A DNA stretch of 64,000 nucleotides. It comes from Thermoplasmata archaeon (GTDB lineage Archaea; Thermoplasmatota; E2; DHVEG-1). Of this stretch, positions 1-64,000 are shown one piece after another. The stretch is from assembly GCA_003942085.1 (NCBI GenBank), contig DQIQ01000001.1, forward strand, positions 24,950 to 88,949. Direction: 5' to 3'. The notes beneath the pieces are model-generated. The model had not been told where the DNA came from and searched no databases. It worked only from the letters and a program-made list of their open reading frames with translations. How positions within the stretch are numbered: the stretch's first letter is position 1; each line of letters begins with the position of its first letter. Made by a program: the position numbers and the translations under genes.

Positions 1-1094
1 AAGTGACCATAGGCAGCGGTATTCTTAAAAATCGGCCGCCTCAAATCAAGTTGCTCTATGATATCAGCGGGTTTTACAGGGAAAAATTCTCTAATGAGAG
101 CTTCGATAGCATCAAGCGAGATTTTATTTGTACCAAAACAATCGATGTTGATGGAAACGGGCTCTGCGACGCCGATTGCGTAGGCAAACTGGATTTCACA
201 TCTCTCTGCTATCCCTGAGGCGACAATGTTTTTTGCGATATATCGGGTTGCATACGCAGCACTGCGATCAACCTTGGTTGGGTCTTTTCCGGAAAAAGCG
301 CCGCCGCCATGTCTGCCAACACCTCCATAGGTATCGACAATAATCTTCCGTCCGGTCAAACCAGCGTCCGCATAAGGACCACCACGGATAAATGCACCGG
401 TTGGGTTGACATGATAAATAGTATCCTTATCGATCCAATCCTTACAGATGGGTTTAATCACTGTTTCAATCACATCCTTTCGTATCCGGTCATGAGAAAC
501 ACCGCCATCGTGCTGGGTGGATACGACAATCGTATGAGCCCGTATGGGTTTTCCTTTTTCGTCGTATTCGATTGAGACCTGTGATTTCCCGTCAGGCCGC
601 AGGTATGAAATCCTATTGGCTTTCCTCATTTCGGATAATCGTTTGGTCAGTTTATGCGCAAGAAGGATAGGCAAAGGCATGAACTCCTTGGTTTCATTAC
701 ACGCGTACCCATACATCATTCCTTGGTCACCAGCACCTTGTTCTTTATGCAGACCTTTTCCCGCGGTGACCCCTTGGGAGATATCAGGGCTCTGTTCTGT
801 GATCTGAACCCACACGGAACAGGTTTCCCATTCAATGCCATATTCAGACTTGGTGTATCCAATTCCTTTGATGGTATCGCGGACGATATGGGGGATGTCG
901 ATGTAGGCTTCAGTGGTCATTTCACCAAAGATCATGACCCCTCCGTTCTTGGTCGCAGTCTCAACGGCAACCCTTGAGTTTTTATCCTGTCTGAGTGCTT
1001 CATCAAGCACCGAATCAGATATCAGGTCACACATTTTATCTGGATGTCCTTCGGTTACAGATTCTGAACTTATGATACTCTTTCGTTTTGCCAT
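1..1094 (-). CDS. metK: S-adenosylmethionine synthetase, bacterial/eukaryal MetK type. The 3' end runs off the window start.
   Basis: The reverse-strand translation starts at ATG (complement of 1092-1094) and reads [23 protein letters not shown]...[29 protein letters not shown]...[21 protein letters not shown], the classic MetK signatures. It is missing from the ORF track because its stop lies outside the window. The plus-strand ORFs at 3-1155 are antisense artefacts. Confidence 0.85.
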
Positions 1095-1206
1095 ACACTC
1101 ACCCAATAAAGAAACCATTGTATATGGAATTCCACAACCAGAAGTAATTTATTAAGTTTATCACAGAAGAAATGGATGTGGAAAAAAAATAAAAAAAGAA
1201 GGATGC

Positions 1207-1614
1207 TTATCCTATTTTTCTTGTGGTAGTCCACATGTCGTCTTCGATGGACCCGTAGATATCCTCATCAGAGATATTCTTCGGCTGTTTCTTATCAACA
1301 ATGAGCGCGCTACGCTCCGAGCCAATCTCTTTGGAATATCGGGCGATCGTATCTTTTTTCAGACGCCAGTAGTGGGTACGCCATTCCCGACCATCATATA
1401 GTGTGGTTTCTTCCCGCTCGGTCGTCAGCATGCCCTCTTCTTCGAGGATATAGAATAGCTGCCGATCTTCGGGATCGAGCACGTTGTCGATGACACGGTC
1501 ATCAAACCCGAAAATATCCATGACGAACCCTGCATCACGTCGCGCTTCCTCAATGTCGATACCCACACGATGGGCTATTGCTTTTGATAAGTCATCTAGT
1601 GTGATAATTGTCAT
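1207..1614 (-). CDS. Hypothetical acidic cytoplasmic protein, 135 aa.
   Basis: A clean ORF with no recognisable motif. It sits between metK and a divergently oriented kinase. Confidence 0.35.
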   Translation of the reverse strand: MTIITLDDLSKAIAHRVGIDIEEARRDAGFVMDIFGFDDRVIDNVLDPEDRQLFYILEEEGMLTTEREETTLYDGREWRTHYWRLKKDTIARYSKEIGSERSALIVDKKQPKNISDEDIYGSIEDDMWTTTRKIG

Positions 1615-1822
1615 AAAAATTTCCTTCCATTACGTTTTCATAGCCTTTTCTGATCGCTTCCTGCCTTTGATTTTCTTAAATAATTCGCCATATATCTGTA
1701 CGGACCTTATATATATAACTTTCTCCATTTGCAGGTTTTTTATTGTTTTTTAAGTCAAAAATATAAAAAAAGAGGCGTTTAAGCTAAAATAGAGGGTGCT
1801 TGATACTCTTGATGGTGTGTGA

Positions 1823-2869
1823 ATGGAGCCTTCCCTTCAGAAACGATTACTACAGAGACTACTCGATCTTGAACGAAAGGAGCTTTCGACGTTCCATGTT
1901 GTAATGCTGCCTGATTTCTTTGTCGATCATTTCGTCTCGTTTGATACGGTTGATAAGACCTGTAATTCGATCAAAACGGTTGCAGCACAAGGAGGCGGTA
2001 ACATTCCAGGGCGTGCACAGCAGATTCATCAAGGAGGAAACGCGGCAAATACCGCACTAGGCCTAGCGTGTCTCGGGATGAGTTCTCATTTAATCTGTCA
2101 AACCAACAAACTTGGTTTACACCTTCTTCAATATTTTTTAGGAAAGGACCAGGTGGACCTTTCAGGGGTCAGAACCGATGGGAAGCTTGCAATCACTACC
2201 GCCCTTGAGTTTCGTGAACAATATGCAAACATTATGCTTGGGGATCCTGGATCAGTTGCTACATTTAGCTATGATCTGCTGGATGATCATAGTCTTGAGT
2301 TGATTACATCAGCGAACCTTGTTGGAGTGACGAACTGGAATCTGAATGGCTTCGGTACCGATCTTGCTTGTAAGGTCTTTGAGATTGCAAAAAAACACAA
2401 GGTACGGACATTCTTTGATTCAGGTGATCCCTCCCCCAGAGTCCAGGACATTCCTGATTTAATGGAAAAGGTCCTGATGAATTCTCAGATGGATATCTTC
2501 GGGCTTAATGAAAACGAACTGAATTATTACAGTATGCGTACAAACAAAACACAAGTGGAGATGATCGCCGCAGCAGAATCTTTAAAAAAGAAGATTCCGG
2601 CACGTATTGATTTTCATACCGCTCTGTTTTCTTGTTCGGTACACAATACATCTACCGTTGTTCCGACCGCCCCCCTCCAAACAATATATCGAGTCACCGG
2701 TGCGGGAGATTCGTGGAACGCAGCAAATATATTTGCAGACCTTTTGGGGTTTGCAGATGACGAACGATTGTTGTTTGCGAACATATGTGCCGGGCATTAT
2801 ATTTCTTCACCCGACATTGTCCCATCGACGATTGACACAGTCATTAATTTTATTAAAATGAATCTATAA
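1823..2869 (+). CDS. PfkB/ribokinase-family carbohydrate kinase.
   Basis: The N-terminal GG...GGNAANTALGLACLG sugar-binding motif and the C-terminal VTGAGDSWNAANIFADLLG (the DTxGAGD signature 2 of the PfkB family) are both present. Confidence 0.7.
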   Translation: MEPSLQKRLLQRLLDLERKELSTFHVVMLPDFFVDHFVSFDTVDKTCNSIKTVAAQGGGNIPGRAQQIHQGGNAANTALGLACLGMSSHLICQTNKLGLHLLQYFLGKDQVDLSGVRTDGKLAITTALEFREQYANIMLGDPGSVATFSYDLLDDHSLELITSANLVGVTNWNLNGFGTDLACKVFEIAKKHKVRTFFDSGDPSPRVQDIPDLMEKVLMNSQMDIFGLNENELNYYSMRTNKTQVEMIAAAESLKKKIPARIDFHTALFSCSVHNTSTVVPTAPLQTIYRVTGAGDSWNAANIFADLLGFADDERLLFANICAGHYISSPDIVPSTIDTVINFIKMNL

Positions 2870-3058
2870 ATTAACAATTTTATGTAATACTCTCCCTAAA
2901 AATATTAGAATTTTATCGGAAGGTTTTTATACAATATATATTAATTCTATAAAAAAATTTATATACTATCTCTCCTTACCAAATGCAGAATGGGGGAGGC
3001 AAAAATTTTTTTAATCTCTCCTCACCACCTTCAAACTTCCCCATTCTCTCCTTATTCA

Positions 3059-4363
3059 CTAGGAAAACAAAATCCGTTCTACTTTTTTTGCAACGGCTTT
3101 TCGATATTTTTCATCAGTAATAAGCATAAAAGCCCAGTCCGGAGATATGCGTGAACGAATTGCTTTGGCTATCGGAGTAAACTCATCTAATGTTTTCAAT
3201 TCATCTCGGTCGATGACCTGGATATCGGTGTTGTTAATCCGAGGCTCTGCCCTCAACAATTCAGGTCGGGGGATATCAATAATGATATGACCCTTGGGGA
3301 TACGGAACGCCTCTTCCAACTCACGTTCTTTTTGGCGTCGCACTGAGACATCTTCAAGCCGCTTGACGACCTTGATTCCATCCTTATCTAAATCAAGGGG
3401 TGAGACCGCGAATGCCTGTTTGAAGAGTTCACGATATTTCAGACGTGTGACGATCTCCTGCTGAAACCGCCCCATGCCCTTCAGCGATATCATAATCTCA
3501 GCATCGGTCATCCGGAAAAACTCAAACGGCTCGGCATCTGGTATTTCTTCAAGAGCTTTGGACAACATAAGTTCCGGGATACGCACCGTCTTATGAAAAT
3601 ACACCGATGAATACATCAAAGCACGTGCCATGAGAATGTTTTCAACGACATTCACCCCTTTGCGCATCATCGTCAAATTCCCCTTATATATCATCATTGT
3701 TCTCAAGAGACGCTGAAGGTCAATCATCCCGTACGCGACACCGGTATAGTAGGCATCACGCATGAGGTAATCTAACTGATCGACATCGATGGTACTGTTC
3801 AAGAGCTGACTGAGATATGATTTCTTTGATAGTTTCCCCCGGATGATGTTGACAATTTCTTTTTCATTTACCTGATGCTTATTGAGGATTTCATGAACGG
3901 AGGGTGCGGAAATGAACGGTCTTTCTGTCGCATCCAAAACATCATAGGTCCCAAAAATCAGTTTCTCGGTAAGATCCACATGATCAACGCCAAATCGCTG
4001 CAACAGAATCGACTCCAAGGTATGCGAGAACGGACCGTGACCAATATCGTGCAATTGTGCAGCACAGGTCAGCAATTTTTTTTCCGTTTCTTTCAAACCA
4101 AGGATATCCGCAATCTGAGACGCTATCATGGAGCTGCCTAAAGAGTGCTCAAAACGAGTATGATGCGCACCAGGGAATACAAGGTGGGCAAACCCGAGTT
4201 GTTTGATGTTATGGAGGCGTTGCACCTCAGGAGTCTCTAGTAAATCAACCAGACATCCAGTGATTTTAATATCACCATGAATCGGGTCTCTGACGATTTT
4301 ATGATCTTCAACCATGTGTTTTCTAGAGCAGAAAAAGAAAAAGAGTTGATATAGTTTTGTCAC
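3059..4363 (-). CDS. HD-domain dNTP triphosphohydrolase-like protein (dGTPase/SAMHD1 family). The likely true start is an internal Met at 4315.
   Basis: RDPIHGDIKI...VQRLHNIKQLGFAHLVFPGAHHTRFEHSLGS...LHDIGHGPFSH is the HD-domain metal-binding pattern of dGTPase-like enzymes. Confidence 0.75.
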   Translation of the reverse strand: MTKLYQLFFFFCSRKHMVEDHKIVRDPIHGDIKITGCLVDLLETPEVQRLHNIKQLGFAHLVFPGAHHTRFEHSLGSSMIASQIADILGLKETEKKLLTCAAQLHDIGHGPFSHTLESILLQRFGVDHVDLTEKLIFGTYDVLDATERPFISAPSVHEILNKHQVNEKEIVNIIRGKLSKKSYLSQLLNSTIDVDQLDYLMRDAYYTGVAYGMIDLQRLLRTMMIYKGNLTMMRKGVNVVENILMARALMYSSVYFHKTVRIPELMLSKALEEIPDAEPFEFFRMTDAEIMISLKGMGRFQQEIVTRLKYRELFKQAFAVSPLDLDKDGIKVVKRLEDVSVRRQKERELEEAFRIPKGHIIIDIPRPELLRAEPRINNTDIQVIDRDELKTLDEFTPIAKAIRSRISPDWAFMLITDEKYRKAVAKKVERILFS

Positions 4364-4483
4364 TCAGATCAAGCATCCAAGATAAACTATAAAACAAACA
4401 AAATCATTAAGCATCTCAATAATAGTAGGAAAATAAACAATCACTTGTGAGGTGTCCTTATTACAAAACCAATCCTGTTTTCC

Positions 4484-4720
4484 TTGGAGCAATGCATCAA
4501 ATGCCAAGAAACAAAAGAATTGCTCGCCGGGAGAGAAGATGTCGATATCGTTACCTTCCCTCATGACCTGAATCAGTGGCGCGAGGAGGATTTTAATTTA
4601 GCAAAATCCCATGACGTATTTGAAGACCTCCAGAGAACCGCACCAATCCTCTGGCTTGACGGAGAAAAAAAAATCGGATATCTGAGAATACGAAAGTGGC
4701 TCCAAGACACCTTTAAATAA
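4484..4720 (+). CDS. Small glutaredoxin-like / thioredoxin-fold protein (single CxxC).
   Basis: It is 78 aa, has a CIKC motif near the N-terminus and a C-terminal segment that could be a glutaredoxin-like fold (impression only), and it opens the redox cluster. Confidence 0.45.
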   Translation: MEQCIKCQETKELLAGREDVDIVTFPHDLNQWREEDFNLAKSHDVFEDLQRTAPILWLDGEKKIGYLRIRKWLQDTFK

Positions 4721-4782
4721 ACCGCTTTTTACCCCTTTTTTATCCAAATATTAATTAGGGAGATATTGCTATTCGAAAACAA

Positions 4783-5193
4783 ATGGATACTCTTGAAACG
4801 TTAAAAATGAAAAAACTTGAGCAACTAAAGAAGCAGTATATGAAAGGAGGGAAAACCATGGAAAAAAAAATACCAGACACCCCAATCCATCTTCTTGATG
4901 CCGATATCGATGAAACAATAAAAAAATTTCCAACGATTGTGATCGACTGTTGGGCTCCCTGGTGCGGCCCCTGCCGTATGATCGGGCCAATCATTGAAGA
5001 ACTTGCAAAAGAGATGAAGGGAAAAATCATCTTTGGAAAGTTAAACGTTGATGAAAACCCTCTCACTTCGATGAAGTATAAAATCATGAGTATTCCGACC
5101 ATGCTCGTGTTTAAAAACGGATCTTTAGTTGATCGTTTCGTTGGCGCAATGCCCAAAGAAATGCTCATGCAGAAATTAAAACCGTTTCTATAG
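4783..5193 (+). CDS. trxA: Thioredoxin. The probable real start is MEKKIPD at 4858.
   Basis: WAPWCGPCRMIGPII active site and the MSIPTMLVFKNG cis-Pro region. Confidence 0.85.
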   Translation: MDTLETLKMKKLEQLKKQYMKGGKTMEKKIPDTPIHLLDADIDETIKKFPTIVIDCWAPWCGPCRMIGPIIEELAKEMKGKIIFGKLNVDENPLTSMKYKIMSIPTMLVFKNGSLVDRFVGAMPKEMLMQKLKPFL

Positions 5194-5204
5194 CGATTTG
5201 TCCG

Positions 5205-5750
5205 GTGATGACGATTTCAGCAATAAAAAAGCTATCTGTTACCTTCCTTGTTTTTCTTTTTGTTTTTCTCAGCATTTTTACTGGTTGTACAGAAAAAAAA
5301 GGTAATGCTGGTGAGGATTTTTCGTTTACAACCTTGGACGGTAAGATGAAACATCTAAATGATTTTTATGGGAGAATTATTGTCCTTGATTGCATGGCAG
5401 TGAACTGCCAACCCTGTATGTTTCAAATGTTCGAGCTAAAAAAAGTATCAGAAAACTATTCAACAAATAATGTCACAATCCTTTCGATAGATGTCTGGGT
5501 ATCAAGTGGAGAAACCGCATCCATGCTTCAAGACACTATCGATGCTTTCAAAAACCAGGTTAACATGACGTTAGACTGGACGTTTGGACTGGATGATCCG
5601 CAAGGAACCATTCAAAACACTTACGCTTCAGCGGGAGTACCTACTCTCTATATCTTTGATAAAAAGGGAAATATTTATTACTCCCACGTGGGTTATGAAG
5701 ATTATTCAGCGCTTGCATCTCAGCTTGATCAGATGCTGAGCAAAGTATAA
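5205..5750 (+). CDS. TlpA/ResA-like thiol-disulfide oxidoreductase, a probable lipoprotein facing outside the membrane.
   Basis: The signal peptide carries a lipobox-like LSIFTGC, and the thioredoxin-like domain has a CQPC active site (VLDCMAVNCQPCMFQ). Confidence 0.7.
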   Translation: MMTISAIKKLSVTFLVFLFVFLSIFTGCTEKKGNAGEDFSFTTLDGKMKHLNDFYGRIIVLDCMAVNCQPCMFQMFELKKVSENYSTNNVTILSIDVWVSSGETASMLQDTIDAFKNQVNMTLDWTFGLDDPQGTIQNTYASAGVPTLYIFDKKGNIYYSHVGYEDYSALASQLDQMLSKV

Positions 5751-5768
5751 ATAGGACATTAGGGAGAT

Positions 5769-6278
5769 ATGAAGACTATGACAAACAACAGAAGAATATC
5801 GATAATATTTCTCACGACAATTATTTTAGGAACATGCATTGCATCGGTCACTGCGACAGACCCGACGATTGGATCGGTCACGATTACCCCAAATGAACCA
5901 GCACCTCAATCATCTGTTAACTTTTCAGTAAACATCGTAGGGGACGGGATCTCAGCGGTATATCTGCATTATAAAGAGTGCAATGTTCAAATTTGCAAGG
6001 TTTTTAATAACATCTCGATGACAAAATTGTCGGGTAACACCTATGAAAAAAAGATAAAACTCACGTGGGATGAGGCTACCTACATTACGTATAATTTCGA
6101 GATCAATAGCAATGGTGTGTGGACGAAAACCGAGTATGTGAATGTCTCACTCAAACCAGTGACAAACGATGATGGAAACAACACAAATAATAATAAACAA
6201 CCAGGTTTTGAAATTCTTTTCTTCGTCGCAGCAGTTGGTGTTAGCGTCATCATATTAGGAAGAAAGAGATCCCGATGA
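5769..6278 (+). CDS. Secreted Ig-like protein with a PGF-CTERM archaeal sorting signal.
   Basis: It has an N-terminal signal peptide. The C-terminus reads NNNKQPGFEILFFVAAVGVSVIILGRKRSR, i.e. a PGF motif, a TM helix and a basic tail, the archaeosortase A target signature. It overlaps the next gene by 4 nt (ATGA). Confidence 0.6.
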   Translation: MKTMTNNRRISIIFLTTIILGTCIASVTATDPTIGSVTITPNEPAPQSSVNFSVNIVGDGISAVYLHYKECNVQICKVFNNISMTKLSGNTYEKKIKLTWDEATYITYNFEINSNGVWTKTEYVNVSLKPVTNDDGNNTNNNKQPGFEILFFVAAVGVSVIILGRKRSR

Positions 6279-7084
6279 AGTTTCAGCTGAAACGTCTATA
6301 CTTTCAGATTATTCTCTTTTTTACAGCAAATCTGGGCGCTGTCGGTCTAAAGACCGGGTTTTGCTACCCGTTCTTCTACTGTCAAGCCTGTCCTGCTGCC
6401 ACTTCCGCATGCCCCATACGAGCATTGGAAAACAGTGTCTACAAACAGAGCTTCGAGTGGAGATTTTTACTCTATCCGCTCCTTATCATCGGATTTTTTG
6501 GAATTACGACAGGGCGAGCTATCTGCGGCTGGGCATGCCCGATCGGAGTATTGCAACGAGGAACAGGCCGTGTTGCACGAAAAGTAAAAAGACATCCTAT
6601 CGCGCAGAGACTCGGAGCACATAGTGTGGAGAAATATCTCCGGTACACAAAGTATTTTATGTTGATTGTATTTGTTTTCTTGACCTCGCTGCTCATTGGA
6701 TTTATCTTCACCGACATCTGTCCGGTCGGGATGCTAGTGGGAACTTTCCCGATTTTGATTCTGAACCCGGGGAAGTTTGTGCCAAATTATTTTTTCCCAG
6801 TAGCCCTTGTTATTTTCGTTCTATTTATCACACTTATCTTCATTATTGAACGCGGATGGTGCCGATATTTCTGCCCGGTTGGTGCAATGCTTGGTCCGTT
6901 CAATAAAATAAGCATGCTCCACATTGAGGTTCATACCAAAGAATGTCTTCATTGTAACGTTTGTTCAGATATCTGTCCTATGGGGATTGATGTCCCAAAC
7001 ATGCATCGAGACCCCGAATGTATCCTCTGTGGAAAATGCGTCTCATCATGTCCAACGAAACAGATAACCTTTGAGAAGGTGTAA
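6275..7084 (+). CDS. Polytopic membrane 4Fe-4S ferredoxin-type protein of the NapH/MauN family.
   Basis: It has several TM helices and cysteine clusters CPVGAMLGP, CLHCNVCSDICP and CILCGKCVSSCP. Its start overlaps the upstream stop and its end overlaps the downstream start. Confidence 0.65.
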   Translation: MKFQLKRLYFQIILFFTANLGAVGLKTGFCYPFFYCQACPAATSACPIRALENSVYKQSFEWRFLLYPLLIIGFFGITTGRAICGWACPIGVLQRGTGRVARKVKRHPIAQRLGAHSVEKYLRYTKYFMLIVFVFLTSLLIGFIFTDICPVGMLVGTFPILILNPGKFVPNYFFPVALVIFVLFITLIFIIERGWCRYFCPVGAMLGPFNKISMLHIEVHTKECLHCNVCSDICPMGIDVPNMHRDPECILCGKCVSSCPTKQITFEKV

Positions 7085-7718
7085 CATGAAAAGGAGTTTT
7101 GTCCTTCAAATCGCTGCAGTCATTGTCGTCTCTGGTGCATTTGTTGGAATCCTTACTACGGCAGATGTCTACGAAGATGTCAAGGCACGTATCGTAGAAG
7201 TCCTCTGTCTGAGTTGTATCAAACTTGAGCCGAAAACAATCCAAGAATTTACTTTCAAAACAGTTGATGACGCTCCACATCCTTATTTCGTCACAGAGAA
7301 TTTAACCAAAGGCCCTGTTTTTTTACATTATAGTGAAGACGTCTGTGCCGGCTGCGAGGTCATGTTTCCCATTGTCAAACAATTGTTCAACATCGAATTT
7401 GGGAAACAAGATATGTTTTCAAAGACCGTGACTTTTGACCATGGGAATATTACGTATATTTACGTCAATCTCGACCATACCATCGATATATTAGAAAACT
7501 CATTCCCGATGTACGACAAAGACGATATCGGAGGGTTACCGATGTTCACCATCATCACCTTGGGATATGACCATGGGACCGTCAGACCGTATTTTACGAC
7601 GCTTTATGGGACGTTGAATGTTCCGACAGACGCTGAAAGATCGTCCCTTCTGCGGGAAGTTTTAACAGAAAGTATTGAGATGTATCAACAGAATAAAGCA
7701 GGGTATCAGCCAACCTAA
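7071..7718 (+). CDS. Membrane-anchored thioredoxin-fold protein (CxxC).
   Basis: It has an N-terminal TM anchor and a CAGCEVMFP CxxC motif. It is co-operonic with the NapH-like gene. Confidence 0.45.
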   Translation: MRRCNMKRSFVLQIAAVIVVSGAFVGILTTADVYEDVKARIVEVLCLSCIKLEPKTIQEFTFKTVDDAPHPYFVTENLTKGPVFLHYSEDVCAGCEVMFPIVKQLFNIEFGKQDMFSKTVTFDHGNITYIYVNLDHTIDILENSFPMYDKDDIGGLPMFTIITLGYDHGTVRPYFTTLYGTLNVPTDAERSSLLREVLTESIEMYQQNKAGYQPT

Positions 7719-7760
7719 GTAAAAAAAAATGAAAAAAGAACGAAGGAACAGATATTTTCC

Positions 7761-7925
7761 TTAGATCTCGCCGTTTTTTATCTTTGTGCGGAGGATCTCG
7801 AATTGTGCCCGTGTTAATGTGCACACGTTCTTTTTTTCGCCAATGATCACCTTATCACTCCGGACATCCACGACTGGACATTTCGGAGGGACACAAACTC
7901 CATCATTGCATAATACAACTTTCAT
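7761..7925 (-). CDS. Possible 54-aa cysteine-containing small protein (below the ORF-track cutoff).
   Basis: The reverse strand reads MKVVLCNDGVCVPPKCPVVDVRSDKVIIGEKKNVCTLTRAQFEILRTKIKNGEI with four Cys. It is only hand-translated. Confidence 0.2.
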   Translation of the reverse strand: MKVVLCNDGVCVPPKCPVVDVRSDKVIIGEKKNVCTLTRAQFEILRTKIKNGEI

Positions 7926-8017
7926 ATTATCCCTCTAATTATCAATTGTTAACTGTCTATTAGGCCATGAATATTTAAATACTTTTCTAAAAATTTGGGA
8001 AAAAACCGGTCATTTTC

Positions 8018-9403
8018 CTAAATGTAACGGGCAATAGTGTAGTTTTTCTTATCTATCATGGAGACAATGCGAGGACCCTGCGACGTATCAACAGAATCAA
8101 CTTCTTTTACAGTCACGGTCACAGCAGACCCTGTTTTTTCTTCAAATCCTTTCTTTATGAACTGAAAAATCTCTTCAACAGAAGGCCCGATGGGTCGAAG
8201 CGCTTCATCGATTACGACCTGGATTTCAAGGGTCGTCAGATCATGTTGGATGATCTTTGTGTTCTTGACCTTGTTTGTTTTTAGCTGATAGAGGATTTTA
8301 CTGTAGATTTCTGAAAATGATGAAGGAAGCAGCACGTTTCCCCCGGGAAGATAGAGCGCCAGGTCATTTCGTCCGTACACCTTCTTGATGAGTGCACCAG
8401 TCTTGCCGCACGAACAATGCCCATCAAGGGGAGCGACAATATCGTTGATCGCAGAATAGCGAATGATCGGCGTCCCATGGCTATGGAACTTTGTGATGAC
8501 CATCTCCCCTGCTTCACCAGAGGCTACCGGTTGTCCCTTTCTCAGGAACTCGGCATAGACAAGATCAGACATGAGATGATAACTGCCTTTTTTACATTGA
8601 AAACCAATGAGACCGGATTCGGTCGCCCCATAAACCTCAAAGACCTTCGCATGAAATGTCTTTTCTATAAATAATTTCAGATACGGATCAAGGACTGAGC
8701 CGGTCGCAGCGATATATCGTGGTGAAATATTATCCCCAAATCCGGACTCTTTTTGTAAAGCAAGATGACCAAGCATCCCGACGTACCCACCGATGAACGC
8801 AGGTTGAAACTCATTGATCGCGGATACGATTTTTTTTGGATCATCGTTGGTGTTCAACCATTGAATGTTTCGAAAAATCCCCGATATATTAAAACGAGGC
8901 TGCAGCCCTCTGGTGACATAGCCACTTTCGGCAGTATGCGGCGCGAAATCCCCGATTATCGTAATCCGGTCCTTCCACACGCTCATATCGTATTCATGCA
9001 ACGTCCGTATATACGCAAAAAGACCCATGACGATATCCAACATATCGACATAAATCGGAAGAACCTTACCAGTGGTTCCTGATGTTGAAACCTCGATAAG
9101 AGAACTCTTTTTTATCTTTGACGAAACAATACCATTTGGATAGTGTCGTTTGAAGTCATCTTTTGTGATACAGGGGAGTTTCTGAAGATCATCAATGCCA
9201 GCAATGTCAGATATATGAACCCCTGCTTGCTTGTATTTCTCGTGATACAGGGGCACAGTATCAGCAAATCGAACAAGCCGTCGGAGTTGTTTATCTTGAT
9301 ATCGTCGCAGAGATTCCCCACTTATTCTATCCAACCGGTCAACATCAATCAAATACCGTTTCAGAATTTTACCAAGGAACAAAGGGTTATAGAATTGATT
9401 CAT
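8018..9403 (-). CDS. Phenylacetate-CoA ligase-like (PaaK/F390-synthetase family) adenylating enzyme. The start is taken at the internal Met (MNQFYNPL).
   Basis: It has the N-terminal PaaK-family lead-in (ESLRRYQDKQLRRLVRFADTVPLYHEKYKQAGV...LPCITKDDF) and a TSGTTGK P-loop. The 76 codons upstream of the chosen Met carry no conserved signal. Confidence 0.7.
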   Translation of the reverse strand: MNQFYNPLFLGKILKRYLIDVDRLDRISGESLRRYQDKQLRRLVRFADTVPLYHEKYKQAGVHISDIAGIDDLQKLPCITKDDFKRHYPNGIVSSKIKKSSLIEVSTSGTTGKVLPIYVDMLDIVMGLFAYIRTLHEYDMSVWKDRITIIGDFAPHTAESGYVTRGLQPRFNISGIFRNIQWLNTNDDPKKIVSAINEFQPAFIGGYVGMLGHLALQKESGFGDNISPRYIAATGSVLDPYLKLFIEKTFHAKVFEVYGATESGLIGFQCKKGSYHLMSDLVYAEFLRKGQPVASGEAGEMVITKFHSHGTPIIRYSAINDIVAPLDGHCSCGKTGALIKKVYGRNDLALYLPGGNVLLPSSFSEIYSKILYQLKTNKVKNTKIIQHDLTTLEIQVVIDEALRPIGPSVEEIFQFIKKGFEEKTGSAVTVTVKEVDSVDTSQGPRIVSMIDKKNYTIARYI

Positions 9404-9476
9404 AGAGCATCCAAAGTAGAGAGGAAATAGGTACAATTCCTTAAATAGCTGTCTCTTAATTCTCCACAGAGAAGCA

Positions 9477-10781
9477 ATGAACATACTCATCGTTGAGACC
9501 GTCTGGATGGGAGGCGCACGATACAGATTCCTTGATAAGATGCTGCTCACCGCATTCTCCATTCTTCCTACCCTGCAGGCACGGGAACTTGCTGCAATCA
9601 CCCCAAAACAACATACCATATCGGTGGTCAATGAACGATACTCACAGATTGATTATGACACCGCGTATGATGCTGTTCTGATCAATTTTGTCACCTCGAC
9701 TGCCCCACGAGCCTATGCGATTGCTGACCGCTTCCGAAAAAAAGGTGTTCCCGTCATCCTTTGCGGGTTTCATGCATCTGGACTGCCTGTTGAGGCAAAA
9801 CAACATGCAGATAGCGTCCTCATCGGCAGAAACGAATACGGCTGGTTATCGGTCCTCCAGGACATACATCAGAAAAAACTACAGCCTTTCTATCAAGCAC
9901 CACCATATGATCGCACCATGCAGCTTCCTCCAACACATGTCCAGCTCCCAGGGTTCGTCATGACTGGTGCTGTGGAAGCGACAAGAGGCTGCCCGTACCA
10001 TTGTGAGTTCTGCCCTGAGACCAACATCCCAGGTGGTTCATACCTCTTCAAACGCCCGGTTGATGAAGTGATCGATGAAATCAAAAAAATTCCTCAGAAA
10101 AACCTGATGTTCTATGACACATCGCTTACCATCGACCCGTCATACACAAAAGAATTGTTCAAAAAAATGAAAGGACTGCATAAAAAATTCTTCTGCAACG
10201 GAAACGTCGATGTCTTAGCCCATGACCCGGAACTCGTATGCCTCTCCAAAGAAGCAGGATGTGTCGCATGGCTTGTCGGGTTTGAATCAATCTGCCAGAA
10301 CACTCTTCAAGCTATCGGAAAAACAACAAACGCGGTTGATGAATACGCACTGGCAGTGCAGAATATCCACACCAATCACATGGCAGTGATCGGAGAATTC
10401 ATCTTCGGATTTGATACGGACACGCCAGAGGTATTCAAAAAAACACTCACCATGATAAAAGACCTAGACATTGACGTCGTTGATTTCTCAATACTGACAC
10501 CATTCCCAGGGACCCCCCTGTTTAATAGACTTGACAGCCAGGGGAGAATCCTGACAAAAGACTGGAAGTTCTACAACATGGGACACGCGGTTTTTACACC
10601 AAGCCACATGACCCCGAAAGAACTTGAGGAAGGCGTCCGGAGCATATTTAACGAGTTTTATGAGATGTCTTTTACCATTAAAAGAATAATCCGTGGCCTC
10701 CGATGGGGCATGTACACGTTTTTGGTTATTTTCGCACGAAACCTTGTTGCGATGATGAGCAGAGGACGACTCTCCAAATGA
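9477..10781 (+). CDS. B12-binding-domain radical SAM enzyme.
   Basis: It has an N-terminal cobalamin-binding Rossmann-like domain and the radical SAM cluster motif TRGCPYHCEFCPE. It is divergent from the PaaK-like gene. Confidence 0.75.
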   Translation: MNILIVETVWMGGARYRFLDKMLLTAFSILPTLQARELAAITPKQHTISVVNERYSQIDYDTAYDAVLINFVTSTAPRAYAIADRFRKKGVPVILCGFHASGLPVEAKQHADSVLIGRNEYGWLSVLQDIHQKKLQPFYQAPPYDRTMQLPPTHVQLPGFVMTGAVEATRGCPYHCEFCPETNIPGGSYLFKRPVDEVIDEIKKIPQKNLMFYDTSLTIDPSYTKELFKKMKGLHKKFFCNGNVDVLAHDPELVCLSKEAGCVAWLVGFESICQNTLQAIGKTTNAVDEYALAVQNIHTNHMAVIGEFIFGFDTDTPEVFKKTLTMIKDLDIDVVDFSILTPFPGTPLFNRLDSQGRILTKDWKFYNMGHAVFTPSHMTPKELEEGVRSIFNEFYEMSFTIKRIIRGLRWGMYTFLVIFARNLVAMMSRGRLSK

Positions 10782-10793
10782 GAAAAAACGGGA

Positions 10794-12284
10794 TCATATA
10801 CGTGACTTAAACACGATACTTGAGGATGTTTTCTTCCCCGTGTCATCATAAACGGTGACCGTGAGCATATGTTTTTTGAGGAAGAATGATTTTAGTGTTT
10901 TCAGTTTCGTAAAGCTAAATTCGTATGGAGCTTGCGTATCATTAGACATGACGACCCCATCAATGGAAAATTCAACTTTTGCCACAGCCGAATCATCACT
11001 CGCATTCACCGTAACAATTTTCTTTCCCAACAGGACGGTCGTATTATGTAAATAATTATTGAGAATCAATCCAATTAATTTTCTTTGTTGGAGACGTTCC
11101 AGTCTTGGTTTGCCGTTCAGATAGATTTTTCCTTTCAGAGGGGACGTTATCTGTAGCTGTGGAGGTAGATTTCCTTTTTCTACTATTTTTGTAGCGTTGG
11201 TCGCATCAGCATAGTGCGCATCAAAGGGGTTCTTGCTCGGAGGCTGCGCATATCCTTGCTGCTTTTCAGAGCTAAATACCACTCCGACGATCATCAGGTT
11301 TTCATAGTCGTATGCAGAGATGTCTTTGGTTTCTGAGAATGTTAAGTTTTTATTTCCATCCACAGAGACGTCATTTATCATCAGATACTCAAGAAAACCA
11401 TAGGAAAAGGGTTTGCTATCATATCCTGTCAAATGTGACACAATCTCTGTCAAATAAAGTTTCAGTTGACCAGAATACGTATCGTTTCCCTTGTTCTCTA
11501 CTAGCGCATGAACGGTTACCTCCTGGGTGGTATTCGAATATTGTGCGGTGATGGTGACCTTGATTTTTGGGACCGTCCGTGCTTGCGCGGCTGTAATTGC
11601 CGCAGTATAGGCTGATTCAGGATTGTCTCCGCCCATGATGACCGAATATCCACCATCAATGAAGACTGTAGGGAATCCAAAGACATTGTACTCCTTAAAA
11701 AGACGATCTGCGGTTTGGGTATTGGTGGCGTTTATGAGGCTGATGTAGTAAAATCGATAATTATGGCTCTCGTAGAGGGTATGAAGGATGTTTGCGACAT
11801 TGGGGCAGTTGTTGCACCAGGTCGCGGTTGCTTCTTCGATGAATACGGTATGGATAAGGGTTTCATTCCCCGGGTTGCCTCCACCTGGATTCACCGTGAT
11901 GGTATAATATCGAGAGCCATCCATAGAAGGATCCCCGACGGGTCCGTTTCCTGCAGCGTCATCTGCAGTGATATAGTAATAATAGTTACTAGTGGCACTT
12001 GAAGGGATATCAAGGGTGGTACTCCCATTAAGGATCGATGTTGATCTCCAATCTGCTACATCAGCAGCTTTATAATATAAAGTCGCAACTGTGACGTTCA
12101 CATCATCAGTAAAAATAGCAGAAATAGTGGCGGTCTGACCCGCGGTGACCGTAAGGTTTCCTGTGATATTGTCAATCTGCGGAGGTTCTGTATCCTTGTC
12201 ACCAGTAAATACAATGACATACGCTGATGCGCCAAGGAGCATTCCTATGATGATAAGGAGTAATATTTTTCCAATTAGTCTCAT
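10794..12284 (-). CDS. Secreted or surface protein with N-terminal Ig-like domains and a thioredoxin-like CNNC domain.
   Basis: It has a signal or anchor (LLLIIIGMLLGASAYVIV), many NxT/S sequons, and an ATWCNNCPNV...FGFPTVFIDGG thioredoxin-like segment. A TATA-like element (ctttatatatt) lies upstream. Confidence 0.5.
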   Translation of the reverse strand: MRLIGKILLLIIIGMLLGASAYVIVFTGDKDTEPPQIDNITGNLTVTAGQTATISAIFTDDVNVTVATLYYKAADVADWRSTSILNGSTTLDIPSSATSNYYYYITADDAAGNGPVGDPSMDGSRYYTITVNPGGGNPGNETLIHTVFIEEATATWCNNCPNVANILHTLYESHNYRFYYISLINATNTQTADRLFKEYNVFGFPTVFIDGGYSVIMGGDNPESAYTAAITAAQARTVPKIKVTITAQYSNTTQEVTVHALVENKGNDTYSGQLKLYLTEIVSHLTGYDSKPFSYGFLEYLMINDVSVDGNKNLTFSETKDISAYDYENLMIVGVVFSSEKQQGYAQPPSKNPFDAHYADATNATKIVEKGNLPPQLQITSPLKGKIYLNGKPRLERLQQRKLIGLILNNYLHNTTVLLGKKIVTVNASDDSAVAKVEFSIDGVVMSNDTQAPYEFSFTKLKTLKSFFLKKHMLTVTVYDDTGKKTSSSIVFKSRI

Positions 12285-12479
12285 ATCTAGTAATTAATAT
12301 ACACATGCTTTATATATTAAATTTACTCTTGCGATATAAATAGGGAAAAAAAGGGAAAATATCGTGGAAATCTCCAGTAGATTTCGTCCGATTTAACTCT
12401 ATTTTTTATGATTTCATATTGTTGAAAATAAGATGTATCGAGTTAAAAAATCAAACATTTGGTCCCTTCCAAAAAATGG

Positions 12480-13322
12480 TTATTCTTTCAAATGATATAG
12501 ATTGTTTTTCTTTGAGATGATCTCTTCGCGTATGAGTTTTTCAAGGATCGGTTGAAGTCGTGAAGTACCGGCGCTGAGTGTTCTTTTGATATCTTTAAAA
12601 GTGACATCGTCCTGTAAAAGGATCCTGATGATACGGCCGCGCAGTTGCCGATCTGATCCTTCGAACCGAGACTGTTGTGTTTTTGGTTTTATCCCTGTCT
12701 TTTTTGATGTAAGATAGAGCGCTCCGTAATCCATTAGTGCGTTATGCCAGTCCCGGCTTTTACCCGTTGGCAGACATCGTTTTGCAAGCTCCCAGAGTGC
12801 TTTATCCGTAACCGTCTCAGGAAGTTTGAACTCTTTGATGAGTATCCGTCGGATGTTGGTATCAACCGTGATTAGATCAGCGTTTGTTGAAAAGATCTGC
12901 ACTGCCTGCGACGTGTATTTCCCAACACCAGGGACATCCTTGTATTGTTTCATTGCCTTTATCACGTCACCTTCATACTTTGCAACAATTTTTCGAGCAG
13001 CTTTATGCAGATTTACCGCCCTGGTGTTGTAACCCAAACCCATCCAGGCCTCTAACACCTCAGGAAGCGAAGCTGCGGCAAGCGCATCAATAGTTGGCCA
13101 TCTGGTTATCCATTTCTCATAATACAACAATGCTCGGTTCACCTGTGTCTGTTGCAGCATAAGCTCAGAGAGGAGGATCTTGTATGGATCAAACGTCTTG
13201 CGCCAGGGCAGCTTTCGTCTGTGTTTTTTATAAAAAGAAAAAACTTTTTTTTGGAGCCGCTGGATTTTTTCCTGCGGGAGGTCTTTTAAATCAATCGTCG
13301 AAGTAATCCTGGGAGCAGGCAT
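12480..13322 (-). CDS. HhH-GPD family DNA glycosylase (Nth/MutY-like, no 4Fe-4S motif) with a C-terminal winged-helix-like tail.
   Basis: The LSELMLQQTQV helix, the HhH segment LPEVLEAWMGLGYNTRAVNLHKAA and the VPGVGKYTSQAV GPD loop are present. Confidence 0.65.
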   Translation of the reverse strand: MPAPRITSTIDLKDLPQEKIQRLQKKVFSFYKKHRRKLPWRKTFDPYKILLSELMLQQTQVNRALLYYEKWITRWPTIDALAAASLPEVLEAWMGLGYNTRAVNLHKAARKIVAKYEGDVIKAMKQYKDVPGVGKYTSQAVQIFSTNADLITVDTNIRRILIKEFKLPETVTDKALWELAKRCLPTGKSRDWHNALMDYGALYLTSKKTGIKPKTQQSRFEGSDRQLRGRIIRILLQDDVTFKDIKRTLSAGTSRLQPILEKLIREEIISKKNNLYHLKE

Positions 13323-13420
13323 AGTTTTTTTGATAATTACCTATGTTATTAATATGATTTTTGCTTGATTCATTATTTGGGAAGGTTTTTGAATGTTTGT
13401 TGTATAAAGATACCTCTCTT

Positions 13421-14332
13421 ATGAAACGATATAACCTTACTCATCTGCAGAAACTTGAAGCAGAATCAATCTACGTCATCCGTGAGGTCGCTGCACAATT
13501 CGAACGACCGGTGCTGCTCTTCTCAGGTGGAAAAGACTCAATCGTTCTTGGACATCTTTCCCGAAAGGCATTTTATCCTGCGAAAATCCCCTATCCTTTT
13601 CTGCATATTGATACCGGACATAACTTCCCTGAAGTACTCCTTTTCAGAGATGCTTTTGCAAAAAACCTTGACATCAGAATACTTGTTGGCTCTGTTCAAC
13701 GATCCATTGACACCGGACGGGTCAAAGAAGAAACCGGAAAACATGCGAGCCGGAACTATCTTCAGTCGATCACGCTGCTTGACACCATCCATGAGTATAA
13801 ATTCGACGCGGCAATCGGTGGCGGGCGAAGGGATGAGGAAAAATCCCGTGCCAAAGAACGATTCTTCTCTCATCGCAATGATTTTGGACAATGGGACCCG
13901 AAAAACCAACGGCCTGAGCTATGGGATCTCTACAATGGACGAAAACACCATGGTGAACATTTCCGGGTATTTCCGTTGAGCAACTGGACTGAGCTTGATA
14001 TCTGGCAGTACATCCTCAAAGAACACATTCAGATCCCTCTGATTTATTTCTCCCATACCCGAGACTGTATCATCCGGGACGGTGTCATCTACGCTTACTC
14101 TGACTACCTCCATCTTGATGATGCTGAAAAGAAAACAGTACAACCCATGACGGTTCGGTTCCGCACGGTCGGAGACATGACTTGTACAGGGGCAGTACAA
14201 TCAAAGGCACATACGCTTGAAGACATCGTCCGAGAGGTCGCTACCTATCGCATCTCAGAACGGGGAACCCGAGCTGACGACCGTCGATCGGAAAACTCTC
14301 TTGAGGACCGGAAAAAGGAGGGATACTTCTAG
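13421..14332 (+). CDS. cysD: Sulfate adenylyltransferase subunit 2.
   Basis: LEAESIYVIREVAAQFERPVLLFSGGKDS PP-loop. It is followed 2 nt later by cysN. Confidence 0.85.
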   Translation: MKRYNLTHLQKLEAESIYVIREVAAQFERPVLLFSGGKDSIVLGHLSRKAFYPAKIPYPFLHIDTGHNFPEVLLFRDAFAKNLDIRILVGSVQRSIDTGRVKEETGKHASRNYLQSITLLDTIHEYKFDAAIGGGRRDEEKSRAKERFFSHRNDFGQWDPKNQRPELWDLYNGRKHHGEHFRVFPLSNWTELDIWQYILKEHIQIPLIYFSHTRDCIIRDGVIYAYSDYLHLDDAEKKTVQPMTVRFRTVGDMTCTGAVQSKAHTLEDIVREVATYRISERGTRADDRRSENSLEDRKKEGYF

Positions 14333-14334
14333 CA

Positions 14335-15644
14335 TGGATGAAAAAAGCTATCTTGATATGGATCTACTTCGATTCACCACTGCTGGAAGCGTTGATGACG
14401 GAAAAAGCACGCTGATCGGCAGGCTTCTTTACGACAGTAAAACCCTCTTTGAGGACCAGCTGGAAAACCTAGAGCGACTGAGCCAGCAACGCGGCGAAGA
14501 ACTCAACCTTGCCTTGCTCACCGATGGCCTGCGGGCAGAACGAGAACAAGGGATCACCATCGATGTCGCATATCGATACTTTGCAACCCCGGTTCGAAAA
14601 TTCATCATCGCAGACACCCCTGGCCACATCCAGTATACCCGCAACATGGTTACCGGAGCATCTACGGCGAACCTTGCATTGATCCTTGTGGACGCTCGTA
14701 ATGGAGTCACCGAACAAACCCACCGTCATATTTTCCTTGCCTCGCTCCTCCAGATCCCACACTTCGCCATCTGCATAAACAAGATGGATCTTGTCAGCTA
14801 CAAACAAGCGATATATGACGCCATCAAAAACGAAATACAGGATTTCATCTCAAAGCTCGCAGTCCCAGATATCACGTTCATTCCTATCAGTGCGTTACTT
14901 GGCGATAACGTGGTCCATGCCTCAAAAAACATGCAGTGGTATCATGGTCCTACCTTGCTATACCATCTTGAAGACGTCCACATCGGCAGTGACGAAAACC
15001 TTGTCGATTGTCGGTTCCCCGTCCAATTTGTCATCAGACCACGATCCGACACTTACCATGATTACCGAGGGTACGCAGGAAAAATCGCAAGCGGGATCTT
15101 CAAACCTGGGGACAGTGTCACTATTCTTCCATCCGGTTTTTCGACGACGATCAAATCGATTGAAGGCCCACAAGGAGAAATCACTGAAGCGTTCCCTCCG
15201 ATGTCTGTCGTCATGCAGCTCACTGACGATCTTGATATCAGCCGCGGGGATATGCTTGTCCGCCAGCATAACACTCCTTTTATCGGTCAGAACCTTGATT
15301 TCATGATCTGCTGGATGAACATAAAACCACTCACCGCGGGGACCAGGTACATTGTACGCCACACTACCAGGGAAACAAAAGGGATAATCAAAGAGATCCA
15401 ATATAAAATCGATATCAACACGTTGCATCGGATCCCTGATGCAACAAAGCTAGAGCTCAACGAAATCGGACGTATCTCGATGAGAACGGCACAACCATTG
15501 TTCTATGATAGTTATCAGCATAATCGAGCCACTGGCAGCATCATCCTCATCGATGAAACAACCAATGAGACGGTTGGTGCAGGGATGATCCGGGAACCTT
15601 CCGCTGCTGTTTCTGAAAAGAAAAAAAAGGAACAAGAAAAATGA
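14335..15644 (+). CDS. cysN: Sulfate adenylyltransferase subunit 1 (GTPase).
   Basis: The GTPase motifs are FTTAGSVDDGKST G1, DTPGH and NKMD. Its stop overlaps the cysC start (ATGA). Confidence 0.85.
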
Positions 15645-16177
15645 ACAAACATCAGGGTTTCACTATCTGGTTTACAGGTCTGCCCTGCTGCGGAAAAACA
15701 ACCATCGCAGACCAATTAGCCATACTTCTAAAAAAGAAGGATTACATGGTAGAACGACTCGATGGTGATATCGTTCGCCAGGGCTTTGCCAATGATCTCG
15801 GTTTTTCGGAAAAAGACAGAGATGAAAATATCAAACGAGTCACTTTTATTGCAAAAATGCTCACCCGTAACAACGTAGTGGTGCTCGCAAGCTTTGTATC
15901 ACCGTACAAAAAACAACGAAGAAAAGCACGAAAGGAAATAAAAAATTTCATCGAAGTGTATGTAAAATGCCCTGTGAAGATCTGCATGAAGCGCGACGTC
16001 AAAGGCATGTACCAAAAAGCCCTTGAAGGAAAAATCAAGCATTTCACGGGTGTCGATGATCCGTACGAAGAACCTGAGCATCCGGAGCTCATCCTGAATA
16101 CCGATACAGAATCCGTTGAAGAAAGCGTCAGAAAGGTTTTAGAAAAAATAGAAGAACTCGGGTATATCACCCGGTAA
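15641..16177 (+). CDS. cysC: Adenylylsulfate (APS) kinase.
   Basis: FTIWFTGLPCCGKTTIA P-loop. It is translationally coupled to cysN. Confidence 0.85.
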   Translation: MNKHQGFTIWFTGLPCCGKTTIADQLAILLKKKDYMVERLDGDIVRQGFANDLGFSEKDRDENIKRVTFIAKMLTRNNVVVLASFVSPYKKQRRKARKEIKNFIEVYVKCPVKICMKRDVKGMYQKALEGKIKHFTGVDDPYEEPEHPELILNTDTESVEESVRKVLEKIEELGYITR

Positions 16178-16186
16178 GGAAAAGAC

Positions 16187-17152
16187 ATGGGAATCAACCC
16201 CGATGAAGAATTCCTCCAGGATCTACAGCAGGTTTCCTTCCAACCGGTTTTTATCCTCGGGCTGCATCGTTCAGGAACCAGTATTTTATACAAGATGCTC
16301 TCCGCGACAGGGTCCTTTAATCCGGTCACCGCGTATCATCTAATCAATTACCATGAACTGCTTGCAAATCATCATCTGAAAAAGGAAGAAGCTGCAAAAC
16401 AGCACCTGACGCAATCATTCAAAAATAAAGGCTTGACGGACAGAGGAATTGACCAATTGAAACTAACCGCGGATTTTGCAGAAGAATACGGGTTTCTCCT
16501 CAATACCCGGACCATGCAGATGTTCCTTACCAGAAAAAACGTCGCACTCTTTACAGAGATGTGCAAAAAAATCCAGTACATCGCAGGGAATGACAAACCA
16601 ATCCTTCTTAAGAATCCCTATGATTTTCTGAATTTCCTCTCCATCAAACAGGTGTTCCCCAACGCCAGATTTGTTTTTATCCATCGCCATCCGCTCAAGA
16701 CCATAAGTTCGACATTGAACGCCATCCGGATGATATTGAACGAAAAAAACCCATATACTGCACGGTTGTCCAGGTTATATGACAGATCCTATGACAATCC
16801 CCTGCTGCTTTGGCCGCTTCGGTTCATCTTTTGCACCATCCCAGAATGGGGCGTGGTCCTTATCACCAGAATCACTGCAAAAGCGGTAAAGTATTATCTG
16901 AAAAATATTGAGAAATTACCGTCAGAGGATTACCTCTCCATTACCTATGAAGAGCTATGTGAACATCCGCAGGAAACTTTGGAATACATCATGGAAAGAC
17001 TGTCCCTGCGCATGAGCGAAAAAGTCGATGTCGCATCACTTATGAGCCCGCGTACCGTAGACGTCGATGGTTCTGTTCAAAAACTTCGAGTATATATCTA
17101 TAAGTCAATGAAGTCTTATTTTGATATGTTTCATTATCTGAGAGAGGGATAG
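16187..17152 (+). CDS. PAPS-dependent sulfotransferase family protein.
   Basis: PVFILGLHRSGTSILYKML is the 5'-PSB loop of sulfotransferases and FVFIHRHPLKTISS is a 3'-PB-like motif. It sits directly downstream of cysDNC, and no cysH is present. Confidence 0.65.
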   Translation: MGINPDEEFLQDLQQVSFQPVFILGLHRSGTSILYKMLSATGSFNPVTAYHLINYHELLANHHLKKEEAAKQHLTQSFKNKGLTDRGIDQLKLTADFAEEYGFLLNTRTMQMFLTRKNVALFTEMCKKIQYIAGNDKPILLKNPYDFLNFLSIKQVFPNARFVFIHRHPLKTISSTLNAIRMILNEKNPYTARLSRLYDRSYDNPLLLWPLRFIFCTIPEWGVVLITRITAKAVKYYLKNIEKLPSEDYLSITYEELCEHPQETLEYIMERLSLRMSEKVDVASLMSPRTVDVDGSVQKLRVYIYKSMKSYFDMFHYLREG

Positions 17153-17169
17153 GAGAGAATTACTTCTTT

Positions 17170-18216
17170 TTATTTGTGTACGTTTTGGATTTCCTGCTCG
17201 ATTCTTGCTAAGATTTTATTCTGATTCCCGGCATCGTACCGCTGCAGGTTTTCATAATAGAATCCTAGGTTGGATAAGAAGTGTCGAAGGTCGTCTTCAC
17301 AGAACTTCTGGTGTGAAATCCCGACACCCAACCGCTCGATACATCTTGCATTGAAAACTTGTTCAAACTGATGGCGGATCGGTAATGAAAAAATCGGTTT
17401 CTTCAGATATAATGCTTCACTAATGACGGTAAAACCACCGTTCACCATCACTGCTTTCGAAGATGCGATATCGTGATAAAACTCATCTTCGTTGAATCGT
17501 TTAAAAATCAGATTCCCCGTAGTTATTTCTCTGTTGAAGCCGTAAATGACAAACGTTTCATCGAACTTTTTCAGAGAATCAAAAAGATATGTAAAGGACA
17601 GTGATGTTTGATAGACAAAGATGTGATCCTCAGATGTTGACGTATGACTCCGTATCCCTGGTTGAATCAATGGTTTTGAAAATAACACCTGGGGATTATT
17701 GATTTGTTCATCGAAAAAATCATAGATGATGTATTTATCAGCGCCGAAAAGAGATAATTTTAATGCGAAAAATAGGAAAAGCCAAGAGGGATATTCCCTT
17801 TTTTTTATCGGATACTTCCGATAGAGTAACGCAGAGGGATTGTCAATGCTTATCCGTTTAATACCGCTGAATCGTGCAGCAAAATGACTAATTGGTTCAG
17901 CATCGGTGATGAGAAGATCAGGTTGAAACTCTTTCATAAGATGCCTGACTTTGAAGAATGAAACCGGGGTGCGGACCATCGTTTTATACAAGTTATGCAG
18001 GAGTGTGTAGAGTATCCTTACTTGATTGCATTGGTAGAATGCTTGTGGCGATTCAACCTTAAGGACTTGGTCAAACTCTTTTGATAACACCGAATAGGCT
18101 TTCCCGCCTGCGATAATGTAAACCTCATGACCATGTTGTTGGAGAAAACGGATCAGTATTCGACTGCGGCTTGCATGCCCCAGTCCTTCCCCGCAGACAC
18201 CATAGAGAATCTTCAT
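17170..18216 (-). CDS. GT-B fold glycosyltransferase (GT28/MGT-like). The start is taken at MKILYGV.
   Basis: N-terminal YGVCGEGLGHASRSRIL and C-terminal MVNGGFTVISEALYLKKPIFSLP are typical of the MurG/MGT GT-B family. It is convergent with the sulfotransferase. Confidence 0.6.
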   Translation of the reverse strand: MKILYGVCGEGLGHASRSRILIRFLQQHGHEVYIIAGGKAYSVLSKEFDQVLKVESPQAFYQCNQVRILYTLLHNLYKTMVRTPVSFFKVRHLMKEFQPDLLITDAEPISHFAARFSGIKRISIDNPSALLYRKYPIKKREYPSWLFLFFALKLSLFGADKYIIYDFFDEQINNPQVLFSKPLIQPGIRSHTSTSEDHIFVYQTSLSFTYLFDSLKKFDETFVIYGFNREITTGNLIFKRFNEDEFYHDIASSKAVMVNGGFTVISEALYLKKPIFSLPIRHQFEQVFNARCIERLGVGISHQKFCEDDLRHFLSNLGFYYENLQRYDAGNQNKILARIEQEIQNVHK

Positions 18217-18272
18217 AAAATCTCTCCCCGCATGAAAGTCTCTAACCATTTTTTTATTAATAAATCCTTTTG

Positions 18273-19505
18273 TTATAATATTCTGTGAAACGGGAAATCC
18301 TGATACCCGATTACTCCGACCCATATAGTTTGATTGAACCCCGGGATTGTTATGTTCGCTCGTAAAATCAGTTGAAGCCGATCAGGAAGCAATCGTTCCC
18401 CAAAACGAGGCCAAAGTTGAGATAACGGGATAAGCATATCCCCTTGGAGAATCGTGGTATTCTGTGAAGAGATAACACCGTCAGCCAATGTACCGTTGCT
18501 TAACAGTCGCGTCTTGTTTCTATCAATCCGATATATTTTCACAGTGATATCAGTCGCCAGGAACGTCAGTTTATTCGGATTTTTTATCTCGAAAATGATC
18601 TGATCATGTAATCCTCCTCTAATAGTGTATTTGTATTTACCGGTAAGAGACGCATCGGTTGGGAGATCTGAAAGAAGCTTTTCGAGACGAGGGGGAACGA
18701 TGTCTGCATCCACGGTAAGGTTCATTGATTTTCTGATGCCTGCAACGAAGACGGTAATATCACCATGTAGGGTCATTCGCAGTGTCTTTGCATCTAATGC
18801 CTTCAGCAGCAGCTGTCCGCTTCCTGCCAGTTGTTGAGATGTTTTTGCAGGGATCATTTTTCCAGGGATTGTGACGGTTCCTACCTGAGTCCCTGTTTCA
18901 GTTTCAACGTTTGCAGAGAGGTTTTCTATCGCCATGTCAATCGAGTACGGGTTGGTGATTTCCAGGATACCGGTAAAGTTTACACCTTCTTGGGTGATTT
19001 CGCTAAAGTTACCCGCCAGGTAGATTTGAGGGAGTGTAAATTGATCAATGATATTGTTCAGAGAGGTAATCATCGAGAATTTCAGGGGAAGCGTTTTCTT
19101 TATTAATCCAAGGAACAGAACACCGACCGTTCCGGTGATTCTACTCGTCAGTTGATTGGGAATTGTCCCGTTGAATTGTATGGTTGCTGTCGAGGTAAAC
19201 GTCCTGTTTTCATGTGAGCGGGTCTCCCCGCCTTCTATGAAGAGGTTGTTGATGACATCCCCGCTGTCGGTCATTGTGACTATCGTGATGTTTTGTACAA
19301 ATATGGAGAATGGATTTTGGTTGTTGACCCAGAGCGTTGTCTGGAGCACTGCTTCGTTTGCATCAAGATCGATAAGCTTGAGTGCTATGGTTGTTTCCGG
19401 GAGATTCATGGTCTGAATATCAAGAAAAATAAATGCTCCTGCTATGATATTGAGGATTGTAGCTGAAACTAAGATAATCACTATTAATTTTTTCATAGCT
19501 CCCAT
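18273..19505 (-). CDS. Membrane-anchored protein with three LEA-2/WHy-like repeats.
   Basis: It has an N-terminal anchor followed by three roughly 120-aa modules with an (I/L)xNPN...(I/V)x(I/V) pattern, for example FEIKNPNKLTFLATDITVKIY. This is a weak similarity call. Confidence 0.3.
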   Translation of the reverse strand: MGAMKKLIVIILVSATILNIIAGAFIFLDIQTMNLPETTIALKLIDLDANEAVLQTTLWVNNQNPFSIFVQNITIVTMTDSGDVINNLFIEGGETRSHENRTFTSTATIQFNGTIPNQLTSRITGTVGVLFLGLIKKTLPLKFSMITSLNNIIDQFTLPQIYLAGNFSEITQEGVNFTGILEITNPYSIDMAIENLSANVETETGTQVGTVTIPGKMIPAKTSQQLAGSGQLLLKALDAKTLRMTLHGDITVFVAGIRKSMNLTVDADIVPPRLEKLLSDLPTDASLTGKYKYTIRGGLHDQIIFEIKNPNKLTFLATDITVKIYRIDRNKTRLLSNGTLADGVISSQNTTILQGDMLIPLSQLWPRFGERLLPDRLQLILRANITIPGFNQTIWVGVIGYQDFPFHRIL

Positions 19506-19613
19506 TATTGAAATAAAATACCTATATTTATAAGATATTTCCTATATTAATATACTTTTCTTACGATAACAGCAAAAAAACAAGAATATATAGGAGGATT
19601 CCTTAGCGACAGT

Positions 19614-20825
19614 CTATAGTAATCCGAAACGATCCTTCAGGTAGACTGAGATAAAACGTAGCGAAAGTTTTCGCCAAATGGTCTTCATGCTATCAAGAGT
19701 GAGAATATGTCTCATCGCGATATCAACCAGTTGTTTGTCTTTTTCGAAAAGCCGCATGATGTTGTCTTCTCCCATCCCCCAATGTTGTGACAAGCGGAAG
19801 AAACGTTTATTATTTTTTCCAAAATCATTTCTCCAACGAACAGGATATGACGAGATAACCATTTTGTTCTTCGGATTAGAATCTAAGGCTTCTGTGATGA
19901 CCTTTGCGGCGATCTCTCCTGATACCATCGCGTTGTAGATGCCTTCACCGGTGAGTGGATTGACCATCCCTGCGGCATCCCCACAGATAAATGCTCTCTG
20001 AAGGGCTGTTCGTTGAACTGGGTATGTTGGGAAAACCCCTCCTTTAGGATTTTTAATCTTAAGATTCGACGGTATGATCTTGGTTTCTTTAAGAGTTTTC
20101 AAATAATTTTCATAGATTTCCTTGATGTTCTTCTTCTCGTTTCTTGAACCGATCGCCTGTCGAAACTCGCAGATACCGATATTAACATGTTTGTGCTTAG
20201 GAAATACCCATCCGTACCCAGCGACTCCCAGTGCATTCATATGGATGTGAACCCGTCTTTTTTCGCTGAAAAACTGATCAAGCGTTCTTTTACTTAAGGG
20301 ATGTTCTTCGAAAACACATACACCAATATTCCTACAACTCTGACGAGTCCCCAGCTGTTTTCCGATCGAACCCCACATACCGTCGGCCACGATCACATAA
20401 TTTGATTCGATTTCAGTTCCATCAGTGAGAACGAGGCGTGATTTCTCCTCAGACATCTTAACATTTTTTACCGTTTTTCCCGCAAGAAGCGTCGCACCAC
20501 TTCGTGTCGCAAGATTTACAAGTCCCGCATCAAACTTTTTCCTCAGGATCATAGCTACAATTGGCTCATTTTTTTGTATATCTACGTTATATTTCGAAGC
20601 AAAAGAATGAAGGCTTACCTCATAAGAGAAGGAATCCACGAGACCATTTTCTTCGATATATCTGTATCTCTTTAACACCCGAGCAGGCAATCCTCCGCCA
20701 CAGGGTTTATCCCGGGGAAAAGTACTTTTATCAAGAAGAAGGACGCGCATTCCTTTTTCTGAAAGAAATTTTGCTGCGGTCGAACCTGCAGGTCCAGCTC
20801 CTATCACGACAACATCATATCTCAT
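19614..20825 (-). CDS. FAD-dependent geranylgeranyl reductase family oxidoreductase.
   Basis: MRYDVVVIGAGPAGSTAAKFLSEKGMRVLLLDK dinucleotide fold plus the PCGGG motif. Confidence 0.7.
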   Translation of the reverse strand: MRYDVVVIGAGPAGSTAAKFLSEKGMRVLLLDKSTFPRDKPCGGGLPARVLKRYRYIEENGLVDSFSYEVSLHSFASKYNVDIQKNEPIVAMILRKKFDAGLVNLATRSGATLLAGKTVKNVKMSEEKSRLVLTDGTEIESNYVIVADGMWGSIGKQLGTRQSCRNIGVCVFEEHPLSKRTLDQFFSEKRRVHIHMNALGVAGYGWVFPKHKHVNIGICEFRQAIGSRNEKKNIKEIYENYLKTLKETKIIPSNLKIKNPKGGVFPTYPVQRTALQRAFICGDAAGMVNPLTGEGIYNAMVSGEIAAKVITEALDSNPKNKMVISSYPVRWRNDFGKNNKRFFRLSQHWGMGEDNIMRLFEKDKQLVDIAMRHILTLDSMKTIWRKLSLRFISVYLKDRFGLL

Positions 20826-21121
20826 AGGCCTATTGTCCCCCAGCCAATCCAAAAAATAAAACAGTGTATCGATATATAAATATTGAGATTATCATCTGTT
20901 CGATTTTAATGAAGAAAATAGGTCAAAAAATAACGCTTTCTGCTGTGAGTAGAAACTTTTTTAAGAACAACAATTTAGAGGGATTTGAACACTAAAGCAT
21001 CAGCTGTATAACAGGAAACTTTTCAATCTTAGAAAATTCATCACACACCCATGCTTTGCATTCCATAAAATAGTTAAATCACAAAAGAATATTTTATAAC
21101 TACCATAAAGGAAATAATATC

Positions 21122-22036
21122 ATGAGATTAACTGCTGATATCCTTACATCCGAATTTGGGAAAATACAAGCCCGTTTTAGAACAATTTCCATAGATCATC
21201 TGGAGGATCTTCACAAAGAACTTTTTGAATGGAAACATAAAAGAATCATCACAGAGTCGTTTTTTACACAGAATTATGGTGACTTTCGCTTCCAGATACC
21301 TGATGAAATCCCTGATGCACAATCCATTGTTATCATTGCATTACCACAAAAAATGCATCCTTTAGATTTTCTCATTAATGGGAAACACTATCAGACCATC
21401 ATACCACCGACTTATGTCTATAATTCTGTGAGAAACACGTGCAAAGAGATTTTAACAAAAGAGCTGAAAAAAACTAATCACTCGGTAGTGCGAGCAATAC
21501 TCCCCATGAAACTCCTTGCGGTGAGAAGCGGGCTAGGGGAATACGGGAAAAATAATATCTGTTATGTGGACGGTATGGGAAGCTTTGCCAGGCTGGAAGG
21601 ATTCTATACTGATCATCGATTTCCTTCATATGATTGGCAGGAGAAAAAAGTAATGGAGAGATGTACCAGCTGCATATTGTGCCAGCAGAACTGTCCGACC
21701 CACTGCATCCCTACAGACCGATTTTTGATTCATGCAGAACATTGCCTAACGTATTTTAACGAAAACAAAGAAGAGTTCCCCTCATGGGTCGATCGGCGAT
21801 GCCACCATGCGCTAGTGGGATGTATGAGATGTCAAATGGTGTGTCCACAGAATCGATCAGTCATTGTATCAAAGGAACAACCCGTCATCTTTTCAGAGGA
21901 AGAATCTGCAATGATTCTGAACAAAACCCCACGAGAGAATATCTCTGAGACATTATCTGCCAAATTAATCAGTCTTGATATCAATGAATATTATCCTTTA
22001 TTATCAAGGAATCTCTCGGTTATAAAGAATAAATAG
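21122..22036 (+). CDS. Epoxyqueuosine reductase (QueG)-like 4Fe-4S protein.
   Basis: LLAVRSGLGEYGKNN, GSFARLEGFYTD, CTSCILCQQNCPTHCIP, CLTYFNE and GCMRCQMVCPQN match the QueG arrangement. Confidence 0.55.
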   Translation: MRLTADILTSEFGKIQARFRTISIDHLEDLHKELFEWKHKRIITESFFTQNYGDFRFQIPDEIPDAQSIVIIALPQKMHPLDFLINGKHYQTIIPPTYVYNSVRNTCKEILTKELKKTNHSVVRAILPMKLLAVRSGLGEYGKNNICYVDGMGSFARLEGFYTDHRFPSYDWQEKKVMERCTSCILCQQNCPTHCIPTDRFLIHAEHCLTYFNENKEEFPSWVDRRCHHALVGCMRCQMVCPQNRSVIVSKEQPVIFSEEESAMILNKTPRENISETLSAKLISLDINEYYPLLSRNLSVIKNK

Positions 22037-22117
22037 AGAAATGGACTTCCACTTTTTTTAATAATTTATATAAATTCTGAACTGCTTTCCGCATACAAAA
22101 TATGGAGAAGAGATAGC

Positions 22118-22864
22118 ATGAAGGGCATGGAATATTTCTATGAGCTATTCACTGGTCTTCCTCGCGGCGGACCTGGGGATAATGTATCTACTCAAAAGGC
22201 ATTTGGCTATCTGAAAAATTTACCACCCAAGCCACGTATCCTTGATATCGGCTGCGGACCCGGATTACAGACCCTTGAGCTAGCAAGAATCTCAAAAGGG
22301 AACATTATCGCTTTAGATAACCATCAGCCATTTTTAGATCGCTTAATGCAGAACGCAGCTAAGGAAGGATTGAGAAAAAGGGTCATCCCAAAAAATCAAT
22401 CCATGCTTGAGTTGGATTTTAAGGAAAGCTCATTTGATATTATCTGGTCAGAGGGTGCGCTTTATATTATGGGGTTTCAGCATGGATTAAAACGATGTAA
22501 GCAGCTTCTGAAAAAGAAAGGATATCTAGTCGTGACAGAAGCAGTATTGCTTTTACCAAATATTCCAAAACCACTACAGAGTTTCTGGGATAAAGAATAC
22601 CCTGATATAAAAGACGTAAATGGCAATATCATCCTGATCCAAAATGAAGGTTATGATTTAGCTGCCCATTTCACCTTACCAAAATCATCCTGGATCGATG
22701 AATATTATTCTCCGATGGAAAAAAGGATACAAGAATTAAAGAAAAAATATGATGATAATACCGCTGCTTTGCAGGTGTTTGAGAAATGCGAAAAAGAAAT
22801 TAAAATATATCAGACGTATTCCGATTTTTTTGGCTATGAATTTTTCATTATGCAGAAGAAGTAA
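22118..22864 (+). CDS. Class I SAM-dependent methyltransferase.
   Basis: ILDIGCGPGLQTLELA motif I. Confidence 0.7.
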   Translation: MKGMEYFYELFTGLPRGGPGDNVSTQKAFGYLKNLPPKPRILDIGCGPGLQTLELARISKGNIIALDNHQPFLDRLMQNAAKEGLRKRVIPKNQSMLELDFKESSFDIIWSEGALYIMGFQHGLKRCKQLLKKKGYLVVTEAVLLLPNIPKPLQSFWDKEYPDIKDVNGNIILIQNEGYDLAAHFTLPKSSWIDEYYSPMEKRIQELKKKYDDNTAALQVFEKCEKEIKIYQTYSDFFGYEFFIMQKK

Positions 22865-23015
22865 CATATCGTGATATTTGCAATCAACAACAGATTTGTT
22901 TACAAAAAAAGTGATGGGAGAGAGTTGAATCCAAGATTACCAGGATGGCGATGTTCATGGCCGATGATGACGGTTGACGATTACCTGATGTATCGTCTAT
23001 TTCCATAGATCATTT

Positions 23016-23540
23016 TTAGAGTAGCAAGAGCAATCCATAATAGTTTTGAGTGCAACTATGGTCAGAAACCACTTCGATGGGAAACCCTGCAACTCTAGCC
23101 GTCTGGAAGACATCTATGCCACAAGCTTCCATGGAAGGGCGTGCTTCTTCGGTATGCTTGCAGCCTTTTTCCACATTACATTTTTCACACAGAACGCAGG
23201 GGCCTGCACTCATACCAAATGCCTTATAATATCCTGAGAGAAACGCCTCACGTTCAAGGGTTGAGACAATGCTTTTCATATCGGTCCATTCCTTTGATGG
23301 GAGATGTATCAAGATAGCGGTTTTGTACTCATCGAGCATTCGTCGTGTCTCTTGTGGTGTAGGAGAGTACGGAGGACAGGTGAGATGTTCGCTATAACCG
23401 TCACAGCCGTATTGACATTTTCGTCGGACCCACTCCGCGGTAAAGACCTGTTGTGGAGTAATCAGCTTTGCATCTTTTGCTCCCAATTCACATGCTCTGC
23501 GTATGAAATACTTTGATGGAGGAAGGGATTTTTCACTCAT
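23016..23540 (-). CDS. Cys-rich predicted metal-binding protein (DUF2284-like). The start is taken at MSEKSLP.
   Basis: It has several Cx2C/Cx3C groups (CQYGCDGY, CPPY, CVLCEKCNVEKGC). Confidence 0.4.
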   Translation of the reverse strand: MSEKSLPPSKYFIRRACELGAKDAKLITPQQVFTAEWVRRKCQYGCDGYSEHLTCPPYSPTPQETRRMLDEYKTAILIHLPSKEWTDMKSIVSTLEREAFLSGYYKAFGMSAGPCVLCEKCNVEKGCKHTEEARPSMEACGIDVFQTARVAGFPIEVVSDHSCTQNYYGLLLLL

Positions 23541-23647
23541 CGACTTAGAAATGATGATTCGTGATTTAAATGAATCTGTACAAAGTGCAAGTGATGGATT
23601 TGAACACGAGAGTATCGGTAAGACCATTAATGATGGTGAGAATTCTT

Positions 23648-23845
23648 TTATTCATCTTCAAAAATAAACAGCTCATCAATGGTCGTTTGTAGGGCTTTTG
23701 CAATATCGTGGGCTAATTGAAGGGAAGGATTGTAGTTTCCCTTCTCAATGAAAAGGATCGTTTCTCGTCGGACTCCCACCTTTTTTGCTAGATCTTCTTG
23801 GGTGAGGTTGTATCGTGCCCGCAGTTCCTTGATGCGTGTTTTCAT
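23648..23845 (-). CDS. XRE-family HTH transcriptional regulator.
   Basis: [39 protein letters not shown] is a Cro/C1 HTH. Confidence 0.8.
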
Positions 23846-23847
23846 AA

Positions 23848-24261
23848 TTAGTTCCCTTTTCGAGCGAGATAGAGATATGATATGACGAATACAAATCCTG
23901 AGACCATCACCACGATTGCTGCGACATCCCCGCCTTTAGGTTCGTATCTGAAGAGTATGTCGAAAAGTACTGGGGTAAACACTGCGCTCCAGATCGCTGC
24001 AATAAACGCGTAGTATCCTGCCTTATAGTTGATGTTTATCAATCGTTCATCTTTTGCTGGTAATCCTTTTTGTACATTCTTTAATCGGTCCCAGACGATG
24101 TACATTGCTAAAGCAACTAGTACCAACACGATACCAACAAGTAAGATTTCGTTTAATTCAATATCACCTGCACTCTTGAGATAAAAAAACAGTGTCGTTA
24201 ATACCGCAGCGACAATTATGATGCTTAAAACAACCACTTTTTTGTCTTTCATGTTTTTCAC
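23848..24261 (-). CDS. Small 4-TM membrane protein paired with the XRE regulator.
   Basis: It has four hydrophobic helices and sits 2 nt downstream of the HTH gene, in the common XRE-plus-membrane-partner arrangement. Confidence 0.5.
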
Positions 24262-24434
24262 CTAATATTAATGTGTGTTAGTAATAACTTTTTATTATTT
24301 ATTTCTAACATTATGTTATGTAAATATAACATATACTATTTATATCTTACGCTAAAGAAAGTTGGACAAATTCTTCACAATTAACGAATGCATTATCTTT
24401 TTGTACAACAATGAATGAAAAAATCTAAAAAAAA

Positions 24435-24456
24435 GTGCGGGGGAAGGGATTTGAAC
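24435..24456 (-). repeat. att-like copy (21/22 nt) of the tRNA-Leu 3' end, followed by TTACTAGTA-type motifs.
   Basis: gtgcgggggaagggatttgaac versus the tRNA 3' end gtgcaggggaagggatttgaac. tctaatttactagta follows immediately and ggtttactagtaatctc lies 75 nt further on. Confidence 0.6.
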
Positions 24457-24907
24457 TCTAATTTACTAGTATGCTCCTCATTTTTCTCCTGATACGATAC
24501 CATCATCATTTTTGAGCGGGTTATCAACTCGAAGCTACAAAGGTTTACTAGTAATCTCTCCCTGTTATGCTGATCTAAGTATATTTTTATCAGTATAAAC
24601 ATAATCGTTCCGGTCAACTATCAGCTTGGTTTATGTCATTTATATAAGTGGTCTCATCGATGCTCCTGTCGGGATTACGTGCCAATTCTTCAGAGCCCTC
24701 GGGAGGAAGGAAGTGAAAGACTGGCATAAAACCCCTCTGGAAGAATACTTGCTGGAAGTTCAAAGCTCCCAGATGGTTTGAAAAAATTACGCGAACGTGA
24801 TAGGCAGTCCGTGGCAGTAGAAGGAGACGTTGAGTAAGTCTTCCTCGTCGTAGAAACCTTGCTCGCAAGCCTAATGTCAAGGATGAATCAGTGAGTAAAC
24901 CTGGAGT

Positions 24908-26314
24908 TTAATTTAAATTATTTATTAAAAATTTAAAACCTATCATGAACCATCGAGGGTCCTTATCTCGTAGGAATCGTTTGAGGTATCTTAACCATAA
25001 AATCGGATTGTAAAAAAACCTATTGTATCCTTTGATAGTGTACTTTATGATCTCTTTCGATGTAAAATTTCCCAGTTTTTTTGATGAGTCGGTATAAATG
25101 AAATGCCCATCTTTAGAATAACTTATTTTCCCTTCTTTCTCTGCTTCACACCATAAGTCTGAGCCGCAGACGTAACGAAGAGCTAAAAAACTCGCCATGT
25201 CTAATGGCAATGATGTCGCAAATTTTATTGTTCTTTTAATATGTTTTTCTGTTTCAATCGGAGCACCTAAAATAAACATTCCTGTTGTTAGAAAACCCAT
25301 CTTATGACTTAGTTCAATTGTTTTTACAACATCTGGAATCAAGAGTTTTTTATTGTAGTAATCGAGAACATCTTGGTTCCCTGATTCTATTCCGTAGTTG
25401 ATAATTCTCACCCCGGCTTTCTTCAGTTGAGTATATAACTCTTCATCGCCAGAATCAGCTCTCGCCTCATTTATCCATAAATCTAATTTATATTGCTTTG
25501 TTATGATGTGTTCCATTATTTTCATTATCCTTTTTTTGTCGGCGAGGAGATTGTCATCCGAAAACGCTATGGTTTCATAACCTTGTGATACAATCTCATC
25601 GATTTCGTTTATAACATTTTTTACAGATCTCTTTTGATAATACGGAATGTGCGCCTTCAAACCACAAAAACGACATCGATGCGGGCAGCCTCTCGATGTG
25701 AGTATTGATGTTACTTTACCTTTCCCAAACTTGATATTCATGATGTGCCCATAGGTATATTTTTCTGTAAGATAACGAGCTGGAAAAGGTAATTGGTCCA
25801 AGTCCTCAATTTTGTTTTTTCCTAAATTGTGAACGATTTTGTTGTTTTCTTTATAGCAAACTCCAGGTAGATTTTTTATTGGTTTGTTTAATTTAATTGA
25901 TTCCATTATTGATGCGATGACGGTTTCTCCAGGCCCTCGAACTGCGACATCTGCATTAAATTCTCTTAACGATTCTTCTGTTAAAAGCGATACGTGCGGC
26001 CCGCCTATTATAATTTTAATTTTAGGATTTCTTTCTTTAATTTTTTTAGCAATATCTAATGCAAATTGTTTATCCTGAGGTTGACTATAAACAGTGAGGC
26101 CGACGACATCGTTTTTTCCAGCTATCTCATCGATTCTGTTATCGTTTATCTGTTCAGCAGATCCATCAATGATTTCCACAATATAATTGTTCAATTCAAG
26201 GATTTTTCCCAGATATAATAATCCCAATGGGGGGAAAGATGGCTTAAATTGCATTTTTTTATTTACCGCAATTTCGTAATTACCTTTGGCACAATTGATC
26301 AATGTAATGTTCAT
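24908..26314 (-). CDS. B12-binding-domain radical SAM enzyme (second copy in the window).
   Basis: It has an N-terminal B12-binding domain (IIIGGPHVS) and LTSRGCPHRCRFCG. It lies between two att-like repeats. Confidence 0.75.
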   Translation of the reverse strand: MNITLINCAKGNYEIAVNKKMQFKPSFPPLGLLYLGKILELNNYIVEIIDGSAEQINDNRIDEIAGKNDVVGLTVYSQPQDKQFALDIAKKIKERNPKIKIIIGGPHVSLLTEESLREFNADVAVRGPGETVIASIMESIKLNKPIKNLPGVCYKENNKIVHNLGKNKIEDLDQLPFPARYLTEKYTYGHIMNIKFGKGKVTSILTSRGCPHRCRFCGLKAHIPYYQKRSVKNVINEIDEIVSQGYETIAFSDDNLLADKKRIMKIMEHIITKQYKLDLWINEARADSGDEELYTQLKKAGVRIINYGIESGNQDVLDYYNKKLLIPDVVKTIELSHKMGFLTTGMFILGAPIETEKHIKRTIKFATSLPLDMASFLALRYVCGSDLWCEAEKEGKISYSKDGHFIYTDSSKKLGNFTSKEIIKYTIKGYNRFFYNPILWLRYLKRFLRDKDPRWFMIGFKFLINNLN

Positions 26315-26504
26315 ATTAATTTTTACCTTGGATTAAAAGTATCCTTCACCATCTATATTAATATCATTGATTGAATGAAGAAGACCATTATAATTTATAA
26401 AAATTAGTTATGGAGGAAAGAGAATCATGCTTAGGTAAATGAGATTTTGTGTAAATGCTTGGTTCATAATATTTACGTGTTAGTCCAGGAGATGTTTGAG
26501 GAGT

Positions 26505-26760
26505 TTATATGCATAGCCCTCCTAATGAACAGGTATTTACGGATTCAAATCATTTTTTAGTCCTATGGCATGTTTCTCCTGGAAAAGTTGAAAATAAGTG
26601 CAGGGGAAGGGATTTGAACACTAATTTACTAGTACACTAGTATCTCGCTCCTTAAGGTATTTTGATTTTATTCAATTACTAGTAAATATCCTAATTCCAG
26701 GACTCAACTCTAAGCTTGTTACACTAGTCAGTTACCAGTTGCTTTTCTCCATCTGATGTA
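26505..26760. repeat. Non-coding copy A of a segmentally duplicated block of roughly 550 bp (the partner starts at 28585).
   Basis: About 85% identity to 28585-28813 by eye, spanning the att-like core, the TTACTAGTA motifs and the 3' end of the downstream gene. Confidence 0.6.
26598..26619 (-). repeat. att-like exact 22-nt copy of the tRNA-Leu 3' end.
   Basis: gtgcaggggaagggatttgaac, followed by actaatttactagtacactagta and later caattactagtaaat. Confidence 0.65.
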
Positions 26761-28515
26761 TTATTTGTAACCAATAATAAGAAGTGGATGATACTCACTG
26801 TATTCTTTTGAGTGGTAGCATGAGCATTCTTGGCTCCCACTTGTGTCCACCATCCTCCATCCGTAATTAGGAGCACCGCCAAGGTAAAACAATTGGATGT
26901 CTCCAGTAAGGTTCCAGAAAACCCAAGTATTGAGCGTCGATGGCACGATTGCTAATGAAGATGGTTCTGGGTCATATGATGGTTGGGTATTCCAGGTGAC
27001 TGTTCCTTCATCCCAATCGCTGGTGACTTTATAGGCGTTCACTTGATGGCCACCAGGGTTTCCATCCGAGCTATGAAAATAGTACAGTTGAAGGGAGGCA
27101 TACTGGATGGTCACATTAGATGGAAGAGTGCTTATATTATATTTGATGAGTCCGTCCAATTCCAACCAAGAGATAGAAATGTGAGATCTGATATCAATCG
27201 GATCACTGGTCCCTGCATTACTATTAGGACTTACTTCTGAAATTGTGGCATCATCAGTTGGTTCAAGGACTACGGTATTTTCAGAACTAGTCCTGAATGA
27301 AAACATTTTTTTTGACCAGTACCTTCCATCGGTGACATTCACAAACCACGTATAAGAGGTAAAATAATCAAGGCCACTGATAGGAACAGTGTATCGACCG
27401 TTGCCGACGCCAGTCCCAGCTCCTGATCCGATATCTGGTTGTGTCTCAACCGTCCAATTCATCAGATCCCCCTGATAATCGGTCAAATCAAAACTCACAT
27501 TTGACGTAGATATTGGTACAAACTCAGCGTTTTGGTTTGGTGACGGATTCCTAATTAATGGAAACAACGTCTCTGTAGTAAATGTGCGTGTTCTCCCCAC
27601 CGGCGTCCCCGAAGTATCCCCTTCGTAGATCAGGATCAACCAAGAATATGTGGTGCCGTTCTGCAACGGATGAACAATGGGAATGGTGTAGGTTCCATTT
27701 GGTATCAAAGTAGCGGTTCCACCACCGATGTCCGGACTTGTTGTGACCTTATAACTCATGAGATCACCTTCAATATCGTGGATTTTAAAACTAAGCTCGG
27801 TGAGGGAAAGAGAAACGTTTTGTTCTCCATCTGCAGGTGAAATATCGGAAATATATGGGAATTGGTTATTTTGATTTAGATACCACTTACAGCCAAGATG
27901 ACTAGCAATTTTCTCTATTGATTCAATGATAAGAGCCCCGATAGTTTCGCATAGATAAAGATCCCATCGCCACCCACTTAATAACATATACGCGCCCACA
28001 GCATACAAAGGAATCATAAGTGTGCAAATTATTGGGAAATGCCAACTTGATGCATCCTTACTTTCACAATCGCATCCTGAGTTTGACAACTGCATTATGT
28101 CTTCTTGTAATTTAACGTTCTTTTCTATGACAGCATTTATTTCTTGTTGTAATTCAGGATTAATCAATTGATGTGCCCGGATCATTGATTGAATCCTTGA
28201 TTTACTAGAAAACTTTGAGAGAACCAACCCGATCAAATACATTCGTTTTAGTTGATTCTTTGTTAAAACAGGAATCTCTGATGTTGGGGATATTCCTCTA
28301 CTCATCTGGGATTTGAGAATGATTCTCTGGATCTCTCTGTTATTTGTTATATCCAAGATGGTTTGGAATAAAAGCTCTCTCTGATTGACTGTTTCTTTTT
28401 TGGCTTGTCGATGTGATGTTTGAACCGTCTGAAATCCAACAACATTGCTCAACGAAGCAAGAATGAGAACAACAACGGCAACAATACTGACTCCAATCAG
28501 AGGATACTTCTTCAT
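26761..28515 (-). CDS. Surface protein with an N-terminal anchored CDCE module, two Ig-like repeats and a C-terminal LPSN...VTWNTxP (DNRLRE/CBM-like) module.
   Basis: N-terminal anchor MKKYPLIGVSIVAVVVLILASL, CDCE, a hydrophobic segment, a repeated GDLMxxxVxTxPDIGxG...Y(T/S)W motif, many NxS/T sequons, and a C-terminal STLPSNVTIQYASLQLYY...VTSDWDEGTVTWNTQPSY...HPLLIIGYK. Confidence 0.6.
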   Translation of the reverse strand: MKKYPLIGVSIVAVVVLILASLSNVVGFQTVQTSHRQAKKETVNQRELLFQTILDITNNREIQRIILKSQMSRGISPTSEIPVLTKNQLKRMYLIGLVLSKFSSKSRIQSMIRAHQLINPELQQEINAVIEKNVKLQEDIMQLSNSGCDCESKDASSWHFPIICTLMIPLYAVGAYMLLSGWRWDLYLCETIGALIIESIEKIASHLGCKWYLNQNNQFPYISDISPADGEQNVSLSLTELSFKIHDIEGDLMSYKVTTSPDIGGGTATLIPNGTYTIPIVHPLQNGTTYSWLILIYEGDTSGTPVGRTRTFTTETLFPLIRNPSPNQNAEFVPISTSNVSFDLTDYQGDLMNWTVETQPDIGSGAGTGVGNGRYTVPISGLDYFTSYTWFVNVTDGRYWSKKMFSFRTSSENTVVLEPTDDATISEVSPNSNAGTSDPIDIRSHISISWLELDGLIKYNISTLPSNVTIQYASLQLYYFHSSDGNPGGHQVNAYKVTSDWDEGTVTWNTQPSYDPEPSSLAIVPSTLNTWVFWNLTGDIQLFYLGGAPNYGWRMVDTSGSQECSCYHSKEYSEYHPLLIIGYK

Positions 28516-28584
28516 CCTTTTCTTCCTATATGAAAAATAAAGACCTCTTGTCTATTTAAAATCTTCCTTCCAAGTAATTTACCT

Positions 28585-28813
28585 GTATTTAGGAGTTCAA
28601 ATCATTTTTTAGTCTCATGGCGATTTTCTTCTGGGAAAAGAGAAAAAAAGTGCAGGGGAAGGGATTTGAACACTAATTTACTAGTATACTAGTATCTCTC
28701 TCCTCAGGGAGATTTTGATTTTATTAAATTACTAGTAAGTATTCTAATTTCAGCGCCCGACTGTTGGCTTGTTACGTTAGTCAGTTAGCTGTTGTTTTTC
28801 TTAATCTGAAGTA
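28585..28813. repeat. Non-coding copy B of the segmental duplication.
   Basis: See 26505-26760. The similarity continues into 28814-29119. Confidence 0.6.
28650..28671 (-). repeat. att-like exact 22-nt copy of the tRNA-Leu 3' end.
   Basis: gtgcaggggaagggatttgaac, followed by actaatttactagtatactagta and aaattactagtaag. Confidence 0.65.
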
Positions 28814-29119
28814 TTATTTATAACCGATAATAAGAAGAGGATGAAACTCACTATAGTCTTTTGAGTAGAAGCACGAGCATTTCTGAGTTCCACTCGTGTC
28901 CATCATCCTCCATCCGTAATTGGGAGCGCTACTATTAACAAACAATTGGACGTCTCCAGTAAGGTTCCAAAAAACCCAGCTATTAATCGTCGCTGGCATG
29001 ATAGCAAATGAAGATGGTTCTGTGACATAGGACGGTCGGGTATTCCACGTGACGTTTTTTTCATTCCAATCACTCGTAATTCGATATGCGTTCACCTGAT
29101 GTCCGCTGGGGGTTCCCAT
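28814..29119 (-). pseudogene. Detached C-terminal LPSN/VTWNTxP-module fragment, probably the frameshifted 3' part of the beta-helix gene upstream.
   Basis: The 101-aa ORF GHQVNAYRITSDWNEKNVTWNTRPSY...HPLLIIGYK is about 75% identical to the C-terminus of the 26761-28515 product. It has no signal peptide and sits one frame off, 8 nt after the stop of 29128-30144. Confidence 0.45.
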
Positions 29120-29127
29120 TCAAGTTT

Positions 29128-30144
29128 TCATTGTAAAACATTTTCATATACGTTTATTGATATATAATAAGGTTCTTGAACTGGTGTTAGGTCGAATTCA
29201 AAGGAAAGGAGAGGTAGTGGAATCCAAAGGAAAGCTAAAAAATAAGAAAATAGAAAAATGACTATATCACCTCGGATGGGTTTCGGAGTAGTTTTATTCC
29301 AATCACTCCAATAATTGCTCTCCCAGTGTTGTTTATATTTTATGAGACTAGGGGATCCAAGGAGACTTTGGTACTTCAGAAAGGAGGCATGAACCTTATT
29401 ATCGATAAAATTATTTAAACGTACTGTGACTCCTCGACAATTTGCACAATATACCCCTTCTTCTAGGCTCTCTCTGAATTCATTATGATGAATATCAATC
29501 GATCCTTCGTCAACCACATCTATTCCAACGCTATTTTTTATGAAGACGTTATGATGGATTGAACAATTATTACTATCGATAACACGACACCCGCCGCCAT
29601 TGCTGATGAAAATATTGTTAAAAAAGGAGGTGTTGAAGCAATCGTACATCGTCACCCCGATCGAATTATTCACAATAATCATATCATGGACGATAATATC
29701 ATCGATCCGGCTGATTCCAGTTGGTTCGAATATATGAACACCTGCTCCAGGATACGTGCCAGTACCGCAATTTTGTACTGTAAATCCACTGATATGCACT
29801 CCATCTGTTAAAACACAAACTACATCCCACTTACGGGTCCCATTGATGATCGTCGTGTTCTTATCTTCACCAATGAGGCTAATTGATTTAAAAATTTTTA
29901 CACATTCAGAGCTATATGGCGTCTGATTATAGATTCCATGATATACATAAACTGTATCACCATCGCTTGCGTTATCGACAGCATCCTGTATAGTGCTGTA
30001 ATTTCCAGGTCCATTCCCGCCAACATACAACCAATTCCCTCGTGATGTCGGTAAAGGTTTCTCAGCATCCTGGGCAGTCGTTGGAATGATACAGGTTCCG
30101 ACGAACAAGAGAATGATGCTAACCGCCAAACATTTCCTTTTCAT
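29128..30144 (-). CDS. Secreted right-handed parallel beta-helix (pectate-lyase-fold) protein. The C-terminus is probably disrupted.
   Basis: A signal peptide is followed by PbH1-like repeats (NNSIGVTMYDCFNTSFFNNIFISNGGGCRVIDSNNCSIHHNVFIKNSVGIDV). The last 40 residues or so (IVIFLFSYFLAFLWIPLPLL...) look like out-of-frame read-through. Confidence 0.55.
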   Translation of the reverse strand: MKRKCLAVSIILLFVGTCIIPTTAQDAEKPLPTSRGNWLYVGGNGPGNYSTIQDAVDNASDGDTVYVYHGIYNQTPYSSECVKIFKSISLIGEDKNTTIINGTRKWDVVCVLTDGVHISGFTVQNCGTGTYPGAGVHIFEPTGISRIDDIIVHDMIIVNNSIGVTMYDCFNTSFFNNIFISNGGGCRVIDSNNCSIHHNVFIKNSVGIDVVDEGSIDIHHNEFRESLEEGVYCANCRGVTVRLNNFIDNKVHASFLKYQSLLGSPSLIKYKQHWESNYWSDWNKTTPKPIRGDIVIFLFSYFLAFLWIPLPLLSFEFDLTPVQEPYYISINVYENVLQ

Positions 30145-30192
30145 TGATTTACCTCTTTATTCTATGTCTAGAATGGGTTAGGCTACAATTAA

Positions 30193-30816
30193 TTACCACA
30201 AACAATTAAGTGTCGTTTCTATATAAGAAATTATGGCAATTAAGAAATAAATACCTGCAAGGGCTAACCAAATAGCAAATATTGTTAACGGCCACAGTAG
30301 TGCACATATAACTGGGTAATGCCAGACTGTTGTATTATTGTTTTCACAATCACATTGTAAGCTCGATAAATCTGTCATTTCGCCCTTGAGTAAAACATCT
30401 TTTTCAATAACAACGGATATTTCTTTCTGCATCCTTTGATTATTCACTTGATATTGCTCAACCATCGGATGTATTCTTGTTTTACTGATAATCTTTGAAA
30501 GCATCAAACCAACAAGATACATATGGTTGAGTTGGTTCTTCGTTAAAGCAGGAGTGTTGAATATAGAGAATTTTACGTCTGGATTGAACAATCCTTCTCT
30601 GTTTATCTGGGATTTGAGTACAATTTCCGGGATATCTTTATTATTCGCAATATCAACGATGGTTTGGAATAACAACTCTTTCTGGTTGATCTCTTCATTT
30701 ATGATTTTCTGATTTGATGATTGAAACGTCTGATAACCAACAACATTGGTCAACGAACCAAGCACAAGAAGAATCACAGCACAGATGCTTATTCCAATCA
30801 AAGGTTTTGTATTCAT
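30193..30816 (-). CDS. Stand-alone paralog of the N-terminal anchored CDCE module.
   Basis: 207 aa, about 45% identical to residues 1-200 of the 26761-28515 product (LIGISICAVILLVLGSLTNVVGYQT...ELLFQTI...TKNQL..MYL.GL.LSK...CDCE..WHYP), ending in a hydrophobic tail. Confidence 0.5.
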   Translation of the reverse strand: MNTKPLIGISICAVILLVLGSLTNVVGYQTFQSSNQKIINEEINQKELLFQTIVDIANNKDIPEIVLKSQINREGLFNPDVKFSIFNTPALTKNQLNHMYLVGLMLSKIISKTRIHPMVEQYQVNNQRMQKEISVVIEKDVLLKGEMTDLSSLQCDCENNNTTVWHYPVICALLWPLTIFAIWLALAGIYFLIAIISYIETTLNCLW

Positions 30817-30947
30817 TACTTTCCGCCCTTATAAATACTTTATAACAATAATCCCCTATAAAAACGTTTATTTCATTATTGATTAAGTCTCTGCAAACAT
30901 TATAGTATCTGGAGGCAAGAATTAACAGAGTTGTTTTTTTTAATTTG

Positions 30948-32849
30948 TTAGAAGAACTTCCATACTTCGATTCCAACCCATGCCCATCTGCCATCATTTG
31001 AATATGCTCCAACCTCAATTGAATGTCCTCCAAATTCTTTTTCTGACCATGTCCATTCGTATGGTTCTTCAGTATCAGTAAATTGTGGATTGGTATCGAT
31101 AAAAAATATCACTTCTCGTATACCTACATCTTCCTGTATCGCTTCAGCTCTGATGGAAATCTTTCCGATAATCACTGGGTGTAGTATTAAAGGTAAAAGT
31201 TTGATGTTGAATAAATACAAGCCTATTTCTGGGCGTAAAATTCGCACCGTTGGCAGGGAAGTTCCTACTGTCACATTTGCAGTATCGCTACTGGCATTCC
31301 CCTCACCATCAATCAACGTAAGCGTTGCGATGTATTCACCTGGTCTGGTGTAGGTATGCGTCGGGTGCTCTAAATCTGAGGTGTTCCCGTCACCGAACTC
31401 CCATTGGAACGTATACGGGAGTGCTCCGCCAAATGTTGTGCTCATAAAAGAGATTGATTCCAAAGCATATCCACTGTAGGGTCCACCTGCATCTACAGAT
31501 AAAGACGCGTCGCCGAACGCATGGAGATACCCCCATGTAAGTGTACCATCATGATTCCTCCATGAAGATCCAACATAGAGATTACCGTCTCCGTCAATAC
31601 ACGGTGATGAAAGCACTGCAACGTTGGAAATCAGTTTCTTCCATCTGATTGTCCCGTCTGGGTTCACCGCCACAAGGCTGACCCCTGCACTCACATAAAT
31701 CGTGCCATCCGCGGAGACCGCTGGTGCCGTCCCATAGATATCTCCACCGACATCAACAACCCATTTCAAGGTCCCATTTGGATAGAATGCTCTAAGCTGT
31801 TCAGTCCCGACATACAACGTCCCATCAGACGCAACCGCTGCTAATGCAGCCGCAACCTCTTCACCAGTGCTCGCCTGCCAAATCAACGTCCCATTGGGGT
31901 TGAGGGCGTAGAGATACCCGTCAAACGAGGGAATATAAATCGTGCCATCAGGGGCAATAGAAGGATGCCCTTTGATATCCCCGCCGGTAAGATACCGCCA
32001 GCGGAGCGTGCCATTAGGGTTGAGAGCATAAAGATAATCATCAGCGGAACCGACGTAAATGGTACCGTCCTCGCCGATAGCAGGGTCTGAGGTTACGTAG
32101 TATCCTGTCTCATAATGCCATTTTTCGACCCCGTTAGGATTTATCGCATAGAGACAACCACCCGAGTGACCCAGATAAATCGTCCCGTCATCACCTATCG
32201 CCGGGGAAGAATGAAACTCTCCACTACGGTACAAATCCCATATTAATGAACCGTTCTGGTCAAGAGCGGAGAGACGGCCATACCAGTCTCCAACGTAGAT
32301 GGTCCCATCTTCTGCAATAGCTGGCGTAGACCATATTACTCCAGGTATTTTGTAATACCATTTCTGCGTCCCATTAGGATATATTGCATAGAGGTTATGA
32401 TCTGCCCCCATACTCCCAAAATAGATGATACCGTTCTTGTCGACAATTGCGCCTGATTCAATTGTTCCTGCATCTTTCAATGTTTTATACCGCCATTTCT
32501 CCGTTCCCGGGTTGTCCGCGGTGCTGATTGGACTTTGACAGGTATGATATGTATCATGGCAGCTCATCGGCCATGAGGAGTTCTGCAGACCACCGGTTTC
32601 CCTGCCACGATCATCTCCTCCAACGGATTCATGGATCAATGTTTCAGCTTGATATGCTGGTTCATCCGCTGTTGAGGTACTATCACAGTTGATGCTCCAT
32701 GAGTTTTCATATGCGCGATAATCAGCTTTATTGAATGTCTGTTGTATTGGATCATCCAGATGAGTTGAAAGCATCGAAACAGATGCTGGGACAAGAAGGA
32801 CGAATAATAAACTGGTTGCTAGAAGGGTTCTCCAAATAGTATTGTTCAT
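30948..32849 (-). CDS. Secreted PQQ-like beta-propeller protein with C-terminal PKD and Ig-like domains.
   Basis: A signal peptide is followed by roughly eight DGT(I/L)Y(V/I)G...LYA(L/I)NPNGT..W repeats, then a PKD domain (DAGGPYSGY...YTFQWEFGDGNTS...HTYTRPGEY). Confidence 0.65.
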   Translation of the reverse strand: MNNTIWRTLLATSLLFVLLVPASVSMLSTHLDDPIQQTFNKADYRAYENSWSINCDSTSTADEPAYQAETLIHESVGGDDRGRETGGLQNSSWPMSCHDTYHTCQSPISTADNPGTEKWRYKTLKDAGTIESGAIVDKNGIIYFGSMGADHNLYAIYPNGTQKWYYKIPGVIWSTPAIAEDGTIYVGDWYGRLSALDQNGSLIWDLYRSGEFHSSPAIGDDGTIYLGHSGGCLYAINPNGVEKWHYETGYYVTSDPAIGEDGTIYVGSADDYLYALNPNGTLRWRYLTGGDIKGHPSIAPDGTIYIPSFDGYLYALNPNGTLIWQASTGEEVAAALAAVASDGTLYVGTEQLRAFYPNGTLKWVVDVGGDIYGTAPAVSADGTIYVSAGVSLVAVNPDGTIRWKKLISNVAVLSSPCIDGDGNLYVGSSWRNHDGTLTWGYLHAFGDASLSVDAGGPYSGYALESISFMSTTFGGALPYTFQWEFGDGNTSDLEHPTHTYTRPGEYIATLTLIDGEGNASSDTANVTVGTSLPTVRILRPEIGLYLFNIKLLPLILHPVIIGKISIRAEAIQEDVGIREVIFFIDTNPQFTDTEEPYEWTWSEKEFGGHSIEVGAYSNDGRWAWVGIEVWKFF

Positions 32850-33036
32850 AGGTTTTTTCTTCCGTTCAATACATATATCGGATATTCTATATATAGATTT
32901 CCATTTGATAAACTCAATTTTTTATTGATACTGTTCTCTTTTTCGCATAAAATAGCTCATTAAAAGTTTGAAAAAAAAACAAACTATTTAAATTAATTTA
33001 AATTACCATTTCATATTAATTGGGGAGTGAAAAAAT

Positions 33037-36000
33037 ATGCGAGGAAAAAAAATTGTAGCGTTTTTAGTATGCGCGCTAATGATTGCGAGCGGGATAATGC
33101 TGATGCCGAAGAACACGGATGTCCGAGCAGATGCATATCAACATCCAAGCGGAGAAAATGAAATAGGCCTCAATACCACTTATGTCTGGGAAATGGTAAA
33201 GCGGTTTTGCAATGTGACACGTGATACTGATTGGTCGCATGAGAATAACATCCCTAAAGGGCGATCATGGGCGACCGCAGGGGAGAACTACACCATTGAT
33301 AATATTTTAAAATATCAATGGGAGAATTTCACTAATCCTGCATTTGAATTTCAAAAATTACTCATCGGCCCCATCAATGGTAGTACTAGATTATATTCAA
33401 ACAAGATTGTCATACAAAATTTTGGTCTGACGACTGAAAATCCTTCAGTAACCATACCAATCAGTGAAATGTTTCCCATCGGTATCGGTGTCCGTCCAGA
33501 TAATGATTTAAACAAAACATTTGGGTTTAACAATTCAAGGATAGAGAAAGTAGAACTCTTTGCACGTGATTTTTTAGGGGGATCATATTTTCCTGATCAC
33601 CTGAATGTACCCACTCAGTTCTTAAACGATTATAAATTAGTTTATGGTTCTCCTATCTATCTTGACGAGAATGACGAAGTACCAGAGAACCAGGATGGCT
33701 TTGTGTTCATCATGAATGAAACAGAAGACTGCGAGGATAAACTAGATAATATCACTGATGCCTCGGCATGTATCTTAATTAAAGGCAATTCTTTCTACAA
33801 TTACGAACAGGCGGATGAGAAACAGTTTTCGATCTTTCGCGTGGATGAAACCAATGATAATCTTTCAGAAGTGGTATCGGAAATAGAAAATGGATCAGTG
33901 TTCTTTGTAGATAATATTTATGATTCAGATATGTTGGTATTCACTAATTTAAGTAATGATACATGTATCCCGGAAGGTGATGATTTTGTTGGGGTTGTAC
34001 AAAGAACAGCCCCCTCAGATCCACAATCGTTTGAGCCTAGACCCTTTCTTGAGTATGTTTTTGGAAATGTCAATGGATATTACTATGATTATCTACGATT
34101 AGTCATTTTTAACAATCTTTGGTATATATATCATAACAGAAGAGATGAAGATTATTCGAAAGGTTGCGTGGGTTTAATTCTATCTGATTATTCTAATACT
34201 ACTCATTTTATGACACATACAGAGAAGGGTTGGGGTTGGTTCTCAGGAGCATTCAGCGACAGATGGTGGTTGCCAATGTTTTCAGTAAACAAATCCGTCG
34301 GGAAATTTTTACTGGATAATATAAATACTGTGAGCGTCAATGGTTCCATCGAACAGGAATATAGATGCCAAACAACTACAGAACCTGGTGTGATAAGCAA
34401 TAATTTTATCGGGTATCTAGATGTTACACAGAATCGTTCTGATCCGTATGTCATTCTTTCAAACAGAATTGATGGCTGGTGGGGACAAACACCAGGAGAC
34501 AGCGGAGTAGGTGGCGCGATTCTTCTCGGTATTGCCAAATATTTTAATGATTATAATATCAAACCCAATAGTAACTTGAGGTTTCTCTTTACCACCGGGG
34601 AGGAATACGGCATGCGTGGCGCCCAGCATTATAACGACAGCCATGCAAATGATACTATCACACGATGGATCGGGTTTGATCAACTGGGATTTTATTATAC
34701 GACATCCGATGATACAATAAATTTAACAGTAAATGTGTTAGATAATACGTCAAAGGCCATCATTAAAACGATTGCAAATGATACACATTACGTTGATCGA
34801 ACAGGTTACGGTATCGGGGTTGATATCCCTGATGATTATGGCTCTGAAGATAAAGTTTTTAGTACCCGGAAAGATCCATTTTGTAATACGACTTGTTTTG
34901 GGAGAGACAATTCATCCAGGTGGGATGACTACCATCGTTCGGGTGAAAACTATTCCGAGGGTGATAGTCTGAATCATACCGATCGAAATGATGTCAACGT
35001 AACGTTCGAGTTAGCATGGAACGTGATAAAATATTGCACGGTAAATCCAGATTGTTGGTTCAACGAACCAGCCACCTACACCATAGAGGATTCCCCATAC
35101 GATACCGATACCTATAATGATTCTATTAACGTAACAGTATCAGTAAAATCAGTGCTTCCAAATGATAAAGTCAGAGTGAATGCGACGTTGAAAAGCTGGC
35201 CTTCAAACGACACAGTCTTCTGGAAAAACTATGATTTCAACGTCACTTCAGAGACAACTCAAAAGACATTCACCGTTACCCTGCCGCCCAACTCAACTGG
35301 GGCAACAAGCGGAAATTATACCCTGTCACTCGCACTGTTAAACTCGACAGGCAGGATCAACGACATCGCTCTCAATACCAGAGAATATAATGACACCGGC
35401 ACCCAGACAGGTCATGTATATCTCTGTCCACGGGGAAATTCTCTACCATATAAACCCAATGACATCACCGGTCCGTTTACGGTGCAAATATTACACCCGG
35501 CGAACTTTACTACGTCTGCGACAGATACGAATCAGGATCAATTGCAGTATCAATGGGATTGGAATGTACTCCTTGGAGATTTGTTTGAAACCACCGAGGT
35601 TGGTCCATATGATTCCGATGATAACTGCACTACGGAGCATACATACTACGGATGGGGACCACGAGTCATACAGGTGAGAGCACGGGATGATTACGGGTAC
35701 CTGTTTGATGGCACCCCCCTAGGATGGAATCGATATGGCAATTGGAGCGATGATACTTGGTCAGAACCATTCTTGATATATGTAAGTTTTTTCACCGATT
35801 TTAGCATGTCATGCACCTCTCTTTCATCCGCTGTAAACGCTCAATCTACCACAGAGTTGCCATCCATTCAACAAATAAATTCGACGTATGACGCTCTCAT
35901 ATTTGGTGGCAATGAGCCTCATTCCTATCAATGGATGTTCAATCATGAGCGATACGCGGAGAAACAAAAAACCGTGTATTATCAGTTCGAGGAAACAGGC

Positions 36001-39000
36001 GATTATACAGTCTCTTTAAATGTCATTGATAATGACGGGTATTCTGAAGAATTTTCTGTCAATGTCTCCGTGGTGAATTTAAGCGCAAGCTTCAACCTCA
36101 GCGTCCCGTCACCATATGCGAACCCGGATGAGGAGATTGATTTCACGGACACGTCAGCGGCAGCCAGTGGATACCAGATGACAAATTGGACATGGGATTT
36201 CGATGACGGTACCTGCTCCTACAATCGGAATGCCACTCATGTGTTCATGGAATCCGGAACGTATAACGTCTCTCTCACGGTCACAGACAACCAAACACAC
36301 ACGGACATCACATCCCAGTGTATCCTTGTGACCATCGATGAGACCCCGCCGCAGATCCAGCAGGTCGCAGATGAGATTTCCGTTGATGACCGCTGGCTGG
36401 TTGTCTCCCTTGCAGGGTATTTCGTTGACTCGGAAAGCGGTATTAAAAACGCCTCTGTGAACATCACGTATCCAGATGGGTCTCATGGGAATTTCACTAT
36501 GATGCATGTGTTCAACACGATTTACGGCTATGTCTTTAACGACACCGAGGCTCCTGGTCAGTACAATTATACGGTCTGGGTGACCGACTATGAAAATAAT
36601 ACGAACAGCGCTACCGGATATTCTTTCACAATCCCGACTCCGCCGGTCCTTTTATATGCGACAACAACTCCTGCCAATAGCACCGTTTCCAATGACCCAT
36701 GGACAGATGTCAACGTGACCATCCTTGATCCTCTGAACACCTCCGCGTTCATCGACTGGGACCACAGCCTCAAGGGTTACTGGCCGATGGATTCCTATAA
36801 TGACACCGGTGTGTATGATAACTCCACCTATGACAATTTCGGGACATTCCAAAGTGGATTGAACAACAGAAATATTATACCAGGGAAATACGGGAAAGGA
36901 CTGGAGTTCGATGGAATCGATCATTACGTTGATGTCGGCACCAGCAATAGTTTGGATCTTGGCAGCGGTGATTTCACGTTCATGACCTGGGAGAAAAGCC
37001 ATGTATCCTCTTACTCGAAGAAAGCGATGATTCTCACCAACAGTCCGGCGGGCGAGAGCTGGAAAGGCTATGGTTTCGGTGTTGCCAATCATGCGTATCT
37101 TTTTGTCTCTCAATCATCAGGAAATAATGTGACGGTGCAGGGGACTACTGATGTGACCGACAACACCTGGCATCATATCGCCTATGTGAACCATGAAGGA
37201 GACTATTCAATATATGTCGATGGCGCGTTTGACGCTAATGGGATGTTGACTTCAGAAAAAAATATCACGAACACACAGCACACCTACCTCGCCTATGATG
37301 GACATACATCGAACTGGTGTTTCTTCGATGGTATGCTTGATGAGCCGCAGCTCTACAACCGAGTCCTCAGCAGAGAGGAGATCAACGCCTCCTATAACAA
37401 TGGGCTGAACCATTTGTATCATAATTTCACTGGACTTCCTGATGGCACGTATAGTTATTATGCACATGCGATTGACACTTCGGGAAATCAGAGTACAACA
37501 GAGACACGACAAGTAACCATTGATACCACGCCTCCAACGATTATAAATGTCAACGCTTCACCTCATACCGTCGGATTCGGGTACAATATCACAATCTCTG
37601 CGGATGTAATCGACAATTATAGCGGTGTTGATCTTGTTAACATCCAGATTACTTATCCTGGTGGTATAGGTAATTCGAGCAATCACACAATGACCCATGT
37701 CACTAATGATACGTATCAGTATGTGTTCAATGATACGTGGCTGACCGGGCAGTACAACCTTACCATCTGGGCTGTGGATAACTCCAATAATAGTAACAGC
37801 AGCGGCGGGCATCATTTCCATGTCTCCGTAACGGCGACCATCAGCATCGCCACCCTGAAGAACAGCTACAGCGGCAGCCAATACATCAACATCACCGACC
37901 CTCCGAACCCACCTGAGGACTATACACTGGTTGGTCGGGGACTCACCTGGAATACCTATTACAATGTATCCTCTGGTGAAAACATTCTCGAAACATACCA
38001 AGGACCAGTGAATTACCAAGAAGACAACAACACCTGGAACCCAATCAACGTCTCCCTAAAACAGTTAACAATTGATAATCCTGCTTACAACTATGGGTAT
38101 CAGACAGGGAATGATCGTGGGTTATTCGGTGTCTACTTCAAACCCAATATCCAGAGCGACTGGCCCGTCGCATTCACCTACAACAGATCGAACAACCCCA
38201 CTACCAACGTCATCAGAAGTAAGCTCGTCGGTGTAGGATACATTGATCCACAGAGCAACTGGGCGTATCAGTATCTGCAGAACGTGCAGAGCAGCCAAGG
38301 ACAAACAAATGACAACTCGATAACCTACTCAAATGTCTTTACTGGCACCGATGTCACCTGGAGCTACGGCAACACCGAACTCAAAGAAGAGATCACACTC
38401 AGCAATGCGACGAAGACTGTATTGCAGAACCACCCACCATCACAGTACGGCCTTAACAACCAAAGCTCGTATCTCGTGTTCATCACTAAATTGGATCATC
38501 AGAACCTCGGCATGTATAATGCCTCAGGAATGCTCACTGGAAACGTAACGATCTCCAACGCAGGGGTTGATTTCAAGGATGCACTAGGACATTTCAAATG
38601 CGCCCTGCCACTTGGCGAGGCGTACGAACTGAATAACGAATCCATGAGACAGAAACTGACCTACCGCATCGTACACCTGAACGGCAACACCTACTTGCTT
38701 TCCGGGTTGAAGGTCTCAGATTTGAACGCGATGACGTTCCCAGTGGTGATAGACCCAACTTTAACTGTGTATTCAACCTCCAGCGACGGTTATATCTCTA
38801 ACTCTGGCACCAACTACAATACAGTACGAACCGCATCGTCCGGTACCGTCAACAGTTCCGGGACATACATCACAATCGGACAGAAGAAGGGTCCTGGTCA
38901 GCCTGCTACGTATTACATCTACCGAGGATTCGTGTTCTTCAACACCTCCGCATTACCATCGAACGCGTACCTCGATACAGCAACACTCGCCCTGTACAAG

Positions 39001-39645
39001 AAGGATGATTACTCAACCACGGATTTCGGTATCACCATTCAGAACGGACAGCCGACCTACCCGCATAATCCCTTACAAACAACCGATTACAATAAAAACT
39101 ATTATTCAGGGAACGGAGAAGCGTTGAATACATCAATGTTTACAAGCGGATACAACGCTATTAAAATGAACAACCTCAGCTGGATCAATACGACAGGAAC
39201 CACCAAACTATGTCTGCGGAGCAGCAGGGACATCAGTGGGACGACGCCGACCGGGAACGAATATGTAAACGTGTATTCAAACGAATTTCTAGGTAGTTGT
39301 CCACCAAAATTGGTCATCGTGTATCGGAACCAATCGAAGATCAAGAACACTGGATCGACGAACATCAACGGATACCTTCTCATACAAGTCCAGTTCTACA
39401 ACACCTCACAAAGCAAATGGATAGTAGACAACGATACCATCAACGAGACCTCACCACGGACCATCAACAGCGGCAATCAACTCGCACTCGACACCATCTT
39501 CAACGGGCATGTCCGAGCATCAGATCTGACCCATGGAACAGGAACCTATCGAGTCTACACCGCATTCAGAGATCCAGACGGAAATATCCTGAAAACAAAC
39601 ACCGGGGTTGAGTTGAAAGCCTGGTGGCAGTTCAGCAAAACGTAA
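33037..39645 (+). CDS. Giant (2202 aa) multidomain surface protein with a PA/M28-peptidase-like N-terminal region, two or more PKD domains, a LamG (concanavalin-like) domain, several Ig-like domains and an LPSN/DNRLRE-like module.
   Basis: The signal peptide is followed by GQTPGDSGVGGAILLGIAKYF...FLFTTGEEYGMRGAQHY (M28 metal-site pattern). PKD domains include HSYQWMF...YQFEETGDYTVSLNVIDNDG and WTWDFDDGT...HVFMESGTYNVSLTVTDN. The LamG region is GYWPMDSYND...FDG.DHYVDVG....DFTFMTW...WHHIAYV...YVDG...FDGMLDEPQLYNRVLS. The LPSN module reads FFNTSALPSNAYLDTATLALY. NxS/T sequons occur throughout. It is the only long plus-strand ORF in the island. Confidence 0.8.
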   Translation: MRGKKIVAFLVCALMIASGIMLMPKNTDVRADAYQHPSGENEIGLNTTYVWEMVKRFCNVTRDTDWSHENNIPKGRSWATAGENYTIDNILKYQWENFTNPAFEFQKLLIGPINGSTRLYSNKIVIQNFGLTTENPSVTIPISEMFPIGIGVRPDNDLNKTFGFNNSRIEKVELFARDFLGGSYFPDHLNVPTQFLNDYKLVYGSPIYLDENDEVPENQDGFVFIMNETEDCEDKLDNITDASACILIKGNSFYNYEQADEKQFSIFRVDETNDNLSEVVSEIENGSVFFVDNIYDSDMLVFTNLSNDTCIPEGDDFVGVVQRTAPSDPQSFEPRPFLEYVFGNVNGYYYDYLRLVIFNNLWYIYHNRRDEDYSKGCVGLILSDYSNTTHFMTHTEKGWGWFSGAFSDRWWLPMFSVNKSVGKFLLDNINTVSVNGSIEQEYRCQTTTEPGVISNNFIGYLDVTQNRSDPYVILSNRIDGWWGQTPGDSGVGGAILLGIAKYFNDYNIKPNSNLRFLFTTGEEYGMRGAQHYNDSHANDTITRWIGFDQLGFYYTTSDDTINLTVNVLDNTSKAIIKTIANDTHYVDRTGYGIGVDIPDDYGSEDKVFSTRKDPFCNTTCFGRDNSSRWDDYHRSGENYSEGDSLNHTDRNDVNVTFELAWNVIKYCTVNPDCWFNEPATYTIEDSPYDTDTYNDSINVTVSVKSVLPNDKVRVNATLKSWPSNDTVFWKNYDFNVTSETTQKTFTVTLPPNSTGATSGNYTLSLALLNSTGRINDIALNTREYNDTGTQTGHVYLCPRGNSLPYKPNDITGPFTVQILHPANFTTSATDTNQDQLQYQWDWNVLLGDLFETTEVGPYDSDDNCTTEHTYYGWGPRVIQVRARDDYGYLFDGTPLGWNRYGNWSDDTWSEPFLIYVSFFTDFSMSCTSLSSAVNAQSTTELPSIQQINSTYDALIFGGNEPHSYQWMFNHERYAEKQKTVYYQFEETGDYTVSLNVIDNDGYSEEFSVNVSVVNLSASFNLSVPSPYANPDEEIDFTDTSAAASGYQMTNWTWDFDDGTCSYNRNATHVFMESGTYNVSLTVTDNQTHTDITSQCILVTIDETPPQIQQVADEISVDDRWLVVSLAGYFVDSESGIKNASVNITYPDGSHGNFTMMHVFNTIYGYVFNDTEAPGQYNYTVWVTDYENNTNSATGYSFTIPTPPVLLYATTTPANSTVSNDPWTDVNVTILDPLNTSAFIDWDHSLKGYWPMDSYNDTGVYDNSTYDNFGTFQSGLNNRNIIPGKYGKGLEFDGIDHYVDVGTSNSLDLGSGDFTFMTWEKSHVSSYSKKAMILTNSPAGESWKGYGFGVANHAYLFVSQSSGNNVTVQGTTDVTDNTWHHIAYVNHEGDYSIYVDGAFDANGMLTSEKNITNTQHTYLAYDGHTSNWCFFDGMLDEPQLYNRVLSREEINASYNNGLNHLYHNFTGLPDGTYSYYAHAIDTSGNQSTTETRQVTIDTTPPTIINVNASPHTVGFGYNITISADVIDNYSGVDLVNIQITYPGGIGNSSNHTMTHVTNDTYQYVFNDTWLTGQYNLTIWAVDNSNNSNSSGGHHFHVSVTATISIATLKNSYSGSQYINITDPPNPPEDYTLVGRGLTWNTYYNVSSGENILETYQGPVNYQEDNNTWNPINVSLKQLTIDNPAYNYGYQTGNDRGLFGVYFKPNIQSDWPVAFTYNRSNNPTTNVIRSKLVGVGYIDPQSNWAYQYLQNVQSSQGQTNDNSITYSNVFTGTDVTWSYGNTELKEEITLSNATKTVLQNHPPSQYGLNNQSSYLVFITKLDHQNLGMYNASGMLTGNVTISNAGVDFKDALGHFKCALPLGEAYELNNESMRQKLTYRIVHLNGNTYLLSGLKVSDLNAMTFPVVIDPTLTVYSTSSDGYISNSGTNYNTVRTASSGTVNSSGTYITIGQKKGPGQPATYYIYRGFVFFNTSALPSNAYLDTATLALYKKDDYSTTDFGITIQNGQPTYPHNPLQTTDYNKNYYSGNGEALNTSMFTSGYNAIKMNNLSWINTTGTTKLCLRSSRDISGTTPTGNEYVNVYSNEFLGSCPPKLVIVYRNQSKIKNTGSTNINGYLLIQVQFYNTSQSKWIVDNDTINETSPRTINSGNQLALDTIFNGHVRASDLTHGTGTYRVYTAFRDPDGNILKTNTGVELKAWWQFSKT

Positions 39646-39712
39646 CGAAGTAATTCTCAGCGATTATAAACAACGGAAGTCAGGCATATAAACCCCGCCT
39701 GATTTTCCTCAA

Positions 39713-39720
39713 TTTTTTTT
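39713..39720 (+). terminator. Oligo-T (T8) archaeal-type terminator after the giant gene.
   Basis: cctcaatttttttttag lies about 70 nt after the stop. Confidence 0.3.
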
Positions 39721-39767
39721 AGTTATTGATTAATAGACTTTATTGTGCAAAACAAACTAGTAAATTA

Positions 39768-39853
39768 GTGCAGGGGAAGGGATTTGAACCCCCGAACCTC
39801 TGCAGGAACAGATCTTGAGTCTGTCGCCGTAGACCAGGCTTGGCTACCCCTGC
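39768..39853 (-). tRNA. tRNA-Leu, anticodon CAA, with a long variable arm and no encoded CCA.
   Basis: The reverse strand reads GCAGGGGTAGCCAAGCCTGGTCTACGGCGACAGACTCAAGATCTGTTCCTGCAGAGGTTCGGGGGTTCAAATCCCTTCCCCTGCAC. The 7-bp acceptor stem is GCAGGGG/CCCCTGC, the anticodon loop CTCAAGA, the T-loop TTCAAAT and the variable arm 14 nt. It was folded by hand. Confidence 0.8.
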
Positions 39854-39874
39854 ACAAGAAACACAAGAACAGTT

Positions 39875-39900
39875 CATTCATAATAAATATTTAGGTTGAA
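39875..39900 (-). promoter_or_regulatory. Candidate TATA box / BRE for the tRNA-Leu gene.
   Basis: The reverse-strand aaatatttattatg sits about 25-35 nt upstream of the tRNA 5' end. Confidence 0.25.
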
Positions 39901-40004
39901 TCACGCTTGATGACAAGACAACATATCGCAGGACTCCAAACATTTTTTTTCCCGGAATGTTTTATATGGTAGACATGATTTCAGTATAGCAGAAAGGTGG
40001 CAGA

Positions 40005-41018
40005 ATGTCGATGAGCCAGAAAAAATATATTGGAGTACTGACCAGCGGTGGTGATGCCCCTGGGATGAATGCAGCGATACGCGCAGTCGTACGGACCGGG
40101 ATTTATCATGGTAACACGCTGTTTGGGATCAACCGCGGGTATCAAGGAATGATCGAAGGTGACATTGAGCAGCTGAACCGCTATTCCGTCAGTAACATAA
40201 TCAAAGACGGCGGAACATGTCTGCAGACCGCACGAAGCAGCGAGTTTCTCACCAAAGAAGGCCGGGAAAAAGCATTCAAAAACATCAAACGCTTTGGCAT
40301 CGACAGCATCGTCGTCATAGGAGGAGACGGCTCGTTTCGCGGACTTCATCAACTCATCCAAGAGTTCCCCATACAGGGAATAGGAATACCAGGGACGATT
40401 GATAACGATCTCTATGGAACTGACTTTACCATTGGTTTTGACACTGCGGTCAACACCGCACTTGAGGCAATCGATAAGATACGGGACACCGCCTCATCAC
40501 ACTCACGACTCTTCATTATCGAGGTCATGGGACGGACATCAGGGTACATCGCATTGTACACCGGTATCGGTGGCGGTGCTGAAGACATTCTTATCCCCGA
40601 GGCTCCCATGGAGATACAGAAACTCACAGAAAAACTGAACGCCCAGCACAAAGCAGGGAAAAAAAGCAGCATCATTGTCATCGCAGAAGGAGAAACAGCA
40701 GGCGGGGCACTGGAGATAAAAACAGCAATAGAAAAAATAATTGACTGGGACATCAAGATAAGCGTGCTTGGTCATGTACAACGAGGAGGAGACCCCTCTG
40801 CGTTTGACCGGGTGCTTGCCAGCAGGTTAGGATACGAATCAGTCCTTGCAGTCATGAACAACGAAAACGATAAGATGGTCGGTATGGCCAATAACAAAGC
40901 AACGCTCACGCCACTCGAAGAGACATGGACGAAGAAAAAAGACATGGACATGACCTATCTGAAAATGAACGAAATCTTAGCAGCCCAACAGGAAAAATCG
41001 GTCGAAGTTGTCGCATAA
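40005..41018 (+). CDS. pfkA: ATP-dependent 6-phosphofructokinase (PfkA type).
   Basis: IGVLTSGGDAPGMNAAIRAVV, VVIGGDGSFRG and GTIDND are PfkA signatures. The 39981-40361 minus ORF is an antisense artefact. Confidence 0.85.
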   Translation: MSMSQKKYIGVLTSGGDAPGMNAAIRAVVRTGIYHGNTLFGINRGYQGMIEGDIEQLNRYSVSNIIKDGGTCLQTARSSEFLTKEGREKAFKNIKRFGIDSIVVIGGDGSFRGLHQLIQEFPIQGIGIPGTIDNDLYGTDFTIGFDTAVNTALEAIDKIRDTASSHSRLFIIEVMGRTSGYIALYTGIGGGAEDILIPEAPMEIQKLTEKLNAQHKAGKKSSIIVIAEGETAGGALEIKTAIEKIIDWDIKISVLGHVQRGGDPSAFDRVLASRLGYESVLAVMNNENDKMVGMANNKATLTPLEETWTKKKDMDMTYLKMNEILAAQQEKSVEVVA

Positions 41019-41057
41019 AGGACATAGAGCGATTTTCTGTTCATTGAAAACGAATCA

Positions 41058-41813
41058 TCACAACGAAGCGACAATCCTGTTTTCAAGACTCTGTAGGCTC
41101 TTTTTGTAGTCGTTCACATACTCAAACGAAAAATCATACACGACATCTTTGAGGATCAGCGGCTCAGGTGCTGCCATCTGAAAATCAACTTTTGCTTCAG
41201 GGTTTTCTAACGCAGTACGAATCTGTTCATTGGACAAGACCCCTTTCCCTCGTTTTTCAAGAGCGGATACGATCCGACGAATCTGATTCCACAGATATGT
41301 CTGCGCATAAAAATCAAGGACTAAAAAACCTTTTTTTTCAGACAGAACAATATTGTCAATGGTCCGAACCGGGTCTTTCAACGACTCAACCCGTGCGAAA
41401 TTCTGAAAGTTATGCTCACCGGTAAACAACCCAGCAGCAGACAATACCGCATCAACATCAAGACCGGTACTCCGAAGATAATACCGGTACTCCCGCCTTT
41501 TCGCATGACGAGGATAAAAGCCACAATCTACCGTTTTAATTCCATAGATGAAAACATCTGATGTTCCCTTTGCCAGCTTTGTAATAATCTCATCTTTGGA
41601 AAGGGTCGTATCAAACGCACACACATTACCCAAAGCAGAAACCCCCCGATCAGTACGACTCGCGGTACGAAAACAAGAGATCCGTGCGTCATCAAAAATT
41701 CCTTGTTTTATCAGCAGATCCAAAAGCGTTTGTTCAATGGTTTGTTGACCAGGTTGTCGCGCGTACCCAGAAAAATGTTTCCCGTCATAGGCGAACTTCA
41801 CCGCAAATCGCAT
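41058..41813 (-). CDS. truA: tRNA pseudouridine synthase A. The start is taken at MRFAVKFAYDG.
   Basis: FAYDGKHFSGYARQPG...RTDRGVSALGNVCAFDT contains the catalytic Asp region. Confidence 0.75.
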   Translation of the reverse strand: MRFAVKFAYDGKHFSGYARQPGQQTIEQTLLDLLIKQGIFDDARISCFRTASRTDRGVSALGNVCAFDTTLSKDEIITKLAKGTSDVFIYGIKTVDCGFYPRHAKRREYRYYLRSTGLDVDAVLSAAGLFTGEHNFQNFARVESLKDPVRTIDNIVLSEKKGFLVLDFYAQTYLWNQIRRIVSALEKRGKGVLSNEQIRTALENPEAKVDFQMAAPEPLILKDVVYDFSFEYVNDYKKSLQSLENRIVASL

Positions 41814-41854
41814 ACAAACACCACAAGACGTTCTTCCATAAAAACCGTTCTGAT

Positions 41855-42886
41855 TCACTTTTCAGGGAATAAAAAAAGATAACCATCGAGTTTTACGGTT
41901 TTTACCATCGCGGTATCAACAGAAGCGTCCTTTGGTTTGTGAATCTCAACAGTAGCATAAGATTTCGAATCCATCAGCTGAATTTCGTTTTTCGACTGAC
42001 TCACCACGATCATTTCCTTGACCATCTCAAGGCCACCAAAAATCCTTGAAGGCAGGACATCCTTTCCCTCGATGACTTTTTCCGCCCAGCTGGACAGATC
42101 AATGGCACGGACCTTGTTTGCATGAAGAGAGATAAGATAGTAGTACACGCTATCAAATACAAAGAAATCCCCTTTACGATACGCCGGAATGCGCACAAGA
42201 TAGGTCATCCGGTACACCTGTCTGCTGTCTTTCATTCCTGCTGATGATGCTGATTGTTTGAAGTCCCCACCGAACTGCTCCTGGACCTTTTTGGCAATCG
42301 ACAGTGCAGTTCCTTTTTCACTGAGGAAAAAATCAAGACCCTCGCGTTTTACGTCGATGTCCGTGATGAACAACCCTCGTTTGCCACTCTCTTGAAATTG
42401 CCCGACCATTTTTTCAACAGCAGATCGAAGGGTTTTTAGCTCCACGTCGGTAAATGTCCGATGCTCGGATCGAATCTGTAAAATCGCCTCGTAGTACCCA
42501 CCTGCTTCCCGTGAACATATCTCACAGGTGTTATGTCTGATGCGGACGGTGAGCGGATGTTGTTCAGTAATGGTGTAACCCTCGAGGGATCCGGAGATGA
42601 ACACCATGCAGGTAATGACTCTATCCTTTTCGTTGCACCGGGTTTGAATCGTAACACCTTTGAGTTCAGGGCTGATAGAAAACGCATCTTTAATGTGTCG
42701 TTTCAGGATGTCATCAAAAGGCTCTGCAACCCAGGTGTTCTTGTATTTATATGAGGAACAACGCGGGCAGAGCATGACATCAAGGATTGGTGGTCCTTTA
42801 GAAAACTGCGTGTGTTTCAGATAGCAGTTCATGCAGACGCCGTTTCGAAAGATCGATTCGTCTTTACCGCATTCAACGCAAAACAT
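41855..42886 (-). CDS. NMD3-family protein (archaeal large-subunit-associated zinc-ribbon protein).
   Basis: Two N-terminal C4 clusters (MFCVECG...CMNCY and CPRCSSYKY) and the length match the NMD3 family. Confidence 0.6.
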   Translation of the reverse strand: MFCVECGKDESIFRNGVCMNCYLKHTQFSKGPPILDVMLCPRCSSYKYKNTWVAEPFDDILKRHIKDAFSISPELKGVTIQTRCNEKDRVITCMVFISGSLEGYTITEQHPLTVRIRHNTCEICSREAGGYYEAILQIRSEHRTFTDVELKTLRSAVEKMVGQFQESGKRGLFITDIDVKREGLDFFLSEKGTALSIAKKVQEQFGGDFKQSASSAGMKDSRQVYRMTYLVRIPAYRKGDFFVFDSVYYYLISLHANKVRAIDLSSWAEKVIEGKDVLPSRIFGGLEMVKEMIVVSQSKNEIQLMDSKSYATVEIHKPKDASVDTAMVKTVKLDGYLFLFPEK

Positions 42887-42904
42887 GCTTGTGTTCCATT
42901 CCTG

Positions 42905-43789
42905 TTAGGTTCTTTGGGTGAGATATACGCCATAGATTATTAATGCTGCGCCCAGAAGGAAAAACCATGTCAGTGGTGTACCGAGGAAAAACGACATCAG
43001 GATCGTAAAGAGTGGAATGAAATTCAAAAAGACCGCTGCTTTGCTGGCGTCGATGTGCTTCAACGCATAGTACCACCCGAGATACCCGAAGAGAGAACAG
43101 GTAAGAGCCAGATACAGGACCGCAAGCCATCCATTCAATGATGTCTGTTGAAGGATCGAGCCAAGATGCATAAGAACAAAGGGGATGTAAAAAAGCGTAC
43201 CAAAACCAAACGCATAGGTGGTAATCACAAACTCATCATAGGTTTTCAACAGCCGTTTCCCGACAAAAGAATAGAGTGCCCAGCAGAACGCAGACAGCAA
43301 CATCAGGATTCCGCCGATGAAAAAAAGGTTATCAAAGGTCAGTGCTTGTTTTGAGATATCGGAAAACATGATGACGAAAACCCCGACAAACGAAAGAACG
43401 ATCCCTGCAATCCTTTTTCTTGTCAGAGTCTCATGCAGGAATAAGCCAGAGAGGATCGCGATGAAAATCACGTTGGTGTTGATGAGCACCGAAGCGGTCG
43501 GAGCATTCGTGTAATGGATGCCAAGGAACTGGAACAGATACAAAAGGGTGACACCGGTCAGCCCCAGGACGACTAGCCAGGGGAGCTCTTTTTTTGGAAG
43601 CAGTAAAGGTTTTCTTCGCAGGACCACAAGAAGGATCATCAAGGGGGTTGCAATAAGAAACCGCAGAAACCCCAGATCAATCGGGTCCATCTCCTTTGTG
43701 GTGATATCGACGACAATAAACGACCCTGCCCAGACGAAAGCAACAAGAAGAAGGATGAATCCGATAAGGAGATTCCTGTTCATGAGCAC
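42905..43789 (-). CDS. EamA/DMT-family transporter.
   Basis: Ten predicted TM helices in two repeated halves. Confidence 0.7.
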   Translation of the reverse strand: MLMNRNLLIGFILLLVAFVWAGSFIVVDITTKEMDPIDLGFLRFLIATPLMILLVVLRRKPLLLPKKELPWLVVLGLTGVTLLYLFQFLGIHYTNAPTASVLINTNVIFIAILSGLFLHETLTRKRIAGIVLSFVGVFVIMFSDISKQALTFDNLFFIGGILMLLSAFCWALYSFVGKRLLKTYDEFVITTYAFGFGTLFYIPFVLMHLGSILQQTSLNGWLAVLYLALTCSLFGYLGWYYALKHIDASKAAVFLNFIPLFTILMSFFLGTPLTWFFLLGAALIIYGVYLTQRT

Positions 43790-44267
43790 CGATAAACAGA
43801 AACGGTGTTATAAAACGATATCCCCTGTGATTTTTCGACAAGAAAAAACTTTAAAATACTTCCGTTCAGGATACAACAGATCCTTGATTTGTATAGAGGA
43901 ACGGAACGTGTATCCTTCCTCGTTCTACGACCAGGTTAGTAGTGGTTTATTCGGTTTCGGTAAGAGGTGTACAGGACTAGGGTACGAAGTGTACAACAAG
44001 ACGCTTTAAAGAAAACAGACAAAATAGGAATCGAGGAGTGATAAAAAATGATGATTGTTGGTCAAGTATCAAGCCCCGAGGAAGCAACCGAAGTAGAATT
44101 TATTGCAAAATCTTTTGTCGTCGCGAACCGCGCACGAGCCCTTGCCTTACAACTACGAGAGGTGTAAGAAGATGGAGAAAAAGACAAAGGTGAAGAAATC
44201 CGTCCCCACTGACATCCCGATTTTCTGGGTAAATATCGTAGCTACTGACGCGGACAGTGCGTAAGAT

Positions 44268-47072
44268 CTATGATTTTACGAGCCCGACCGGTTTTTTAGG
44301 GTTTTTTTTTGTTTTTTTTCCATTATCGGACTCGTCGGAATCGTTGATCTTTTTGCCGCTCTCAAGGGTCCCATCCACAAGCCCGTCATCAAGGATGACG
44401 TCATACTCTACCTTGTATTCACCAGGGTCCCCTTCCGAGAACCTGAAATTTTTCTCACGGCATAACGCGATCATCGGGTAATTATCCTTCAGGACGACCC
44501 CGGTGACCTTTGACAGGTTCTTGTCTTTTGCGATTTCTATGAGATAATCAAGGAACTCAGAGCCGAGGCCTTGCCGCTGCCATTCATCGGTGACGACCAG
44601 AGCGAACTCTGCTTCATCGTTCCGGGCAGGATCAAGGATAAGCCGGGAGACGCCAAGGAGCCGTTTTTTCCCATTTTCCTCCATTTCTGCGACAATACCT
44701 ATCTCCCTGTCGTAGTCTATGTTACAATATCGTGTTCGAACCTCATGTGGTGTGTCTTTGATGATTCGGAAAAACCGGAAACGAACGGTTTCCTCAGAGA
44801 ATGTTTTAAACATCTCCAGCCACATGTTCTCATCCTCAGGCTTTATCGGCCGAAGCAGGGCTTTTTTCCCATCCTTCAGGACGATCGGCTTCATGTATTT
44901 GACTGGATATGGCGTAATAATAAGATGCGGATGTTTCGCAGGCTCAGGATCAAGGATGATCCGGGCATCGACCGCGATAAGGTCGTTTCCCTGCGGGATT
45001 AGCGGGTTGATATCGACTTCTTTGATCTCAGGATGATCGATAAGCATCTGTGAAAACTTAATCATCGCTTCTTCGACTTTCTTCATATCAACAGGCGGGA
45101 CGTTTCGGAATCCTTTCAAAAGCTCATATGCCTTTGTCTTTTCAATGATACGCTGCGCCAAGGTCTGGTTCAACGGGGGAAAACCGATCGCACGGTCCTT
45201 AAACAACTCGGTATAAATACCACCCAATCCAAAGAGGATCACCGACCCGAACACCGGGTCCTTTTTTGATCCAAGGATCAGTTCATACCCCTGATTCTTA
45301 ATCTGCTTCTGAATGGTTACCCCAAGGATCGTCGCACCCGGGACTTTTTCTTTCGCTTGCTTAACCATTGCTCTAAATGCGGTTTTCACATCATCCCCAC
45401 ATCGTAGATCAAGGACGACGCCACCGACATCGCTCTTGTGACTAATCTGTGGAGATAATATCTTCATCACCACTGGGTACCCTATTTTCTCTGCTGCGAT
45501 CCTTGCTTTTTCTTCATTTTCTGTTATGATCGGCGATGTTGTGTTAATCCCGTAGAGCTCAAGAAATGTCTTTGCCTCGCTTTCATTAAGCAGGACTCTT
45601 TTCTCTTTTGCTGCTGCATTTAGGATTTTTTTGATAATCTCGGTATGAGCCGGGGTTTTGATGTTTAACTCCTCCGGGGTCTCATACAGCTGGCCTAAAT
45701 GACGTTCATAATGATACAGATACATGTAGGATTCAACCGCTTCATCGGGTGATGCATAGGTCGGGATGTTGTTCCGGTTGAGGATCTCCCTTGCGTGATA
45801 CACGCTTGCCTCACCGATAAAAGAGGTGAGAATAGGTTTGGTTGATTTTCGCGCGATATCCACAAGTCGGTCCGCGAGTTTCTGCGGGTCAGCCATCACC
45901 TGAGGGACACAGAGGATCAACAGACCGTCGATGTTCTTATCCTCAAGGCAAATCTCGATTGCTTTCTGATACCGCTCCTCGTCGCCATCTCCGATGATGT
46001 CCACGGGGTTGCCATGGCTCCAATGGGTCGGCAGCACCTTATTGAGCTTATCGATCGTCTCAGGGGACAACGTAGCAAGCTTACCGCCTTTCTCGATGAT
46101 CGAATCCGTGGCAAGCACTCCGGGTCCTCCAGCATTGGTCACGATTGCGATGTTCGGCCCCATCGGACGCGGCTGTTTGGCAAGAATAGATGAGCAGTTG
46201 AACAAATCCATGATATCCATGACACGGACAACACCTGACCTTCGGAACGCAGCCTCATAGATGATGTCCTCACCGGCAAGAGCACCAGTGTGGGACGCCG
46301 CTGCCTTTGCCCCTTCTTTATAGCGCCCGGATTTAATCACAATAATCGGCTTTGCACGAGCGAACGCTTTAGTCGCACTCATGAACTTCCGCGCATCAGT
46401 AATCGACTCGATATACAACACGATGCTTCTGGTGTGAATGTCCATCCCGAAATAATCGATGAGGTCACCGAAATCGACATCAAGCATCGAGCCGACAGAA
46501 ACAAACGAGCTGAACCCGACTTTCGCGGCTGCAGCCCAGTCAAGGATCGCCCCACAGACCGCACCACTCTGAGATAGCAGCGCAATCGACCCTTTCTCAG
46601 GCATGGAGCCGGCAAAGGTCGCATTCAAATTCAGATACGGCATGATGAAACCGACACAATTCGGACCCAGGATACGCAACTCATATTTTTTCTTCAGTTC
46701 AAGCAGTCGTTCTTCCCGAATAACACCCTCAGGTCCGATCTCTTTAAACCCAGCAGAGATGATCAAAATACCTTTGATGCCTCGTATCCCACACTGTTCG
46801 ACTATATCACAGACGATAGACGCGGGTGTGGCAATAATCGCCAAATCGACGATCTTGGGAACATCATTGATGGATGGATAGGCTTGTACCCCCTGCACGC
46901 TCTCTCGTTTTGAATTCACAGGATAGACAACGCCCTCATACCCCGATCCTATGAGATTTCGAAAAATCCTGTATCCAGCGGACCCGATGGTTTCACTTGC
47001 GCCAATCACTGCGATACTTTTTGGTTTGAATATTTTATCAAATTTTGCACCATTCATCGTGTTTCCCTCCAT
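44268..47072 (-). CDS. NDP-forming acyl-CoA synthetase (fused alpha/beta, ACD-like) with a C-terminal GNAT acetyltransferase domain and a Lys-rich tail. The architecture is that of a Pat-like protein acetyltransferase.
   Basis: CoA-binding KSIAVIGASE, SQSGAVCGAILDW, KAAASHTGALAG (the expected phospho-His region), the ATP-grasp segment YPVVMKILSPQISHKSDVGGVVLDL, and GNAT LVVTDEWQRQGLGSEFL. Confidence 0.7.
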   Translation of the reverse strand: MEGNTMNGAKFDKIFKPKSIAVIGASETIGSAGYRIFRNLIGSGYEGVVYPVNSKRESVQGVQAYPSINDVPKIVDLAIIATPASIVCDIVEQCGIRGIKGILIISAGFKEIGPEGVIREERLLELKKKYELRILGPNCVGFIMPYLNLNATFAGSMPEKGSIALLSQSGAVCGAILDWAAAAKVGFSSFVSVGSMLDVDFGDLIDYFGMDIHTRSIVLYIESITDARKFMSATKAFARAKPIIVIKSGRYKEGAKAAASHTGALAGEDIIYEAAFRRSGVVRVMDIMDLFNCSSILAKQPRPMGPNIAIVTNAGGPGVLATDSIIEKGGKLATLSPETIDKLNKVLPTHWSHGNPVDIIGDGDEERYQKAIEICLEDKNIDGLLILCVPQVMADPQKLADRLVDIARKSTKPILTSFIGEASVYHAREILNRNNIPTYASPDEAVESYMYLYHYERHLGQLYETPEELNIKTPAHTEIIKKILNAAAKEKRVLLNESEAKTFLELYGINTTSPIITENEEKARIAAEKIGYPVVMKILSPQISHKSDVGGVVLDLRCGDDVKTAFRAMVKQAKEKVPGATILGVTIQKQIKNQGYELILGSKKDPVFGSVILFGLGGIYTELFKDRAIGFPPLNQTLAQRIIEKTKAYELLKGFRNVPPVDMKKVEEAMIKFSQMLIDHPEIKEVDINPLIPQGNDLIAVDARIILDPEPAKHPHLIITPYPVKYMKPIVLKDGKKALLRPIKPEDENMWLEMFKTFSEETVRFRFFRIIKDTPHEVRTRYCNIDYDREIGIVAEMEENGKKRLLGVSRLILDPARNDEAEFALVVTDEWQRQGLGSEFLDYLIEIAKDKNLSKVTGVVLKDNYPMIALCREKNFRFSEGDPGEYKVEYDVILDDGLVDGTLESGKKINDSDESDNGKKTKKNPKKPVGLVKS

Positions 47073-47193
47073 AGTAATGAGCTGTAGAGCACCAAAACCT
47101 CAAAACTCAAGCGATTATATAAGGATATCGCCACCTCTGTTTTTATTGTTAAAAAAATAAAGAAAAAAAGGAAAATAATTCCTTTTCCCGAAC

Positions 47194-50796
<3,603 letters not shown>

Positions 50797-50858
50797 TCAA
50801 CTAACTAACCGGTATTCTGGATTGATAGATAAATATTTGGTTACCAGGAGAAGAAGGG

Positions 50859-51893
50859 CTAGAGATTCCAATAATCACCGAGGAATCGTTTCAGCTGGGA
50901 AACGATGTTTTTTACTCCTTCAGGGTCAGTGTCAGGGATGTCTGCTTCCTCCAAGTAGTCTTGTTTTCCTAAAACACCGCAGATGATATTATAATACGAT
51001 TTAATGCAGGCGGTACTGTTATACCCTCCACCGAGGAGAACCAGCAGCTTTTTACAGGTTTCCTGGGAGAGCTCTGTGATTTGTCTTGCGAGATGATAGT
51101 ACGTCTGATATGTGAGATTCAGATCGGCAAGTGGGTCTGCATGATGCGAATCCACTCCAGATTGATACAGGATGATCTCCGGTTGAAACTGACGTGTGAT
51201 GGGCGGCACGATTTCTTTAAATGCCTTCAAATAACTCATGCCACCAGTACCTGGGGGAAATGGGAGATTGACCGTATACCCTGCAGCATCATCCCTGCCG
51301 ATCGTCTCGACACGCCCTGTACCAGGATATAATGTCCGTCCATCCTGATGAAACGACAGATTAAGGACGGTTCGATCATCGATATAAATGTCCTGGGTCC
51401 CATTCCCATGATGAACATCCAGGTCAATGATCATAAACCGCTTCAGGTGATGTTTATCTCTGAGGTATTCGATGGTTATTGCAATATCGTTGAAGAAACA
51501 AAATCCTGAGGAATGCCCTTTGCTTGCATGGTGAAAACCACCGAGTGGGTTGACCGTGCAATTATACCCTTCGAACAATTTTTCACCGGCAAACATGCTT
51601 CCTCCAGCAGCCAGGCTTGCGACTTCAAAAATCCCTTTGGGCGCCGGTGTATCCTCTGATAGCCATCCACCGGTTTGACTGAGTTGTTTTACATGCTCGA
51701 CATAGGACGCGTCATGAACCCGTAGCAAATCTGCTTCTGTTGCTTTCTTAGGTGTGAACAGAGAAAATTCTGAAAGCATATTCTTTTCTTTCAGAATTGC
51801 GATGGTGTTCTTTGGTTTGTCGCCAATGAGCGGATGATCAATCCCCAGGTCGTACTTATTATAATCCTCGTGGTAGACGATTGCTTGTTTCAT
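50859..51893 (-). CDS. Histone deacetylase / AcuC-family protein deacylase.
   Basis: DLDVHHGNGTQDIY and GGGYN are class I/II HDAC-fold motifs. Confidence 0.75.
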   Translation of the reverse strand: MKQAIVYHEDYNKYDLGIDHPLIGDKPKNTIAILKEKNMLSEFSLFTPKKATEADLLRVHDASYVEHVKQLSQTGGWLSEDTPAPKGIFEVASLAAGGSMFAGEKLFEGYNCTVNPLGGFHHASKGHSSGFCFFNDIAITIEYLRDKHHLKRFMIIDLDVHHGNGTQDIYIDDRTVLNLSFHQDGRTLYPGTGRVETIGRDDAAGYTVNLPFPPGTGGMSYLKAFKEIVPPITRQFQPEIILYQSGVDSHHADPLADLNLTYQTYYHLARQITELSQETCKKLLVLLGGGYNSTACIKSYYNIICGVLGKQDYLEEADIPDTDPEGVKNIVSQLKRFLGDYWNL

Positions 51894-52082
51894 GCTTCCT
51901 GATAGGGAATCGTAAAGGATGTAAAAAGGTTCCTGCCAAGCAGCCCTGGACAGTTAAGCAAATATATCTGTTTGGTATTTACATCAAAAGCTATCATATC
52001 GCTCTTGGGGATCTCTTCAGAAACATATTCGTACAGATCATGAAGGGAGGCGTTTGTAATCCTGTAGAATCATGGTGACGAA

Positions 52083-53084
52083 ATGACAACAGAAAAGAAG
52101 AAGAAAGACTCAACCAAAAAACTCCAGGTCGCATTCTATTGGGCTGCCAGCTGTGGCGGCTGTGAAATCGGGATGCTTGACATTGACGAAAAAATCCTTG
52201 ATGTGACCGCAGCTGCCGATATCGTGTTTTGGCCGGTTGCCCTTGACATAAAATACAAAGACGTTGAAGCGTTCGATGATCAAAGCATTGATGTCTGTTT
52301 TTTCAACGGTGGCATCCGCACCTCAGAGCATGAACATCTCGCAAAACTCCTCCGGAAGAAATCAAAGGCTCTCGTCTCCTTTGGCGCTTGCGCGGTCAGT
52401 GGCGGAGTACCAGGTCTAGCCAACATGGCTAATCGTGAAGAAGTCTTCAAAACAGCTTATCTTGAGAACCCTTCAACTGAAAACCCTGAAAAGACACTTC
52501 CGAAAACCAAATCAAAGGTAAAAGAAGGAGACCTGACTATCCCTGAATTTTACGACGCGGTAAAACCCCTTCATCAAGTCGTTGACGTCGATTACTATAT
52601 TCCTGGGTGCCCACCTCCACCATGGTTGATCCTTGATGCATTTAACGCTATTGTAGAAAACAAGCTTCCAGCGAAAGGCTCAGTGCTTGCGCCTCTTAAA
52701 TCAGTTTGTGACGAATGCCGGTTTAAACTATCGGAAAAGAAGATCAACTCAGTGAAACGTATTTATGAACTGGAAAAAATCGAGGAGAAATGCTTCCTGG
52801 AACAAAGCGTCATCTGTATGGGGCCTGCGACACGATCCGGATGCCGCGGGCGATGCATGGAGGGAAACATGCCCTGTACCGGATGTGGTGGAATACTCCC
52901 CAACGCTCTTGACCAGGGAGCAAGTATGATCTCCGCGCTTGCATCAATCCTGGGTGTGGAATCTGAACAAGGGATGAACGATGAAGAGGTTGACAGACTT
53001 ATCGAAGAAGTCCGTGACGTGGTTGGGACATTCTACAAATACACGTTACCAGCATCGCTGATTAACCGTAAGGTGATGAAATGA
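52083..53084 (+). CDS. mvhG: [NiFe] hydrogenase small subunit, MvhG-like (group 3).
   Basis: The N-terminal WAASCGGCEIG proximal-cluster motif and C-terminal Cys clusters are present. Its end overlaps the large-subunit start. Confidence 0.7.
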   Translation: MTTEKKKKDSTKKLQVAFYWAASCGGCEIGMLDIDEKILDVTAAADIVFWPVALDIKYKDVEAFDDQSIDVCFFNGGIRTSEHEHLAKLLRKKSKALVSFGACAVSGGVPGLANMANREEVFKTAYLENPSTENPEKTLPKTKSKVKEGDLTIPEFYDAVKPLHQVVDVDYYIPGCPPPPWLILDAFNAIVENKLPAKGSVLAPLKSVCDECRFKLSEKKINSVKRIYELEKIEEKCFLEQSVICMGPATRSGCRGRCMEGNMPCTGCGGILPNALDQGASMISALASILGVESEQGMNDEEVDRLIEEVRDVVGTFYKYTLPASLINRKVMK

Positions 53085-54538
53085 AGACGATCACCATTGA
53101 TCCCATCACCAGGTTAGAAGGCCATGGGAAAATCAACATCTTCCTTGATGATAGCGGGAACGTGGAAAACGCTTACTTGCAGATCCCAGAGCTTCGAGGA
53201 TTTGAACGATTCTCCGAGGGACGACGCGCCGAGGATATGCCTCAGATCACCTCTCGCATCTGCGGGGTCTGTCCGGTCGCTCATCATTTTGCTGCCACCA
53301 AGGCTTTGGACGCGGCGTTCCATGTCGACCCGCCAGCAGCTGCAAAGAAACTCCGTGAACTCCTCTACTGTGGATACATCATCTATGACCATATCTTACA
53401 TTTCTATTTCCTTGGAGGACCTGATTTCGTGGTCGGTCCAGATGCACCAGCAGCAAAAAGAAACATCCTGGGGGTCATAGAAAAAGCAGGGATCGATGTT
53501 GCAAAGGATGTGATTAAACATCGCGCGTACGGCCAGAAGATCACCGCGATCCTCGGCGGAAAAGCAACGCATCCGGTCTGCGGACTTCCGGGTGGAGTTT
53601 CAAAAGGGCTTTCCAAGGACGAAGTCTTGGAAATCAAAGACATGGTCGGGTCCTGTAACACCTTTGCGAAATTCACCTTAAACCTGTTTGATGATATCGT
53701 TCTGAAGAACAAAGCCTATGTTGATCTGATTCGTTCAGACCCCTACACGCTTAAAACCTACAACATGGGACTTGTCGATGCCCACAACAAGGTCAATTTC
53801 TACGACGGACTCATCCGAGTCACGGATCAAGAAGGCAACGAACTTGAGAAATTCAAAGGCGAGAACTACGCCAAACACATCGCCGAGCATGTCGAAGAAT
53901 GGAGCTACATGAAATTCCCGTACCTCAAAAGCATCGGATGGCATGGTCTTTCGGATGGGAAAAAAAGTGGTATTTACCGCGTTGGTCCCTTGGGAAGGCT
54001 GAACGCAGCCGCGGGTATGACAACCCCACAGGCAGAAAAGGAATACAAACGGATGTTTGACACTCTCGGCGGAAAGCCAGTGAACTCTACCCTTGCATTC
54101 CATTGGGCGCGACTCATTGAGCTGCTCTATGCGACAGAGCGAGCCAAAGAGCTCATTGAGGATGCGGACATCACTTCTTCACATATTCGAAACCCGGTTG
54201 GGATACCAGGGGAGGGAGTCGGCGTCGTCGAAGCTGCCCGGGGCACCTTGATTCATCACTATCAGCTTGACAAGAATGGACTGATCAAGAAAGCAAATCT
54301 GATTGTTGCGACGACGAACAATGCTGGAGCAATCACGATGTCGGTCCGGAATGCAGCCAAAGGTGTAATACAGAAAGGAGTGGTCAATGACGGGCTGTTG
54401 AATAAAGTGGAAATGGCGTTCCGTGCCTACGACCCGTGTTTCGGTTGCGCGACCCATACGCTCCCCGGAGGGTTACCGATGACAGTGAATATTTACGATC
54501 ATAAGAAGAATTTATATCGATCACTTTCACAACACTAG
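53081..54538 (+). CDS. mvhA: [NiFe] hydrogenase large subunit, MvhA-like.
   Basis: N-terminal RICGVCPVAHH and C-terminal DPCFGCATH Ni-Fe ligand motifs. Confidence 0.8.
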   Translation: MKTITIDPITRLEGHGKINIFLDDSGNVENAYLQIPELRGFERFSEGRRAEDMPQITSRICGVCPVAHHFAATKALDAAFHVDPPAAAKKLRELLYCGYIIYDHILHFYFLGGPDFVVGPDAPAAKRNILGVIEKAGIDVAKDVIKHRAYGQKITAILGGKATHPVCGLPGGVSKGLSKDEVLEIKDMVGSCNTFAKFTLNLFDDIVLKNKAYVDLIRSDPYTLKTYNMGLVDAHNKVNFYDGLIRVTDQEGNELEKFKGENYAKHIAEHVEEWSYMKFPYLKSIGWHGLSDGKKSGIYRVGPLGRLNAAAGMTTPQAEKEYKRMFDTLGGKPVNSTLAFHWARLIELLYATERAKELIEDADITSSHIRNPVGIPGEGVGVVEAARGTLIHHYQLDKNGLIKKANLIVATTNNAGAITMSVRNAAKGVIQKGVVNDGLLNKVEMAFRAYDPCFGCATHTLPGGLPMTVNIYDHKKNLYRSLSQH

Positions 54539-54547
54539 GAGATCAAG

Positions 54548-55006
54548 ATGAAAACGATCGTGCTTGGTATTGGAAACCCAATATTGCAGGATGACGGCGT
54601 TGGCATCCATGTCATCGATGCACTACGACCGCACATTACCAACCCGATGGTAACCGTAGATTCTGCATACACCGGAGGAATGAATCTCCTGGACATGATC
54701 CGTGGTTACGAGAAGGTCATCTTAATCGATGCAATCAAACAAGAAGGCAGCAGGCCAGGTGCGGTGAAACGATTCTTGCTTTCTGATGCACCGACCGTCC
54801 ATTCCTGTAACCCTCATGATGTATCGCTGTCTGAAGCGCTGCGTCTTGCAAAACAAATTGGAGAAAAGCATCTCCCCAGTGAAATCGTGGTCATTGGTAT
54901 TGTCGTGAAAAACACCTTTGATTTTGGAGAGCGTCTCAGCAAAGAGGTCGCCTCCGCGGTACCAAACGCAGTAACCATGGTACTAGATGAATTGAAAAAC
55001 ACCTAG
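54548..55006 (+). CDS. Hydrogenase maturation endopeptidase (HycI/HoxM family).
   Basis: [22 protein letters not shown] is the conserved N-terminus of this family. Confidence 0.7.
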
Positions 55007-55017
55007 AGGAAAATAAC

Positions 55018-55440
55018 ATGTCAAAAGAATTTGAACCAAACATCCTAGGATTTCTCTGCAACTGGTGCAGTTACGCAGGAGCTGACCTAGCTGGGACCAG
55101 TAGGATGAAATACCCAACGAATCTGAAATCAATTCGTGTCATGTGCTCAGGGCGGGTCGACCCGGCTTTTGTTCTTGAGGCATTCAGGAAAGGGGTTGAT
55201 GGCGTTCTCATAGCAGGGTGTCATCCTGGTGACTGCCATTACCAATCAGGCAACTATAAGACGAACCGACGGGTTAAATTGCTGAAAAAATTATTAGAAG
55301 AACTCGGGATTGAGCCACAACGTATACGATTTGAATACGTCTCTGCCTCAGAAGGACAGAAGTTCGCTACAGTGGTCACTGAGTTTGTCGCAGAGATCAA
55401 AAAAATAGGGCCTAATCCCATTACCGTACATAATAAATAA
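55018..55440 (+). CDS. mvhD: Methyl-viologen-reducing hydrogenase delta subunit, MvhD.
   Basis: [17 protein letters not shown]...[10 protein letters not shown]...[10 protein letters not shown] is the MvhD pattern. Confidence 0.8.
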
Positions 55441-55459
55441 AAAAAGAGGTGAATAACAC

Positions 55460-55618
55460 ATGGCAGAGGAAAAGAAAGGAAAAGTAGAGGAAGCAGCTGA
55501 AAAAACCGGGGAAGTCGTCGGAAAAGGTGTTAAAAAAGGCTGGGATGTTGTAAAAGCTTTTGGAAAAGGGGTAAAAGAGGGAGTATCAAAGGATAAAAAA
55601 GGAGAAAAAAAAGAATAA
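55460..55618 (+). CDS. Possible 52-aa Lys/Glu-rich small protein downstream of mvhD.
   Basis: MAEEKKGKVEEAAEKTGEVVGKGVKKGWDVVKAFGKGVKEGVSKDKKGEKKE. gaggtga lies 7 nt upstream of the ATG. Hand-translated and low complexity. Confidence 0.2.
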   Translation: MAEEKKGKVEEAAEKTGEVVGKGVKKGWDVVKAFGKGVKEGVSKDKKGEKKE

Positions 55619-55670
55619 TACCTTTCAATCATTTTTCTTTTAATACTGTACTATCCGGTAGGAGTGCCAC

Positions 55671-57485
55671 TTGAGAAACGACGATGAGGTCTCAGGAGAA
55701 AACCTACCTCAAAAGGATAGAGAGATTAAAATAGATTTATATAATATAAATTTGTATTGTTATACTCAGAGGTATGAATTGAAAAAAATATTATTTACGT
55801 TTGTCGTCGTTTTTTCGCTGATTGCCCTCGCCTCATCAAAGGCAGCTGATCAATACCGATCAAATGCTCTCCAAATCACAAGCAAATCAAATACTTCAAC
55901 TGATTGTTCAGGAAATGTGACCAATATTTCGATTGAAAACATCGTTGGGGGCGTAGGTTTAACAGGAGTCGTGAGAAACAATGGAGGAGTCACTCTCAAT
56001 AATCTCACAGTATCGATAAATATGACCACGGGCTCTTTTGTACGATTAAAAACCACTTCTTTTTCAATACAGACACTCGCGATAAACGAATCAACCGAAC
56101 TCCGCATACAACTCTTTGGCATTGGTCTTGGAAAACTCACACCACTCCCCGAGATATCAATTATCGTAAAATCTTCTGAGAGTGTTCAAAAAGAAGTGCA
56201 AATCGTTACCATGATCTTTGGTCCATTTACGAAAATTATTACCACTTATATCAAGGGAGAGGCATTTAACGGATATACACTGTTCTCCCCGGAATACTCT
56301 AAAAAAGCTTTTTTAATGGACAAACAGGGCAAAATTGTCCATACATGGGAAAGCAGCTATATCCAAGGACTGGGATTGCTTCTCCTAGAAAATGGGGACC
56401 TTCTTCGTACTGCGCTGCTCTACAACAATCCAGTGTTCATCGCCGGTGGAGCGACCGGAGGCGTAGAGCTCTTTAACTGGAACGGATCGATTCTTTGGCA
56501 TTACAACTATTCAAATGATCAGCATTGCCTCCATCATGACATTGAAATTCTCCCCAATGGCCATATCCTTATGGTCGGATGGGAATATAAAACAGCTGAA
56601 GAGGCGATTGCTGCTGGTCGGAATCCTGATACTCTACCGGTCGGCGAATTATGGCCTGACCATGTCATCGAGGTTGAACGAACCGGTCCGTTCGGAGGCA
56701 CTATCGTCTGGGAATGGCATACCTGGGATCATCTCATACAAGATTTTAACCCAGTAAAAGAGAATTATGGTGTCGTGAAAGAGCACCCTGAGCTGATCGA
56801 CATCAATTATGGTACTGATATCGGGAAGGAACGCGCAGATTGGAACCATATCAACTCCATTGATTATAATGAGAAATATGATCAGATTCTTCTGAGTGCT
56901 CATAACCAACATGAGATCTGGATCATCGATCATAGTACAACCACGGAAGAATCAGCAGGACATACAGGTGGTAACAGTGGAAACGGAGGCGACCTTCTCT
57001 ATCGGTACGGAAACCCAGAAACCTATGGTGCAGGAACTTCAAATGACCAGCGACTCTTTGGACAACATGATGCACAATGGATTCCAGAAGGATCCCCGGG
57101 CGAAGGAAATATCCTTATCTTCAATAATGGTGAAGGACGACCAGATGGGCAATACTCGTCGGTCGATGAGTTAATTCCACCAGTCGATGACAATGGCTTT
57201 TATTATCTAGAGCCGGGTTTAGCTTACGGACCAAAGGAGCTTGTCTGGAGCTATACCGCTGAGAACCCGTTTGATTTTTATGCCGGGTACCTCTCGAGTG
57301 CCCAACGATTACCGAATGGAAATACGCTGGTCTGCGATGGGGACCATGGTGAATTCTTCGAAGTAACGTCAGAGAAAAAAACGGTATGGAAATATCACAA
57401 TACGATTCCGAATCCAATTGCTAATCAAGTCTTTAAAATTCTCTGCTATCCCCCTGACTATCCTGGTCTTAACTATCTTTCATAA
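55671..57485 (+). CDS. Arylsulfotransferase (ASST) family beta-propeller protein, secreted. A TTG at 55779 (LKKILFTF...) preceded by gaggt is the likely real start.
   Basis: HHDIEILPNGHILMV, WEWHTWDH, NHINSIDYNEKYDQILLSAHNQHEIWIIDH and LPNGNTLVCDG resemble ASST. The signal peptide is ILFTFVVVFSLIALASSKA. Confidence 0.55.
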   Translation: MRNDDEVSGENLPQKDREIKIDLYNINLYCYTQRYELKKILFTFVVVFSLIALASSKAADQYRSNALQITSKSNTSTDCSGNVTNISIENIVGGVGLTGVVRNNGGVTLNNLTVSINMTTGSFVRLKTTSFSIQTLAINESTELRIQLFGIGLGKLTPLPEISIIVKSSESVQKEVQIVTMIFGPFTKIITTYIKGEAFNGYTLFSPEYSKKAFLMDKQGKIVHTWESSYIQGLGLLLLENGDLLRTALLYNNPVFIAGGATGGVELFNWNGSILWHYNYSNDQHCLHHDIEILPNGHILMVGWEYKTAEEAIAAGRNPDTLPVGELWPDHVIEVERTGPFGGTIVWEWHTWDHLIQDFNPVKENYGVVKEHPELIDINYGTDIGKERADWNHINSIDYNEKYDQILLSAHNQHEIWIIDHSTTTEESAGHTGGNSGNGGDLLYRYGNPETYGAGTSNDQRLFGQHDAQWIPEGSPGEGNILIFNNGEGRPDGQYSSVDELIPPVDDNGFYYLEPGLAYGPKELVWSYTAENPFDFYAGYLSSAQRLPNGNTLVCDGDHGEFFEVTSEKKTVWKYHNTIPNPIANQVFKILCYPPDYPGLNYLS

Positions 57486-57655
57486 ATAATTTGTAAGAAC
57501 AAGGTGTACAACCTCTCTTGATCTTCGCTAGGGTCAATCGAAGAGAAATTTATTGTTCTGATTCTTTTTTTCAACACAGGCCTTTCACCGAAAGAATTAT
57601 ATAGTATAATTTCAATTAAAACTTACCTATTTGATTTAGAGGAGGCAAAGAAAAA

Positions 57656-58909
57656 ATGTTAAGAAAATCGATATTAAAGGCAGCCTTGGTCATTATCATC
57701 GCCTTAGCAATGATTATCCCAGCGTCGGCGATAAACACAAAAACAAAAACCTTAAGCGTCGTTTCACCTCAACCAATAACGACGAATAGAGACATCATCT
57801 TTGAAGATAGCTTTGAAGCCTACGATGATTGGCTCATTGATTTCCCGCCATGGACATGTATCGATGTTGATGGATCAGTAACTTTTACTCATACCGGATA
57901 TACCTGGCCTCATCAATTAGAACCCCAAGCATTCATTATCTTCAACCCTGCCACAACTGTACCACCATCAACAGAAGCAGCTATGGCGCCTCACACAGGT
58001 GCTAAAGAAGCAATGGCGATTAATGATGACAATACCGGATACGTCAGCGATGATTGGCTCATAACCCCACAGCTTTCAGGTTCATATGACTCAGTCACGT
58101 TCTGGGCACATTCATACAGTAGCCAGTACAATTTAGAGAGGATCACCGTCTGTGTTTCCACAACCGATACCGATCCAGCGAGTTTTACAATGATCTCACC
58201 AGATCCCTATCTCACCGTGCCACTGGACTGGACAGAATATACTTACGATATCAGCAGCTATTCCGGTCAAGCCATCTACATTGGAATTCACTATATGTCA
58301 ACAGACTCTTGGATGCTATTCTTAGATGACTTCCAAGTCACAGGCAGTGCTGGAGATGCCACACCACCAGTCACCACATGTACTCTTGAGGGGACCATGG
58401 ATGGAGAAATCTACACCAGTGACGTTACTGTGACCTTGACTGCGACCGACGACATGTCTGGTGTGAACTACACCAGGTATAAGGTTGACGGTGGCGAATG
58501 GAACATCTACACCGCACCATTTGTTGTCTCTGGAAACGGCGAACACATCGTAGCTTTCTACTCAGCCGACATTGCAGGAAACATTGAAACGGAAAAATCA
58601 GCGACATTCACTATACAATACCCAATCGAAATCACCATAAAAGGTGGAATGGGCGTCTCTGCGGTTATTAAAAACACTGGATCGTCAGATCTGACGGACA
58701 TCGCCTGGAGCATCTCACTTAAAGGAGGCATTTTGTTAAAAGCAAATCAGACATCGGGTAACATCCTCCAACTTGCCGCAGGTGCCTCAACGACAAAGAA
58801 ACTTCCGGTCCTTGGATTCGGAAAAACGACGATCACCGTCCTTGTGAATGGCATTCCGAAGACTGGACAAGGATTCATCTTCCTGTTCTTCGCCCTCGGG
58901 GTCAAATAA
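57656..58909 (+). CDS. Secreted protein with a choice-of-anchor-J / gingipain cleaved-adhesin-like domain and an Ig-like domain.
   Basis: A signal peptide is followed by DDSFEAYDDWLIDFPPWTCIDVDG...SDDWLITPQL...VTFWAHSY, then SGVNYTRYKVDGGEWNIYTAPFVVSGNGEHIVAFYSADIAGNIE. Confidence 0.45.
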   Translation: MLRKSILKAALVIIIALAMIIPASAINTKTKTLSVVSPQPITTNRDIIFEDSFEAYDDWLIDFPPWTCIDVDGSVTFTHTGYTWPHQLEPQAFIIFNPATTVPPSTEAAMAPHTGAKEAMAINDDNTGYVSDDWLITPQLSGSYDSVTFWAHSYSSQYNLERITVCVSTTDTDPASFTMISPDPYLTVPLDWTEYTYDISSYSGQAIYIGIHYMSTDSWMLFLDDFQVTGSAGDATPPVTTCTLEGTMDGEIYTSDVTVTLTATDDMSGVNYTRYKVDGGEWNIYTAPFVVSGNGEHIVAFYSADIAGNIETEKSATFTIQYPIEITIKGGMGVSAVIKNTGSSDLTDIAWSISLKGGILLKANQTSGNILQLAAGASTTKKLPVLGFGKTTITVLVNGIPKTGQGFIFLFFALGVK

Positions 58910-59001
58910 TACCCCATATCTTTTTTTTATTTTTTTCTTATCTGTTTAAAAAAGAATGAAAGAAAAAAAGAAATAAAACGACCATTCAAGGTCGTTTGAA
59001 C

Positions 59002-60141
59002 TTATTCAAGAACGTGTATGTTTTTCTTTTGACAAATATCTTTGAGATCCTTTGGCCAGACCGTGACGCTGACTTCACCAAGGTGCGCTTTTTTCAACAG
59101 ATACATATATGTTCTTGACTGACCGATCCCACCACCGATGCTCAGCGGTATTTTATTGTTCAGAATCGCTTGGTGATAGGGCAGTTTGAGGAAATCTGTT
59201 TGACCGGACAATTCGAGTTGTTTTTTCAGTGTCTCCGGAGTAACCCTGATGCCCATTGAGGAAAGCTCATGCCGTCGCTGGGTGACCGGATTCCACACGA
59301 GGATATCTCCATTCAGCCCGTAGGTTTGTTTTTTGGTTTCCTTGGAGGTATCAGTGATCCAATCATCGTAATCAGCGGCCCGCATCTCATGAGGATATCC
59401 ATCCTTTAGCACCGAACCGATACCAATAATGAAGATCGCTGGATGGTCCTGAAGGATTGCGGTTTCCCGCTGCTTCCGAGGCATCTCAGGGTACATCTCC
59501 AGGATTTCTTCAGCATGGAAGAACTCAAGCTTGTCAGGGAGATTAGGAATCGTTTTAGATTCGAGCTGTGGGAATTCATCAAGGACGAGGTTCTCCGCGC
59601 CTTTAATGACTTTCCAGATTTTATTGACTGTCTCTTTAAGGTATTTGATGTTCCTTTGTTCTTTTGAAATGACTTTCTCCCAATCCCATTGGTCCACATA
59701 CGCGCTGTGGTCATGGTCAAGGAAATAGTCTTTCCGGACCGCACGCATATCGGTGTTCAGACCCTCGCCCACATTCATATCGAATTCTTTGAGTGCCATC
59801 CGTTTCCATTTCGTCGCTGCTTGAACAACCTGCGCCTGGATCCTCTTCTCAAGACCAAGCCCACAAGGAAATTCAATAGGAGTCCTTGAACCGTCACGGT
59901 CAAGATAGTCGTTTACCCCACTATCTTTGTCGACAATCAAAGGAACCGTGACCATCATAAGATTCAGTTCTTTTCCTAAATTTTCCTCGATGTAGTATTT
60001 CGCCGCGAACACTGCCTTCTGTGTTTCCTTTGGCGTCAGCAATGACTTATAGTTTTTTGGAAGGACTTTCTCTACTTCTTTATAGGTACTGATACCTGGC
60101 CCCGCGAGATCCGCTTTCTTATTTGACATCATATGAATCAA
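59002..60141 (-). CDS. asnA: Aspartate--ammonia ligase (asparagine synthetase A).
   Basis: AYVDQWDWEKV, DYDDW, LNGDILVWNPV, SSMGIRV and IGGGIGQSR align with AsnA. Confidence 0.8.
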   Translation of the reverse strand: MIHMMSNKKADLAGPGISTYKEVEKVLPKNYKSLLTPKETQKAVFAAKYYIEENLGKELNLMMVTVPLIVDKDSGVNDYLDRDGSRTPIEFPCGLGLEKRIQAQVVQAATKWKRMALKEFDMNVGEGLNTDMRAVRKDYFLDHDHSAYVDQWDWEKVISKEQRNIKYLKETVNKIWKVIKGAENLVLDEFPQLESKTIPNLPDKLEFFHAEEILEMYPEMPRKQRETAILQDHPAIFIIGIGSVLKDGYPHEMRAADYDDWITDTSKETKKQTYGLNGDILVWNPVTQRRHELSSMGIRVTPETLKKQLELSGQTDFLKLPYHQAILNNKIPLSIGGGIGQSRTYMYLLKKAHLGEVSVTVWPKDLKDICQKKNIHVLE

Positions 60142-60239
60142 ACCTTCTTCCAGGCAAAACAGAAGAGATATTTAAACCTTTATCACGCCCCTAAAAGGAG
60201 AAAGCATGAATATGGATAAAAAAAGGAAAGGAGTGTGCA

Positions 60240-60686
60240 CTACTCCTGTTTGATTTGTTCTGCTATAGAAACAACAGTAACGTTCACCACGATTCGCTTC
60301 CCTGCCAACAGATGATTCATATCCAAGGTGAATGTCTGTTCGTCCATCGCAACAATCGTCCCAATAAAAGATCTCCCGGTCGGTGCATCGATCTTTATAC
60401 GAGAGCCAACCTCTAGCGGGATATCAGGTTTGAACACCGATTTTGGCACTTTGATGATAAGGTCATCCACATGAGGACCGAACGCATCTTCAGCCTCAAG
60501 GGTCACCACCTTCGAATCGCCCTCAGTCATATCATGCAATTCTTCCTCTATGCGAGGAAAGAATTTCCCTTCGCCCACCACAATCTCAAGAGGGTTCTCC
60601 GCATCGTTCTTATAACAAAGCTCCCCCGACTCCAATTTAGCCTCACATAAAAGCCGAACCGTATCCCCGTCCTTTATACTCTTCAT
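60240..60686 (-). CDS. FKBP-type peptidyl-prolyl cis-trans isomerase.
   Basis: A short archaeal FKBP: DGDTVRLLCEAKLESGEL...LEIVVGEGKFFPRIEEEL. Confidence 0.75.
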   Translation of the reverse strand: MKSIKDGDTVRLLCEAKLESGELCYKNDAENPLEIVVGEGKFFPRIEEELHDMTEGDSKVVTLEAEDAFGPHVDDLIIKVPKSVFKPDIPLEVGSRIKIDAPTGRSFIGTIVAMDEQTFTLDMNHLLAGKRIVVNVTVVSIAEQIKQE

Positions 60687-60820
60687 ACGCTCTCCATCCG
60701 AATACTCATCCCAACAAACAAAAAAAACACACTACTCGGAGCATTGGTGCATCAATTTCATCCGCAGGGTAGAAAATCCTATCTCATAACCGTACTTAAA
60801 TATTTGTGTTTTTATAAGAA

Positions 60821-62896
60821 TTAAAGGGGACACAAACCTGTAGGACACCCTCCAGCGAAATCAGTCGTAACCACGATTGGTTTACCTGTCCCAAGATACA
60901 AGACCTGTTCAGGTTTGCTGCCGTAGCGGTACACGGTGATCCCTTTACATTTCAGCTTCCACGCAAGCAGATAAATATTTCTCACATCTTCAGGGCTGGA
61001 ATCCTTTGGTAGATTCACGGTCTTGCTGACTGCATTATCAACATGTCGTTGGAACGCGGCTTGCATCCGGACATGAATCTCTGCTGCAATATCAAGGGAG
61101 GTGACAAAGATTTTTTTCAGGTCCGCTGGAAGCTTTATACTTTTTATATTCCCGGTTTTGGATATCGAACGGATCAGCTCATCAGAATAAAGATCACGTC
61201 GAATCAACTCTCGCTTAAATGTCTCATTTACCTCTGGCAGATGTTTTCCATCCATTACCCGGCGTAAGAACGCTAATGCAAACACCGGTTCGATACCTGA
61301 GGAACAGCCAGCAACGATGCTGATAGTCCCGGTCGGTGCTATCGTGATACAGGTCGCATTCCTCATCGCAGGATACTTCTTCTGCCAGATACTTTGCTGA
61401 AAATTCATAAAAGACCCGCGTTGCTTCCCAAGCTCCACTGATTTTTCCCGTGCTTCTTTTGCCACAAACCTGATGAGCCGTTCACCGAGCTGCAACGCCT
61501 CTTTGCTATCATAGGGGGTCTTAAGCATGAACAAAAGATCAGCAAATCCCATCACCCCAAGACCGATTTTCCGATGTGCTTTTGTAATCTTCTCTGTCTC
61601 TTTCAGCGGATAATTATTCGCATCAATGACGTTATCTAAAAAATGAACGGCAAGTCGTGTAGTTGCTCGCAGTTTCTTCCAATCAAGTTTTCCATTTTTA
61701 ATCATCCGTACAAGATTAATACTGCCTAAATTACAGGATTCATATGCTAATAAGGGAACCTCCCCGCACGGGTTCGTCGCTTCGATCAGACCTGTCTGTC
61801 TCAACGGATTTTTTCTGTTGATTTCATCAATAAACAGCAGTCCCGGATCCCCAGTCTCCCAGGCATTTCGCACAATTAGCTCAAATAGATCAGCCGCGTT
61901 TATCTTTTGAACAACCTTACCGGTCTTTGGGCTTCGCAACACCACTACCTTATTGGTCAGTACCTTTCTCATGAACGAATCAGTCACGGCAACTGAAATA
62001 TTAAAATTCGTGAGTCTTTTACCGGATTTGGCGGTCACAAAATCAGGGATATCTGGATGAGTACAGTGGAGAATACCGATATTTGCGCCCCGGCGTTTCC
62101 CCCCTTGTTTAATCACCTCGGTCGTACTATCATAGATCCGCATAAACGAAATAGGGCCACTTGCGACACCTTTGGTGCTTTTCACGATCGCACCTTTTTC
62201 TCGCAGACGACTAAAACTAAACCCAGTCCCGCCCCCTGATTGCTGGATCAATGCCATATTCTTCAGACTAGAAAAAATCCCCTCCAAACTATCCTCGATG
62301 GGCAAAACGAAACAAGCGGACAACTGCCCAAGCTTCGTTCCTGCATTCATGAGCGTTGGTGAGTTTGGAAGAAACTCCAAATTCCGCATCGCAGTAAAAA
62401 AAGCTTCCTCTGTTCTATTTGGGTCTTTCCCATAGAGGGCATCTTGTTCTGCGATTGTTTTTGCCACCCGCCTGAATAGCTGTGTCGGTGTTTCTATAAT
62501 CTTTCCAGTCTCATCTCTTAGAAGATACCGTTCCTCAAGGACTTTGAGGGCGTTGACATCCAGTTTCAAATCATCATGTATCTTGAAATACTGCTTGATT
62601 TCACGGGCGATCCCCCGGGAACGTCGATATAGTGAATATGCTTTATACACACGCTCTTCTCGTTGTTCAAGCACTTCTTCGACGGTTTCTTGAATCTGTT
62701 CAATCGTGGGGATACCATTGAAAAAAGTGGATTGTTTGGAGTTTAGTGACTCGACGATTTTTTTAGATAGAAATTCAGCTTTTTTTCTGCTCGTCAAACC
62801 TAGCGCTAGCATTGCCTTCTGTATAGCGACCGTGATTTTTTCAGCATCAAAGGGAACAATATCTCCGGTTCGCTTTCGAACAGTGGTAATCGTCAT
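60821..62896 (-). CDS. nrdJ: Adenosylcobalamin-dependent ribonucleotide reductase (class II) with an N-terminal ATP cone.
   Basis: The ATP cone is VRKRTGDIVPFDAEKITVAIQKA. The active-site TNPCGEVPL and the C-terminal CPTGLCPL are present. No intein is evident. Confidence 0.85.
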   Translation of the reverse strand: MTITTVRKRTGDIVPFDAEKITVAIQKAMLALGLTSRKKAEFLSKKIVESLNSKQSTFFNGIPTIEQIQETVEEVLEQREERVYKAYSLYRRSRGIAREIKQYFKIHDDLKLDVNALKVLEERYLLRDETGKIIETPTQLFRRVAKTIAEQDALYGKDPNRTEEAFFTAMRNLEFLPNSPTLMNAGTKLGQLSACFVLPIEDSLEGIFSSLKNMALIQQSGGGTGFSFSRLREKGAIVKSTKGVASGPISFMRIYDSTTEVIKQGGKRRGANIGILHCTHPDIPDFVTAKSGKRLTNFNISVAVTDSFMRKVLTNKVVVLRSPKTGKVVQKINAADLFELIVRNAWETGDPGLLFIDEINRKNPLRQTGLIEATNPCGEVPLLAYESCNLGSINLVRMIKNGKLDWKKLRATTRLAVHFLDNVIDANNYPLKETEKITKAHRKIGLGVMGFADLLFMLKTPYDSKEALQLGERLIRFVAKEAREKSVELGKQRGSFMNFQQSIWQKKYPAMRNATCITIAPTGTISIVAGCSSGIEPVFALAFLRRVMDGKHLPEVNETFKRELIRRDLYSDELIRSISKTGNIKSIKLPADLKKIFVTSLDIAAEIHVRMQAAFQRHVDNAVSKTVNLPKDSSPEDVRNIYLLAWKLKCKGITVYRYGSKPEQVLYLGTGKPIVVTTDFAGGCPTGLCPL

Positions 62897-62950
62897 AGTT
62901 TCTAATCATAAGTAGGTTATAAAAACATGTATGACGAATCGAAGGAATCT

Positions 62951-64000
62951 TTACATTGGACGGACATGAGATAAATTTTGCATTCCGATCGCAAGTGCTT
63001 CTAATCCATTCTGTAATATTTCTGAATCACAGCCAAATGATAATCGAATAAAACCTTCCGAATTGAAATACGCCCCAGGGTTCACCAATACCTTCTGTGT
63101 CTCAAACAAATGTTTACAGAGGTCGACGGAGGGGAGCTTCAAGGAATATTTCGGAAAACAAACCAGACCGCCCTCAGGCTCAACCCACGTCAAAATATCC
63201 GGGTTCTGATTCATCCATTTTTTTAAAATAGCACGGTTTGTTGTCGCTTGTTTCTGAAATCGTTTCATCACGGTATCACGAGCATCCTTAAGGAGACGCG
63301 CTGTCATGATTTCAGAGACATATGATGACGCACCAGTGGTGTGCGCTTTCATTCGCTGACATCGCATCGCAATTTCTTCTGGTGCGACTATCCATCCAGA
63401 ATGAAGCCCACCAAGACCATAGATCTTCGTCGCACTTGACGTCACCAGAACATTCGGCAACCCAAATGATGAAGGTTTTTTCGTAATGGCACCATCAAGA
63501 AAGATTTCATCGACCAGAACGAACGCATCATGATCACACGCAACCTCAGCAACAGCTTTAATTGTTGTCGCATCAGTATACACACCACTCGGGTTATGAA
63601 GATTCGTAAGCACGACCAACTTGGTTTTTTTCGTAAAAAGATTCTTGAGTGCCTCCAAATCGACTCTGAATTCGTTTTCAAATGTGCGCGGCCAGTTGAT
63701 GCGTTGTGCGCCAAGCATTTCAGGGGTCAGCCACATCGGCTGGTACCCTGGTTGTTCGACGATGAACTCATCTCCTTTGCTGAGAAGAGAAGAAAAAACA
63801 AGGTAGTTTGCCTCAGAAGCACCGGTGGTGGTGACGATATTATTCACTGTACAGTCATATAGAGAACGAAGACACTCTTTCAACTCAGAGGCTCCATACT
63901 GCTGATTTACACCAAGATCAAAGGTATTAGGGAGTAAAAAACTGGTAAGCTCAGTAAATTCTTCTACCGTCAATCCAGAGATGTTACTATAGGCAAGGTT
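62951..64000 (-). CDS. Class I/II PLP-dependent aminotransferase, 5'-partial (the start lies beyond the window end).
   Basis: LVVLTNLHNPSGV...SSATKIYGLGGLHSGWIV contains the PLP Lys region. The reading frame stays open to position 64000, and the ORF-track start at 63973 is a TTG. Confidence 0.65.
   Translation of the reverse strand, partial: NLAYSNISGLTVEEFTELTSFLLPNTFDLGVNQQYGASELKECLRSLYDCTVNNIVTTTGASEANYLVFSSLLSKGDEFIVEQPGYQPMWLTPEMLGAQRINWPRTFENEFRVDLEALKNLFTKKTKLVVLTNLHNPSGVYTDATTIKAVAEVACDHDAFVLVDEIFLDGAITKKPSSFGLPNVLVTSSATKIYGLGGLHSGWIVAPEEIAMRCQRMKAHTTGASSYVSEIMTARLLKDARDTVMKRFQKQATTNRAILKKWMNQNPDILTWVEPEGGLVCFPKYSLKLPSVDLCKHLFETQKVLVNPGAYFNSEGFIRLSFGCDSEILQNGLEALAIGMQNLSHVRPM

Follow-up and report, generated by a model that had tools for sequence, protein, structure and literature searches.

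How reducing power could reach thiol-disulfide proteins outside the cytoplasm is the question raised by six genes (g1 to g6) of a Thermoplasmata MAG, which lie in a 64-kb stretch of DNA that we analysed whole and call the window. A preliminary description, made from sequence alone, had proposed that an Fe-S membrane protein encoded here links cytoplasm and exterior in place of CcdA/DsbD. Synteny, fusions, topology and outer cysteines support that link, and we lean, without any experiment, toward the cluster encoding a reducing system that works through the membrane to serve thiol-disulfide chemistry outside the cytoplasm.

The gene cluster and its conservation

Six tightly packed plus-strand ORFs are present (Table 1), with gaps of 62, 11, 18, -4 and 1 nt between successive genes, in the order Grx-like g1, Trx g2, TlpA-like g3, PGF-CTERM g4, NapH-like g5 and membrane Trx-like g6. 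The preliminary reading of a tight thiol-disulfide cluster held, with the ORFs at the coordinates first noted, but the start of g1 was moved from TTG 4484 to a probable ATT 4460 because the TTG would cut off the conserved first strand, ITKPILFSLE, which lies 5′ of it and lines up with the Met at which homologues begin. The claim that the last three genes overlap failed: if g6 starts at ATG 7086, most likely its true start and that of the identical 210-aa database protein P0121 (DSN98_00215), the only overlap is the 4 nt between g4 and g5.

Table 1. Features of the redox cluster and one nearby gene, in positions of the window
Feature	Position	Strand	Description
g1	4460..4720	+	Small glutaredoxin/NrdH-like redoxin, CIKC motif, cytoplasmic
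g2	4783..5193	+	Thioredoxin, WCGPC (codons 4963-4974), cytoplasmic
g3	5205..5750	+	TlpA/ResA-type extracytoplasmic thiol-disulfide oxidoreductase; lipobox-like FTGC; CQPC (5406-5417)
g4	5769..6278	+	Secreted, PGF-CTERM-anchored protein; invariant Cys pair C71/C76 (5979-5996)
g5	6275..7084	+	NapH-like membrane Fe-S protein, four helices, both termini inside
g5 inner CX3CP motifs	6524-6541; 6860-6877		C84/C88; C196/C200
g5 outer-face Cys	6362-6415; 6719-6724		C30/C36/C39/C46; C149
g5 ferredoxin domain	6944-7054		Cytoplasmic, 2x[4Fe-4S]
g6 N-terminal module	7086..7232	+	Basic N-terminus, one membrane helix, ~17-residue linker, invariant CLSC
g6 CLSC	7206-7217		Placed at outer membrane surface
g6 thioredoxin-fold domain	7233..7718	+	Extracytoplasmic (fold predicted); invariant CAGC (7344-7355), cis-Pro-type GGxPMF
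Signal-anchored protein	10794..12284	-	Possible client or accessory protein (low certainty); thioredoxin-like WCNNC...FPT domain and Big_7 Ig domain

The assignments of g2 as trxA and of g3 as a TlpA-like protein with CQPC held, with family scores above cutoffs: g2 matches TIGR01068 at 117 bits (cutoff 96.8) and Pfam Thioredoxin at 94.9 bits, and g3 matches AhpC-TSA (40 bits) and Redoxin (39.4 bits). No signal sequence or membrane helix is predicted for g2, which has an alternative start at ATG 4858, or for g1. The Grx-like label of g1 rests on its CIKC motif, but the Pfam Glutaredoxin match is not significant (E 0.05) and no curated family was found. A single N-terminal hydrophobic segment is seen in g3, whose homologues carry a lipobox-like motif in 38 of 59 cases and active sites of CxPC types, most often CQPC. 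For g4 no curated family matched, and conservation over 79 loci is limited to P41, P44, E70, C71, C76 and a PGFE-helix-RKR tail. Its PGF-CTERM anchoring is supported by a signal sequence, the tail of PGF, helix and RKR, and Pfam PGF-CTERM matches in 5 of 32 homologues (the Loki-CTERM score of 19.1 is below the cutoff of 19.9), while the "Ig-like" label is without structural support.

Gene order in other archaea had been named as a check, and the cluster order was kept in 83 loci of Thermoplasmatota MAGs, down to 56% g5 identity, with the six-gene order retained in about 80 related species genomes; because of this conservation the arrangement is far beyond chance. A g6 gene lies immediately 3′ of the NapH-like gene in 79/79 testable loci, and a g4-type ORF was detected in 79. 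Where enough sequence was available (61 loci), g2 and g3 were each present in 59, and g1 was found 5′ in the same orientation in 46, so that about one locus in four lacks it. Loci L001 and L002 have no g3. Genes g5, g6, g4, g3 and g2 form an evolutionarily locked unit. Outside the originally noted range (4484-7718), a protein of the type at 10794..12284 is found near the cluster in 46/83 loci. Many surface proteins of the window contain Cys. The organism has PFOR and an Mvh-type hydrogenase and gives the impression of a strict anaerobe that relies on ferredoxin.

The earlier claim that no CcdA/DsbD is present held for the regions searched. The window yielded no DsbD/CcdA core, its only multi-helix ORFs being EamA and DUF2178, and phmmer with E. 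coli DsbD found none in the window and 83 related loci (1.12 Mb in total). This absence is limited to the window and related flanks, and the rest of the genome is not excluded.

The NapH-like membrane protein

The plan of g5 is that of NapH/MauN: it has four helices, contains CX3CP twice and carries paired [4Fe-4S] motifs in its C-terminal part. Fer4_5 was matched by two segments (49.8 bits), CxxCxxCxxxCP occurs twice, and the best-scoring curated family is TIGR02163 (NapH). The protein is not NapH itself: its score of 101 bits is below the family cutoff of 213, neither nap nor mau genes are close by, and its two outer loops bear invariant cysteines without counterpart in E. coli NapH. As family cutoff and gene context are not satisfied, "NapH/MauN-type" held only in part and should read "NapH-like". 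Its partners are thioredoxin-fold proteins and not NapG. All 17 Cys are invariant in 40 homologues, and among 151 relatives fetched from a representative search C36 is kept in 138, C39 in 125, C46 in 140 and C149 in 131, with C39 and C149 covarying (C/C 118 times, S/D 7 times). Of C30, C36, C39, C46 and C149, not one occurs in E. coli NapH. The outer-face C36, C39, C46 and C149, with an optional C30/C145 pair, set this NapH-like subfamily apart from NapH. K+R counts favour the inside for the N-terminus (2.9) and loop 2 (11.0) and the outside for loops 1 (3.2) and 3 (0.8). The 3-D model of g5 (pLDDT 55) was unusable, and no solved structure exists of any NapH-type membrane domain, PDB matches being confined to the ferredoxin part.

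A weak match of g5 to Fer4_18 and CcoG raises the possibility of metal handling like that of CcoG/TlpA/Sco, with g5 as a reductase of Cu(II) or some other metal and the thioredoxin-like and Ig-like proteins as metallochaperones. In CcoG, too, a NapH-like core is joined to an outer domain that is Ig-like, and the TlpA of rhizobia helps to assemble Cu sites. Against this, CcoG TIGR02745 scores only 36 bits (cutoff 317), g4 and g6 conserve Cys pairs without His/Met metal motifs, the window has no Sco, PCuAC, P-type ATPase or heme-copper oxidase gene, and the organism appears strictly anaerobic and ferredoxin-based. We consider this reading very unlikely.

Thioredoxin-fold partners and topology

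No family matched g6. In its AlphaFold model (pLDDT 80.5) strands and helices follow one another as in thioredoxin, CAGC sits where a helix begins and an invariant Pro stands ahead of a strand, and the top Foldseek PDB matches are thioredoxins, ResA and DsbF. These scores are weak (best E 0.045), and the thioredoxin fold remains a model-based prediction. A single-pass helix with CxxC always accompanies the NapH-like subfamily: in archaea it is the g6 N-terminus, and its counterpart in bacteria is a 46-48 aa mini-protein of the CD1871A family (NF040920), encoded just upstream of the g5 relative in 4/4 bacterial loci. Both share a basic N-terminus and one helix, followed by C-terminal ...C-x-x-C-I-G-x-G in CD1871A and LCLSCI in g6, where the element runs on into the thioredoxin domain instead. 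With NF040920, three bacterial mini-ORFs score 40-62 bits (cutoff 32) and the fourth 17.5 bits, and the profile gives no match to g6; hhalign of the archaeal and bacterial modules gave a probability of 72% and E 3.4e-5 over the CxxC motif. No published function of the CD1871A family was found in the literature searched.

Fusions join the same partners in single chains. In 34 of the 151 relatives the NapH-like module is followed by a helix and a TlpA/ResA-type Redoxin domain, mostly of WCGPC type, with one helix between them in 33 fusions and three in one. This odd helix count in 34/34 fusions places the ferredoxin and thioredoxin domains on opposite sides of the membrane, whereas the same side would have refuted the preliminary proposal. 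The signal, lipobox and PGF-CTERM features of g3 and g4 and the positive-inside counts also support this topology. Four further relatives among the 151, P0253, P0396, P0256 and P0258, combine the NapH-like module with a helix, CLGC and a g6-like domain (HMM E 1e-16 to 9e-25), P0256 and P0258 also ending in a g4-like domain. P0315 carries an additional DsbD_N-like domain (E 8.5e-5), and P0322 and P0386 an N-terminal Fer4_20 and Pyr_redox_2 NAD(P)H-flavoprotein module. Unfused relatives are adjoined by TlpA-like or g6-like genes, and redoxin-type partners recur in distant archaea and in bacteria. At locus L095, the gene beside the NapH-like one encodes a multi-helix protein, as yet unclassified, in which CSAC and CPAC occur.

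That an ordinary Trx/Grx pair merely lies beside unconnected membrane proteins could be argued from the common occurrence of TlpA-like genes and the lack of curated families for g1, g4 and g6. It is contradicted by the order conserved in about 80 species genomes, the fusions of g5 with g6-, g4- and TlpA-like domains and the recurrence of the same partners in distant archaea and bacteria, and we regard it as all but excluded. The coupling of NapH-like and thioredoxin-fold proteins and their topology are shown, while the donor, electron direction, crossing mechanism and substrates are inferred.

A proposed route for electrons

In the proposed reducing system, the two [4Fe-4S] clusters and two CX3CP motifs would take up electrons from the cytoplasm. 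Candidate donors are ferredoxin (PFOR and an Mvh-type hydrogenase are present), the co-encoded Trx/Grx and, in some relatives, the fused NAD(P)H flavoprotein; the case for Trx/Grx, which the preliminary description joined to the outer proteins, rests on adjacency only. Electrons would cross the four-helix module and exit at the outer Cys cluster, then pass to the membrane-proximal CLSC of g6, its CAGC domain, and on to the Cys pair of g4 and the lipoprotein g3, which would serve surface proteins. The outward flow, the crossing and the island's surface proteins as clients are still inferred. Crossing by additional Fe-S clusters or by dithiol/disulfide pairs would both be compatible with the proposal. 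A cluster on the outer face would pose a biogenesis problem, and the CX3CP motifs may not bind clusters, as at most 8 Fe per molecule are reported for NosR (PMC5928378). Ferredoxin:thioredoxin reductase and HdrB offer a chemical precedent, in which one-electron Fe-S chemistry drives two-electron disulfide reduction beside a Cys-ligated cluster. By inference from established enzymology, a site of this kind could be made up of the outer Cys set (4 + 2) together with CxxC. Those enzymes have no sequence relationship to g5 and, unlike it, are soluble and cytoplasmic, and no cluster has been shown at the g5 outer face.

Alternatively, g5 could oxidise membrane quinol as NapH does and pass the electrons to the outer thioredoxin-fold proteins, with the ferredoxin domain and Trx/Grx genes having other roles, e.g. 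maturation or regulation. The plan of four helices, 2xCX3CP and 2x[4Fe-4S] is common to g5 and NapH, canonical NapH is a quinol dehydrogenase, and NapH and RdhC membrane modules have been proposed to oxidise quinol (PMC5928378; PMC8238504). This seems unlikely given the NAD(P)H-flavoprotein module fused on the cytoplasmic side in P0322 and P0386, the Trx co-encoded in 59/61 loci and a cluster without quinone-related genes. Typical quinol potentials are also too high for reducing CGPC-type disulfides.

Electrons could also run in the opposite direction, from surface thioredoxin-fold oxidases through the Fe-S clusters to cytoplasmic acceptors, which would make this a disulfide-forming machine, equivalent to DsbB/VKOR but anaerobic. 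In its favour, an Fe-S relay can in principle work both ways, g4 conserves a Cys pair able to form a disulfide and Cys-containing surface proteins are many in the window. We doubt this reading too, as the active sites are WCGPC, CxPC or CAGC and not CPHC-type, the domains found in the fusions come from a reductase family (TlpA/ResA), cytoplasmic Trx is co-encoded and the NAD(P)H-module fusions point to reductant input. CGPC, CxPC and CAGC are CxxC types of reductases rather than of DsbA-type oxidases.

Returning to the reducing system, its proposed job is that of DsbD/CcdA/ScsB, which bring cytoplasmic reducing power to extracytoplasmic thioredoxin-fold proteins (CcmG, ResA, TlpA, DsbC). On balance we favour, with moderate confidence, a functional analogue of DsbD in which the Cys-relay core (DsbD-beta/CcdA) is replaced by a NapH-type Fe-S module. 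Like DsbD it has a membrane core, an outer thioredoxin-like domain (g6, which by analogy may take the gamma role) and an outer protein with a Cys pair (g4, which may carry a redox-active disulfide as the alpha beta-sandwich of DsbD does); a thioredoxin is co-encoded as possible donor, and P0256 and P0258 are single-chain versions. Unlike DsbD/CcdA, the core is not homologous, being a four-helix Fe-S protein with cytoplasmic 2x[4Fe-4S], and the helix and CxxC element is extra. The resemblance of g4 to DsbD-alpha is weak and does not establish homology (hhalign E 0.018, probability 2.6%; Pfam DsbD_N in only 2 of 32 homologues, E 0.14).

Published work has put NapH-like proteins forward as modular units for electron transfer through the membrane (PMC8238504), which would link electron pools of the cytoplasm or membrane with redox proteins outside the cytosol (PMC8238504; PMC5928378). 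The flavinylated systems NosR and PceC/RdhC share the membrane module with g5 (Meheust et al. 2021, PMC8238504; Buttet et al. 2018, PMC5928378), but the outer partner of g5 is a thioredoxin/CxxC chain, and no FMN-binding domain, ApbE gene or [S/T]GA[S/T] motif is present here. No description of the pairing of NapH-like and thioredoxin proteins was found in the literature searched. The Gram-positive CcdA-Etrx-MsrAB system (e.g. S. pneumoniae, PMC3914529) also feeds surface thioredoxin-family lipoproteins from the cytoplasm, suggesting a possible role of g3 and g6 in repair or reduction of surface proteins, though it uses CcdA and no Msr gene was seen in the present cluster. Together with the conserved archaeal cluster, the gene fusions seen in many other anaerobes suggest a so far undescribed route by which reducing power could cross the membrane, where DsbD/CcdA would normally do the work.

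The six-gene cluster and its surroundings

The cluster encodes a glutaredoxin-like protein (g1), a thioredoxin (g2), a TlpA-like protein (g3), a protein with a PGF-CTERM-like tail (g4), a NapH-like membrane Fe-S protein (g5) and a membrane thioredoxin-like protein (g6), and as an observation it held with small corrections to the starts of g1 and g6. The trxA gene and the TlpA-like CQPC protein named in the preliminary description both held on family scores and motifs. The g2 protein meets thioredoxin membership (TIGR01068, 117 bits against a cutoff of 96.8; active site WCGPC), and g3, with its CQPC motif, meets membership of the TlpA/ResA/CcmG-type redoxins (AhpC-TSA 40 bits and Redoxin 39.4 bits, cutoffs ~26), carrying a single N-terminal hydrophobic segment with a lipobox-like Cys (FTGC) at its end. 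It was under the cutoff for the specific equivalog models ResA, TlpA and DsbE. The Grx-like assignment of g1 held only in part: CxxC and TAP (cis-Pro-like) were the only motifs seen, and the Pfam Glutaredoxin match was merely E 0.05 (14.3 bits, gathering score 22.9), even with the N-terminus extended. In g1 the conserved first strand, ITKPILFSLE, is encoded 5′ of TTG 4484, and no ATG, GTG or TTG start retains it. The ATT codon at 4460 matches the position of the homologues' Met, and the same situation is found in three close genomes (L004, L006 and L021), suggesting from sequence alone that g1 likely uses this non-canonical ATT start. No Pfam or NCBIfam family was found above cutoff for g1, g4 or g6. 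The start of g6 is most likely ATG 7086, one base past the g5 stop, and the 210-aa DSN98_00215 protein is identical over that reading; g4/g5 is therefore the sole overlap in the cluster, and the claim that the last three genes overlap held only for that pair.

To examine conservation, we scanned a single genome for each GTDB species with a degenerate pattern; this gave 103 g5 relatives, with 80 loci kept. All belong to MAGs of Thermoplasmatota, Thermoplasmatales or 'Euryarchaeota', among them SM1-50, SG8-52-3 and the complete chromosomes CP070724.1 and CP070798.1. Synteny was counted over these and three loci fetched earlier, where the sequence was sufficient. The order proposed for checking in other archaea was kept, with g6 directly 3′ of g5 in 79/79 loci, and same-strand upstream genes were found for g2 and g3 in 59 of 61 loci each and for g1 in 46 of 61. 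A g4-type ORF abuts g5 in 79 loci, and the g4 family was gathered from these ORFs; a word-indexed homologue search gave only 5 relatives. This family evolves fast, conserving only P41, P44, E70, C71, C76 and the PGFE tail, with a Cys spacing of x4–x9. The conserved order, together with a fast-evolving g4 that keeps fixed residues, indicates that the cluster is a selected unit and no accident.

The g4 protein, identical to the 166-aa database protein DSN98_00205 (MAG TPA: hypothetical protein, Thermoplasmata archaeon), has a signal sequence at its start and a tail of QPGFE, a helix and GRKRSR, with PGFE kept in 94–100% of 78 homologues. It scored 19.1 against a cutoff of 19.9 for NCBIfam Loki-CTERM, and Pfam PGF-CTERM matched 5 of 32 homologues (best E 5.8e-5).

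Elsewhere in the window PFOR, an Mvh-type NiFe hydrogenase and an ADP-forming acyl-CoA synthetase are encoded, which marks the organism as a ferredoxin-based anaerobe. A scan for bacterial-type promoters and terminators returned 10 promoter-like sites against 9.7 expected and is uninformative in an archaeon. Other features of the window, and of three loci of relatives (L086, L089 and L095), are collected in the table. The small ORF convergent with g6 is conserved in 45 of 83 related loci at 51–93% identity (67–93% save one) and has no family match. The CapK/PaaK-like and radical SAM genes adjoin the cluster in 42–43 of 83 loci; taken at full length, their ORFs share 155 bp, which makes an internal start probable for the former, whose homologues are 458–460 aa. 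P0385, a distant NapH-like relative, has a cytoplasmic-end fusion to a CapK-like domain matching the CapK gene of the window (phmmer 1.2e-7), and this link is unexplained. In 46 of 83 loci the signal-anchored thioredoxin-like protein is encoded close to the cluster, and it may be a further client or component. The genes at 14217–17152 and the arylsulfotransferase make up a sulfation gene set.

Features of the cluster, its surroundings and related loci (positions in the window unless a locus is named)
Feature	Position	Strand	Observation
Cluster of six ORFs (g1–g6)	4460/4484-7718	+	gaps 62, 11, 18, -4, 1 nt
54-aa ORF	7761-7925	-	four Cys (MKVVLCNDGVCVPPKCPVV...); convergent with g6
CapK/PaaK-like adenylating enzyme	8018-9631	-	
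Radical SAM enzyme	9477-10781	+	B12-binding type
Signal-anchored protein	10794-12284	-	thioredoxin-like WCNNC...FPT domain and Big_7 Ig domain
CysN-like GTPase, APS kinase, sulfotransferase	14217-17152	+	consecutive
Large secreted/surface proteins	26761-39645		CBM96; NosD/beta-helix; PQQ propeller with PKD and Big_7; 2202-aa M28 peptidase with PKD and LamG domains
Two ORFs with shared tail	26761-28515 and 28814-29119		near-identical Cys-containing C-terminal tail DTSG[ST]Q[EK]CSC..SK.YSE.HPLLIIGYK
Arylsulfotransferase	55671-57485	+	
Secreted thioredoxin protein	L086:814-2355		DUF1223-type thioredoxin (CDPC), Ig/fn3 domains with C-x5-C-Y, PGF-CTERM tail; overlaps NapH-like gene start by 4 nt
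169-aa multi-helix protein	L095:2125-2634		CSAC in first helix and CPAC; immediately 3′ of NapH-like gene
48-aa CD1871A-family ORF	L089:3844-3990		NF040920, 51 bits; missed by gene caller; between TlpA-like and NapH-like genes

A NapH-like core with distinctive outer cysteines

The NapH/MauN-type description of g5 held for layout and failed on family cutoffs and context. It has two Fer4_5 segments, and the layout criterion is met by four helices, two CX3CP motifs and two C-terminal CxxCxxCxxxCP motifs, aligned to the cysteines of E. coli NapH. Against the family models, g5 scored 101.4 versus 213 bits (TIGR02163) and 85 versus 234 (NF007013), its relatives scored 72–93 bits in the NapH/MauN family test, and no NCBIfam model covers this NapH-like subfamily. 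No napG/napA or mau context was found in the window or in the four homologous neighbourhoods read; the remaining related loci were screened only for counterparts of the cluster genes. Two other readings of g5 were considered and rejected. A CcoG/RdxA/FixG-type, copper-related protein is contradicted by the score (TIGR02745, 36.2 versus 316.7 bits), by the absence of His/Met motifs and by the context, and a flavinylated system of the NosR/RdhC type is not supported since g3–g6 contain no [S/T]GA[S/T] FMN motif. Neither FMN_bind nor ApbE was matched among the window ORFs scanned.

With the NapH-like reading retained, topology was predicted from hydropathy and K+R counts over 40 homologues. The N-terminus (2.9 in 8 residues), loop 2 (11.0) and the C-terminal ferredoxin domain are predicted to face the cytoplasm; loop 1, with 3.2 in 37 residues, and loop 3, with 0.8, are predicted to face outward. 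NapH is assigned the same layout. All 17 cysteines of g5 are invariant among 40 homologues (17/17). The AlphaFold model of g5, made with 40 close homologues, reached a pLDDT of only 55.4 and supports no geometric claim or fold search, and no solved structure spans a NapH-type membrane domain.

We then aligned 151 relatives and E. coli NapH (from NC_000913.3) to the g5 profile and found a cysteine signature in the two loops predicted outside. Among the relatives, C36 is present in 138/151, C39 in 125/151, C46 in 140/151 and C149 in 131/151. Positions 39 and 149 covary (C/C in 118 sequences, S/D in 7), and C30 and C145 form an optional pair, C/C in 53 sequences, with C145 almost never found without C30. 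All six outer cysteines are missing from E. coli NapH, which does retain both CX3CP motifs and all eight ferredoxin cysteines. A Cys-Pro signature recurs in g5, at C39P, C46P, C149P, C88P and C200P.

Coupling to thioredoxin-type domains

The decisive evidence that the NapH-like module is coupled to thioredoxin-type domains comes from gene fusions. Searching 1.84 billion representative proteins with the g5 profile gave 9,275 matches at E ≤1e-3 and 181 at ≤1e-30, and 151 relatives were fetched and classified. In 34 of them, TlpA/ResA-type Redoxin domains lie C-terminal to the ferredoxin domain, mostly with WCGPC-like motifs and some with two such domains. One helix is predicted between the ferredoxin and TlpA-type domains in 33 of these fusions and three in the other; the count is always odd, and the fused thioredoxin domain is therefore predicted to lie opposite the ferredoxin domain across the membrane. 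The preliminary description would have been refuted by Fe-S clusters and CxxC domains predicted together on the cytoplasmic side, and the result is contrary to this.

Other fusions join the same parts as the cluster. P0253 (named Thermoplasmata by NCBI), P0396, P0256 and P0258 consist of a NapH-like module, one helix, CLGC and a g6-like domain (HMM E 1e-16 to 9e-25), and the last two of these run on into a g4-like domain followed by a helix (phmmer 1.3e-9 for P0256 and 1.1e-4 for P0258). In P0315 the addition is a DsbD_N-like domain, slightly under cutoff (E 8.5e-5). P0322 and P0386 carry an N-terminal Fer4_20 and Pyr_redox_2 (GltD-like) NAD(P)H-flavoprotein module, which we infer from its sequence to be a cytoplasmic input.

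The constant partner of g5 is g6, whose basic N-terminus is followed by one helix in the layout MKRS, helix, 17 residues, LCLSCI. Its invariant residues are C41LSC44, soon after the helix, C87AGC90 and P152. The AlphaFold model (pLDDT 80.5) predicts strands and helices in thioredoxin order (E78-83, H88-101, E111-128, H134-143, E152-174, H182-206), so by prediction the C-terminal domain meets the criteria for a thioredoxin fold. Foldseek support in the PDB is weak: thioredoxins, ResA and DsbF lead, and none is significant (best E 0.045).

We read the gene neighbourhoods of seven unfused NapH-like relatives and one fusion protein. All four bacterial loci (L089, L090, L093 and L094) encode a basic N-terminus, one helix, ~20 residues and C-[LT]-[ES]-C-I-G-[IL]-G-stop, carried by a small ORF or, in L090, by the C-terminus of an upstream ORF. 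The label 'bacterial' is itself an inference from neighbouring genes (PBP5/Peptidase_S11, HU, MarR) and the CD1871A family. Three of these four partners matched NF040920, 'CD1871A family CXXC motif-containing protein', at 40–62 bits, and that of L093 scored 17.5, under the cutoff of 32. The L089 ORF was not called, and CD1871A-type mini-genes are probably often overlooked by gene callers. When NF040920 was run against g6 residues 1–55 no match was found at E up to 1, and a profile–profile comparison of the archaeal and bacterial modules (probability 72%, E 3.4e-5) showed similarity confined to the CxxC motif. It is because of the common layout and this CxxC alignment that we read g6 as a helix and CxxC element fused to a thioredoxin domain. 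On this reading, a three-part core recurs, in which a NapH-like protein with outer Cys is combined with a helix and CxxC element and with a thioredoxin domain on the outside.

Thioredoxin-type genes also lie beside the NapH-like gene in these neighbourhoods. L095 and L092 have a g6-like gene (helix, CxSCLG, thioredoxin domain) immediately 5′ of the NapH-like gene, with a partial one in L088, and TlpA-like genes adjoin the NapH-like gene in L089, L092 and L094. In L086, from a distant archaeon, a g6 homologue with a helix, CYGCLGLNP, CKPC and a cis-Pro motif lies 3′ of the NapH-like gene. On the 5′ side of the latter is the gene for a secreted protein that unites a DUF1223-type thioredoxin with Ig and PGF-CTERM parts and contains a YTACTGSMCYSNP motif. 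This secreted protein resembles a merged counterpart of g3 or g10 of the window with g4. The 169-aa protein of L095, which has no Pfam or NCBIfam match, might be a further membrane thiol component.

Comparison with DsbD and proposed function

The absence of a CcdA/DsbD-type transporter held for the window and 83 related loci (1.12 Mb), not genome-wide. The DsbD/CcdA core (PF02683/PF13386) criterion was not met in the window, where an EamA transporter and a DUF2178 protein account for all the multi-helix ORFs. In a phmmer search with E. coli DsbD (from NC_000913.3) of all ORFs of the window and the 83 loci, which are not whole genomes, the membrane core (beta) was unmatched and only g3-position proteins matched, via the outer thioredoxin-like gamma domain (residues 409–545). 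A single-sequence search has limited sensitivity.

The layout of the cluster is like that of DsbD, with g5 corresponding to beta, g6 to gamma and g4 to the N-terminal outer domain, alpha. For g4 this is a lead only. Its invariant Cys pair, in some homologues ECNxxTGxCYP, may have a counterpart in E. coli DsbD-alpha, QGCADAGFCYPP (verified against PDB 1JPE), and hhalign aligned the Cys pairs, but weakly (E 0.018, probability 2.6%). Pfam DsbD_N (PF11412) was similarly weak (E 0.14, 2 of 32 homologues) and the g4 profile found no DsbD match in the PDB, so we do not claim membership.

Genetic coupling, opposite-side topology by predicted helices, an outer-face Cys signature and a constant helix and CxxC partner are shown here. 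The proposal that the Fe-S protein is the conduit outward is supported by this independent comparative evidence, and is extended by the fusions, the Cys signature and the partner. On balance we lean towards the cluster being a NapH-like extracytosolic electron-transfer module that is a functional analogue of DsbD, with the donor, direction, mechanism and substrates all without experimental proof. Reducing equivalents would enter at the cytoplasmic face, from ferredoxin, the co-encoded Trx/Grx or, in some relatives, the fused NAD(P)H flavoprotein, and traverse the four-helix module of g5. They would exit at the outer Cys set to the membrane-proximal CxxC and the g6 thioredoxin domain, and from there may pass to g4 and g3 and their clients. 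The Cys-Pro signature would fit cluster ligands, giving an FTR-like exit site. Against this, Buttet et al. (PMC5928378) note that NosR holds no more than 8 Fe, so the CX3CP motifs may be dithiol/disulfide pairs.

In the description of Meheust et al. (PMC8238504), NapH-like proteins form a modular apparatus for electron transfer across the membrane and are paired with FMN domains that ApbE flavinylates. The authors drew functional parallels between flavinylated and thioredoxin-like mediators; a pairing of NapH-like proteins with thioredoxins was not described. Nothing relevant to such a system, or to CD1871A function, was found in the literature searched, but coverage was incomplete and a prior description is not excluded.

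A bolder reading, which we offer tentatively and hold to be rather less secure, is that there is a third class of transmembrane thiol-disulfide conduit, based on Fe-S, without relation to DsbD/CcdA and perhaps widespread among anaerobes, both bacterial and archaeal. In its simplest version such a conduit would have three parts: a NapH-like protein bearing a cluster of Cys on its outer face, a subunit with one membrane-spanning helix and CxxC (a member of the CD1871A family or the N-terminus of g6), and a thioredoxin domain outside. On the external surface of the membrane, the outer Cys would form an FTR-like site in which a cluster sits beside a redox-active disulfide. If true, this would be the first function for the mini-proteins of the CD1871A family and for the CX3CP membrane module, which is enigmatic.

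Extracytoplasmic thioredoxin-fold proteins serve cytochrome c maturation, disulfide isomerisation, and sulfenic-acid and methionine sulfoxide repair. To our knowledge, no route of reductant to them has been characterised other than the Cys relay of DsbD/CcdA/ScsB. Our data point to a second, unrelated solution based on a NapH-type Fe-S module. Benthic Thermoplasmatota carry it as an operon, and in many relatives, some of which have gene neighbours of bacterial type, it takes the form of single-chain fusions. Were it confirmed, it would account for the way in which surface thiols stay reduced in anaerobes without ccdA, and would give a role to the CD1871A-family mini-proteins and to many proteins annotated merely as '4Fe-4S binding protein'. 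The fusions and Cys motifs would then be a tractable handle on the long-unexplained membrane module common to NapH, NosR and RdhC.

Follow-up and report, generated by a model that had tools for sequence, protein, structure and literature searches.

A predicted four-gene operon leading from PAPS synthesis to a sulfotransferase (ST) is present in an uncultured sediment archaeon of the Thermoplasmatota (order Thermoprofundales/MBG-D), and on balance it is best read as a PAPS source dedicated to glycoside sulfation, with an isoprenoid glycolipid as the likeliest acceptor. The target sugar probably sits on a membrane lipid or a lipid-linked glycan; the main rival acceptor is a lipid-linked N-glycan precursor. 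A dedicated PAPS set with an ST is a known kind of system (cf. NodPQ-NodH and the mycobacterial CysDNC-Stf); the archaeal member is new here. In the proposed pathway cysD, cysN, cysC and the ST gene would form one transcription and translation unit, with PAPS made and used on the spot. CysDN would adenylate sulfate to APS in a GTP-driven step, CysC would phosphorylate APS to PAPS, and a soluble cytoplasmic ST would move the sulfo group onto a hydroxyl of a sugar that the neighbouring glycosyltransferase (GT) would have put on a membrane isoprenoid carrier. The outcome at the cell surface would most likely be a sulfated glycolipid, or else a lipid-linked sugar carrying sulfate. The pathway would be non-assimilatory in this lineage, because the lineage appears to be without PAPS reductase and sulfite reductase and lives in sulfidic sediment. 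If true, this reading would account for a sulfate-assimilation pathway of which the lineage has the first half only. The features concerned are listed in Table 1, with positions in the window, the whole 64-kb stretch analysed.

Table 1. Features of the window in and around the cysDNC-ST genes
Feature	Position	Strand	Profile matches and remarks
Intergenic region, AT-rich	13323..13420	.	Between divergent HhH-GPD glycosylase gene and cysD; TATA-like runs ttgataatta, ttattaatat, tgtataaag
cysD, sulfate adenylyltransferase small subunit, 303 aa	13421..14332	+	NF003587 440 bits (cutoff 195)
cysN, sulfate adenylyltransferase GTPase subunit, 436 aa	14334..15644	+	TIGR02034 537 bits (cutoff 336)
cysC, APS kinase, 178 aa	15641..16177	+	NF002059 248 bits (cutoff 244); TIGR00455 231 bits (cutoff 139); PF01583 206 bits
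PAPS-dependent ST, 321 aa, Sulfotransfer_3 family	16187..17152	+	PF13469 88.7 bits (cutoff 27)
Convergent spacer, 17 nt, T-run (cttcttttt)	17153..17169	.	Between ST stop and GT stop
MJ1255/VC2487-family GT-B glycosyltransferase, 348 aa, soluble	17170..18216	-	TIGR00661 208 bits (cutoff 196); PF13528 262 bits
Membrane-anchored protein, three LEA_2-type beta-sandwich domains, 410 aa	18273..19505	-	PF03168 36 bits (cutoff 25)
Geranylgeranyl-reductase-family flavoprotein (GGR)	19614..20825	-	TIGR02032 220 bits (cutoff 159)

The four genes lie head to tail, and the positions given to the genes in an earlier note on this DNA are borne out by profile matches and translations. CysD has the PP-loop SGGKDS and also matches TIGR02039 (414.5 bits, cutoff 396.6) and PF01507 (144 bits). 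CysN is not fused to CysC and has the GTPase motifs GSVDDGKST (G1), DTPGH (G3) and NKMD (G4). The geometry described earlier as translational coupling of cysD, cysN and cysC stands for the ATGA overlap of cysN and cysC, but the supposed 2-nt gap between cysD and cysN is 1 nt (TAG c ATG), and the gap between cysC and the ST gene is 9 nt rather than 10. SD-like motifs precede cysN (AGGAGG, 9 nt upstream) and the ST gene. The AT-rich region before cysD is presumed to be the promoter region of the unit, and the T-run behind the ST gene may act as an oligo-T archaeal terminator. For the MJ1255-family GT, the gene callers choose the start that gives the 348-aa version.

The comparison set comprised 80 related genomes, with 47 ortholog loci at which the ST is at least 44% identical. 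Linkage to cysDNC, counted where cysNC lies no more than 7 kb upstream of the ST gene, is confined to the closest clade, where it is found at 10 of the 13 loci whose ST reaches 64% identity and whose flank is long enough. The cysD-cysN-cysC string is linked to an orthologous ST in nine other species-level genomes, and the 1-nt cysD/cysN junction is identical in 8-9 relatives; since string and junction recur in this way, the arrangement is beyond chance. CysD is 86-92% identical in relatives. The 9-nt gap between cysC and the ST gene recurs at locus L003 (ST 77% identical). These two genes are adjacent in the window, L003 and L034; elsewhere GGR, DUF2284 and a GT2 gene stand between them, the GGR homolog being 47-49% identical to that of the window, and the linkage persists despite such rearrangements. 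At 44-63% identity, ST orthologs lack cysDNC in the 10 kb around them, so the ST needs no linked PAPS supply.

The ST belongs to an orthologous group that extends across the Thermoplasmatota. Invariant in the ortholog alignment are the 5'-PSB H27-R28-S29-G30-T31-S32, the motif K142-N143-P144 and the 3'-PB R167...S175, all of which align with the same motifs of TPST1. The RSGT loop pointed out earlier is present, although in its full reading, GLHRSGTS, it is of the Arg type (TPST/Stf-like) and not of the Lys type. The best fold matches to the AF2 model of the ST (pLDDT 88.9) are Stf9, Stf1, TPST, the CurM ST and 3-OST, all of them PAPS-dependent STs. The retained motifs and the modelled fold support a predicted competence for PAPS binding. 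H51 and E99/E100 are candidates for the catalytic base; in one ortholog, position 51 is Y. No TM segment was found in the ST, which is predicted to be soluble and cytoplasmic. The ST of the window matches no NCBIfam model, that of NodH included. A homolog, P0073, is named 'LPS sulfotransferase NodH' in one JGI record.

The acceptor class is suggested by the genes beside the ST. A GT is adjacent at 36 of the 47 loci; a membrane GT2/GT21-like enzyme stands beside the ST at 27, and orthologs of the MJ1255 GT-B directly follow it at 14. The convergent GT-B glycosyltransferase reported in the earlier note is confirmed by its TIGR00661 and PF13528 matches, and the proposal of a glycoconjugate as target is strengthened, as GTs are the most conserved neighbours of the ST and a GT1-ST fusion protein exists (P0257). 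The GT2 neighbour has the hopanoid glycosyltransferase HpnI as its best family match (112 bits, full length), and its best solved relatives are PcManGT (6yv7, E 5.5e-07) and ceramide glucosyltransferase. Isoprenoid-lipid enzymes (GGR paralog and/or UbiA prenyltransferase) are found at 16 of the 47 loci and an FkbM-type methyltransferase at four. None of the GT, LEA_2, GGR/UbiA or FkbM partners stands beside 34 more distant ST paralogs. Less favourable to a glycoside acceptor, the window has the MJ1255 GT only, with no HpnI-like GT2 and no UbiA, and at L003, where cysDNC adjoins the ST, no GT lies within 7 kb. The GGR of the window is a paralog and not the housekeeping lipid reductase; it scores only 107-113 bits against the DGGGPL-reductase equivalogs (cutoffs 580-780). 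The ASST that the earlier note had drawn into the same picture (55671-57485) does match PF05935 (96 bits), but it lies 38 kb from the operon, its family is PAPS-independent, and a functional link to the operon is unsupported.

The second commonest neighbour, after the GT2/GT21-like GT, is the LEA_2 protein, beside the ST at 25 of the 47 loci. Its earlier description as LEA-like is upheld by the PF03168 match, and its AF2 model has a TM helix (2-31) and three beta-sandwiches. Its 12 sequons compare with an expectation of 4.1, and 11 of them keep their positions in 15 or more of 22 orthologs; such a conserved, sequon-rich neighbour is no less suited to an N-glycan target. In that case the PAPS supply and the ST would be unchanged but would act on a dolichol- or polyprenol-phosphate-linked sugar bound for the N-glycan of surface glycoproteins, with the LEA_2 protein as dedicated carrier, in parallel to the sulfated N-glycans of Halobacterium salinarum. 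We consider this acceptor rather unlikely. PcManGT, an archaeal GT2 implicated in N-glycan synthesis, would fit it, as would the GGR paralogs, a kind of enzyme known to saturate archaeal dolichol. Sulfated archaeal N-glycans are also documented (PMC11625862). Against it, no AglB/STT3 motif ORF, flippase, multi-GT agl-type cluster or recurrent N-glycosylation family was found near any of the 47 loci, where the ST has no more than one or two GTs beside it. HpnI acts directly on a lipid alcohol, and bacterial homologs of the ST (37-43% identity) adjoin UDPGT/EryCIII-like enzymes of GT1, typical of lipophilic small-molecule acceptors. P450s, a PapA-like acyltransferase and an ACP also stand beside these homologs.

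That the PAPS serves sulfation and not assimilation, as first proposed from the gene order, is supported by the tight geometry, the conserved linkage, the ST motifs and fold, the lack of local reductive genes and a published survey. Window ORFs of at least 150 aa and the genes called within 10 kb beyond each end show no domain of cysH or sulfite reductase (about 84 kb for these reductive genes), and none of a sulfate transporter or PAP phosphatase; the lack of the latter two nearby counts against the proposed pathway. Thermoprofundales MAGs have the sulfate-to-PAPS steps, and CysH and CysJI were reported missing from all eight MAGs studied, including SM1-50 and M11B2D, although the authors themselves read the genes that are present as assimilatory (Zhou et al. 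2019, PMC6461988). SM1-50 and M11B2D both carry a linked cysDNC-ST locus (L012, L013). Ordinary assimilatory activation, in which PAPS would pass to a canonical CysH or a non-canonical reductase elsewhere and the ST would be unrelated or a minor consumer, appears improbable. It would agree with cysDNC as the standard bacterial assimilatory set and with the unlinked ST orthologs of more distant relatives; gene absences from MAGs, which are incomplete, carry little weight, and a non-canonical PAPS/APS reductase has reportedly been described in a methanogen (the assimilatory variant of Methanothermococcus thermolithotrophicus). It accords poorly with the conserved 9-nt junction, with a linkage that survives rearrangement in 10 species-level genomes, and with the several ST paralogs per genome in these archaea, which imply a real PAPS demand; assimilation would also be unnecessary in sulfidic sediment. 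CysDN and CysC are the first two enzymes of assimilatory sulfate reduction (CysDN-CysC-CysH-CysJI) too, but here the ST lies directly 3' of cysC in place of the reductive half.

By sequence, the closest solved enzymes are the protein-tyrosine sulfotransferases TPST1/2 (E 2e-6), which counts against a glycoside. A non-sugar acceptor, either an isoprenoid or quinone with a hydroxyl group or, in the manner of TPST/RaxST, a protein or peptide tyrosine, would also suit the P450s beside bacterial homologs, an ST-P450 fusion (P0254), and GGR (MenJ-like match, 119 bits) and UbiA neighbours fit for prenylquinone chemistry; sulfomenaquinone of Mycobacterium tuberculosis is made by Cyp128-Stf3. We nevertheless give it little credence, as the recurrent partner at the archaeal loci is a GT and not a P450, the neighbourhood has no conserved gene for a RiPP or precursor peptide, and the TPST likeness is limited to the PAPS-binding motifs (Arg-type 5'-PSB PRSGTT vs HRSGTS, N-K-D-P vs K-N-P, 3'-PB R...S) at 13-14% identity, with the fold nearer to Stf9/Stf1 (TM 0.43-0.48 vs 0.60-0.64). 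TPSTs, as type-II membrane enzymes of the lumen, modify acidic peptides of the secretory route, whereas the archaeal ST is predicted to be cytoplasmic.

As a PAPS supply for glycoside sulfation, the operon resembles rhizobial NodP-NodQ (CysD-CysN/CysC homologs) with the ST NodH, which sulfate the Nod-factor lipo-chitooligosaccharide. Both link a CysD/CysN/CysC-type set to a PAPS-dependent ST; independence from sulfur assimilation, and the sugar of a lipid-bearing glycoconjugate as acceptor, would be shared by the archaeal operon. The rhizobial genes are bacterial and lie on a symbiosis plasmid or island, and NodQ is a CysN-CysC fusion, whereas the archaeal genes are separate. Xanthomonas RaxPQ-RaxST is another dedicated cassette of PAPS set and ST. 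In mycobacteria, CysDNC and Stf enzymes provide for the sulfation of envelope glycolipids and isoprenoids, Stf0 serving sulfolipid-1 and Stf3 sulfomenaquinone. In structure, the ST model comes closest to Stf9 (2z6v, TMq 0.64) and Stf1 (2zq5, TMq 0.60), at only 15-16% identity. The PapA-type acyltransferase and P450s beside bacterial homologs are a further likeness; the archaeal partners (MJ1255 GT, HpnI-like GT2, LEA_2, GGR, UbiA) have no mycobacterial counterpart, and mycobacteria also have the full assimilatory branch. The mycobacterial 'glycolipid sulfotransferase' Rv1373 acts on glycolipids (PMC13141999). A literature search for an archaeal sulfotransferase paper found none, so comparison with haloarchaea stays at the product level. 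Their sulfated glycolipids (S-DGD-1, S-TGD-1) and the N-glycans of H. salinarum carry O-sulfate on isoprenoid lipids or lipid-linked glycans and so fall in the class of product put forward for the operon, although in a different phylum and habitat. The sulfo-sugar of Thermoplasma acidophilum has a C-S bond, a chemistry different from O-sulfation.

The gene for the PAPS-type sulfotransferase (ST) is the last of a four-gene unit, cysD-cysN-cysC-ST, and the family assignments of all four products are, as judged from sequence, unambiguous. CysD and CysN have the features of a heterodimeric ATP sulfurylase, CysD being a PP-loop ATP pyrophosphatase and CysN an EF-Tu-like GTPase encoded directly beside it, and CysC is a P-loop kinase that scores above the curated cutoffs for APS kinase. 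Since CysD reached only 24-45 bits with the CysH/PAPS-reductase models (cutoffs 154-254), it is not a reductase. ST itself gave no NCBIfam match in the profile search. The gene order and ATGA overlap described in an earlier note on this DNA were recovered, the ATGA being common to the end of cysN and the start of cysC, whereas its gap sizes are revised: the cysD stop codon TAG is followed after 1 nt, not 2, by the ATG of cysN, with AGGAGG upstream, and the cysC stop lies 9 nt, not 10, before the ST start. The four genes are presumably co-transcribed. A scan of 13200-19700 for bacterial-type promoters and terminators gave chance-level counts (15 versus 12.0±3.4 and 10 versus 6.1±2.9), the model being the wrong one for an archaeon. 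The ST locus appears in the assemblies of three independent public data sets.

Features of the window discussed in the text, with coordinates, strand and principal evidence
Feature	Coordinates	Strand	Evidence
PaaK/F390-synthetase-like ligase	8018-9631	-	
B12-type radical SAM protein	9477-10781	+	best NCBIfam match HpnJ, 106 bits, under cutoff
Big_7 surface protein	10794-12284		thioredoxin-like region
cysD	13421-14332	+	NF003587 440 bits (cutoff 195); TIGR02039 414.5 bits (cutoff 396.6); PP-loop SGGKDS
cysN	14334-15644	+	TIGR02034 537 bits (cutoff 336); GSVDDGKST, DTPGH, NKMD = G1/G3/G4
cysC	15641-16177	+	PF01583 206 bits; NF002059 248 bits (cutoff 244); TIGR00455 231 bits (cutoff 139); P-loop GLPCCGKTT
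ST	16187-17152	+	PF13469 88.7 bits
MJ1255-family GT-B glycosyltransferase	17170-18216	-	TIGR00661 207.9 bits (cutoff 195.9); PF13528 262 bits
LEA_2 protein	18273-19505	-	PF03168 36.3 bits (cutoff 25.4)
GGR-family gene	19614-20825	-	TIGR02032; far under housekeeping DGGGPL-reductase models
DUF2284 metal-binding protein	23016-23627	-	
2202-aa protein	33037-39645	+	N-terminal signal/anchor-like segment; 92 sequons vs 39.7 expected
[NiFe]-hydrogenase small and large subunit, HycI protease cluster	52083-55006		
ASST-family protein	55671-57485	+	PF05935 96 bits

The PAPS is likely made here for sulfation and not for assimilation; this was the core of the earlier note, and the operon and its conservation support it. 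Domains of PAPS/APS reductase, sulfite reductase, sulfate transporter and PAP phosphatase were found neither in any ORF of 150 aa or more within the 64-kb window nor among the genes called up to 10 kb beyond either end. CysH and sulfite reductase, which together define an assimilatory pathway, are thus absent from the surroundings of the unit, as had been noted, a result that covers the window plus 10 kb on each side. In most of the eight MAGs of the order Thermoprofundales (MBG-D) surveyed by Zhou et al. 2019 (PMC6461988), the sulfate-APS-PAPS genes were reported to be present while 'CysH and CysJI are missing'; the genes were read there as sulfate assimilation, and a sulfotransferase is nowhere mentioned. 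Nearly all homologs of ST at 54-77% identity come from MAGs of Thermoplasmatota, among them 'Thermoplasmatales archaeon SM1-50' and 'Thermoplasmata archaeon M11B2D', both of which are Thermoprofundales/MBG-D genomes (Zhou et al. 2019, PMC6461988). The cysDNC-ST linkage is present in these two MAGs of that survey (loci L012 and L013).

A scan with an ST profile, covering one genome per GTDB species, yielded 80 loci, which were analysed by tblastn and clustering of neighbours. Of the 13 loci that have enough upstream sequence and an ST of 64% identity or higher, 10 have cysNC linked to ST; cysNC directly adjoins ST in the window and in the related loci L003 and L034, and lies 2.7-4.6 kb upstream in the seven others, with a geranylgeranyl-reductase family (GGR) gene, a DUF2284 gene and a GT2 glycosyltransferase gene between. 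The eight relatives in which the cysD/cysN junction is readable all have the same 1-nt junction, and the 9-nt gap between cysC and ST recurs in L003. No cysDNC was found within 10 kb of ST orthologs of 44-63% identity, and cysDNC was therefore added, in one clade, to a module that is older. The G+C content is 0.472 in the cysDNC stretch (14001-16000) and 0.415-0.44 in its flanks, and among relatives CysD and CysN are 86-92% identical, versus 64-77% for the flanking ST and 63-78% for HhH-GPD; composition and high protein conservation could reflect either strong constraint or a bacterial-type cassette gained by the clade. The DUF2284 metal-binding protein recurs near the ST module: in six relatives (L007, L008, L009, L011, L015, L018) its gene separates cysC/GGR from the GT2 gene, and in the window it has moved to the far side of the module.

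The ST orthologs share a mean column identity of 65% in the alignment. The 5'-PSB motif (H27-R28-S29-G30-T31-S32) is invariant in 22 orthologs, aligns with GVPRSGTT of TPST1 and lies in the model where strand 20-25 is followed by helix 28-40. The motif K142-N143-P144 is invariant as well, and so are R167 and S175 of the 3'-PB (IHRHPLKTISS), which lie eight residues apart and align with RDGRASVHS of TPST1. The earlier note had reasoned that an ST lacking the conserved catalytic Lys/Ser would refute its reading; the PAPS-binding residues are retained in all three elements. In a PDB profile search the PAPS motifs aligned with those of TPST1/2 (E 2e-6), the CurM ST and mycobacterial Stf1. The AF2 model (pLDDT 88.9, pTM 0.88) was searched with Foldseek, and all 50 matches listed are PAPS/PAP-binding proteins of the sulfotransferase fold, 30 of them at E <= 0.001; the top two were M. 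avium Stf9 (TMq 0.64) and M. tuberculosis Stf1 (TMq 0.60), followed by TPSTs, the CurM/OLS STs and the heparan-sulfate 3-O and N-sulfotransferases. Candidate catalytic bases are H51, nearly invariant (Y in the family member P0075), and the invariant E99/E100, which are located in a model loop of lower confidence. The sequence contains neither a transmembrane segment nor sequons, and ST is therefore predicted to be cytoplasmic, where PAPS is made. An identity as TPST, the best PDB sequence match, was considered and discarded in view of topology, fold score and gene context: TPSTs are type-II membrane/lumenal enzymes with a peptide-binding cleft, whereas ST has no transmembrane segment and resembles them in three short motif stretches only (TMq 0.43-0.48 at 13-14% identity).

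The glycosyltransferase (GT) of the window converges on ST across a 17-nt T-rich spacer and belongs to the MJ1255 family (TIGR00661, PF13528), its residues 38-356 matching profile positions 1-315 of 321 of TIGR00661; the convergent GT-B and the LEA-like envelope protein after it, both seen in the earlier reading, were confirmed. A sequence search of this GT against solved structures gave nothing below E 0.4, and no paper characterising the MJ1255 family was found in the literature searched. The GGR gene of the window falls far short, in score, of the housekeeping DGGGPL-reductase models and is hence a specialised paralog. In the older module, counted over the 47 loci in which ST has 44% identity or more, a GT stands next to ST in 36, the LEA_2 protein adjoins it in 25, and a GGR paralog and/or a UbiA-family prenyltransferase occurs in 16, a GNAT in seven and an FkbM-type methyltransferase in four. 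None of these partners stands beside any of the 34 more distant ST paralogs, the neighbours of which are TauE/SafE permeases, arrays of B12-radical-SAM protein and PaaK-like ligase, or C25 peptidases. The commonest adjoining GT is a membrane GT2 (27 loci) that matches Glyco_transf_21. Among the NCBIfam models it fits that of the hopanoid glycosyltransferase HpnI best (112 bits, full length), and among solved structures it is closest to the archaeal PcManGT and to ceramide glucosyltransferase. Lipids are the acceptors of both HpnI and ceramide glucosyltransferase. Both GT types are present in five loci, and by tblastn the HpnI-like GT2, UbiA and TauE of the relatives' loci are absent from the 64-kb window. 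In a clade of 52-61% identity (L019-L022, L024, L025, L031, L033), a conserved Big_7 surface protein of about 950 aa precedes the ST-GT-LEA_2 module, together with a secreted alpha/beta hydrolase (PETase-like match), an FkbM-type methyltransferase and sometimes UbiA; the window carries a different Big_7 surface protein.

An exhaustive profile search of the ST family gave 232 clusters of sequences at 50% identity (E <= 1e-30). Cyanobacterial and Bryobacterales homologs (37-43% identity) adjoin GT1 glycosyltransferases of UDPGT/EryCIII type, with cytochrome P450s, a PapA-type acyltransferase, ACP, a ketoreductase and a sulfatase as further neighbours, and these bacterial loci (L047, L064, L068, L078) look like clusters for sulfated glycolipids or natural products. 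Two bacterial proteins among these clusters are apparent fusions: P0257 (728 aa) joins GT1 to ST, and P0254 (658 aa) joins ST to a cytochrome P450. The GT1-ST fusion and the adjacency of GT and ST in both bacteria and archaea point to a glycoside made by the partner GT as the probable substrate of ST, in line with the glycoconjugate target proposed before.

In the proposed pathway, CysDN would adenylate sulfate at the expense of GTP, CysC would phosphorylate the APS, and ST would move the sulfo group from PAPS onto a hydroxyl of a sugar placed on an isoprenoid lipid by the adjoining GT (MJ1255 type in the window, HpnI-like GT2 in most relatives). The lipid part would be tailored by the GGR paralog and UbiA, and the sulfated product would be displayed at the membrane surface. 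A GT product is, on balance, the favoured acceptor of ST; that it is specifically a glycolipid is a tentative proposal, with chances somewhat below even.

Less probably, the ST module may instead decorate a lipid-linked glycan destined for proteins such as the LEA_2 protein. The LEA_2 protein, identical to NCBI DSN98_00265, is modelled as an N-terminal transmembrane helix (residues 2-31) followed by three beta-sandwich domains; the only matches in a fold search were generic Ig-like stalks (integrin legs, transglutaminase barrels), which gave no functional lead, so the family name says nothing on function here. It contains 12 sequons (N-x-S/T) where 4.1 are expected; 11 of these keep their alignment position in 15 or more of 22 orthologs, which include sequences as distant as 44% identity, and N384-I-T is present in all 22. 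Because of this excess and positional conservation, the LEA_2 protein is probably a conserved surface N-glycoprotein, and such a neighbour fits a lipid-linked glycan. Against this stands a local search in which the AglB motif WWDxG occurred in no ORF near any of the 80 loci or in the window region, and neither STT3 nor a flippase is among the 25 most frequent families listed from 120 other neighbour ORFs. Clusters of AglB/STT3, a flippase and several Dol-P-dependent GTs with a modifying enzyme were accordingly not found near the ST loci; agl genes could lie elsewhere in these genomes. Positional conservation of sequons to this degree is unusual for an archaeal surface protein. A giant protein of 2202 aa, also encoded in the window, is probably a surface protein with heavy N-glycosylation.

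The proposed sulfation by ST of a glycoside from its partner GT follows a principle already well known from bacteria, that of a dedicated PAPS cassette coupled to a sulfotransferase, and the same logic applies to NodPQ-NodH of rhizobia, CysDNC with the Stf enzymes of mycobacteria and RaxPQ-RaxST of Xanthomonas. Distinctive for the archaeal unit is the partner set of MJ1255 GT, HpnI-like GT2 and 3xLEA_2 protein. Haloarchaea make sulfated glycolipids and sulfated N-glycans (for the N-glycans, PMC11625862), and cysDNC and PAPS for sulfotransferases receive no more than a passing mention in a paper on Marine Group II. The literature searched yielded no study of an archaeal sulfotransferase and no characterised enzyme for haloarchaeal S-DGD biosynthesis.

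Thermoprofundales (MBG-D) are uncultured archaea that rank among the most abundant groups of marine sediment and among the commonest of anoxic sediments. For these organisms the operon and its conservation offer a simpler, testable reading, in which PAPS would serve an ST working with GTs and isoprenoid-lipid enzymes. There is nearly an even chance, though just short of it, that the ST-GT-LEA_2 module, with cysDNC in one clade, represents the first genetically defined archaeal pathway to an O-sulfated glycolipid or glycan and a lineage-wide envelope trait of Thermoprofundales/MBG-D, the genes of 'incomplete assimilatory sulfate reduction' then belonging to envelope sulfation. If true, this reading predicts a sulfated isoprenoid glycolipid, a possible biomarker for the uncultured lineage that could be searched for in sediment lipidomes. 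It would also name candidate genes for archaeal sulfated glycoconjugates and set right a mis-annotation that recurs when the metabolism of sediment archaea is reconstructed, where a half-pathway is called assimilation.

The earlier note had tied the secreted ASST-family protein to the PAPS operon, a link that found no support. The ASST family is PAPS-independent, and the gene is 38 kb from the operon, just downstream of the hydrogenase cluster and an FlpD-like gene. The gene callers place its start at a TTG 36 codons in, which gives a hydrophobic N-terminus of the type MKKILFTFV.

Many of the MAGs contain two or more ST paralogs. Distant paralogs of Thermoplasmatota (39-43% identity) are directly followed by a convergent TauE/SafE permease (PF01925, 129 bits) in 10 loci (L051, L053, L055, L058, L062, L063, L065 at 4728-5516, L069, L072, L076), several of which also carry a C25 peptidase. 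These loci represent a second conserved module around ST, distinct from the first. In the window, the PaaK/F390-synthetase-like ligase and the B12-type radical SAM protein are located 5.4 kb upstream of ST. Their longest ORFs share about 155 nt, so that one of the two starts probably lies further downstream. Arrays of PaaK-like ligase and B12-radical-SAM protein occur directly beside ST paralogs of 40-45% identity in six other genomes (L045, L046, L048, L052, L056, L061).

Follow-up and report, generated by a model that had tools for sequence, protein, structure and literature searches.

Introduction

When genes are captured in archaea, direct repeats of a tRNA 3' fragment come to flank foreign DNA that lies downstream of the intact tRNA, and the cargo is fixed once integrase function is lost. 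In Crenarchaeota, tRNA-fragment repeats have a median length of 45 nt. Chromosomal gene capture by archaeal elements with SSV-type or pTN3-type tyrosine integrases was reportedly documented by She et al. between 2001 and 2004. CIMEs of the Streptococcus ICESt1/ICESt3 family are att-flanked, decayed multi-gene remnants of ICEs or IMEs, usually present one or two per site (PMC5704250). Tycheposon islands of Prochlorococcus contain scattered partial tRNAs and carry their own tyrosine or large serine recombinase, often with replication genes (bioRxiv 10.1101/2020.12.28.424599). Family-2 casposons at the tRNA-Leu of Methanosarcina encode Cas1 and PolB and have terminal inverted repeats (TIRs) of 31-59 bp or more and 14-bp target-site duplications (TSDs) past the tRNA end (PMC4779613). 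Integron cassette arrays have also been reported in Archaea (PMC9668308).

Here, a 64-kb stretch of DNA (the window) from an uncultured Thermoplasmatota archaeon was analyzed. The region 23586/24435-39853 is probably a hypervariable, tRNA-Leu(CAA)-anchored array of integrase-less cassettes, built by site-specific recombination with the recombinase acting in trans. As with SSV/pTN3-type elements, repeats of a tRNA 3' fragment bracket DNA downstream of the intact tRNA, but the repeats are 22 nt, no Int(N) or Int(C) was found at the cores scanned, and much smaller units form long arrays. CIMEs are alike in that att-flanked units without integration or transfer genes stand in tandem at the 3' end of a target gene, with att cores repeated between them and any mobility relying on the integrase of another element. 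In contrast, the arrays described here have up to five cores per contig and mostly single-gene units with short, highly conserved arms, hold no backbone remnants and belong to an archaeal host. Tycheposons likewise form tRNA-proximal flexible islands with scattered partial tRNAs and niche-adaptive cargo, in which new units push older ones outward; however, their integrase-less parts are described as remnants, whereas here the units contain no recombinase and their arms are conserved as a family.

Core repeats and cargo of the window

ARAGORN found a single tRNA gene in the window, tRNA-Leu(CAA). In an initial annotation, the last 22 nt of this gene were reported to recur at 28650, 26598 and 24435, which was reconfirmed by pattern matching. 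The 22-mer GTGCAGGGGAAGGGATTTGAAC is exact at 39768, 28650 and 26598 and has one mismatch at 24435, with all copies on one strand, and dinucleotide-preserving shuffles gave no match (0/100; chance expectation 0). It extends from G53/T-loop to discriminator+1 (T-loop, 3' strand of the T-stem and 3' strand of the acceptor stem). Direct repeats of the 3' part of a tRNA, in a common orientation and with the intact tRNA at one end, form the arrangement by which att sites of tRNA elements are recognized, and the window shows this arrangement. The tRNA-Leu is identical in five contigs of relatives (L005, L007, L012, L014 and L039).

39768-39853, minus strand: intact tRNA-Leu(CAA), array anchor on the attL side (ARAGORN)
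39768-39789, minus strand: core copy 1, the last 22 nt of tRNA-Leu (pattern match)
28650-28671, minus strand: core copy 2, exact (pattern match)
26598-26619, minus strand: core copy 3, exact (pattern match)
24435-24456, minus strand: core copy 4, one mismatch, T to C (pattern match)
23586-23605, minus strand: degenerate fifth core copy, GTTCAAATCCATCACTTGCA (three substitutions and one deletion)
23648-23845: 65-aa HTH protein, in the possible decayed unit 23606-24434 (Pfam)
23848-24261: DUF2178 membrane protein, in the same possible decayed unit (Pfam)

The inter-core segments measure 2141, 2030 and 11096 nt, in agreement with earlier estimates of ~2.1, 2.0 and 11.1 kb. The three-segment reading needs refinement: the 11.1-kb segment is composite and the array is probably one decayed unit longer, reaching the degenerate core at 23586 (0.03 comparable matches expected per shuffled window). 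The stretch 23586-24434 may be an older decayed unit. GC content is 35-39% across 24-31 kb, compared to 42-47% in the flanks. Cargo of the segments was assigned as follows.

28672-39767, minus strand: segment 1, 11.1 kb, composite, no internal cores
33037-39645, plus strand: M28/PKD/LamG protein, 2202 aa, segment 1 (Pfam)
30948-32849, minus strand: PQQ-propeller/PKD protein, 633 aa, segment 1 (Pfam)
30193-30816, minus strand: N-terminal CBM96-family fragment, 207 aa, segment 1 (Pfam, paralogy D1/D2)
29128-30144, minus strand: NosD beta-helix protein, 338 aa, segment 1 (Pfam)
28814-29119, minus strand: C-terminal CBM96 fragment, 101 aa, segment 1 (Pfam, paralogy D1/D2)
26761-28515, minus strand: cassette 2 cargo, CBM96/disaggregatase-like protein, 584 aa, membrane-anchored (Pfam)
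24908-26314, minus strand: cassette 3 cargo, B12-binding radical SAM (rSAM) enzyme, 468 aa (Pfam)

The PQQ/PKD gene of segment 1 occurs as a stand-alone, core-to-core cassette in L023, and no core remnants were found in the intervals 30817-30947 and 32850-33036 of the segment. The CBM96 cluster to which the cassette 2 cargo belongs (c1) recurs as a cassette in L001, L010, L024, L026, L030 and L039.

Structure of the cassette junctions

Each non-tRNA copy of the core is an attR-type junction, in which a right arm with TACTAGTAAA palindromes ending in ACTAGTAAATTAG is followed by the 22-nt core and then by a T-run and leader. In the tRNA orientation, ACTAGTAAATTAG precedes all three non-tRNA cores of 24435-28671.

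39756-39767, plus strand: arm motif ACTAGTAAATTA, inverted, abutting the tRNA 3' end, beyond the 3' end of the plus-strand M28 gene
28672-28740, minus strand: right arm of segment 1, TACTAGTA at 28679, 28687 and 28730, ending ACTAGTAAATTAG-T at the core
28516-28649, minus strand: left arm and leader of cassette 2, with T-run, CCAGAAGAAA box and inverted GATTTGAAC..TAAATAC motif
26620-26690, minus strand: right arm of cassette 2, TACTAGTA at 26627 and 26677, ACTAGTAAATTAG-T at the core
26315-26597, minus strand: left arm and leader of cassette 3, containing CCAGGAGAAA and GATTTGAAT..GTAAATAC
24457-24907, minus strand: right arm of cassette 3, long, non-coding, TACTAGTA at 24464 and 24546

The palindrome TACTAGTA occurs seven times in the window (0.26 expected), each time no more than ~100 nt from a non-tRNA copy. 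In the full set of DNA analyzed, 130 of 138 occurrences lie within 250 nt of a core, a zone comprising 9% of the bases, and those left over are mostly beside decayed cores. The right arm of cassette 3 also has a CAGGAGAAAAA box and ACTAGTAAATTAG-A adjoining its core. Over its last ~155 nt, this arm shares 88-90% identity with the right arms of over 20 cassettes whose cargo is unrelated (rSAM, FG-GAP, S8, NosD, esterase and others), and its distal 150-300 nt match a subset of cassettes at 75-85% identity. An Rfam search of this arm returned no structured RNA up to E=1, none of the 24 predicted pairs in the conserved right arm was compensatory, and the arm has stop codons in relatives. Two chance snoRNA matches from the Rfam search both lie within the rSAM gene.

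Left arms vary in type: A1 and A2 are long, B is short, and others occur. The cassette 2 leader has a TATA-like box (TTTTAAATAG) upstream of the CBM96 start and is a predicted promoter, and the left arm of this cassette is homologous to the sequence following the intact tRNA in L001 and L005. The first ~75 nt of the cassette 3 left arm are 84% identical to the cassette 2 left arm (paralogy D3). Core copies 26598 and 28650 sit in a ~440-bp paralogous block of 82-84% identity that includes the 3' ends of CBM96-family genes, and the cores remain almost invariant where the adjoining arm sequence is at this level of identity. Core position 6 is C in 13 of 39 T1 junctions and in none of 11 tRNAs, a polymorphism that segregates by side, and T at position 22 accompanies AAxTT left arms in all nine cases. 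Further arm types (ACTGGTAAACGTGG, CCGGTAAACTGG and ACATGTATTTTGG) meet the core at the identical boundary, suggesting that the same position was hit in repeated, independent events.

Part of this anatomy could be expected if the tRNA tail, TACTAGTA operators and promoter formed the control region of a regulon of paralogous surface proteins, spread through tandem gene duplication together with homologous recombination and not through insertion. The 440-bp block with its CBM96 paralogues, the resemblance of the left arm to the native tRNA downstream flank of L001 and L005, the many cargo genes that are paralogous surface proteins (clusters c0 and c1) and the mosaic breakpoints off the cores described below all agree with such a module. 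However, the arm replaces the tRNA body exactly at the T-loop, a junction that simple duplication of the downstream region cannot yield, and the same arm family accompanies unrelated cargo (rSAM, NikR, AbiEii, S8, M14 and a pAgo-like operon). Several arm types meeting at one boundary, the presence of one cassette in unrelated flanks and the absence of TACTAGTA from other promoters in the 64 kb also argue against it, and we regard this explanation as highly improbable.

At 39756-39768 the 13-mer ACTAGTAAATTAG stands inverted against the tRNA 3' end and pairs with 28673-28685 as a perfect 13-nt inverted repeat, producing the geometry DR22-IR13 ... IR13-n-DR22 around the 11.1-kb segment. In type-A left arms the right-end motif is repeated in inverted form, together with GTTCAAATC, and cargo genes face both ways. 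Following this reasoning, the units might be non-autonomous, transposon-like elements (e.g., casposon derivatives or another family that has terminal inverted repeats) mobilized in trans by a transposase or casposase directed at the 3' end of tRNA-Leu, with the 22-mer as target-site duplication and ACTAGTAAATTAG as terminal inverted repeat. Family-2 casposons similarly target the 3' end of tRNA-Leu and form tandem arrays with a shared direct repeat (the TSD), solo TIRs and inverted terminal motifs (PMC4779613). Conversely, the core-to-inverted-motif gap is 47-60 nt in most cassettes, the motif is missing from type-B arms, the orientation of the right arm relative to the tRNA is constant in all arrays, and three palindromes are spread over 150 nt of one arm only. 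As with integrase att sites, the duplicated segment extends precisely to the 3' end of the tRNA and restores the gene, and the scanned proteins (larger ORFs of the window and array proteins of relatives) included no Cas1, PolB or transposase. We therefore consider a transposon-like origin improbable. Identity with casposons was rejected, given the lack of Cas1 and PolB in the scanned proteins and of a TIR with 14-15 bp TSD; the 13-nt inverted repeat adjoins the repeat only at the 11.1-kb segment, and the direct repeat, 22 nt in length, stops where the tRNA stops. At the window's own tRNA the junction is atypical, with the inverted 13-mer abutting the tRNA directly and an 11.1-kb segment without internal cores.

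Arrays in related genomes

Matches to the arm-plus-core pattern were obtained in two GTDB species genomes and 40 metagenome contigs, with two to five cores per contig. Because the ACTAGTAAATTAG arm was a requirement of both the genome and the metagenome scans, part of its apparent dominance among arm types is an ascertainment effect. The 45 non-redundant inter-core segments have a median length of 1.5 kb; 26 hold one ORF and seven hold none, and ORF-less units of 200-400 nt occur. ORFs run with the tRNA direction in 35 cases and against it in 29. Array cargo consists mostly of secreted or surface proteins and peptidases, with a toxin, methyltransferases and the pAgo-like operon.

Many related, uncultured archaea from sediments carry an array of this kind at tRNA-Leu, and its contents differ between relatives. 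In L039 the order is tRNA, CBM96, core, UbiA, whereas in L014 it is tRNA, FG-GAP, core, NosD, core, S8, core, NosD, core, UbiA; the distal flanks of these contigs are 95.7% identical over 1575 nt, with one versus four unrelated cassettes between flank and tRNA. Other contents again were found at tRNA-Leu in L001, L002, L007/L009, L012, L020 and L068/L069. From core to core, the CBM96 cassette of L039 shares 92.9% identity with that of L026, whose flanks are unrelated, and 89.5% with that of L010. Homology of the same cassette across genomes begins and ends at cores: upstream partners diverge right up to GTTCAAATCC, and downstream partners right after CTGCA(C/T). Some mosaic breakpoints lie off the cores, near gene starts (e.g., L011 compared with L014), indicating that homologous recombination is also at work. 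An empty tRNA-Leu site was not found among at least 12 relatives, which fits a persistent array better than an element that comes and goes. In the window's strain the arrangement is static, being ~100% identical across the cores (99.96-100%) in five contigs from other metagenomes.

Collectively, the succession of arm, core and unrelated sequence, the homology breaks at cores and the contents that vary between relatives bear out the earlier interpretation of the repeats as att-type scars in the tRNA-Leu 3' end. Successive integrations, as initially proposed, agree with the junctions and the polymorphism, but the units, rather than being three independent elements, are members of a cassette family that occurs throughout the lineage, has conserved arms and mostly carries single genes. 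The initial annotation also held that a widespread repeat unrelated to the tRNA would speak against integration; the 22-mer is indeed part of a widespread module, but one that is derived from the tRNA and anchored on it.

The same arrays might instead be a fossil record, with segments representing fixed remnants of integrase-bearing viruses, plasmids or integrative elements whose integration and replication module was deleted, as in CIME-type decay or gene capture. Repeated tandem use of tRNA att sites, and decay to att-flanked remnants that lack an integrase, are known from CIMEs (PMC5704250), tycheposon islands (bioRxiv 10.1101/2020.12.28.424599) and archaeal arrays (PMC6563490), and the identical window arrangement in five contigs of other metagenomes, the decayed cores, the composite 11.1-kb segment and the presence of the core on a virus contig are consistent with decay. 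However, none of the 45 segments held a recognizable integrase, replication or virion gene fragment, and 26 consist of a lone ORF tightly bracketed by short conserved arms whatever the cargo, which would be hard to reach by independent deletions. ORF-less units of 200-400 nt and near-invariant cores beside arms of 82-84% identity also count against decay, which we consider unlikely as the main explanation.

Search for a recombinase

The initial annotation had found no integrase in cis, and this held for the ORFs and frames scanned here. Pfam searches identified no recombinase domain in any ORF of the 15-kb region or in other larger ORFs scanned across the window (~40 in all). Translated scans covered two of the three longest intergenic stretches of the 15-kb region: the spacer 24457-24907 gave no Pfam match in six frames, and the spacer 26315-26760 gave none in four of six frames (three minus, one plus). 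SSV-type Int(N) or Int(C) halves were thus not detected beside core 24435 (six frames) or core 26598 (four frames).

The cargo and flanking proteins scanned in relatives' arrays likewise yielded no recombinase; the flank survey covers the 25 commonest families listed from Pfam and PHROGs scans of 99 cluster representatives. Integrons have intI beside attI and a Pc promoter, whereas no tyrosine recombinase was found next to the arrays among the proteins scanned, and the array begins at a tRNA gene. Viral, plasmid and phage collections held no autonomous relative with matching arms. A tailed-virus contig bears the core at its end, the core alone being common to both, which suggests that recombinases using this site exist in the setting.

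Proposed mechanism and implications

In a trans-mobilized cassette array, which remains our preferred reading, an incoming circular cassette would recombine site-specifically, through its copy of the tRNA 3' segment from T-loop to discriminator, with the segment in the tRNA itself, leaving an attR-type junction. In each cassette the left arm has a T-run that terminates the unit upstream, then a CCAGGAGAAA box, an inverted GATTTGAAC..TAAATACTAGTA motif and a TATA-like box. Cargo follows, usually a single gene in either orientation, and after it the right arm, 35-150 nt or longer, in which as many as three TACTAGTAAA palindromes occur and the last one makes ACTAGTAAATTAG at the core. Insertion again and again at the tRNA copy would displace older cassettes outward, and homologous recombination between conserved arms, deletions and decay would later reshuffle them. 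The enzyme would most likely be a tyrosine recombinase that exchanges strands inside the core and whose gene lies at another genomic site or on a helper element; putative binding sites for it, or for an accessory protein, are the palindromes and boxes. As no recombinase, circular junction (in assembled contigs) or empty site was found, we infer both this mechanism and present-day cassette mobility.

The arrays resemble integrons in their mostly single-ORF cassettes with diverse accessory functions (including a toxin), in the lack of a recombinase within cassettes, in variability between relatives, and in a repeated recombination site with imperfect inverted symmetry between cassettes. In contrast to integrons, no IntI gene was found beside the scanned arrays, the insertion point is a tRNA gene instead of attI, and the site holds the 22-nt tRNA 3' end instead of the attC boxes R'' (RYYYAAC) and R' (GTTRRRY). 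Integron cassettes are promoterless and co-oriented, whereas those described here have their own TATA-like leaders and run in both directions (35 versus 29). A long imperfect hairpin can form at the junction, with arms GATTTGAAC/GTTCAAATC and the invariant 22-nt tRNA segment in the loop. Identity with attC was rejected on the basis of these arms, the mismatch of GTTCAAA to GTTRRRY and the invariant tRNA segment in the loop. Quite tentatively, and with some doubt, the locus might still operate as an integron-like gene-capture platform, in which single-gene cassettes with their own promoters would be inserted and excised by a chromosomal or helper recombinase at the segment of tRNA-Leu genes from T-loop to 3' end, via a composite site (TACTAGTAAA palindromes, CAGGAGAAA boxes and 22-nt core). 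The array would then be the chief source of variation among secreted and surface proteins, as well as a store of defence and toxin genes.

If cassettes are still exchanged, the locus would be an archaeal counterpart of integrons founded on a tRNA gene, and a defined hot spot at which sediment Thermoplasmatota swap peptidases, adhesin-like surface proteins, transporters and defence genes. Such exchange would account for differences between strains in the extracellular proteolytic repertoire of an abundant, uncultured group. If the integrations are fossil, the locus still records an unusually long and orderly series of captures. The compact att site with its conserved arms also offers a handle for finding the missing recombinase and could be used as a landing pad in archaeal genetics.

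Long contigs end at tRNA-Leu because the site systematically breaks metagenome assemblies, and binning and pangenome work on these archaea consequently loses the most variable genes. Contigs of 59, 83 and 85 kb stop at or within ~1.3 kb of tRNA-Leu, as do ten of ten among those listed from the 24 PFK-protein contigs. L060 spans exactly core to core, which is explained by a repeat-induced assembly break.

Copies of the tRNA-Leu(CAA) 3' end in the window

The only tRNA that ARAGORN predicted in the window is tRNA-Leu(CAA), whose last 22 nt (the core) start one base ahead of the T-loop, include the 3' strands of the T-stem and acceptor stem, and end one base past the discriminator. Pattern matching recovered three more copies of the core, all in tRNA orientation, and 100 dinucleotide-preserving shuffles of the window produced no match. 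The direct repeats described in the initial annotation were thereby confirmed, as were the distances it gave between them (2141, 2030 and 11096 nt). Chance and a generic intergenic repeat were ruled out as origins, with zero matches expected and the repeat being the tRNA's own 3' end. A cassette is used here for the left arm (the sequence after a core, in tRNA orientation), cargo and right arm (the conserved sequence preceding a core) found between two cores.

Features of the array
39768-39853, minus strand: tRNA-Leu(CAA)
28672-39767: segment 1, a composite of several genes: an M28/PKD/LamG protein (2202 aa, on the strand opposite to the rest), a PQQ-propeller/PKD protein, a NosD beta-helix protein and CBM96-family fragments (207-aa N-terminal and 101-aa C-terminal) flanking the NosD gene
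28650, minus strand: exact core copy
26620-28649: cassette 2, a single CBM96/disaggregatase-like gene (584 aa)
26598, minus strand: exact core copy
24457-26597: cassette 3, a B12-binding radical SAM (rSAM) gene and a 450-nt non-coding right arm
24435, minus strand: core copy with one mismatch
23606-24434: a DUF2178 membrane protein and 65-aa HTH gene pair, which would be an older unit bracketed by a fifth copy
23586-23605, minus strand: degenerate fifth copy, GTTCAAATCCATCACTTGCA, in the 5' extension of a DUF2284 ORF

The fifth copy differs by three substitutions and one deletion, and since only 0.03 such matches are expected per shuffled window, the series probably extends one unit further. 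Accordingly, the four copies within the previously proposed extent of 24435-39853 stand, while its left limit probably moves to 23586. GC content is 35-39% over 24-31 kb versus 42-47% in the flanks. No core remnants were found between the genes of segment 1. Within this segment, a CBM96-family gene appears to be broken (28814-30816, minus strand), as both fragments are paralogous to the intact 584-aa gene and a complete NosD gene lies between them.

Anatomy of the junctions

Alignment of the four copies revealed sequence shared on both sides of the three non-tRNA copies and absent at the tRNA copy. Every non-tRNA core is preceded (in tRNA orientation) by ACTAGTAAATTAG and one variable base, and copies 28650 and 26598 are followed by a T-run, a CCAG(G/A)AGAAA box and an inverted GATTTGAA(C/T)..TAAATAC motif, with a TTTTAAATAG box before the next start codon downstream. 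This downstream stretch is homologous to the post-tRNA sequence of two relatives (L001 and L005). Each non-tRNA copy is therefore a recombinant junction, in which the tRNA body is exchanged for element-type sequence precisely at the T-loop, with the tRNA tail and then unrelated DNA following. Copies 26598 and 28650 also lie, together with the 3' ends of CBM96-family genes, in a paralogous block of ~440 bp with 82-84% identity. Duplication of a regulatory module is a very improbable origin of these repeats, as it fails to account for the recombinant junctions and the unrelated cargo.

Within the conserved right arm are three directly repeated TACTAGTAAA palindromes as well as a CAGGAGAAAAA box, and the core's TTCCCCTG recurs, inverted and imperfectly, as CAGGAGAAA boxes at about -45 and +18. 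The palindrome TACTAGTA occurs seven times in the window (0.26 expected), always within ~100 nt of a non-tRNA copy. Across all fetched DNA, 130 of its 138 occurrences are no more than 250 nt from a core, and most others are beside decayed cores; the motif is therefore part of the recombination site and not a general operator. The multi-site, asymmetric layout resembles attP arm architecture, and the palindromes and boxes are putative protein binding sites.

Left arms are heterogeneous, and three types among them are as follows. Where the gene runs against the tRNA, TTTACTAGTAAA..GTTCAAATC is still found at the gene 3' end as the left arm's inverted motif (type A2); where gene and tRNA are co-oriented, inverted GATTTGAAC..TAAATACTAGTA is still present in the left arm (type A1); type B is short and lacks the inverted motif. 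Because type-A left arms carry this motif, right arm, core and left arm can be folded as a long imperfect hairpin (z down to -4.9). Compensatory change was seen in 0 of 24 predicted arm/junction pairs, right-arm type and left-arm inverted motif did not covary consistently within junctions, and Rfam gave no match in 24300-29000. A reading of the conserved arm as an ncRNA or ribozyme was rejected as unsupported for lack of an Rfam match and of covariation.

The window's tRNA-proximal junction is atypical. The single further occurrence of the 13-mer ACTAGTAAATTAG in the window (39756-39768, inverted) directly abuts the tRNA 3' end, which produces a DR22-IR13...IR13-n-DR22 arrangement around the 11.1-kb segment. 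A casposase or transposase acting on non-autonomous TIR/TSD elements would match the geometry of this segment, and casposons at tRNA-Leu provide a precedent, but the other junctions do not fit and we regard this origin as improbable. Most simply, the tRNA-proximal junction is an inverted-gene (A2-type) arm minus ~60 nt.

Arrays in related genomes

The window matches a JGI metagenome contig, and homologues of the adjacent phosphofructokinase (PFK; 80-94% identity) are labelled Candidatus Thermoplasmatota. Contigs with these homologues keep tRNA-Leu(CAA) beside PFK, usually with an SNF transporter between, and have the same architecture with other contents.

Arrays at tRNA-Leu(CAA) in four relatives
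L001: tRNA / NosD, two other genes, CBM96 / core / CBM96 / core
L002: tRNA / 169-aa protein and NosD / core
L020: tRNA / 780-aa FG-GAP protein / core
L068/L069 (PFK identity 80%): tRNA / NosD and 295-aa protein / core, with a different arm

The SNF-family transporter lies between tRNA-Leu and PFK in most relatives (e.g., L001, L002 and L005 among those compared); it is absent from the window (39854-40004) and likewise from L007/L009, L020 and L039.

Scans for right arm plus core identified 2 GTDB species genomes, 40 metagenome contigs and no viral contig, with 2-5 cores per locus. Because these scans required the ACTAGTAAATTAG arm, arm-type frequencies are biased; at least five other arm types meet the core at the same boundary. 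The loci are mostly short contigs and represent assembled sequence. After near-duplicate removal, 45 inter-core segments remained (median 1.5 kb, range 0.2-11.1 kb), with one ORF in 26 and none in 7; ORFs ran with the tRNA in 35 cases and against it in 29.

Cargo families, among others
Surface or secreted: FG-GAP, PKD, LamG and SBBP/fn3 proteins, NosD, CBM96
Peptidases and hydrolases: S8, M14 and M28 peptidases, alpha/beta hydrolases
Other enzymes and carriers: glucose/sorbosone dehydrogenase, methyl- and sulfotransferases, flavodoxin, cupredoxin
Others: CitMHS transporter, NikR, AbiEii toxin
Upstream of a junction in L017: HTH, PD-(D/E)XK and Piwi-domain operon

Cores as recombination breakpoints

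Right arms are 88-90% identical over ~155 nt among cassettes with unrelated cargo. The CBM96 cassette of L039 shares 92.9% core-to-core identity with that of L026, although their flanks are unrelated, and 89.5% with that of L010. Across loci, upstream partners diverge right up to GTTCAAATCC and downstream partners right after CTGCA(C/T). L039 and L014 both start at tRNA-Leu(CAA), carry one versus four unrelated cassettes, and share a distal flank (core, tatttcattttttta..., UbiA gene) with 95.7% identity over 1575 nt. Position 6 of the core is C only with element arms (13 of 39 T1 junctions, 0 of 11 tRNAs), and T at position 22 accompanies left arms starting AAxTT (9 of 9). This segregation of polymorphisms by side is in keeping with strands being exchanged within the core, though the position-6 pattern might also result from selection on the tRNA.

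The array is a systematic assembly breakpoint. Contigs of 59 kb (L064), 83 kb (L005) and 85 kb (L066) end at or within ~1.3 kb of the tRNA, as do all 10 listed of 24 contigs encoding one PFK protein (L048-L057); L050 ends inside the core, L064 ends 6 nt past the tRNA, and single-cassette contigs from other samples end in cores. No empty site (tRNA joined to distal flank, exemplified by CCCCTGCAC then TATTTCATTTTTTTACAG) was found among the PFK-homologue contexts, where contigs usually stop at the tRNA. Contigs with the identical PFK protein fall into two alleles (L048, L049, L053, L054 and L055, first 200-750 nt, versus L050, L051 and L057) that part right after the tRNA-Leu promoter (..cctaaatatttatt|), one running into the tRNA and the other into >600 nt of unrelated sequence that lacks a tRNA and is unmatched in fetched DNA.

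Search for a recombinase and origin of the array

The initial annotation had reported no integrase, and Pfam searches agreed: they detected no recombinase in any ORF of the array region, nor in the larger ORFs scanned elsewhere in the window (some 40 altogether), and no recombinase or integrase fragment, including SSV-type halves, in six frames of the spacer 24457-24907 or four of six frames of 26315-26760. Matches to a tyrosine-recombinase box II regular expression were all false positives. Some 60 cargo and flanking proteins from relatives' arrays, scanned directly, yielded no recombinase, and no cargo family was a recombinase, Cas1 or transposase. The Pfam and PHROGs coverage of 99 cluster representatives comprises the 25 commonest families and is not exhaustive. 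The arm-plus-core pattern was absent from viral contigs, and plasmids and phages gave no match to the arm. One tailed-virus-like contig (L058, IMGVR_UViG_3300031587_000020), which has a terminase-like ORF of 481 aa, terminates in the same 22-nt core (6756-6776), here attached to a different arm, and is the sole virus contig with the core. A virus thus shares the attachment core, and recombinases using the core therefore exist in the environment.

Overall, we favor, with some reservation, a series of site-specific recombination events in which the tRNA-Leu 3' segment recombined with its identical counterpart carried by circular cassettes. On this account the newer cassettes would lie closest to the tRNA, and homologous recombination among the conserved arms would then add mosaicism; the last cassettes of L011 and L014 are 97.8% identical, with homology stopping near the gene start. 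With no recombinase gene in any unit, the enzyme must either be working in trans or have been active formerly. The block of identity from T-loop to tRNA end is of the kind that tyrosine integrases crossing over in the T-loop region typically require for restoring the gene, as reportedly described in Williams 2002 (cited in PMC6563490). Whether cassettes still move as units today is a near-even question on which we lean slightly towards no. The alternative that conventional elements with their own integrases decayed independently (gene capture, CIME) is well precedented and fits the static arrangement of the window, which is ~100% identical (99.96-100%) in five other contigs from other metagenomes; proteins identical to the 584-aa and rSAM proteins, compared as a sign of recent mobility, occur in other samples only in this arrangement. 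However, decay does not readily explain why 26 units each consist of a single, tightly trimmed gene between the same arms, with no trace of a backbone, and we consider it unlikely.

It is already known that tRNA att sites can be re-used in tandem, that att-flanked remnants may lack an integrase and that islands can contain partial tRNAs. Unusual here are the regular, integron-like organization of many mostly single-gene units with conserved short arms, the lack of a recombinase in cis, the occupancy of every relative examined, and the spread across a whole uncultured archaeal lineage. Unlike an integron, the array has no intI, attI or R'/R'' boxes, and its genes have mixed orientation and their own putative promoters. 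By the defining tests it is neither an SSV-type element nor a casposon, the latter being ruled out by the lack of Cas1 or PolB and by TSD/TIR geometry that does not fit. Structurally it is an array of CIMEs (att-flanked units without integration genes), with no autonomous relative in viral, plasmid and phage collections.

Atypical loci

The operon of L017 (6168-11379, plus strand) encodes an HTH protein, a PD-(D/E)XK nuclease, an 804-aa Piwi-domain protein (pAgo-like, weak Pfam match) and two unknown ORFs; it lies directly upstream of a right arm with its core at 12073, a position suggesting that the same system also carries defense genes. Units without an ORF, 295-371 nt long, occur between consecutive cores (L021 1811-2510 / L028 6267-6964; L015 4550-4968), and some hold further decayed arm-plus-core copies (e.g., ACTGGCAAATTCGTGTTACCTTCCCGA), indicating that older junctions are preserved as nested fossils. 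Split or intron-containing tRNAs were rejected as general alternative anchors: one array, in L024, is anchored at an apparent intron-containing tRNA-Leu(TAA) with the same 3' end (4184-4277, minus strand, truncated by the contig end), and other arrays start without a tRNA, those of L011 and L047 beginning directly after a protein gene. Lastly, L027, L035 (a 207-kb contig), L037 and L043 have a decayed right arm and core, ACTAGTAAATTAGTGTTCATATCCCTCTCCTACATC, next to a conserved 175-aa ORF at another chromosomal site away from any tRNA.

What the first reader, a model, noticed from the sequence alone, without database searches (positions are those of the whole stretch)
26620..26700. Palindromic TTACTAGTA(A) motifs beside every att-like core and beside the tRNA
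Each tRNA-fragment copy is followed on the element side by ctaatttactagta, and 40-75 nt further by a second copy (caattactagtaaat, aaattactagtaag, ggtttactagtaatctc). The intact tRNA carries the inverted form aaactagtaaattag directly at its 3' flank (39753-39767). The 11 kb segment is therefore bounded by inverted copies of this motif (28672-28686 and 39753-39767). That pattern looks like arm-type recombinase or regulator binding sites, or short terminal inverted repeats.
Basis: seen in the sequence. Interest (0 to 1): 0.6.

Follow-up and report, generated by a model that had tools for sequence, protein, structure and literature searches.

The report
Palindromic end-sites of archaeal tRNA-linked cassettes
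The TTACTAGTA motifs are real, conserved, two-fold-symmetric sites at the ends of small gene cassettes that have piled up, without any recombinase gene of their own, behind a tRNA-Leu gene in uncultivated sediment archaea; this looks like a little-known way of swapping secreted-enzyme genes.

Summary
CTAATTTACTAGT follows each of three copies of the tRNA-Leu(CAA) 3' end and lies inverted against the intact tRNA. TTACTAGTA has 9 hits against 0.2 expected, all in this region.

The window comes from a Thermoplasmata MAG. About 30 related metagenome contigs show the same design. They carry tandem arrays of 0.24-11 kb units behind tRNA-Leu. Each unit is bounded by a 21-23 bp copy of the tRNA T-loop-to-3' end, followed 2 nt later by the motif. 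Further copies lie at about +19, +55/+90 and +135. An inverted composite copy, TACTAGTA-N7-GTTCAAATC, lies on the other arm.

Closely related contigs share flanks but differ in cassettes. The same cassette also sits in different contexts, with homology ending at the cores. Other junctions carry different symmetric 8-mers (TACATGTA, TAATATTA) at the same offset.

No integrase, Cas1 or serine recombinase was found in the ORFs scanned by Pfam in the window and in part of the related loci.

The best reading is that these are binding sites for a dimeric protein in att-type end modules of integrase-less cassettes mobilised in trans. The recombinase is unknown. Operator, transposon-end and folded-DNA readings are not excluded.

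The parts
39768..39853 (-). Intact tRNA-Leu(CAA), the anchor (attB-derived end) of the array
   Evidence: ARAGORN. Rfam tRNA, 52 bits.
24434..24456 (.). Core copy 1: the tRNA T-loop-to-3'-end fragment AGTGCgGGGGAAGGGATTTGAAC, with 1 mismatch
   Evidence: (family D4).
26597..26619 (.). Core copy 2, exact
28649..28671 (.). Core copy 3, exact
39767..39789 (.). Core inside the intact tRNA gene
24458..24471 (.). Site 1 (CTAATTTACTAGTA) of the left-end module of unit 1, type A
   Evidence: The module is 89% identical over 170 nt to UBA33 locus L001, while the neighbouring gene is 71% identical.
24544..24555 (.). Site 2 (TTTACTAGTAAT) of unit 1
   Evidence: The site-2 columns are 99% identical across the A, A2 and A3 modules, against 72% for the other columns.
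24584..24597 (.). Degenerate site 3 (TTTTTATCAGTAT). Relatives have TTTTTACTAGTAT here
   Evidence: Alignments.
26621..26642 (.). Sites 1 and 1b of unit 2, type B (CTAATTTACTAGTAcACTAGTA)
26674..26687 (.). Site 2 of unit 2 (AATTACTAGTAAAT)
28673..28694 (.). Sites 1 and 1b of unit 3, type B (CTAATTTACTAGTATACTAGTA)
28726..28740 (.). Site 2 of unit 3 (AAATTACTAGTAAGT)
39754..39768 (.). Right-end site abutting the tRNA (AAACTAGTAAATTAG), of the 'RE-near' type
   Evidence: The same type is seen as GAATTTGCAAGTAAATTCA|core in L004, and with 13 nt of spacer in L002 and L006.
26528..26551 (.). Degenerate right-end composite site (aACagGTA-N7-aTTCAAATC) of unit 1, 47 nt before core 2
   Evidence: Intact versions occur in L005, L020, L003 and L011.
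28580..28603 (.). Degenerate right-end composite site (TACctGTA-N7-GTTCAAATC) of unit 2. Together with core 3 and site 1 it forms a roughly 125-nt imperfect palindrome
   Evidence: (I4). The ssDNA fold has z = -2.5.
24457..26596 (.). Unit 1. Cargo is a B12-binding radical SAM gene at 24908-26314 (-)
   Evidence: Pfam.
26620..28648 (.). Unit 2. Cargo is a 584-aa CBM96 surface protein at 26761-28515 (-)
   Evidence: Pfam. The same cassette lies in other contexts in L003, L011, L012, L020, L104 and L105.
28672..39766 (.). Segment 3, composite. It holds a disrupted CBM96/NosD gene (28814-30816), a PQQ-propeller/PKD protein (30948-32849) and a 2202-aa PKD/LamG/M28 protein (33037-39645)
   Evidence: Pfam. 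No internal cores were found.

Best explanation
The motifs are dyad-symmetric protein-binding sites. The local consensus is TTTAC-TA-GTAAA, and the wider family is WWTAC-NN-GTAAA. They are built into the end modules of small, integrase-less gene cassettes. These cassettes were inserted one after another by site-specific recombination into the T-loop-to-3'-end segment of tRNA-Leu(CAA) in sediment Thermoplasmata. Each insertion restores the tRNA and pushes a 21-23 bp copy of its 3' end outward, which is the 'core'. In the circular, attP-like form of a cassette the core would be bracketed by these sites. One sits 2 nt from the core on the left arm, followed by two or three more within about 140 nt. 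An inverted one sits on the right arm, either abutting the core or as TACTAGTA-N7-GTTCAAATC about 62 nt away. I infer that a dimeric DNA-binding protein supplied in trans binds these sites to assemble or direct the recombination complex. That protein could be the recombinase itself or an accessory or directionality factor. The crossover itself lies inside the core. What is shown: the anatomy, the conservation, the strain-level cassette turnover and the absence of a cis recombinase in the ORFs scanned. What is inferred: protein binding, action in trans and the type of recombinase.
For: 1. There are 37 left junctions on 25 metagenome contigs plus the UBA33 MAG, all with different outer flanks. 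All have core + N + CTAATTTACTAGT, though this part was the search pattern. The further sites were not in the pattern. Of 96 TACTAGTA occurrences in 240 kb, 86 lie within -130..+200 of a core, a zone that is 8% of the sequence, with peaks at -80, +10, +50, +90 and +130.
2. Site-2 columns are 99% identical, against 72% for the other module columns, across the diverged A, A2 and A3 modules. The unrelated type B module keeps the sites at other spacings.
3. The spacing TACTAGTA-N7-GTTCAAATC is constant in the left end and in both right-end types, while the N7 sequence differs.
4. At the same offset other junctions carry different symmetric 8-mers: TACATGTA, TAATATTA and TGTTAACA. TTACCGGT occurs about one base further out. 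The symmetry is kept while the bases change.
5. Evidence of mobility: L020, L013 and L005 share a left flank that is 96-99.8% identical but carry different first cassettes. The type B cassette is 89-93% identical between L020, L012 and L003, in different contexts, and the homology ends at the cores. Arrays hold 2-7 cores. Gene-less units of 240-395 nt exist.
6. The base N between core and motif goes with the cassette type. It is A in 6 of 6 independent type B junctions and in 5 of 27 others (p = 4e-4), which places the crossover in the core and not in ACTAGT.
7. No integrase, Cas1 or serine recombinase domain was found in the 50 window ORFs scanned. These were all non-nested ORFs of 120 aa or more except two at the window end (60240-60686, 62951-63973), plus four shorter ones. 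None was found in about 16 ORFs of related loci either (Pfam). A tyrosine-recombinase box II pattern finds nothing in the window or the loci.
Against: No recombinase or binding protein was identified anywhere, so the mechanism is inferred from anatomy alone. No circular cassette or empty attB was observed. The review of archaeal tyrosine recombinases that I read never uses the term 'arm-type', and it has a section on 'unescorted' archaeal recombinases (PMC8371274). A multi-site att would therefore be unusual for archaea. Site spacing is not consistently in helical phase. Conservation could partly reflect recent common descent of the modules. In type B cassettes the right-end site lies about 25 nt upstream of a TATA-like box, which is compatible with a regulatory role. 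Only a subset of the ORFs in the related loci was scanned with Pfam.
Confidence: 0.5

Rival explanations
1. The sites are operators for a dimeric transcription factor that co-regulates the cassette genes, which are mostly secreted enzymes. They sit near the cores only because the promoter or leader module travels with each cassette.
For: In 'A-long' cassettes the sites lie in a conserved leader of about 430 nt upstream of the cargo gene. That leader holds TATA-like boxes and a conserved signal-peptide start. In type B cassettes the right-end site is about 25 nt upstream of a TATA-like box of the cargo gene. Palindromic 12-16-mers are typical operators. An XRE gene lies at 23648-23845.
Against: Site 1 keeps a fixed 2-nt offset from the core in all module types, whatever the gene orientation. 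In type B the left-end sites lie downstream of a convergent gene. Gene-less units of 240-395 nt keep all the sites. The window's tRNA-proximal site lies after the stop of the 2202-aa gene and abuts the tRNA. No XRE or other regulator is conserved next to arrays in the scanned ORFs.
Confidence: 0.17
2. The motifs are terminal inverted repeats of non-autonomous transposons, casposon-like or of an unknown family, that home to the tRNA T-loop. The tRNA fragments would then be long target-site duplications.
For: There are inverted 13-nt ends around the 11 kb segment. Most cassettes have 24-nt imperfect inverted ends, GATTTGAAC-N7-TACTAGTA. The multi-site left end recalls Tn7 or Mu ends (own knowledge). 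The family 2 casposase of A. boonei recognises the T-loop motif TCAAATC in its tRNA target, and M. mazei casposons pile up in tandem at tRNA-Leu (PMC6614799; PMC4779613).
Against: The direct repeats are 21-23 bp exact plus about 37 bp that are only about 75% alike. Casposon TSDs are 14-15 bp and start at the last 4 nt of the tRNA. The casposon TIR end TCCCC is absent. An identical core with diverged outer flanks fits attP x attB recombination better than a fresh duplication. No Cas1, PolB or DDE transposase lies in the cassettes; the only DDE gene is an IS66 insertion in L004.
Confidence: 0.12
3. The functional unit is the whole imperfect palindrome of about 125 nt at each cassette junction. 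It would fold as single-stranded DNA, like integron attC sites, and the TACTAGTA blocks would be stem segments rather than duplex binding sites.
For: The intact junction L003:11255-11400 folds as ssDNA with z = -3.7, and 0 of 200 shuffles fold as well. Window 28575-28700 gives z = -2.5. The arrays consist of mostly single-gene cassettes. The symmetric centre changes also preserve self-complementarity.
Against: A junction is made of the right end of one cassette and the left end of the next, so its arms cannot co-evolve. The N7 segments are poorly complementary, 2/7 for type B. There is no attC R''/R' consensus, and the order of the GTT../..AAC boxes is reversed. No intI lies within 24 kb on either side. 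Left ends alone, and the window's tRNA junction, are not significantly structured. Any duplex inverted repeat gives such z-scores.
Confidence: 0.1
4. The motif has no function of its own. It would be a passenger in a recently spread repeat module, conserved only by common descent.
For: Many modules are 75-93% identical overall. The search pattern enforced site 1.
Against: Sites outside the search pattern are far better conserved than their surroundings. They recur in non-homologous modules, type A versus type B. Symmetric variants occupy the same offset in distant junctions. The window's decayed copies (26528-26551, 28580-28603) show what neutral decay looks like.
Confidence: 0.08

Closest known systems
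tRNA-targeting integrative elements of tyrosine integrases with the crossover in the T-loop-to-3'-end segment, and their tandem accretion. Examples are cis-mobilisable, integrase-less CIME-type elements of streptococci, and tycheposon islands of Prochlorococcus with partial-tRNA repeats
   Same: Direct repeats equal the tRNA 3' part, and the tRNA is restored at one end. New elements push older ones outward. Integrase-less units are flanked by att sites. Cargo turns over at strain level (tycheposon preprint; CIME and T-loop sublocation from own knowledge).
   Different: No integrase-bearing member of the family was found in about 30 contigs. The units are very small, 0.24-3 kb and mostly one gene. 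The end modules are long and conserved, with several palindromic sites. The hosts are archaea, for which the review I read does not mention arm-type sites.
Integron gene-cassette arrays (attI/attC, IntI), including the integrons reported in Archaea (PMC9668308)
   Same: Arrays of mostly single-gene cassettes are separated by imperfectly palindromic junction sites of about 125 nt. Cassette content differs between close relatives.
   Different: There is no intI next to the array and no attC R''/R' consensus. Every junction contains a tRNA 3'-end copy, and the array is anchored on a tRNA gene. Cassettes seem to carry their own promoter or leader.
Family 2 casposons at tRNA 3' ends (A. boonei tRNA-Pro, M. 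mazei tRNA-Leu)
   Same: Archaeal hosts. The target is the tRNA 3' end, with recognition of the T-loop motif TCAAATC. Tandem insertions occur. The ends are inverted.
   Different: Casposon TSDs are 14-15 bp starting at the last 4 nt of the tRNA, whereas here there is a 21-23 bp core starting in the T-loop. The TIR terminus TCCCC is absent. There is no Cas1 or PolB.
Xer-dependent elements (IMEX, pdif modules)
   Same: There is no element-encoded recombinase. Modules are bounded by inverted palindromic sites. The full site CTAATTT-ACTAGT-AAATTAG has an arms-plus-6-bp-spacer geometry.
   Different: Arms of 7 nt rather than 11 nt. The arrays lie at a tRNA and not at dif. The co-segregation test places the crossover in the tRNA core, not in ACTAGT. 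The dif site of this lineage is unknown.

Membership tests
Tyrosine-integrase att sites in tRNA genes (T-loop class) | Direct repeats identical to the tRNA segment from the T-loop to the 3' end, with the intact tRNA at one end | tested here: met
   There are 21-23 bp cores at 24434, 26597, 28649 and inside the tRNA at 39767-39789. The same holds in the related arrays.
Tyrosine-integrase att sites in tRNA genes (T-loop class) | An integrase gene inside the element, next to an att site | tested here: not met
   No Phage_integrase or other recombinase domain in the 50 window ORFs scanned, nor in about 16 ORFs of related loci (Pfam). A box II pattern gives 0 hits in the window and loci.
Tyrosine-integrase att sites in tRNA genes (T-loop class) | Repeated arm-type sites flanking the core that are bound by integrase or accessory proteins | tested here: inconclusive
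   Repeated conserved sites are present on both arms. Binding cannot be tested with these tools.
Tyrosine-integrase att sites in tRNA genes (T-loop class) | Crossover inside the identity block | tested here: met
   The base after the core co-segregates with the cassette type (p = 4e-4). Homology between the same cassette in different contexts ends at the cores. This evidence is indirect.
Casposon | Cas1 casposase and PolB in the element | tested here: not met
   Pfam.
Casposon | A 14-15 bp TSD overlapping the last about 4 nt of the tRNA, with TIRs directly adjacent | tested here: not met
   The repeat is 21-23 bp and starts in the T-loop.
Integron | An intI gene and attI adjacent to the array | tested here: not met
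   No recombinase within 24 kb on either side of the array.
Integron | attC sites with R'' (RYYYAAC) ... R' (GTTRRRY) and an imperfect palindrome of 57-141 bp | tested here: not met
   The imperfect palindrome of about 125 nt is present. The boxes read GTTCAAATC ... GATTTGAAC, which is the reversed order and off consensus (read directly from the sequence). The window array region has no Rfam match other than the tRNA.
Integrase-less att-flanked elements in tandem arrays (CIME / degraded tycheposon-type islands) | Units flanked by att repeats, lacking recombination genes, accreted in tandem at one tRNA, and variable between strains | tested here: met
Integrase-less att-flanked elements in tandem arrays (CIME / degraded tycheposon-type islands) | A related autonomous element with an integrase that uses the same att site | tested here: not met
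   None in the 25 metagenome loci, the UBA33 locus, the PFK-anchored contigs, or viral contigs. The collections were only partly searchable.
Xer-dependent modules (IMEX / pdif) | The crossover occurs in the spacer of a dif-like palindrome | tested here: not met
   The co-segregation of N places the crossover left of the palindrome.
TIR transposon / MITE | Terminal inverted repeats plus a short (2-15 bp) target-site duplication at varied targets | tested here: not met
   Inverted ends are present, but the repeats are 21-58 bp and are always the tRNA 3' end.

The most novel reading that the evidence does not exclude
Sediment Thermoplasmata carry an integron-like gene-cassette platform of a new kind. 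The 3' end of tRNA-Leu(CAA) serves as the insertion point. Each cassette carries a composite site of about 125-250 bp, made of the tRNA core bracketed by WWTAC-NN-GTAAA dyads and an inverted T-loop box. A still unidentified recombinase, encoded elsewhere and possibly host-encoded, shuffles cassettes for secreted hydrolases, surface proteins and defence genes between strains.
Probability: 0.3. Interest if true: 0.8.

Novelty: new variant of a known kind. Interest (0 to 1): 0.6.

Why it matters
If the reading holds, these archaea exchange single genes for extracellular enzymes and surface proteins through a dedicated cassette array that has no recombinase of its own. It would also be, as far as I could find, the first archaeal att-type site with a multi-site, accessory-protein-like architecture. 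The motif gives a simple handle, core + WWTAC-NN-GTAAA, for finding such arrays in metagenomes. In six of the seven PFK-anchored relatives whose contigs I fetched, the contigs end at or just short of this tRNA. Arrays of this kind may therefore be under-represented in MAGs. The motif also provides a defined DNA bait for finding the missing recombinase.

Tried and rejected
- RNA element. The - strand fold of 26520-26765 is not significant, z = +0.86. Rfam finds only the tRNA. RNAalifold of the left-end module merely pairs site 1 with site 2, with no covariation.
- Free attP or a viral source. Viral-contig scans gave no relevant match: IR-core-IR, core+motif, and the composite site and 16-mer palindrome, whose hits were chance hits in AT-rich viruses. 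The first metagenome scan, with the tRNA-side junction, found nothing.
- Casposon membership. Rejected on TSD length, TIR terminus and gene content.
- SSV-type 'suicidal' integrase split by integration. No integrase fragments or recombinase motifs flank the cores.
- Crossover inside the ACTAGT palindrome (Xer-like). Disfavoured by the co-segregation of N.
- Reaching the recombinase through PFK-anchored contigs of relatives. These contigs stop at the tRNA or the array. Complete arrays were recovered in L104-L106 and also lack a recombinase.
- XRE gene as the binder. It is not conserved beside other arrays.
- Split-tRNA or retro-element origin of the fragments. The fragments start inside the T-arm and lack CCA.

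Full report
**Observation.** The window holds one tRNA gene, tRNA-Leu(CAA), at 39768-39853 on the - strand. Its last 21-23 nt read AGTGCAGGGGAAGGGATTTGAAC on the + strand. This sequence recurs at 24434, 26597 and 28649. Each copy is followed after one variable base by CTAATTTACTAGTA, at 24458, 26621 and 28673. The reverse complement, ACTAGTAAATTAG, abuts the intact tRNA at 39756-39768. A second TTACTAGTAA lies 42-74 nt further in. TTACTAGTA gives 9 strand-hits against 0.21 expected. TACTAGTA occurs 7 times in the array zone and never in the other 48.5 kb of the window. It occurs once in 209 kb of control DNA from relatives, and that one hit is beside a tRNA-Leu.

**Context.** The host is an archaeon: the window encodes NMD3, geranylgeranyl reductase, MvhD with a NiFe hydrogenase, and PFOR. 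Public records label identical or near-identical proteins Thermoplasmata or Ca. Thermoplasmatota MAG. Between the outermost core and the tRNA lie these genes:
- a B12-binding radical SAM gene;
- a CBM96 surface protein;
- a disrupted CBM96/NosD paralogue;
- a PQQ-propeller/PKD protein;
- a 2202-aa PKD/LamG/M28 protein.

No integrase, Cas1, serine recombinase or transposase domain appears in the 50 window ORFs I scanned with Pfam. These were all non-nested ORFs of 120 aa or more except two at the window end (60240-60686, 62951-63973), plus four shorter ones. A tyrosine-recombinase box II pattern also finds nothing.

**Related loci.** An exact scan for TTTGAAC-N-CTAATTTACTAGT found one GTDB genome, Euryarchaeota archaeon UBA33, and 25 sediment or wetland metagenome contigs. 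Viral contigs gave nothing relevant. The 37 left junctions have unrelated outer flanks and conserved inner modules. The modules fall into families:
- types A, A2 and A3, which share about 160 nt;
- type B, as in window units 2 and 3, which is not alignable with A apart from the sites.

In UBA33 the 170-nt module is 89% identical to the window, while the only flanking region that aligns (about 5 kb away) is 71% identical.

**Anatomy of the ends.** Sites recur at set positions. Of 96 TACTAGTA occurrences in 240 kb, 86 lie within -130..+200 of a core, with peaks at -80, +10, +50, +90 and +130. The consensus from 91 sites is TTTACTAGTA(A/T)A(T)(T). Copies of ACTAGT inside genes lack these flanks. 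Across the diverged A, A2 and A3 modules the site-2 columns are 99% identical, against 72% for the other columns.

Right ends are of two kinds.
- Most cassettes end with TACTAGTA-N7-GTTCAAATC, followed by about 50 nt that contain TTTCTCCTG, and then the next core or the tRNA. This is seen in L003, L005, L011, L012, L014, L016-L020, L026, L090 and L104.
- Others have a palindrome abutting the core or within 13 nt of it. L004 has GAATTTGCAAGTAAATTCA|core, L002 and L006 are similar, and the window's tRNA side is of this kind.

The window copies at 26528-26551 and 28580-28603 are decayed versions of the first kind. The 7-nt distance between TACTAGTA and the T-loop box is constant in the left end and in both variants of the first right-end kind, although the 7 bases differ. 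That argues for a two-part recognition site rather than base pairing.

At the same offset after the core, other junctions carry different symmetric 8-mers: TACATGTA, TAATATTA and TGTTAACA. TTACCGGT occurs about one base further out, and there are relatives such as TTTACC(A/G)GC. The two-fold symmetry is therefore kept while the bases change.

**Evidence that the units move as cassettes.** L020, L013 and L005 share the same left flank, a UbiA gene, at 96-99.8% identity. L020 has one type B cassette before the tRNA and PFK. L005 has four different units. The type B cassette is 89-93% identical between L020, L012 and L003, which have different neighbours. The homology runs from about 25 nt before the left core to the end of the right core. 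The two type B cassettes in the window are as far from each other (81%) as from those in other genomes (79-83%). That suggests separate acquisitions rather than a local duplication. Arrays with 3-7 cores occur next to PFK in further relatives, L104-L106. Gene-less units of 240-395 nt that keep all sites also exist.

Cargo is mostly secreted or surface proteins: an S8 protease (read from its sequence), NosD, CBM96, an esterase-like alpha/beta hydrolase, and FG-GAP/PKD proteins. It also includes a radical SAM enzyme, a sulfotransferase and an AbiEii toxin. In six of the seven PFK-anchored relatives sampled, the contigs end at or just short of this tRNA.

**Where the crossover is.** The variable base between core and motif is A in 6 of 6 independent type B junctions and in 5 of 27 others (Fisher p = 4e-4). 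That base therefore belongs to the incoming cassette, and exchange happens within or left of the core rather than in ACTAGT. Around the L020 cassette the repeat is about 58 nt: the exact core plus about 37 nt of tRNA-downstream-like sequence that is only about 75% alike. An exact core with diverged flanks is what attP x attB recombination leaves. A fresh target duplication would not look like this.

**Interpretation.** The motifs are best read as binding sites for a dimeric protein within att-type end modules of integrase-less cassettes. The cassettes target the T-loop-to-3'-end segment of tRNA-Leu and are mobilised in trans. I give this 0.5.

Four rivals remain.
- Operators of a regulator of the cassette genes (0.17). 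The sites lie in a conserved leader of about 430 nt in some cassettes and near a TATA-like box in type B. Against this are the fixed offset from the core, the gene-less units and the positions downstream of genes.
- Ends of non-autonomous transposons (0.12). The A. boonei casposase also reads the T-loop motif TCAAATC. But TSD length, TIR terminus and gene content do not match.
- A folded, attC-like junction (0.1). The intact junction is an imperfect palindrome of about 125 nt with z = -3.7. But its two arms come from different cassettes, and neither the attC consensus nor intI is present.
- A functionless passenger (0.08).

**Comparison with what is known.** The closest known phenomena are tandem accretion of tRNA-integrating elements, including integrase-less derivatives (CIMEs, from own knowledge) and tycheposon islands with partial tRNAs. 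Integron arrays and casposons at tRNA-Leu are also close. The system here differs in several ways. No autonomous, recombinase-bearing member was seen in about 30 contigs. The units are very small. The end modules are long and carry several sites. The domain is Archaea, and the review I read does not mention arm-type sites there. Full-text searches for the motif and for comparable arrays in Thermoplasmatota found nothing relevant. I class it as a new variant of a known kind.

**Limits.** No recombinase, circle junction or empty site was seen. Only a subset of the ORFs in the related loci was scanned with Pfam. Binding and recombination remain untested.

Noticed in passing
L009:169-620, L001, L005 (4083-4520), L016, L003 (9458-9870), L025, L026, L017, L014 (oriented coordinates): In 'A-long' cassettes about 430 nt of non-coding leader are conserved at 81-86%, right up to the start codon and the first roughly 15 codons of a signal peptide (MKKKIIGI..LM). 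After that the cargo genes are unrelated. The leader contains a degenerate second core (TACTGGTGAAGGGATTTTAAT) 240 nt after the first, so it may be a gene-less unit fused to a cassette.
   Followed up: partly
window 24651-24745 (type A module of unit 1); same region in L006, L021, L016, L002: A conserved stretch can fold into a long imperfect hairpin (GGGATT..CCA..CTTC..GAAG..TGG..AAATCC). RNAalifold gives 24 pairs, but only one has a compensatory change. There is no Rfam match. The two small ORFs called here (24393-24617, 24614-24880) are not credible: the one scanned, 24614-24880, has no Pfam hit.
   Followed up: partly
window 28814-30816 (-): Three adjacent ORFs (207 aa N-terminal part, 338 aa NosD, 101 aa CBM96 C-terminus) look like one surface-protein gene broken by an in-frame stop (30193/30144, same frame) and a frameshift (29128/29119). 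This is a pseudogenised paralogue of the neighbouring 584-aa gene.
   Followed up: partly
C-termini of cargo proteins in L009 (586-1353), L014 (2818-3681), L016 (2140-3780), L003 (6423-9119): Unrelated secreted cargo proteins end with the same motif, ..LFERFPHAFPIL(R/L)HL(L/M)GY. It could be a lineage-specific C-terminal sorting or anchoring signal.
   Followed up: no
L081-L103 (PFK-anchored contigs of relatives): In six of the seven PFK-anchored relatives sampled, the contigs (up to 85 kb) end at or just short of the tRNA-Leu. The array therefore behaves as a systematic assembly breakpoint.
   Followed up: partly
L109 (2073 nt, SRR7428049); equals window 26605-28677: This contig is exactly one cassette period and has a 21-nt terminal overlap inside the core and motif. 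It could be a circular cassette or simply a repeat-bounded contig. The two cannot be told apart here.
   Followed up: partly
L004 (1046-2422), L011 (885-1550), L107 (17850-19193): An IS66-family transposase sits just outside a core in L004. An AbiEii toxin gene is the cargo of a 1.4-kb unit in L011. In the distant relative L107 another IS66 gene and a MazE gene lie near a degenerate core.
   Followed up: no
L015:4135-4180 and L022:1220-1260 (oriented): The same motif follows 3' fragments of other tRNAs (GCGCTGGGAGTGGGATTTGAAC, ATGCGGGGGGTGGGATTTGAAC). In L015 it is a perfect 20-bp palindrome, CTAATTTACTAGTAAATTAG. Only the T-loop part, GGGATTTGAAC, is shared, so the system may use other tRNAs in other lineages.
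   Followed up: no
L011:2172-2260 versus window 28651-28760: One type B left end lacks exactly the roughly 50 nt between site 1 and site 2, a deletion between the two direct TTACTAGTA copies.
   Followed up: no
window 24000-31000: The array zone has lower G+C (0.35-0.43) than the flanks (0.40-0.51), in line with foreign or fast-evolving DNA.
   Followed up: no
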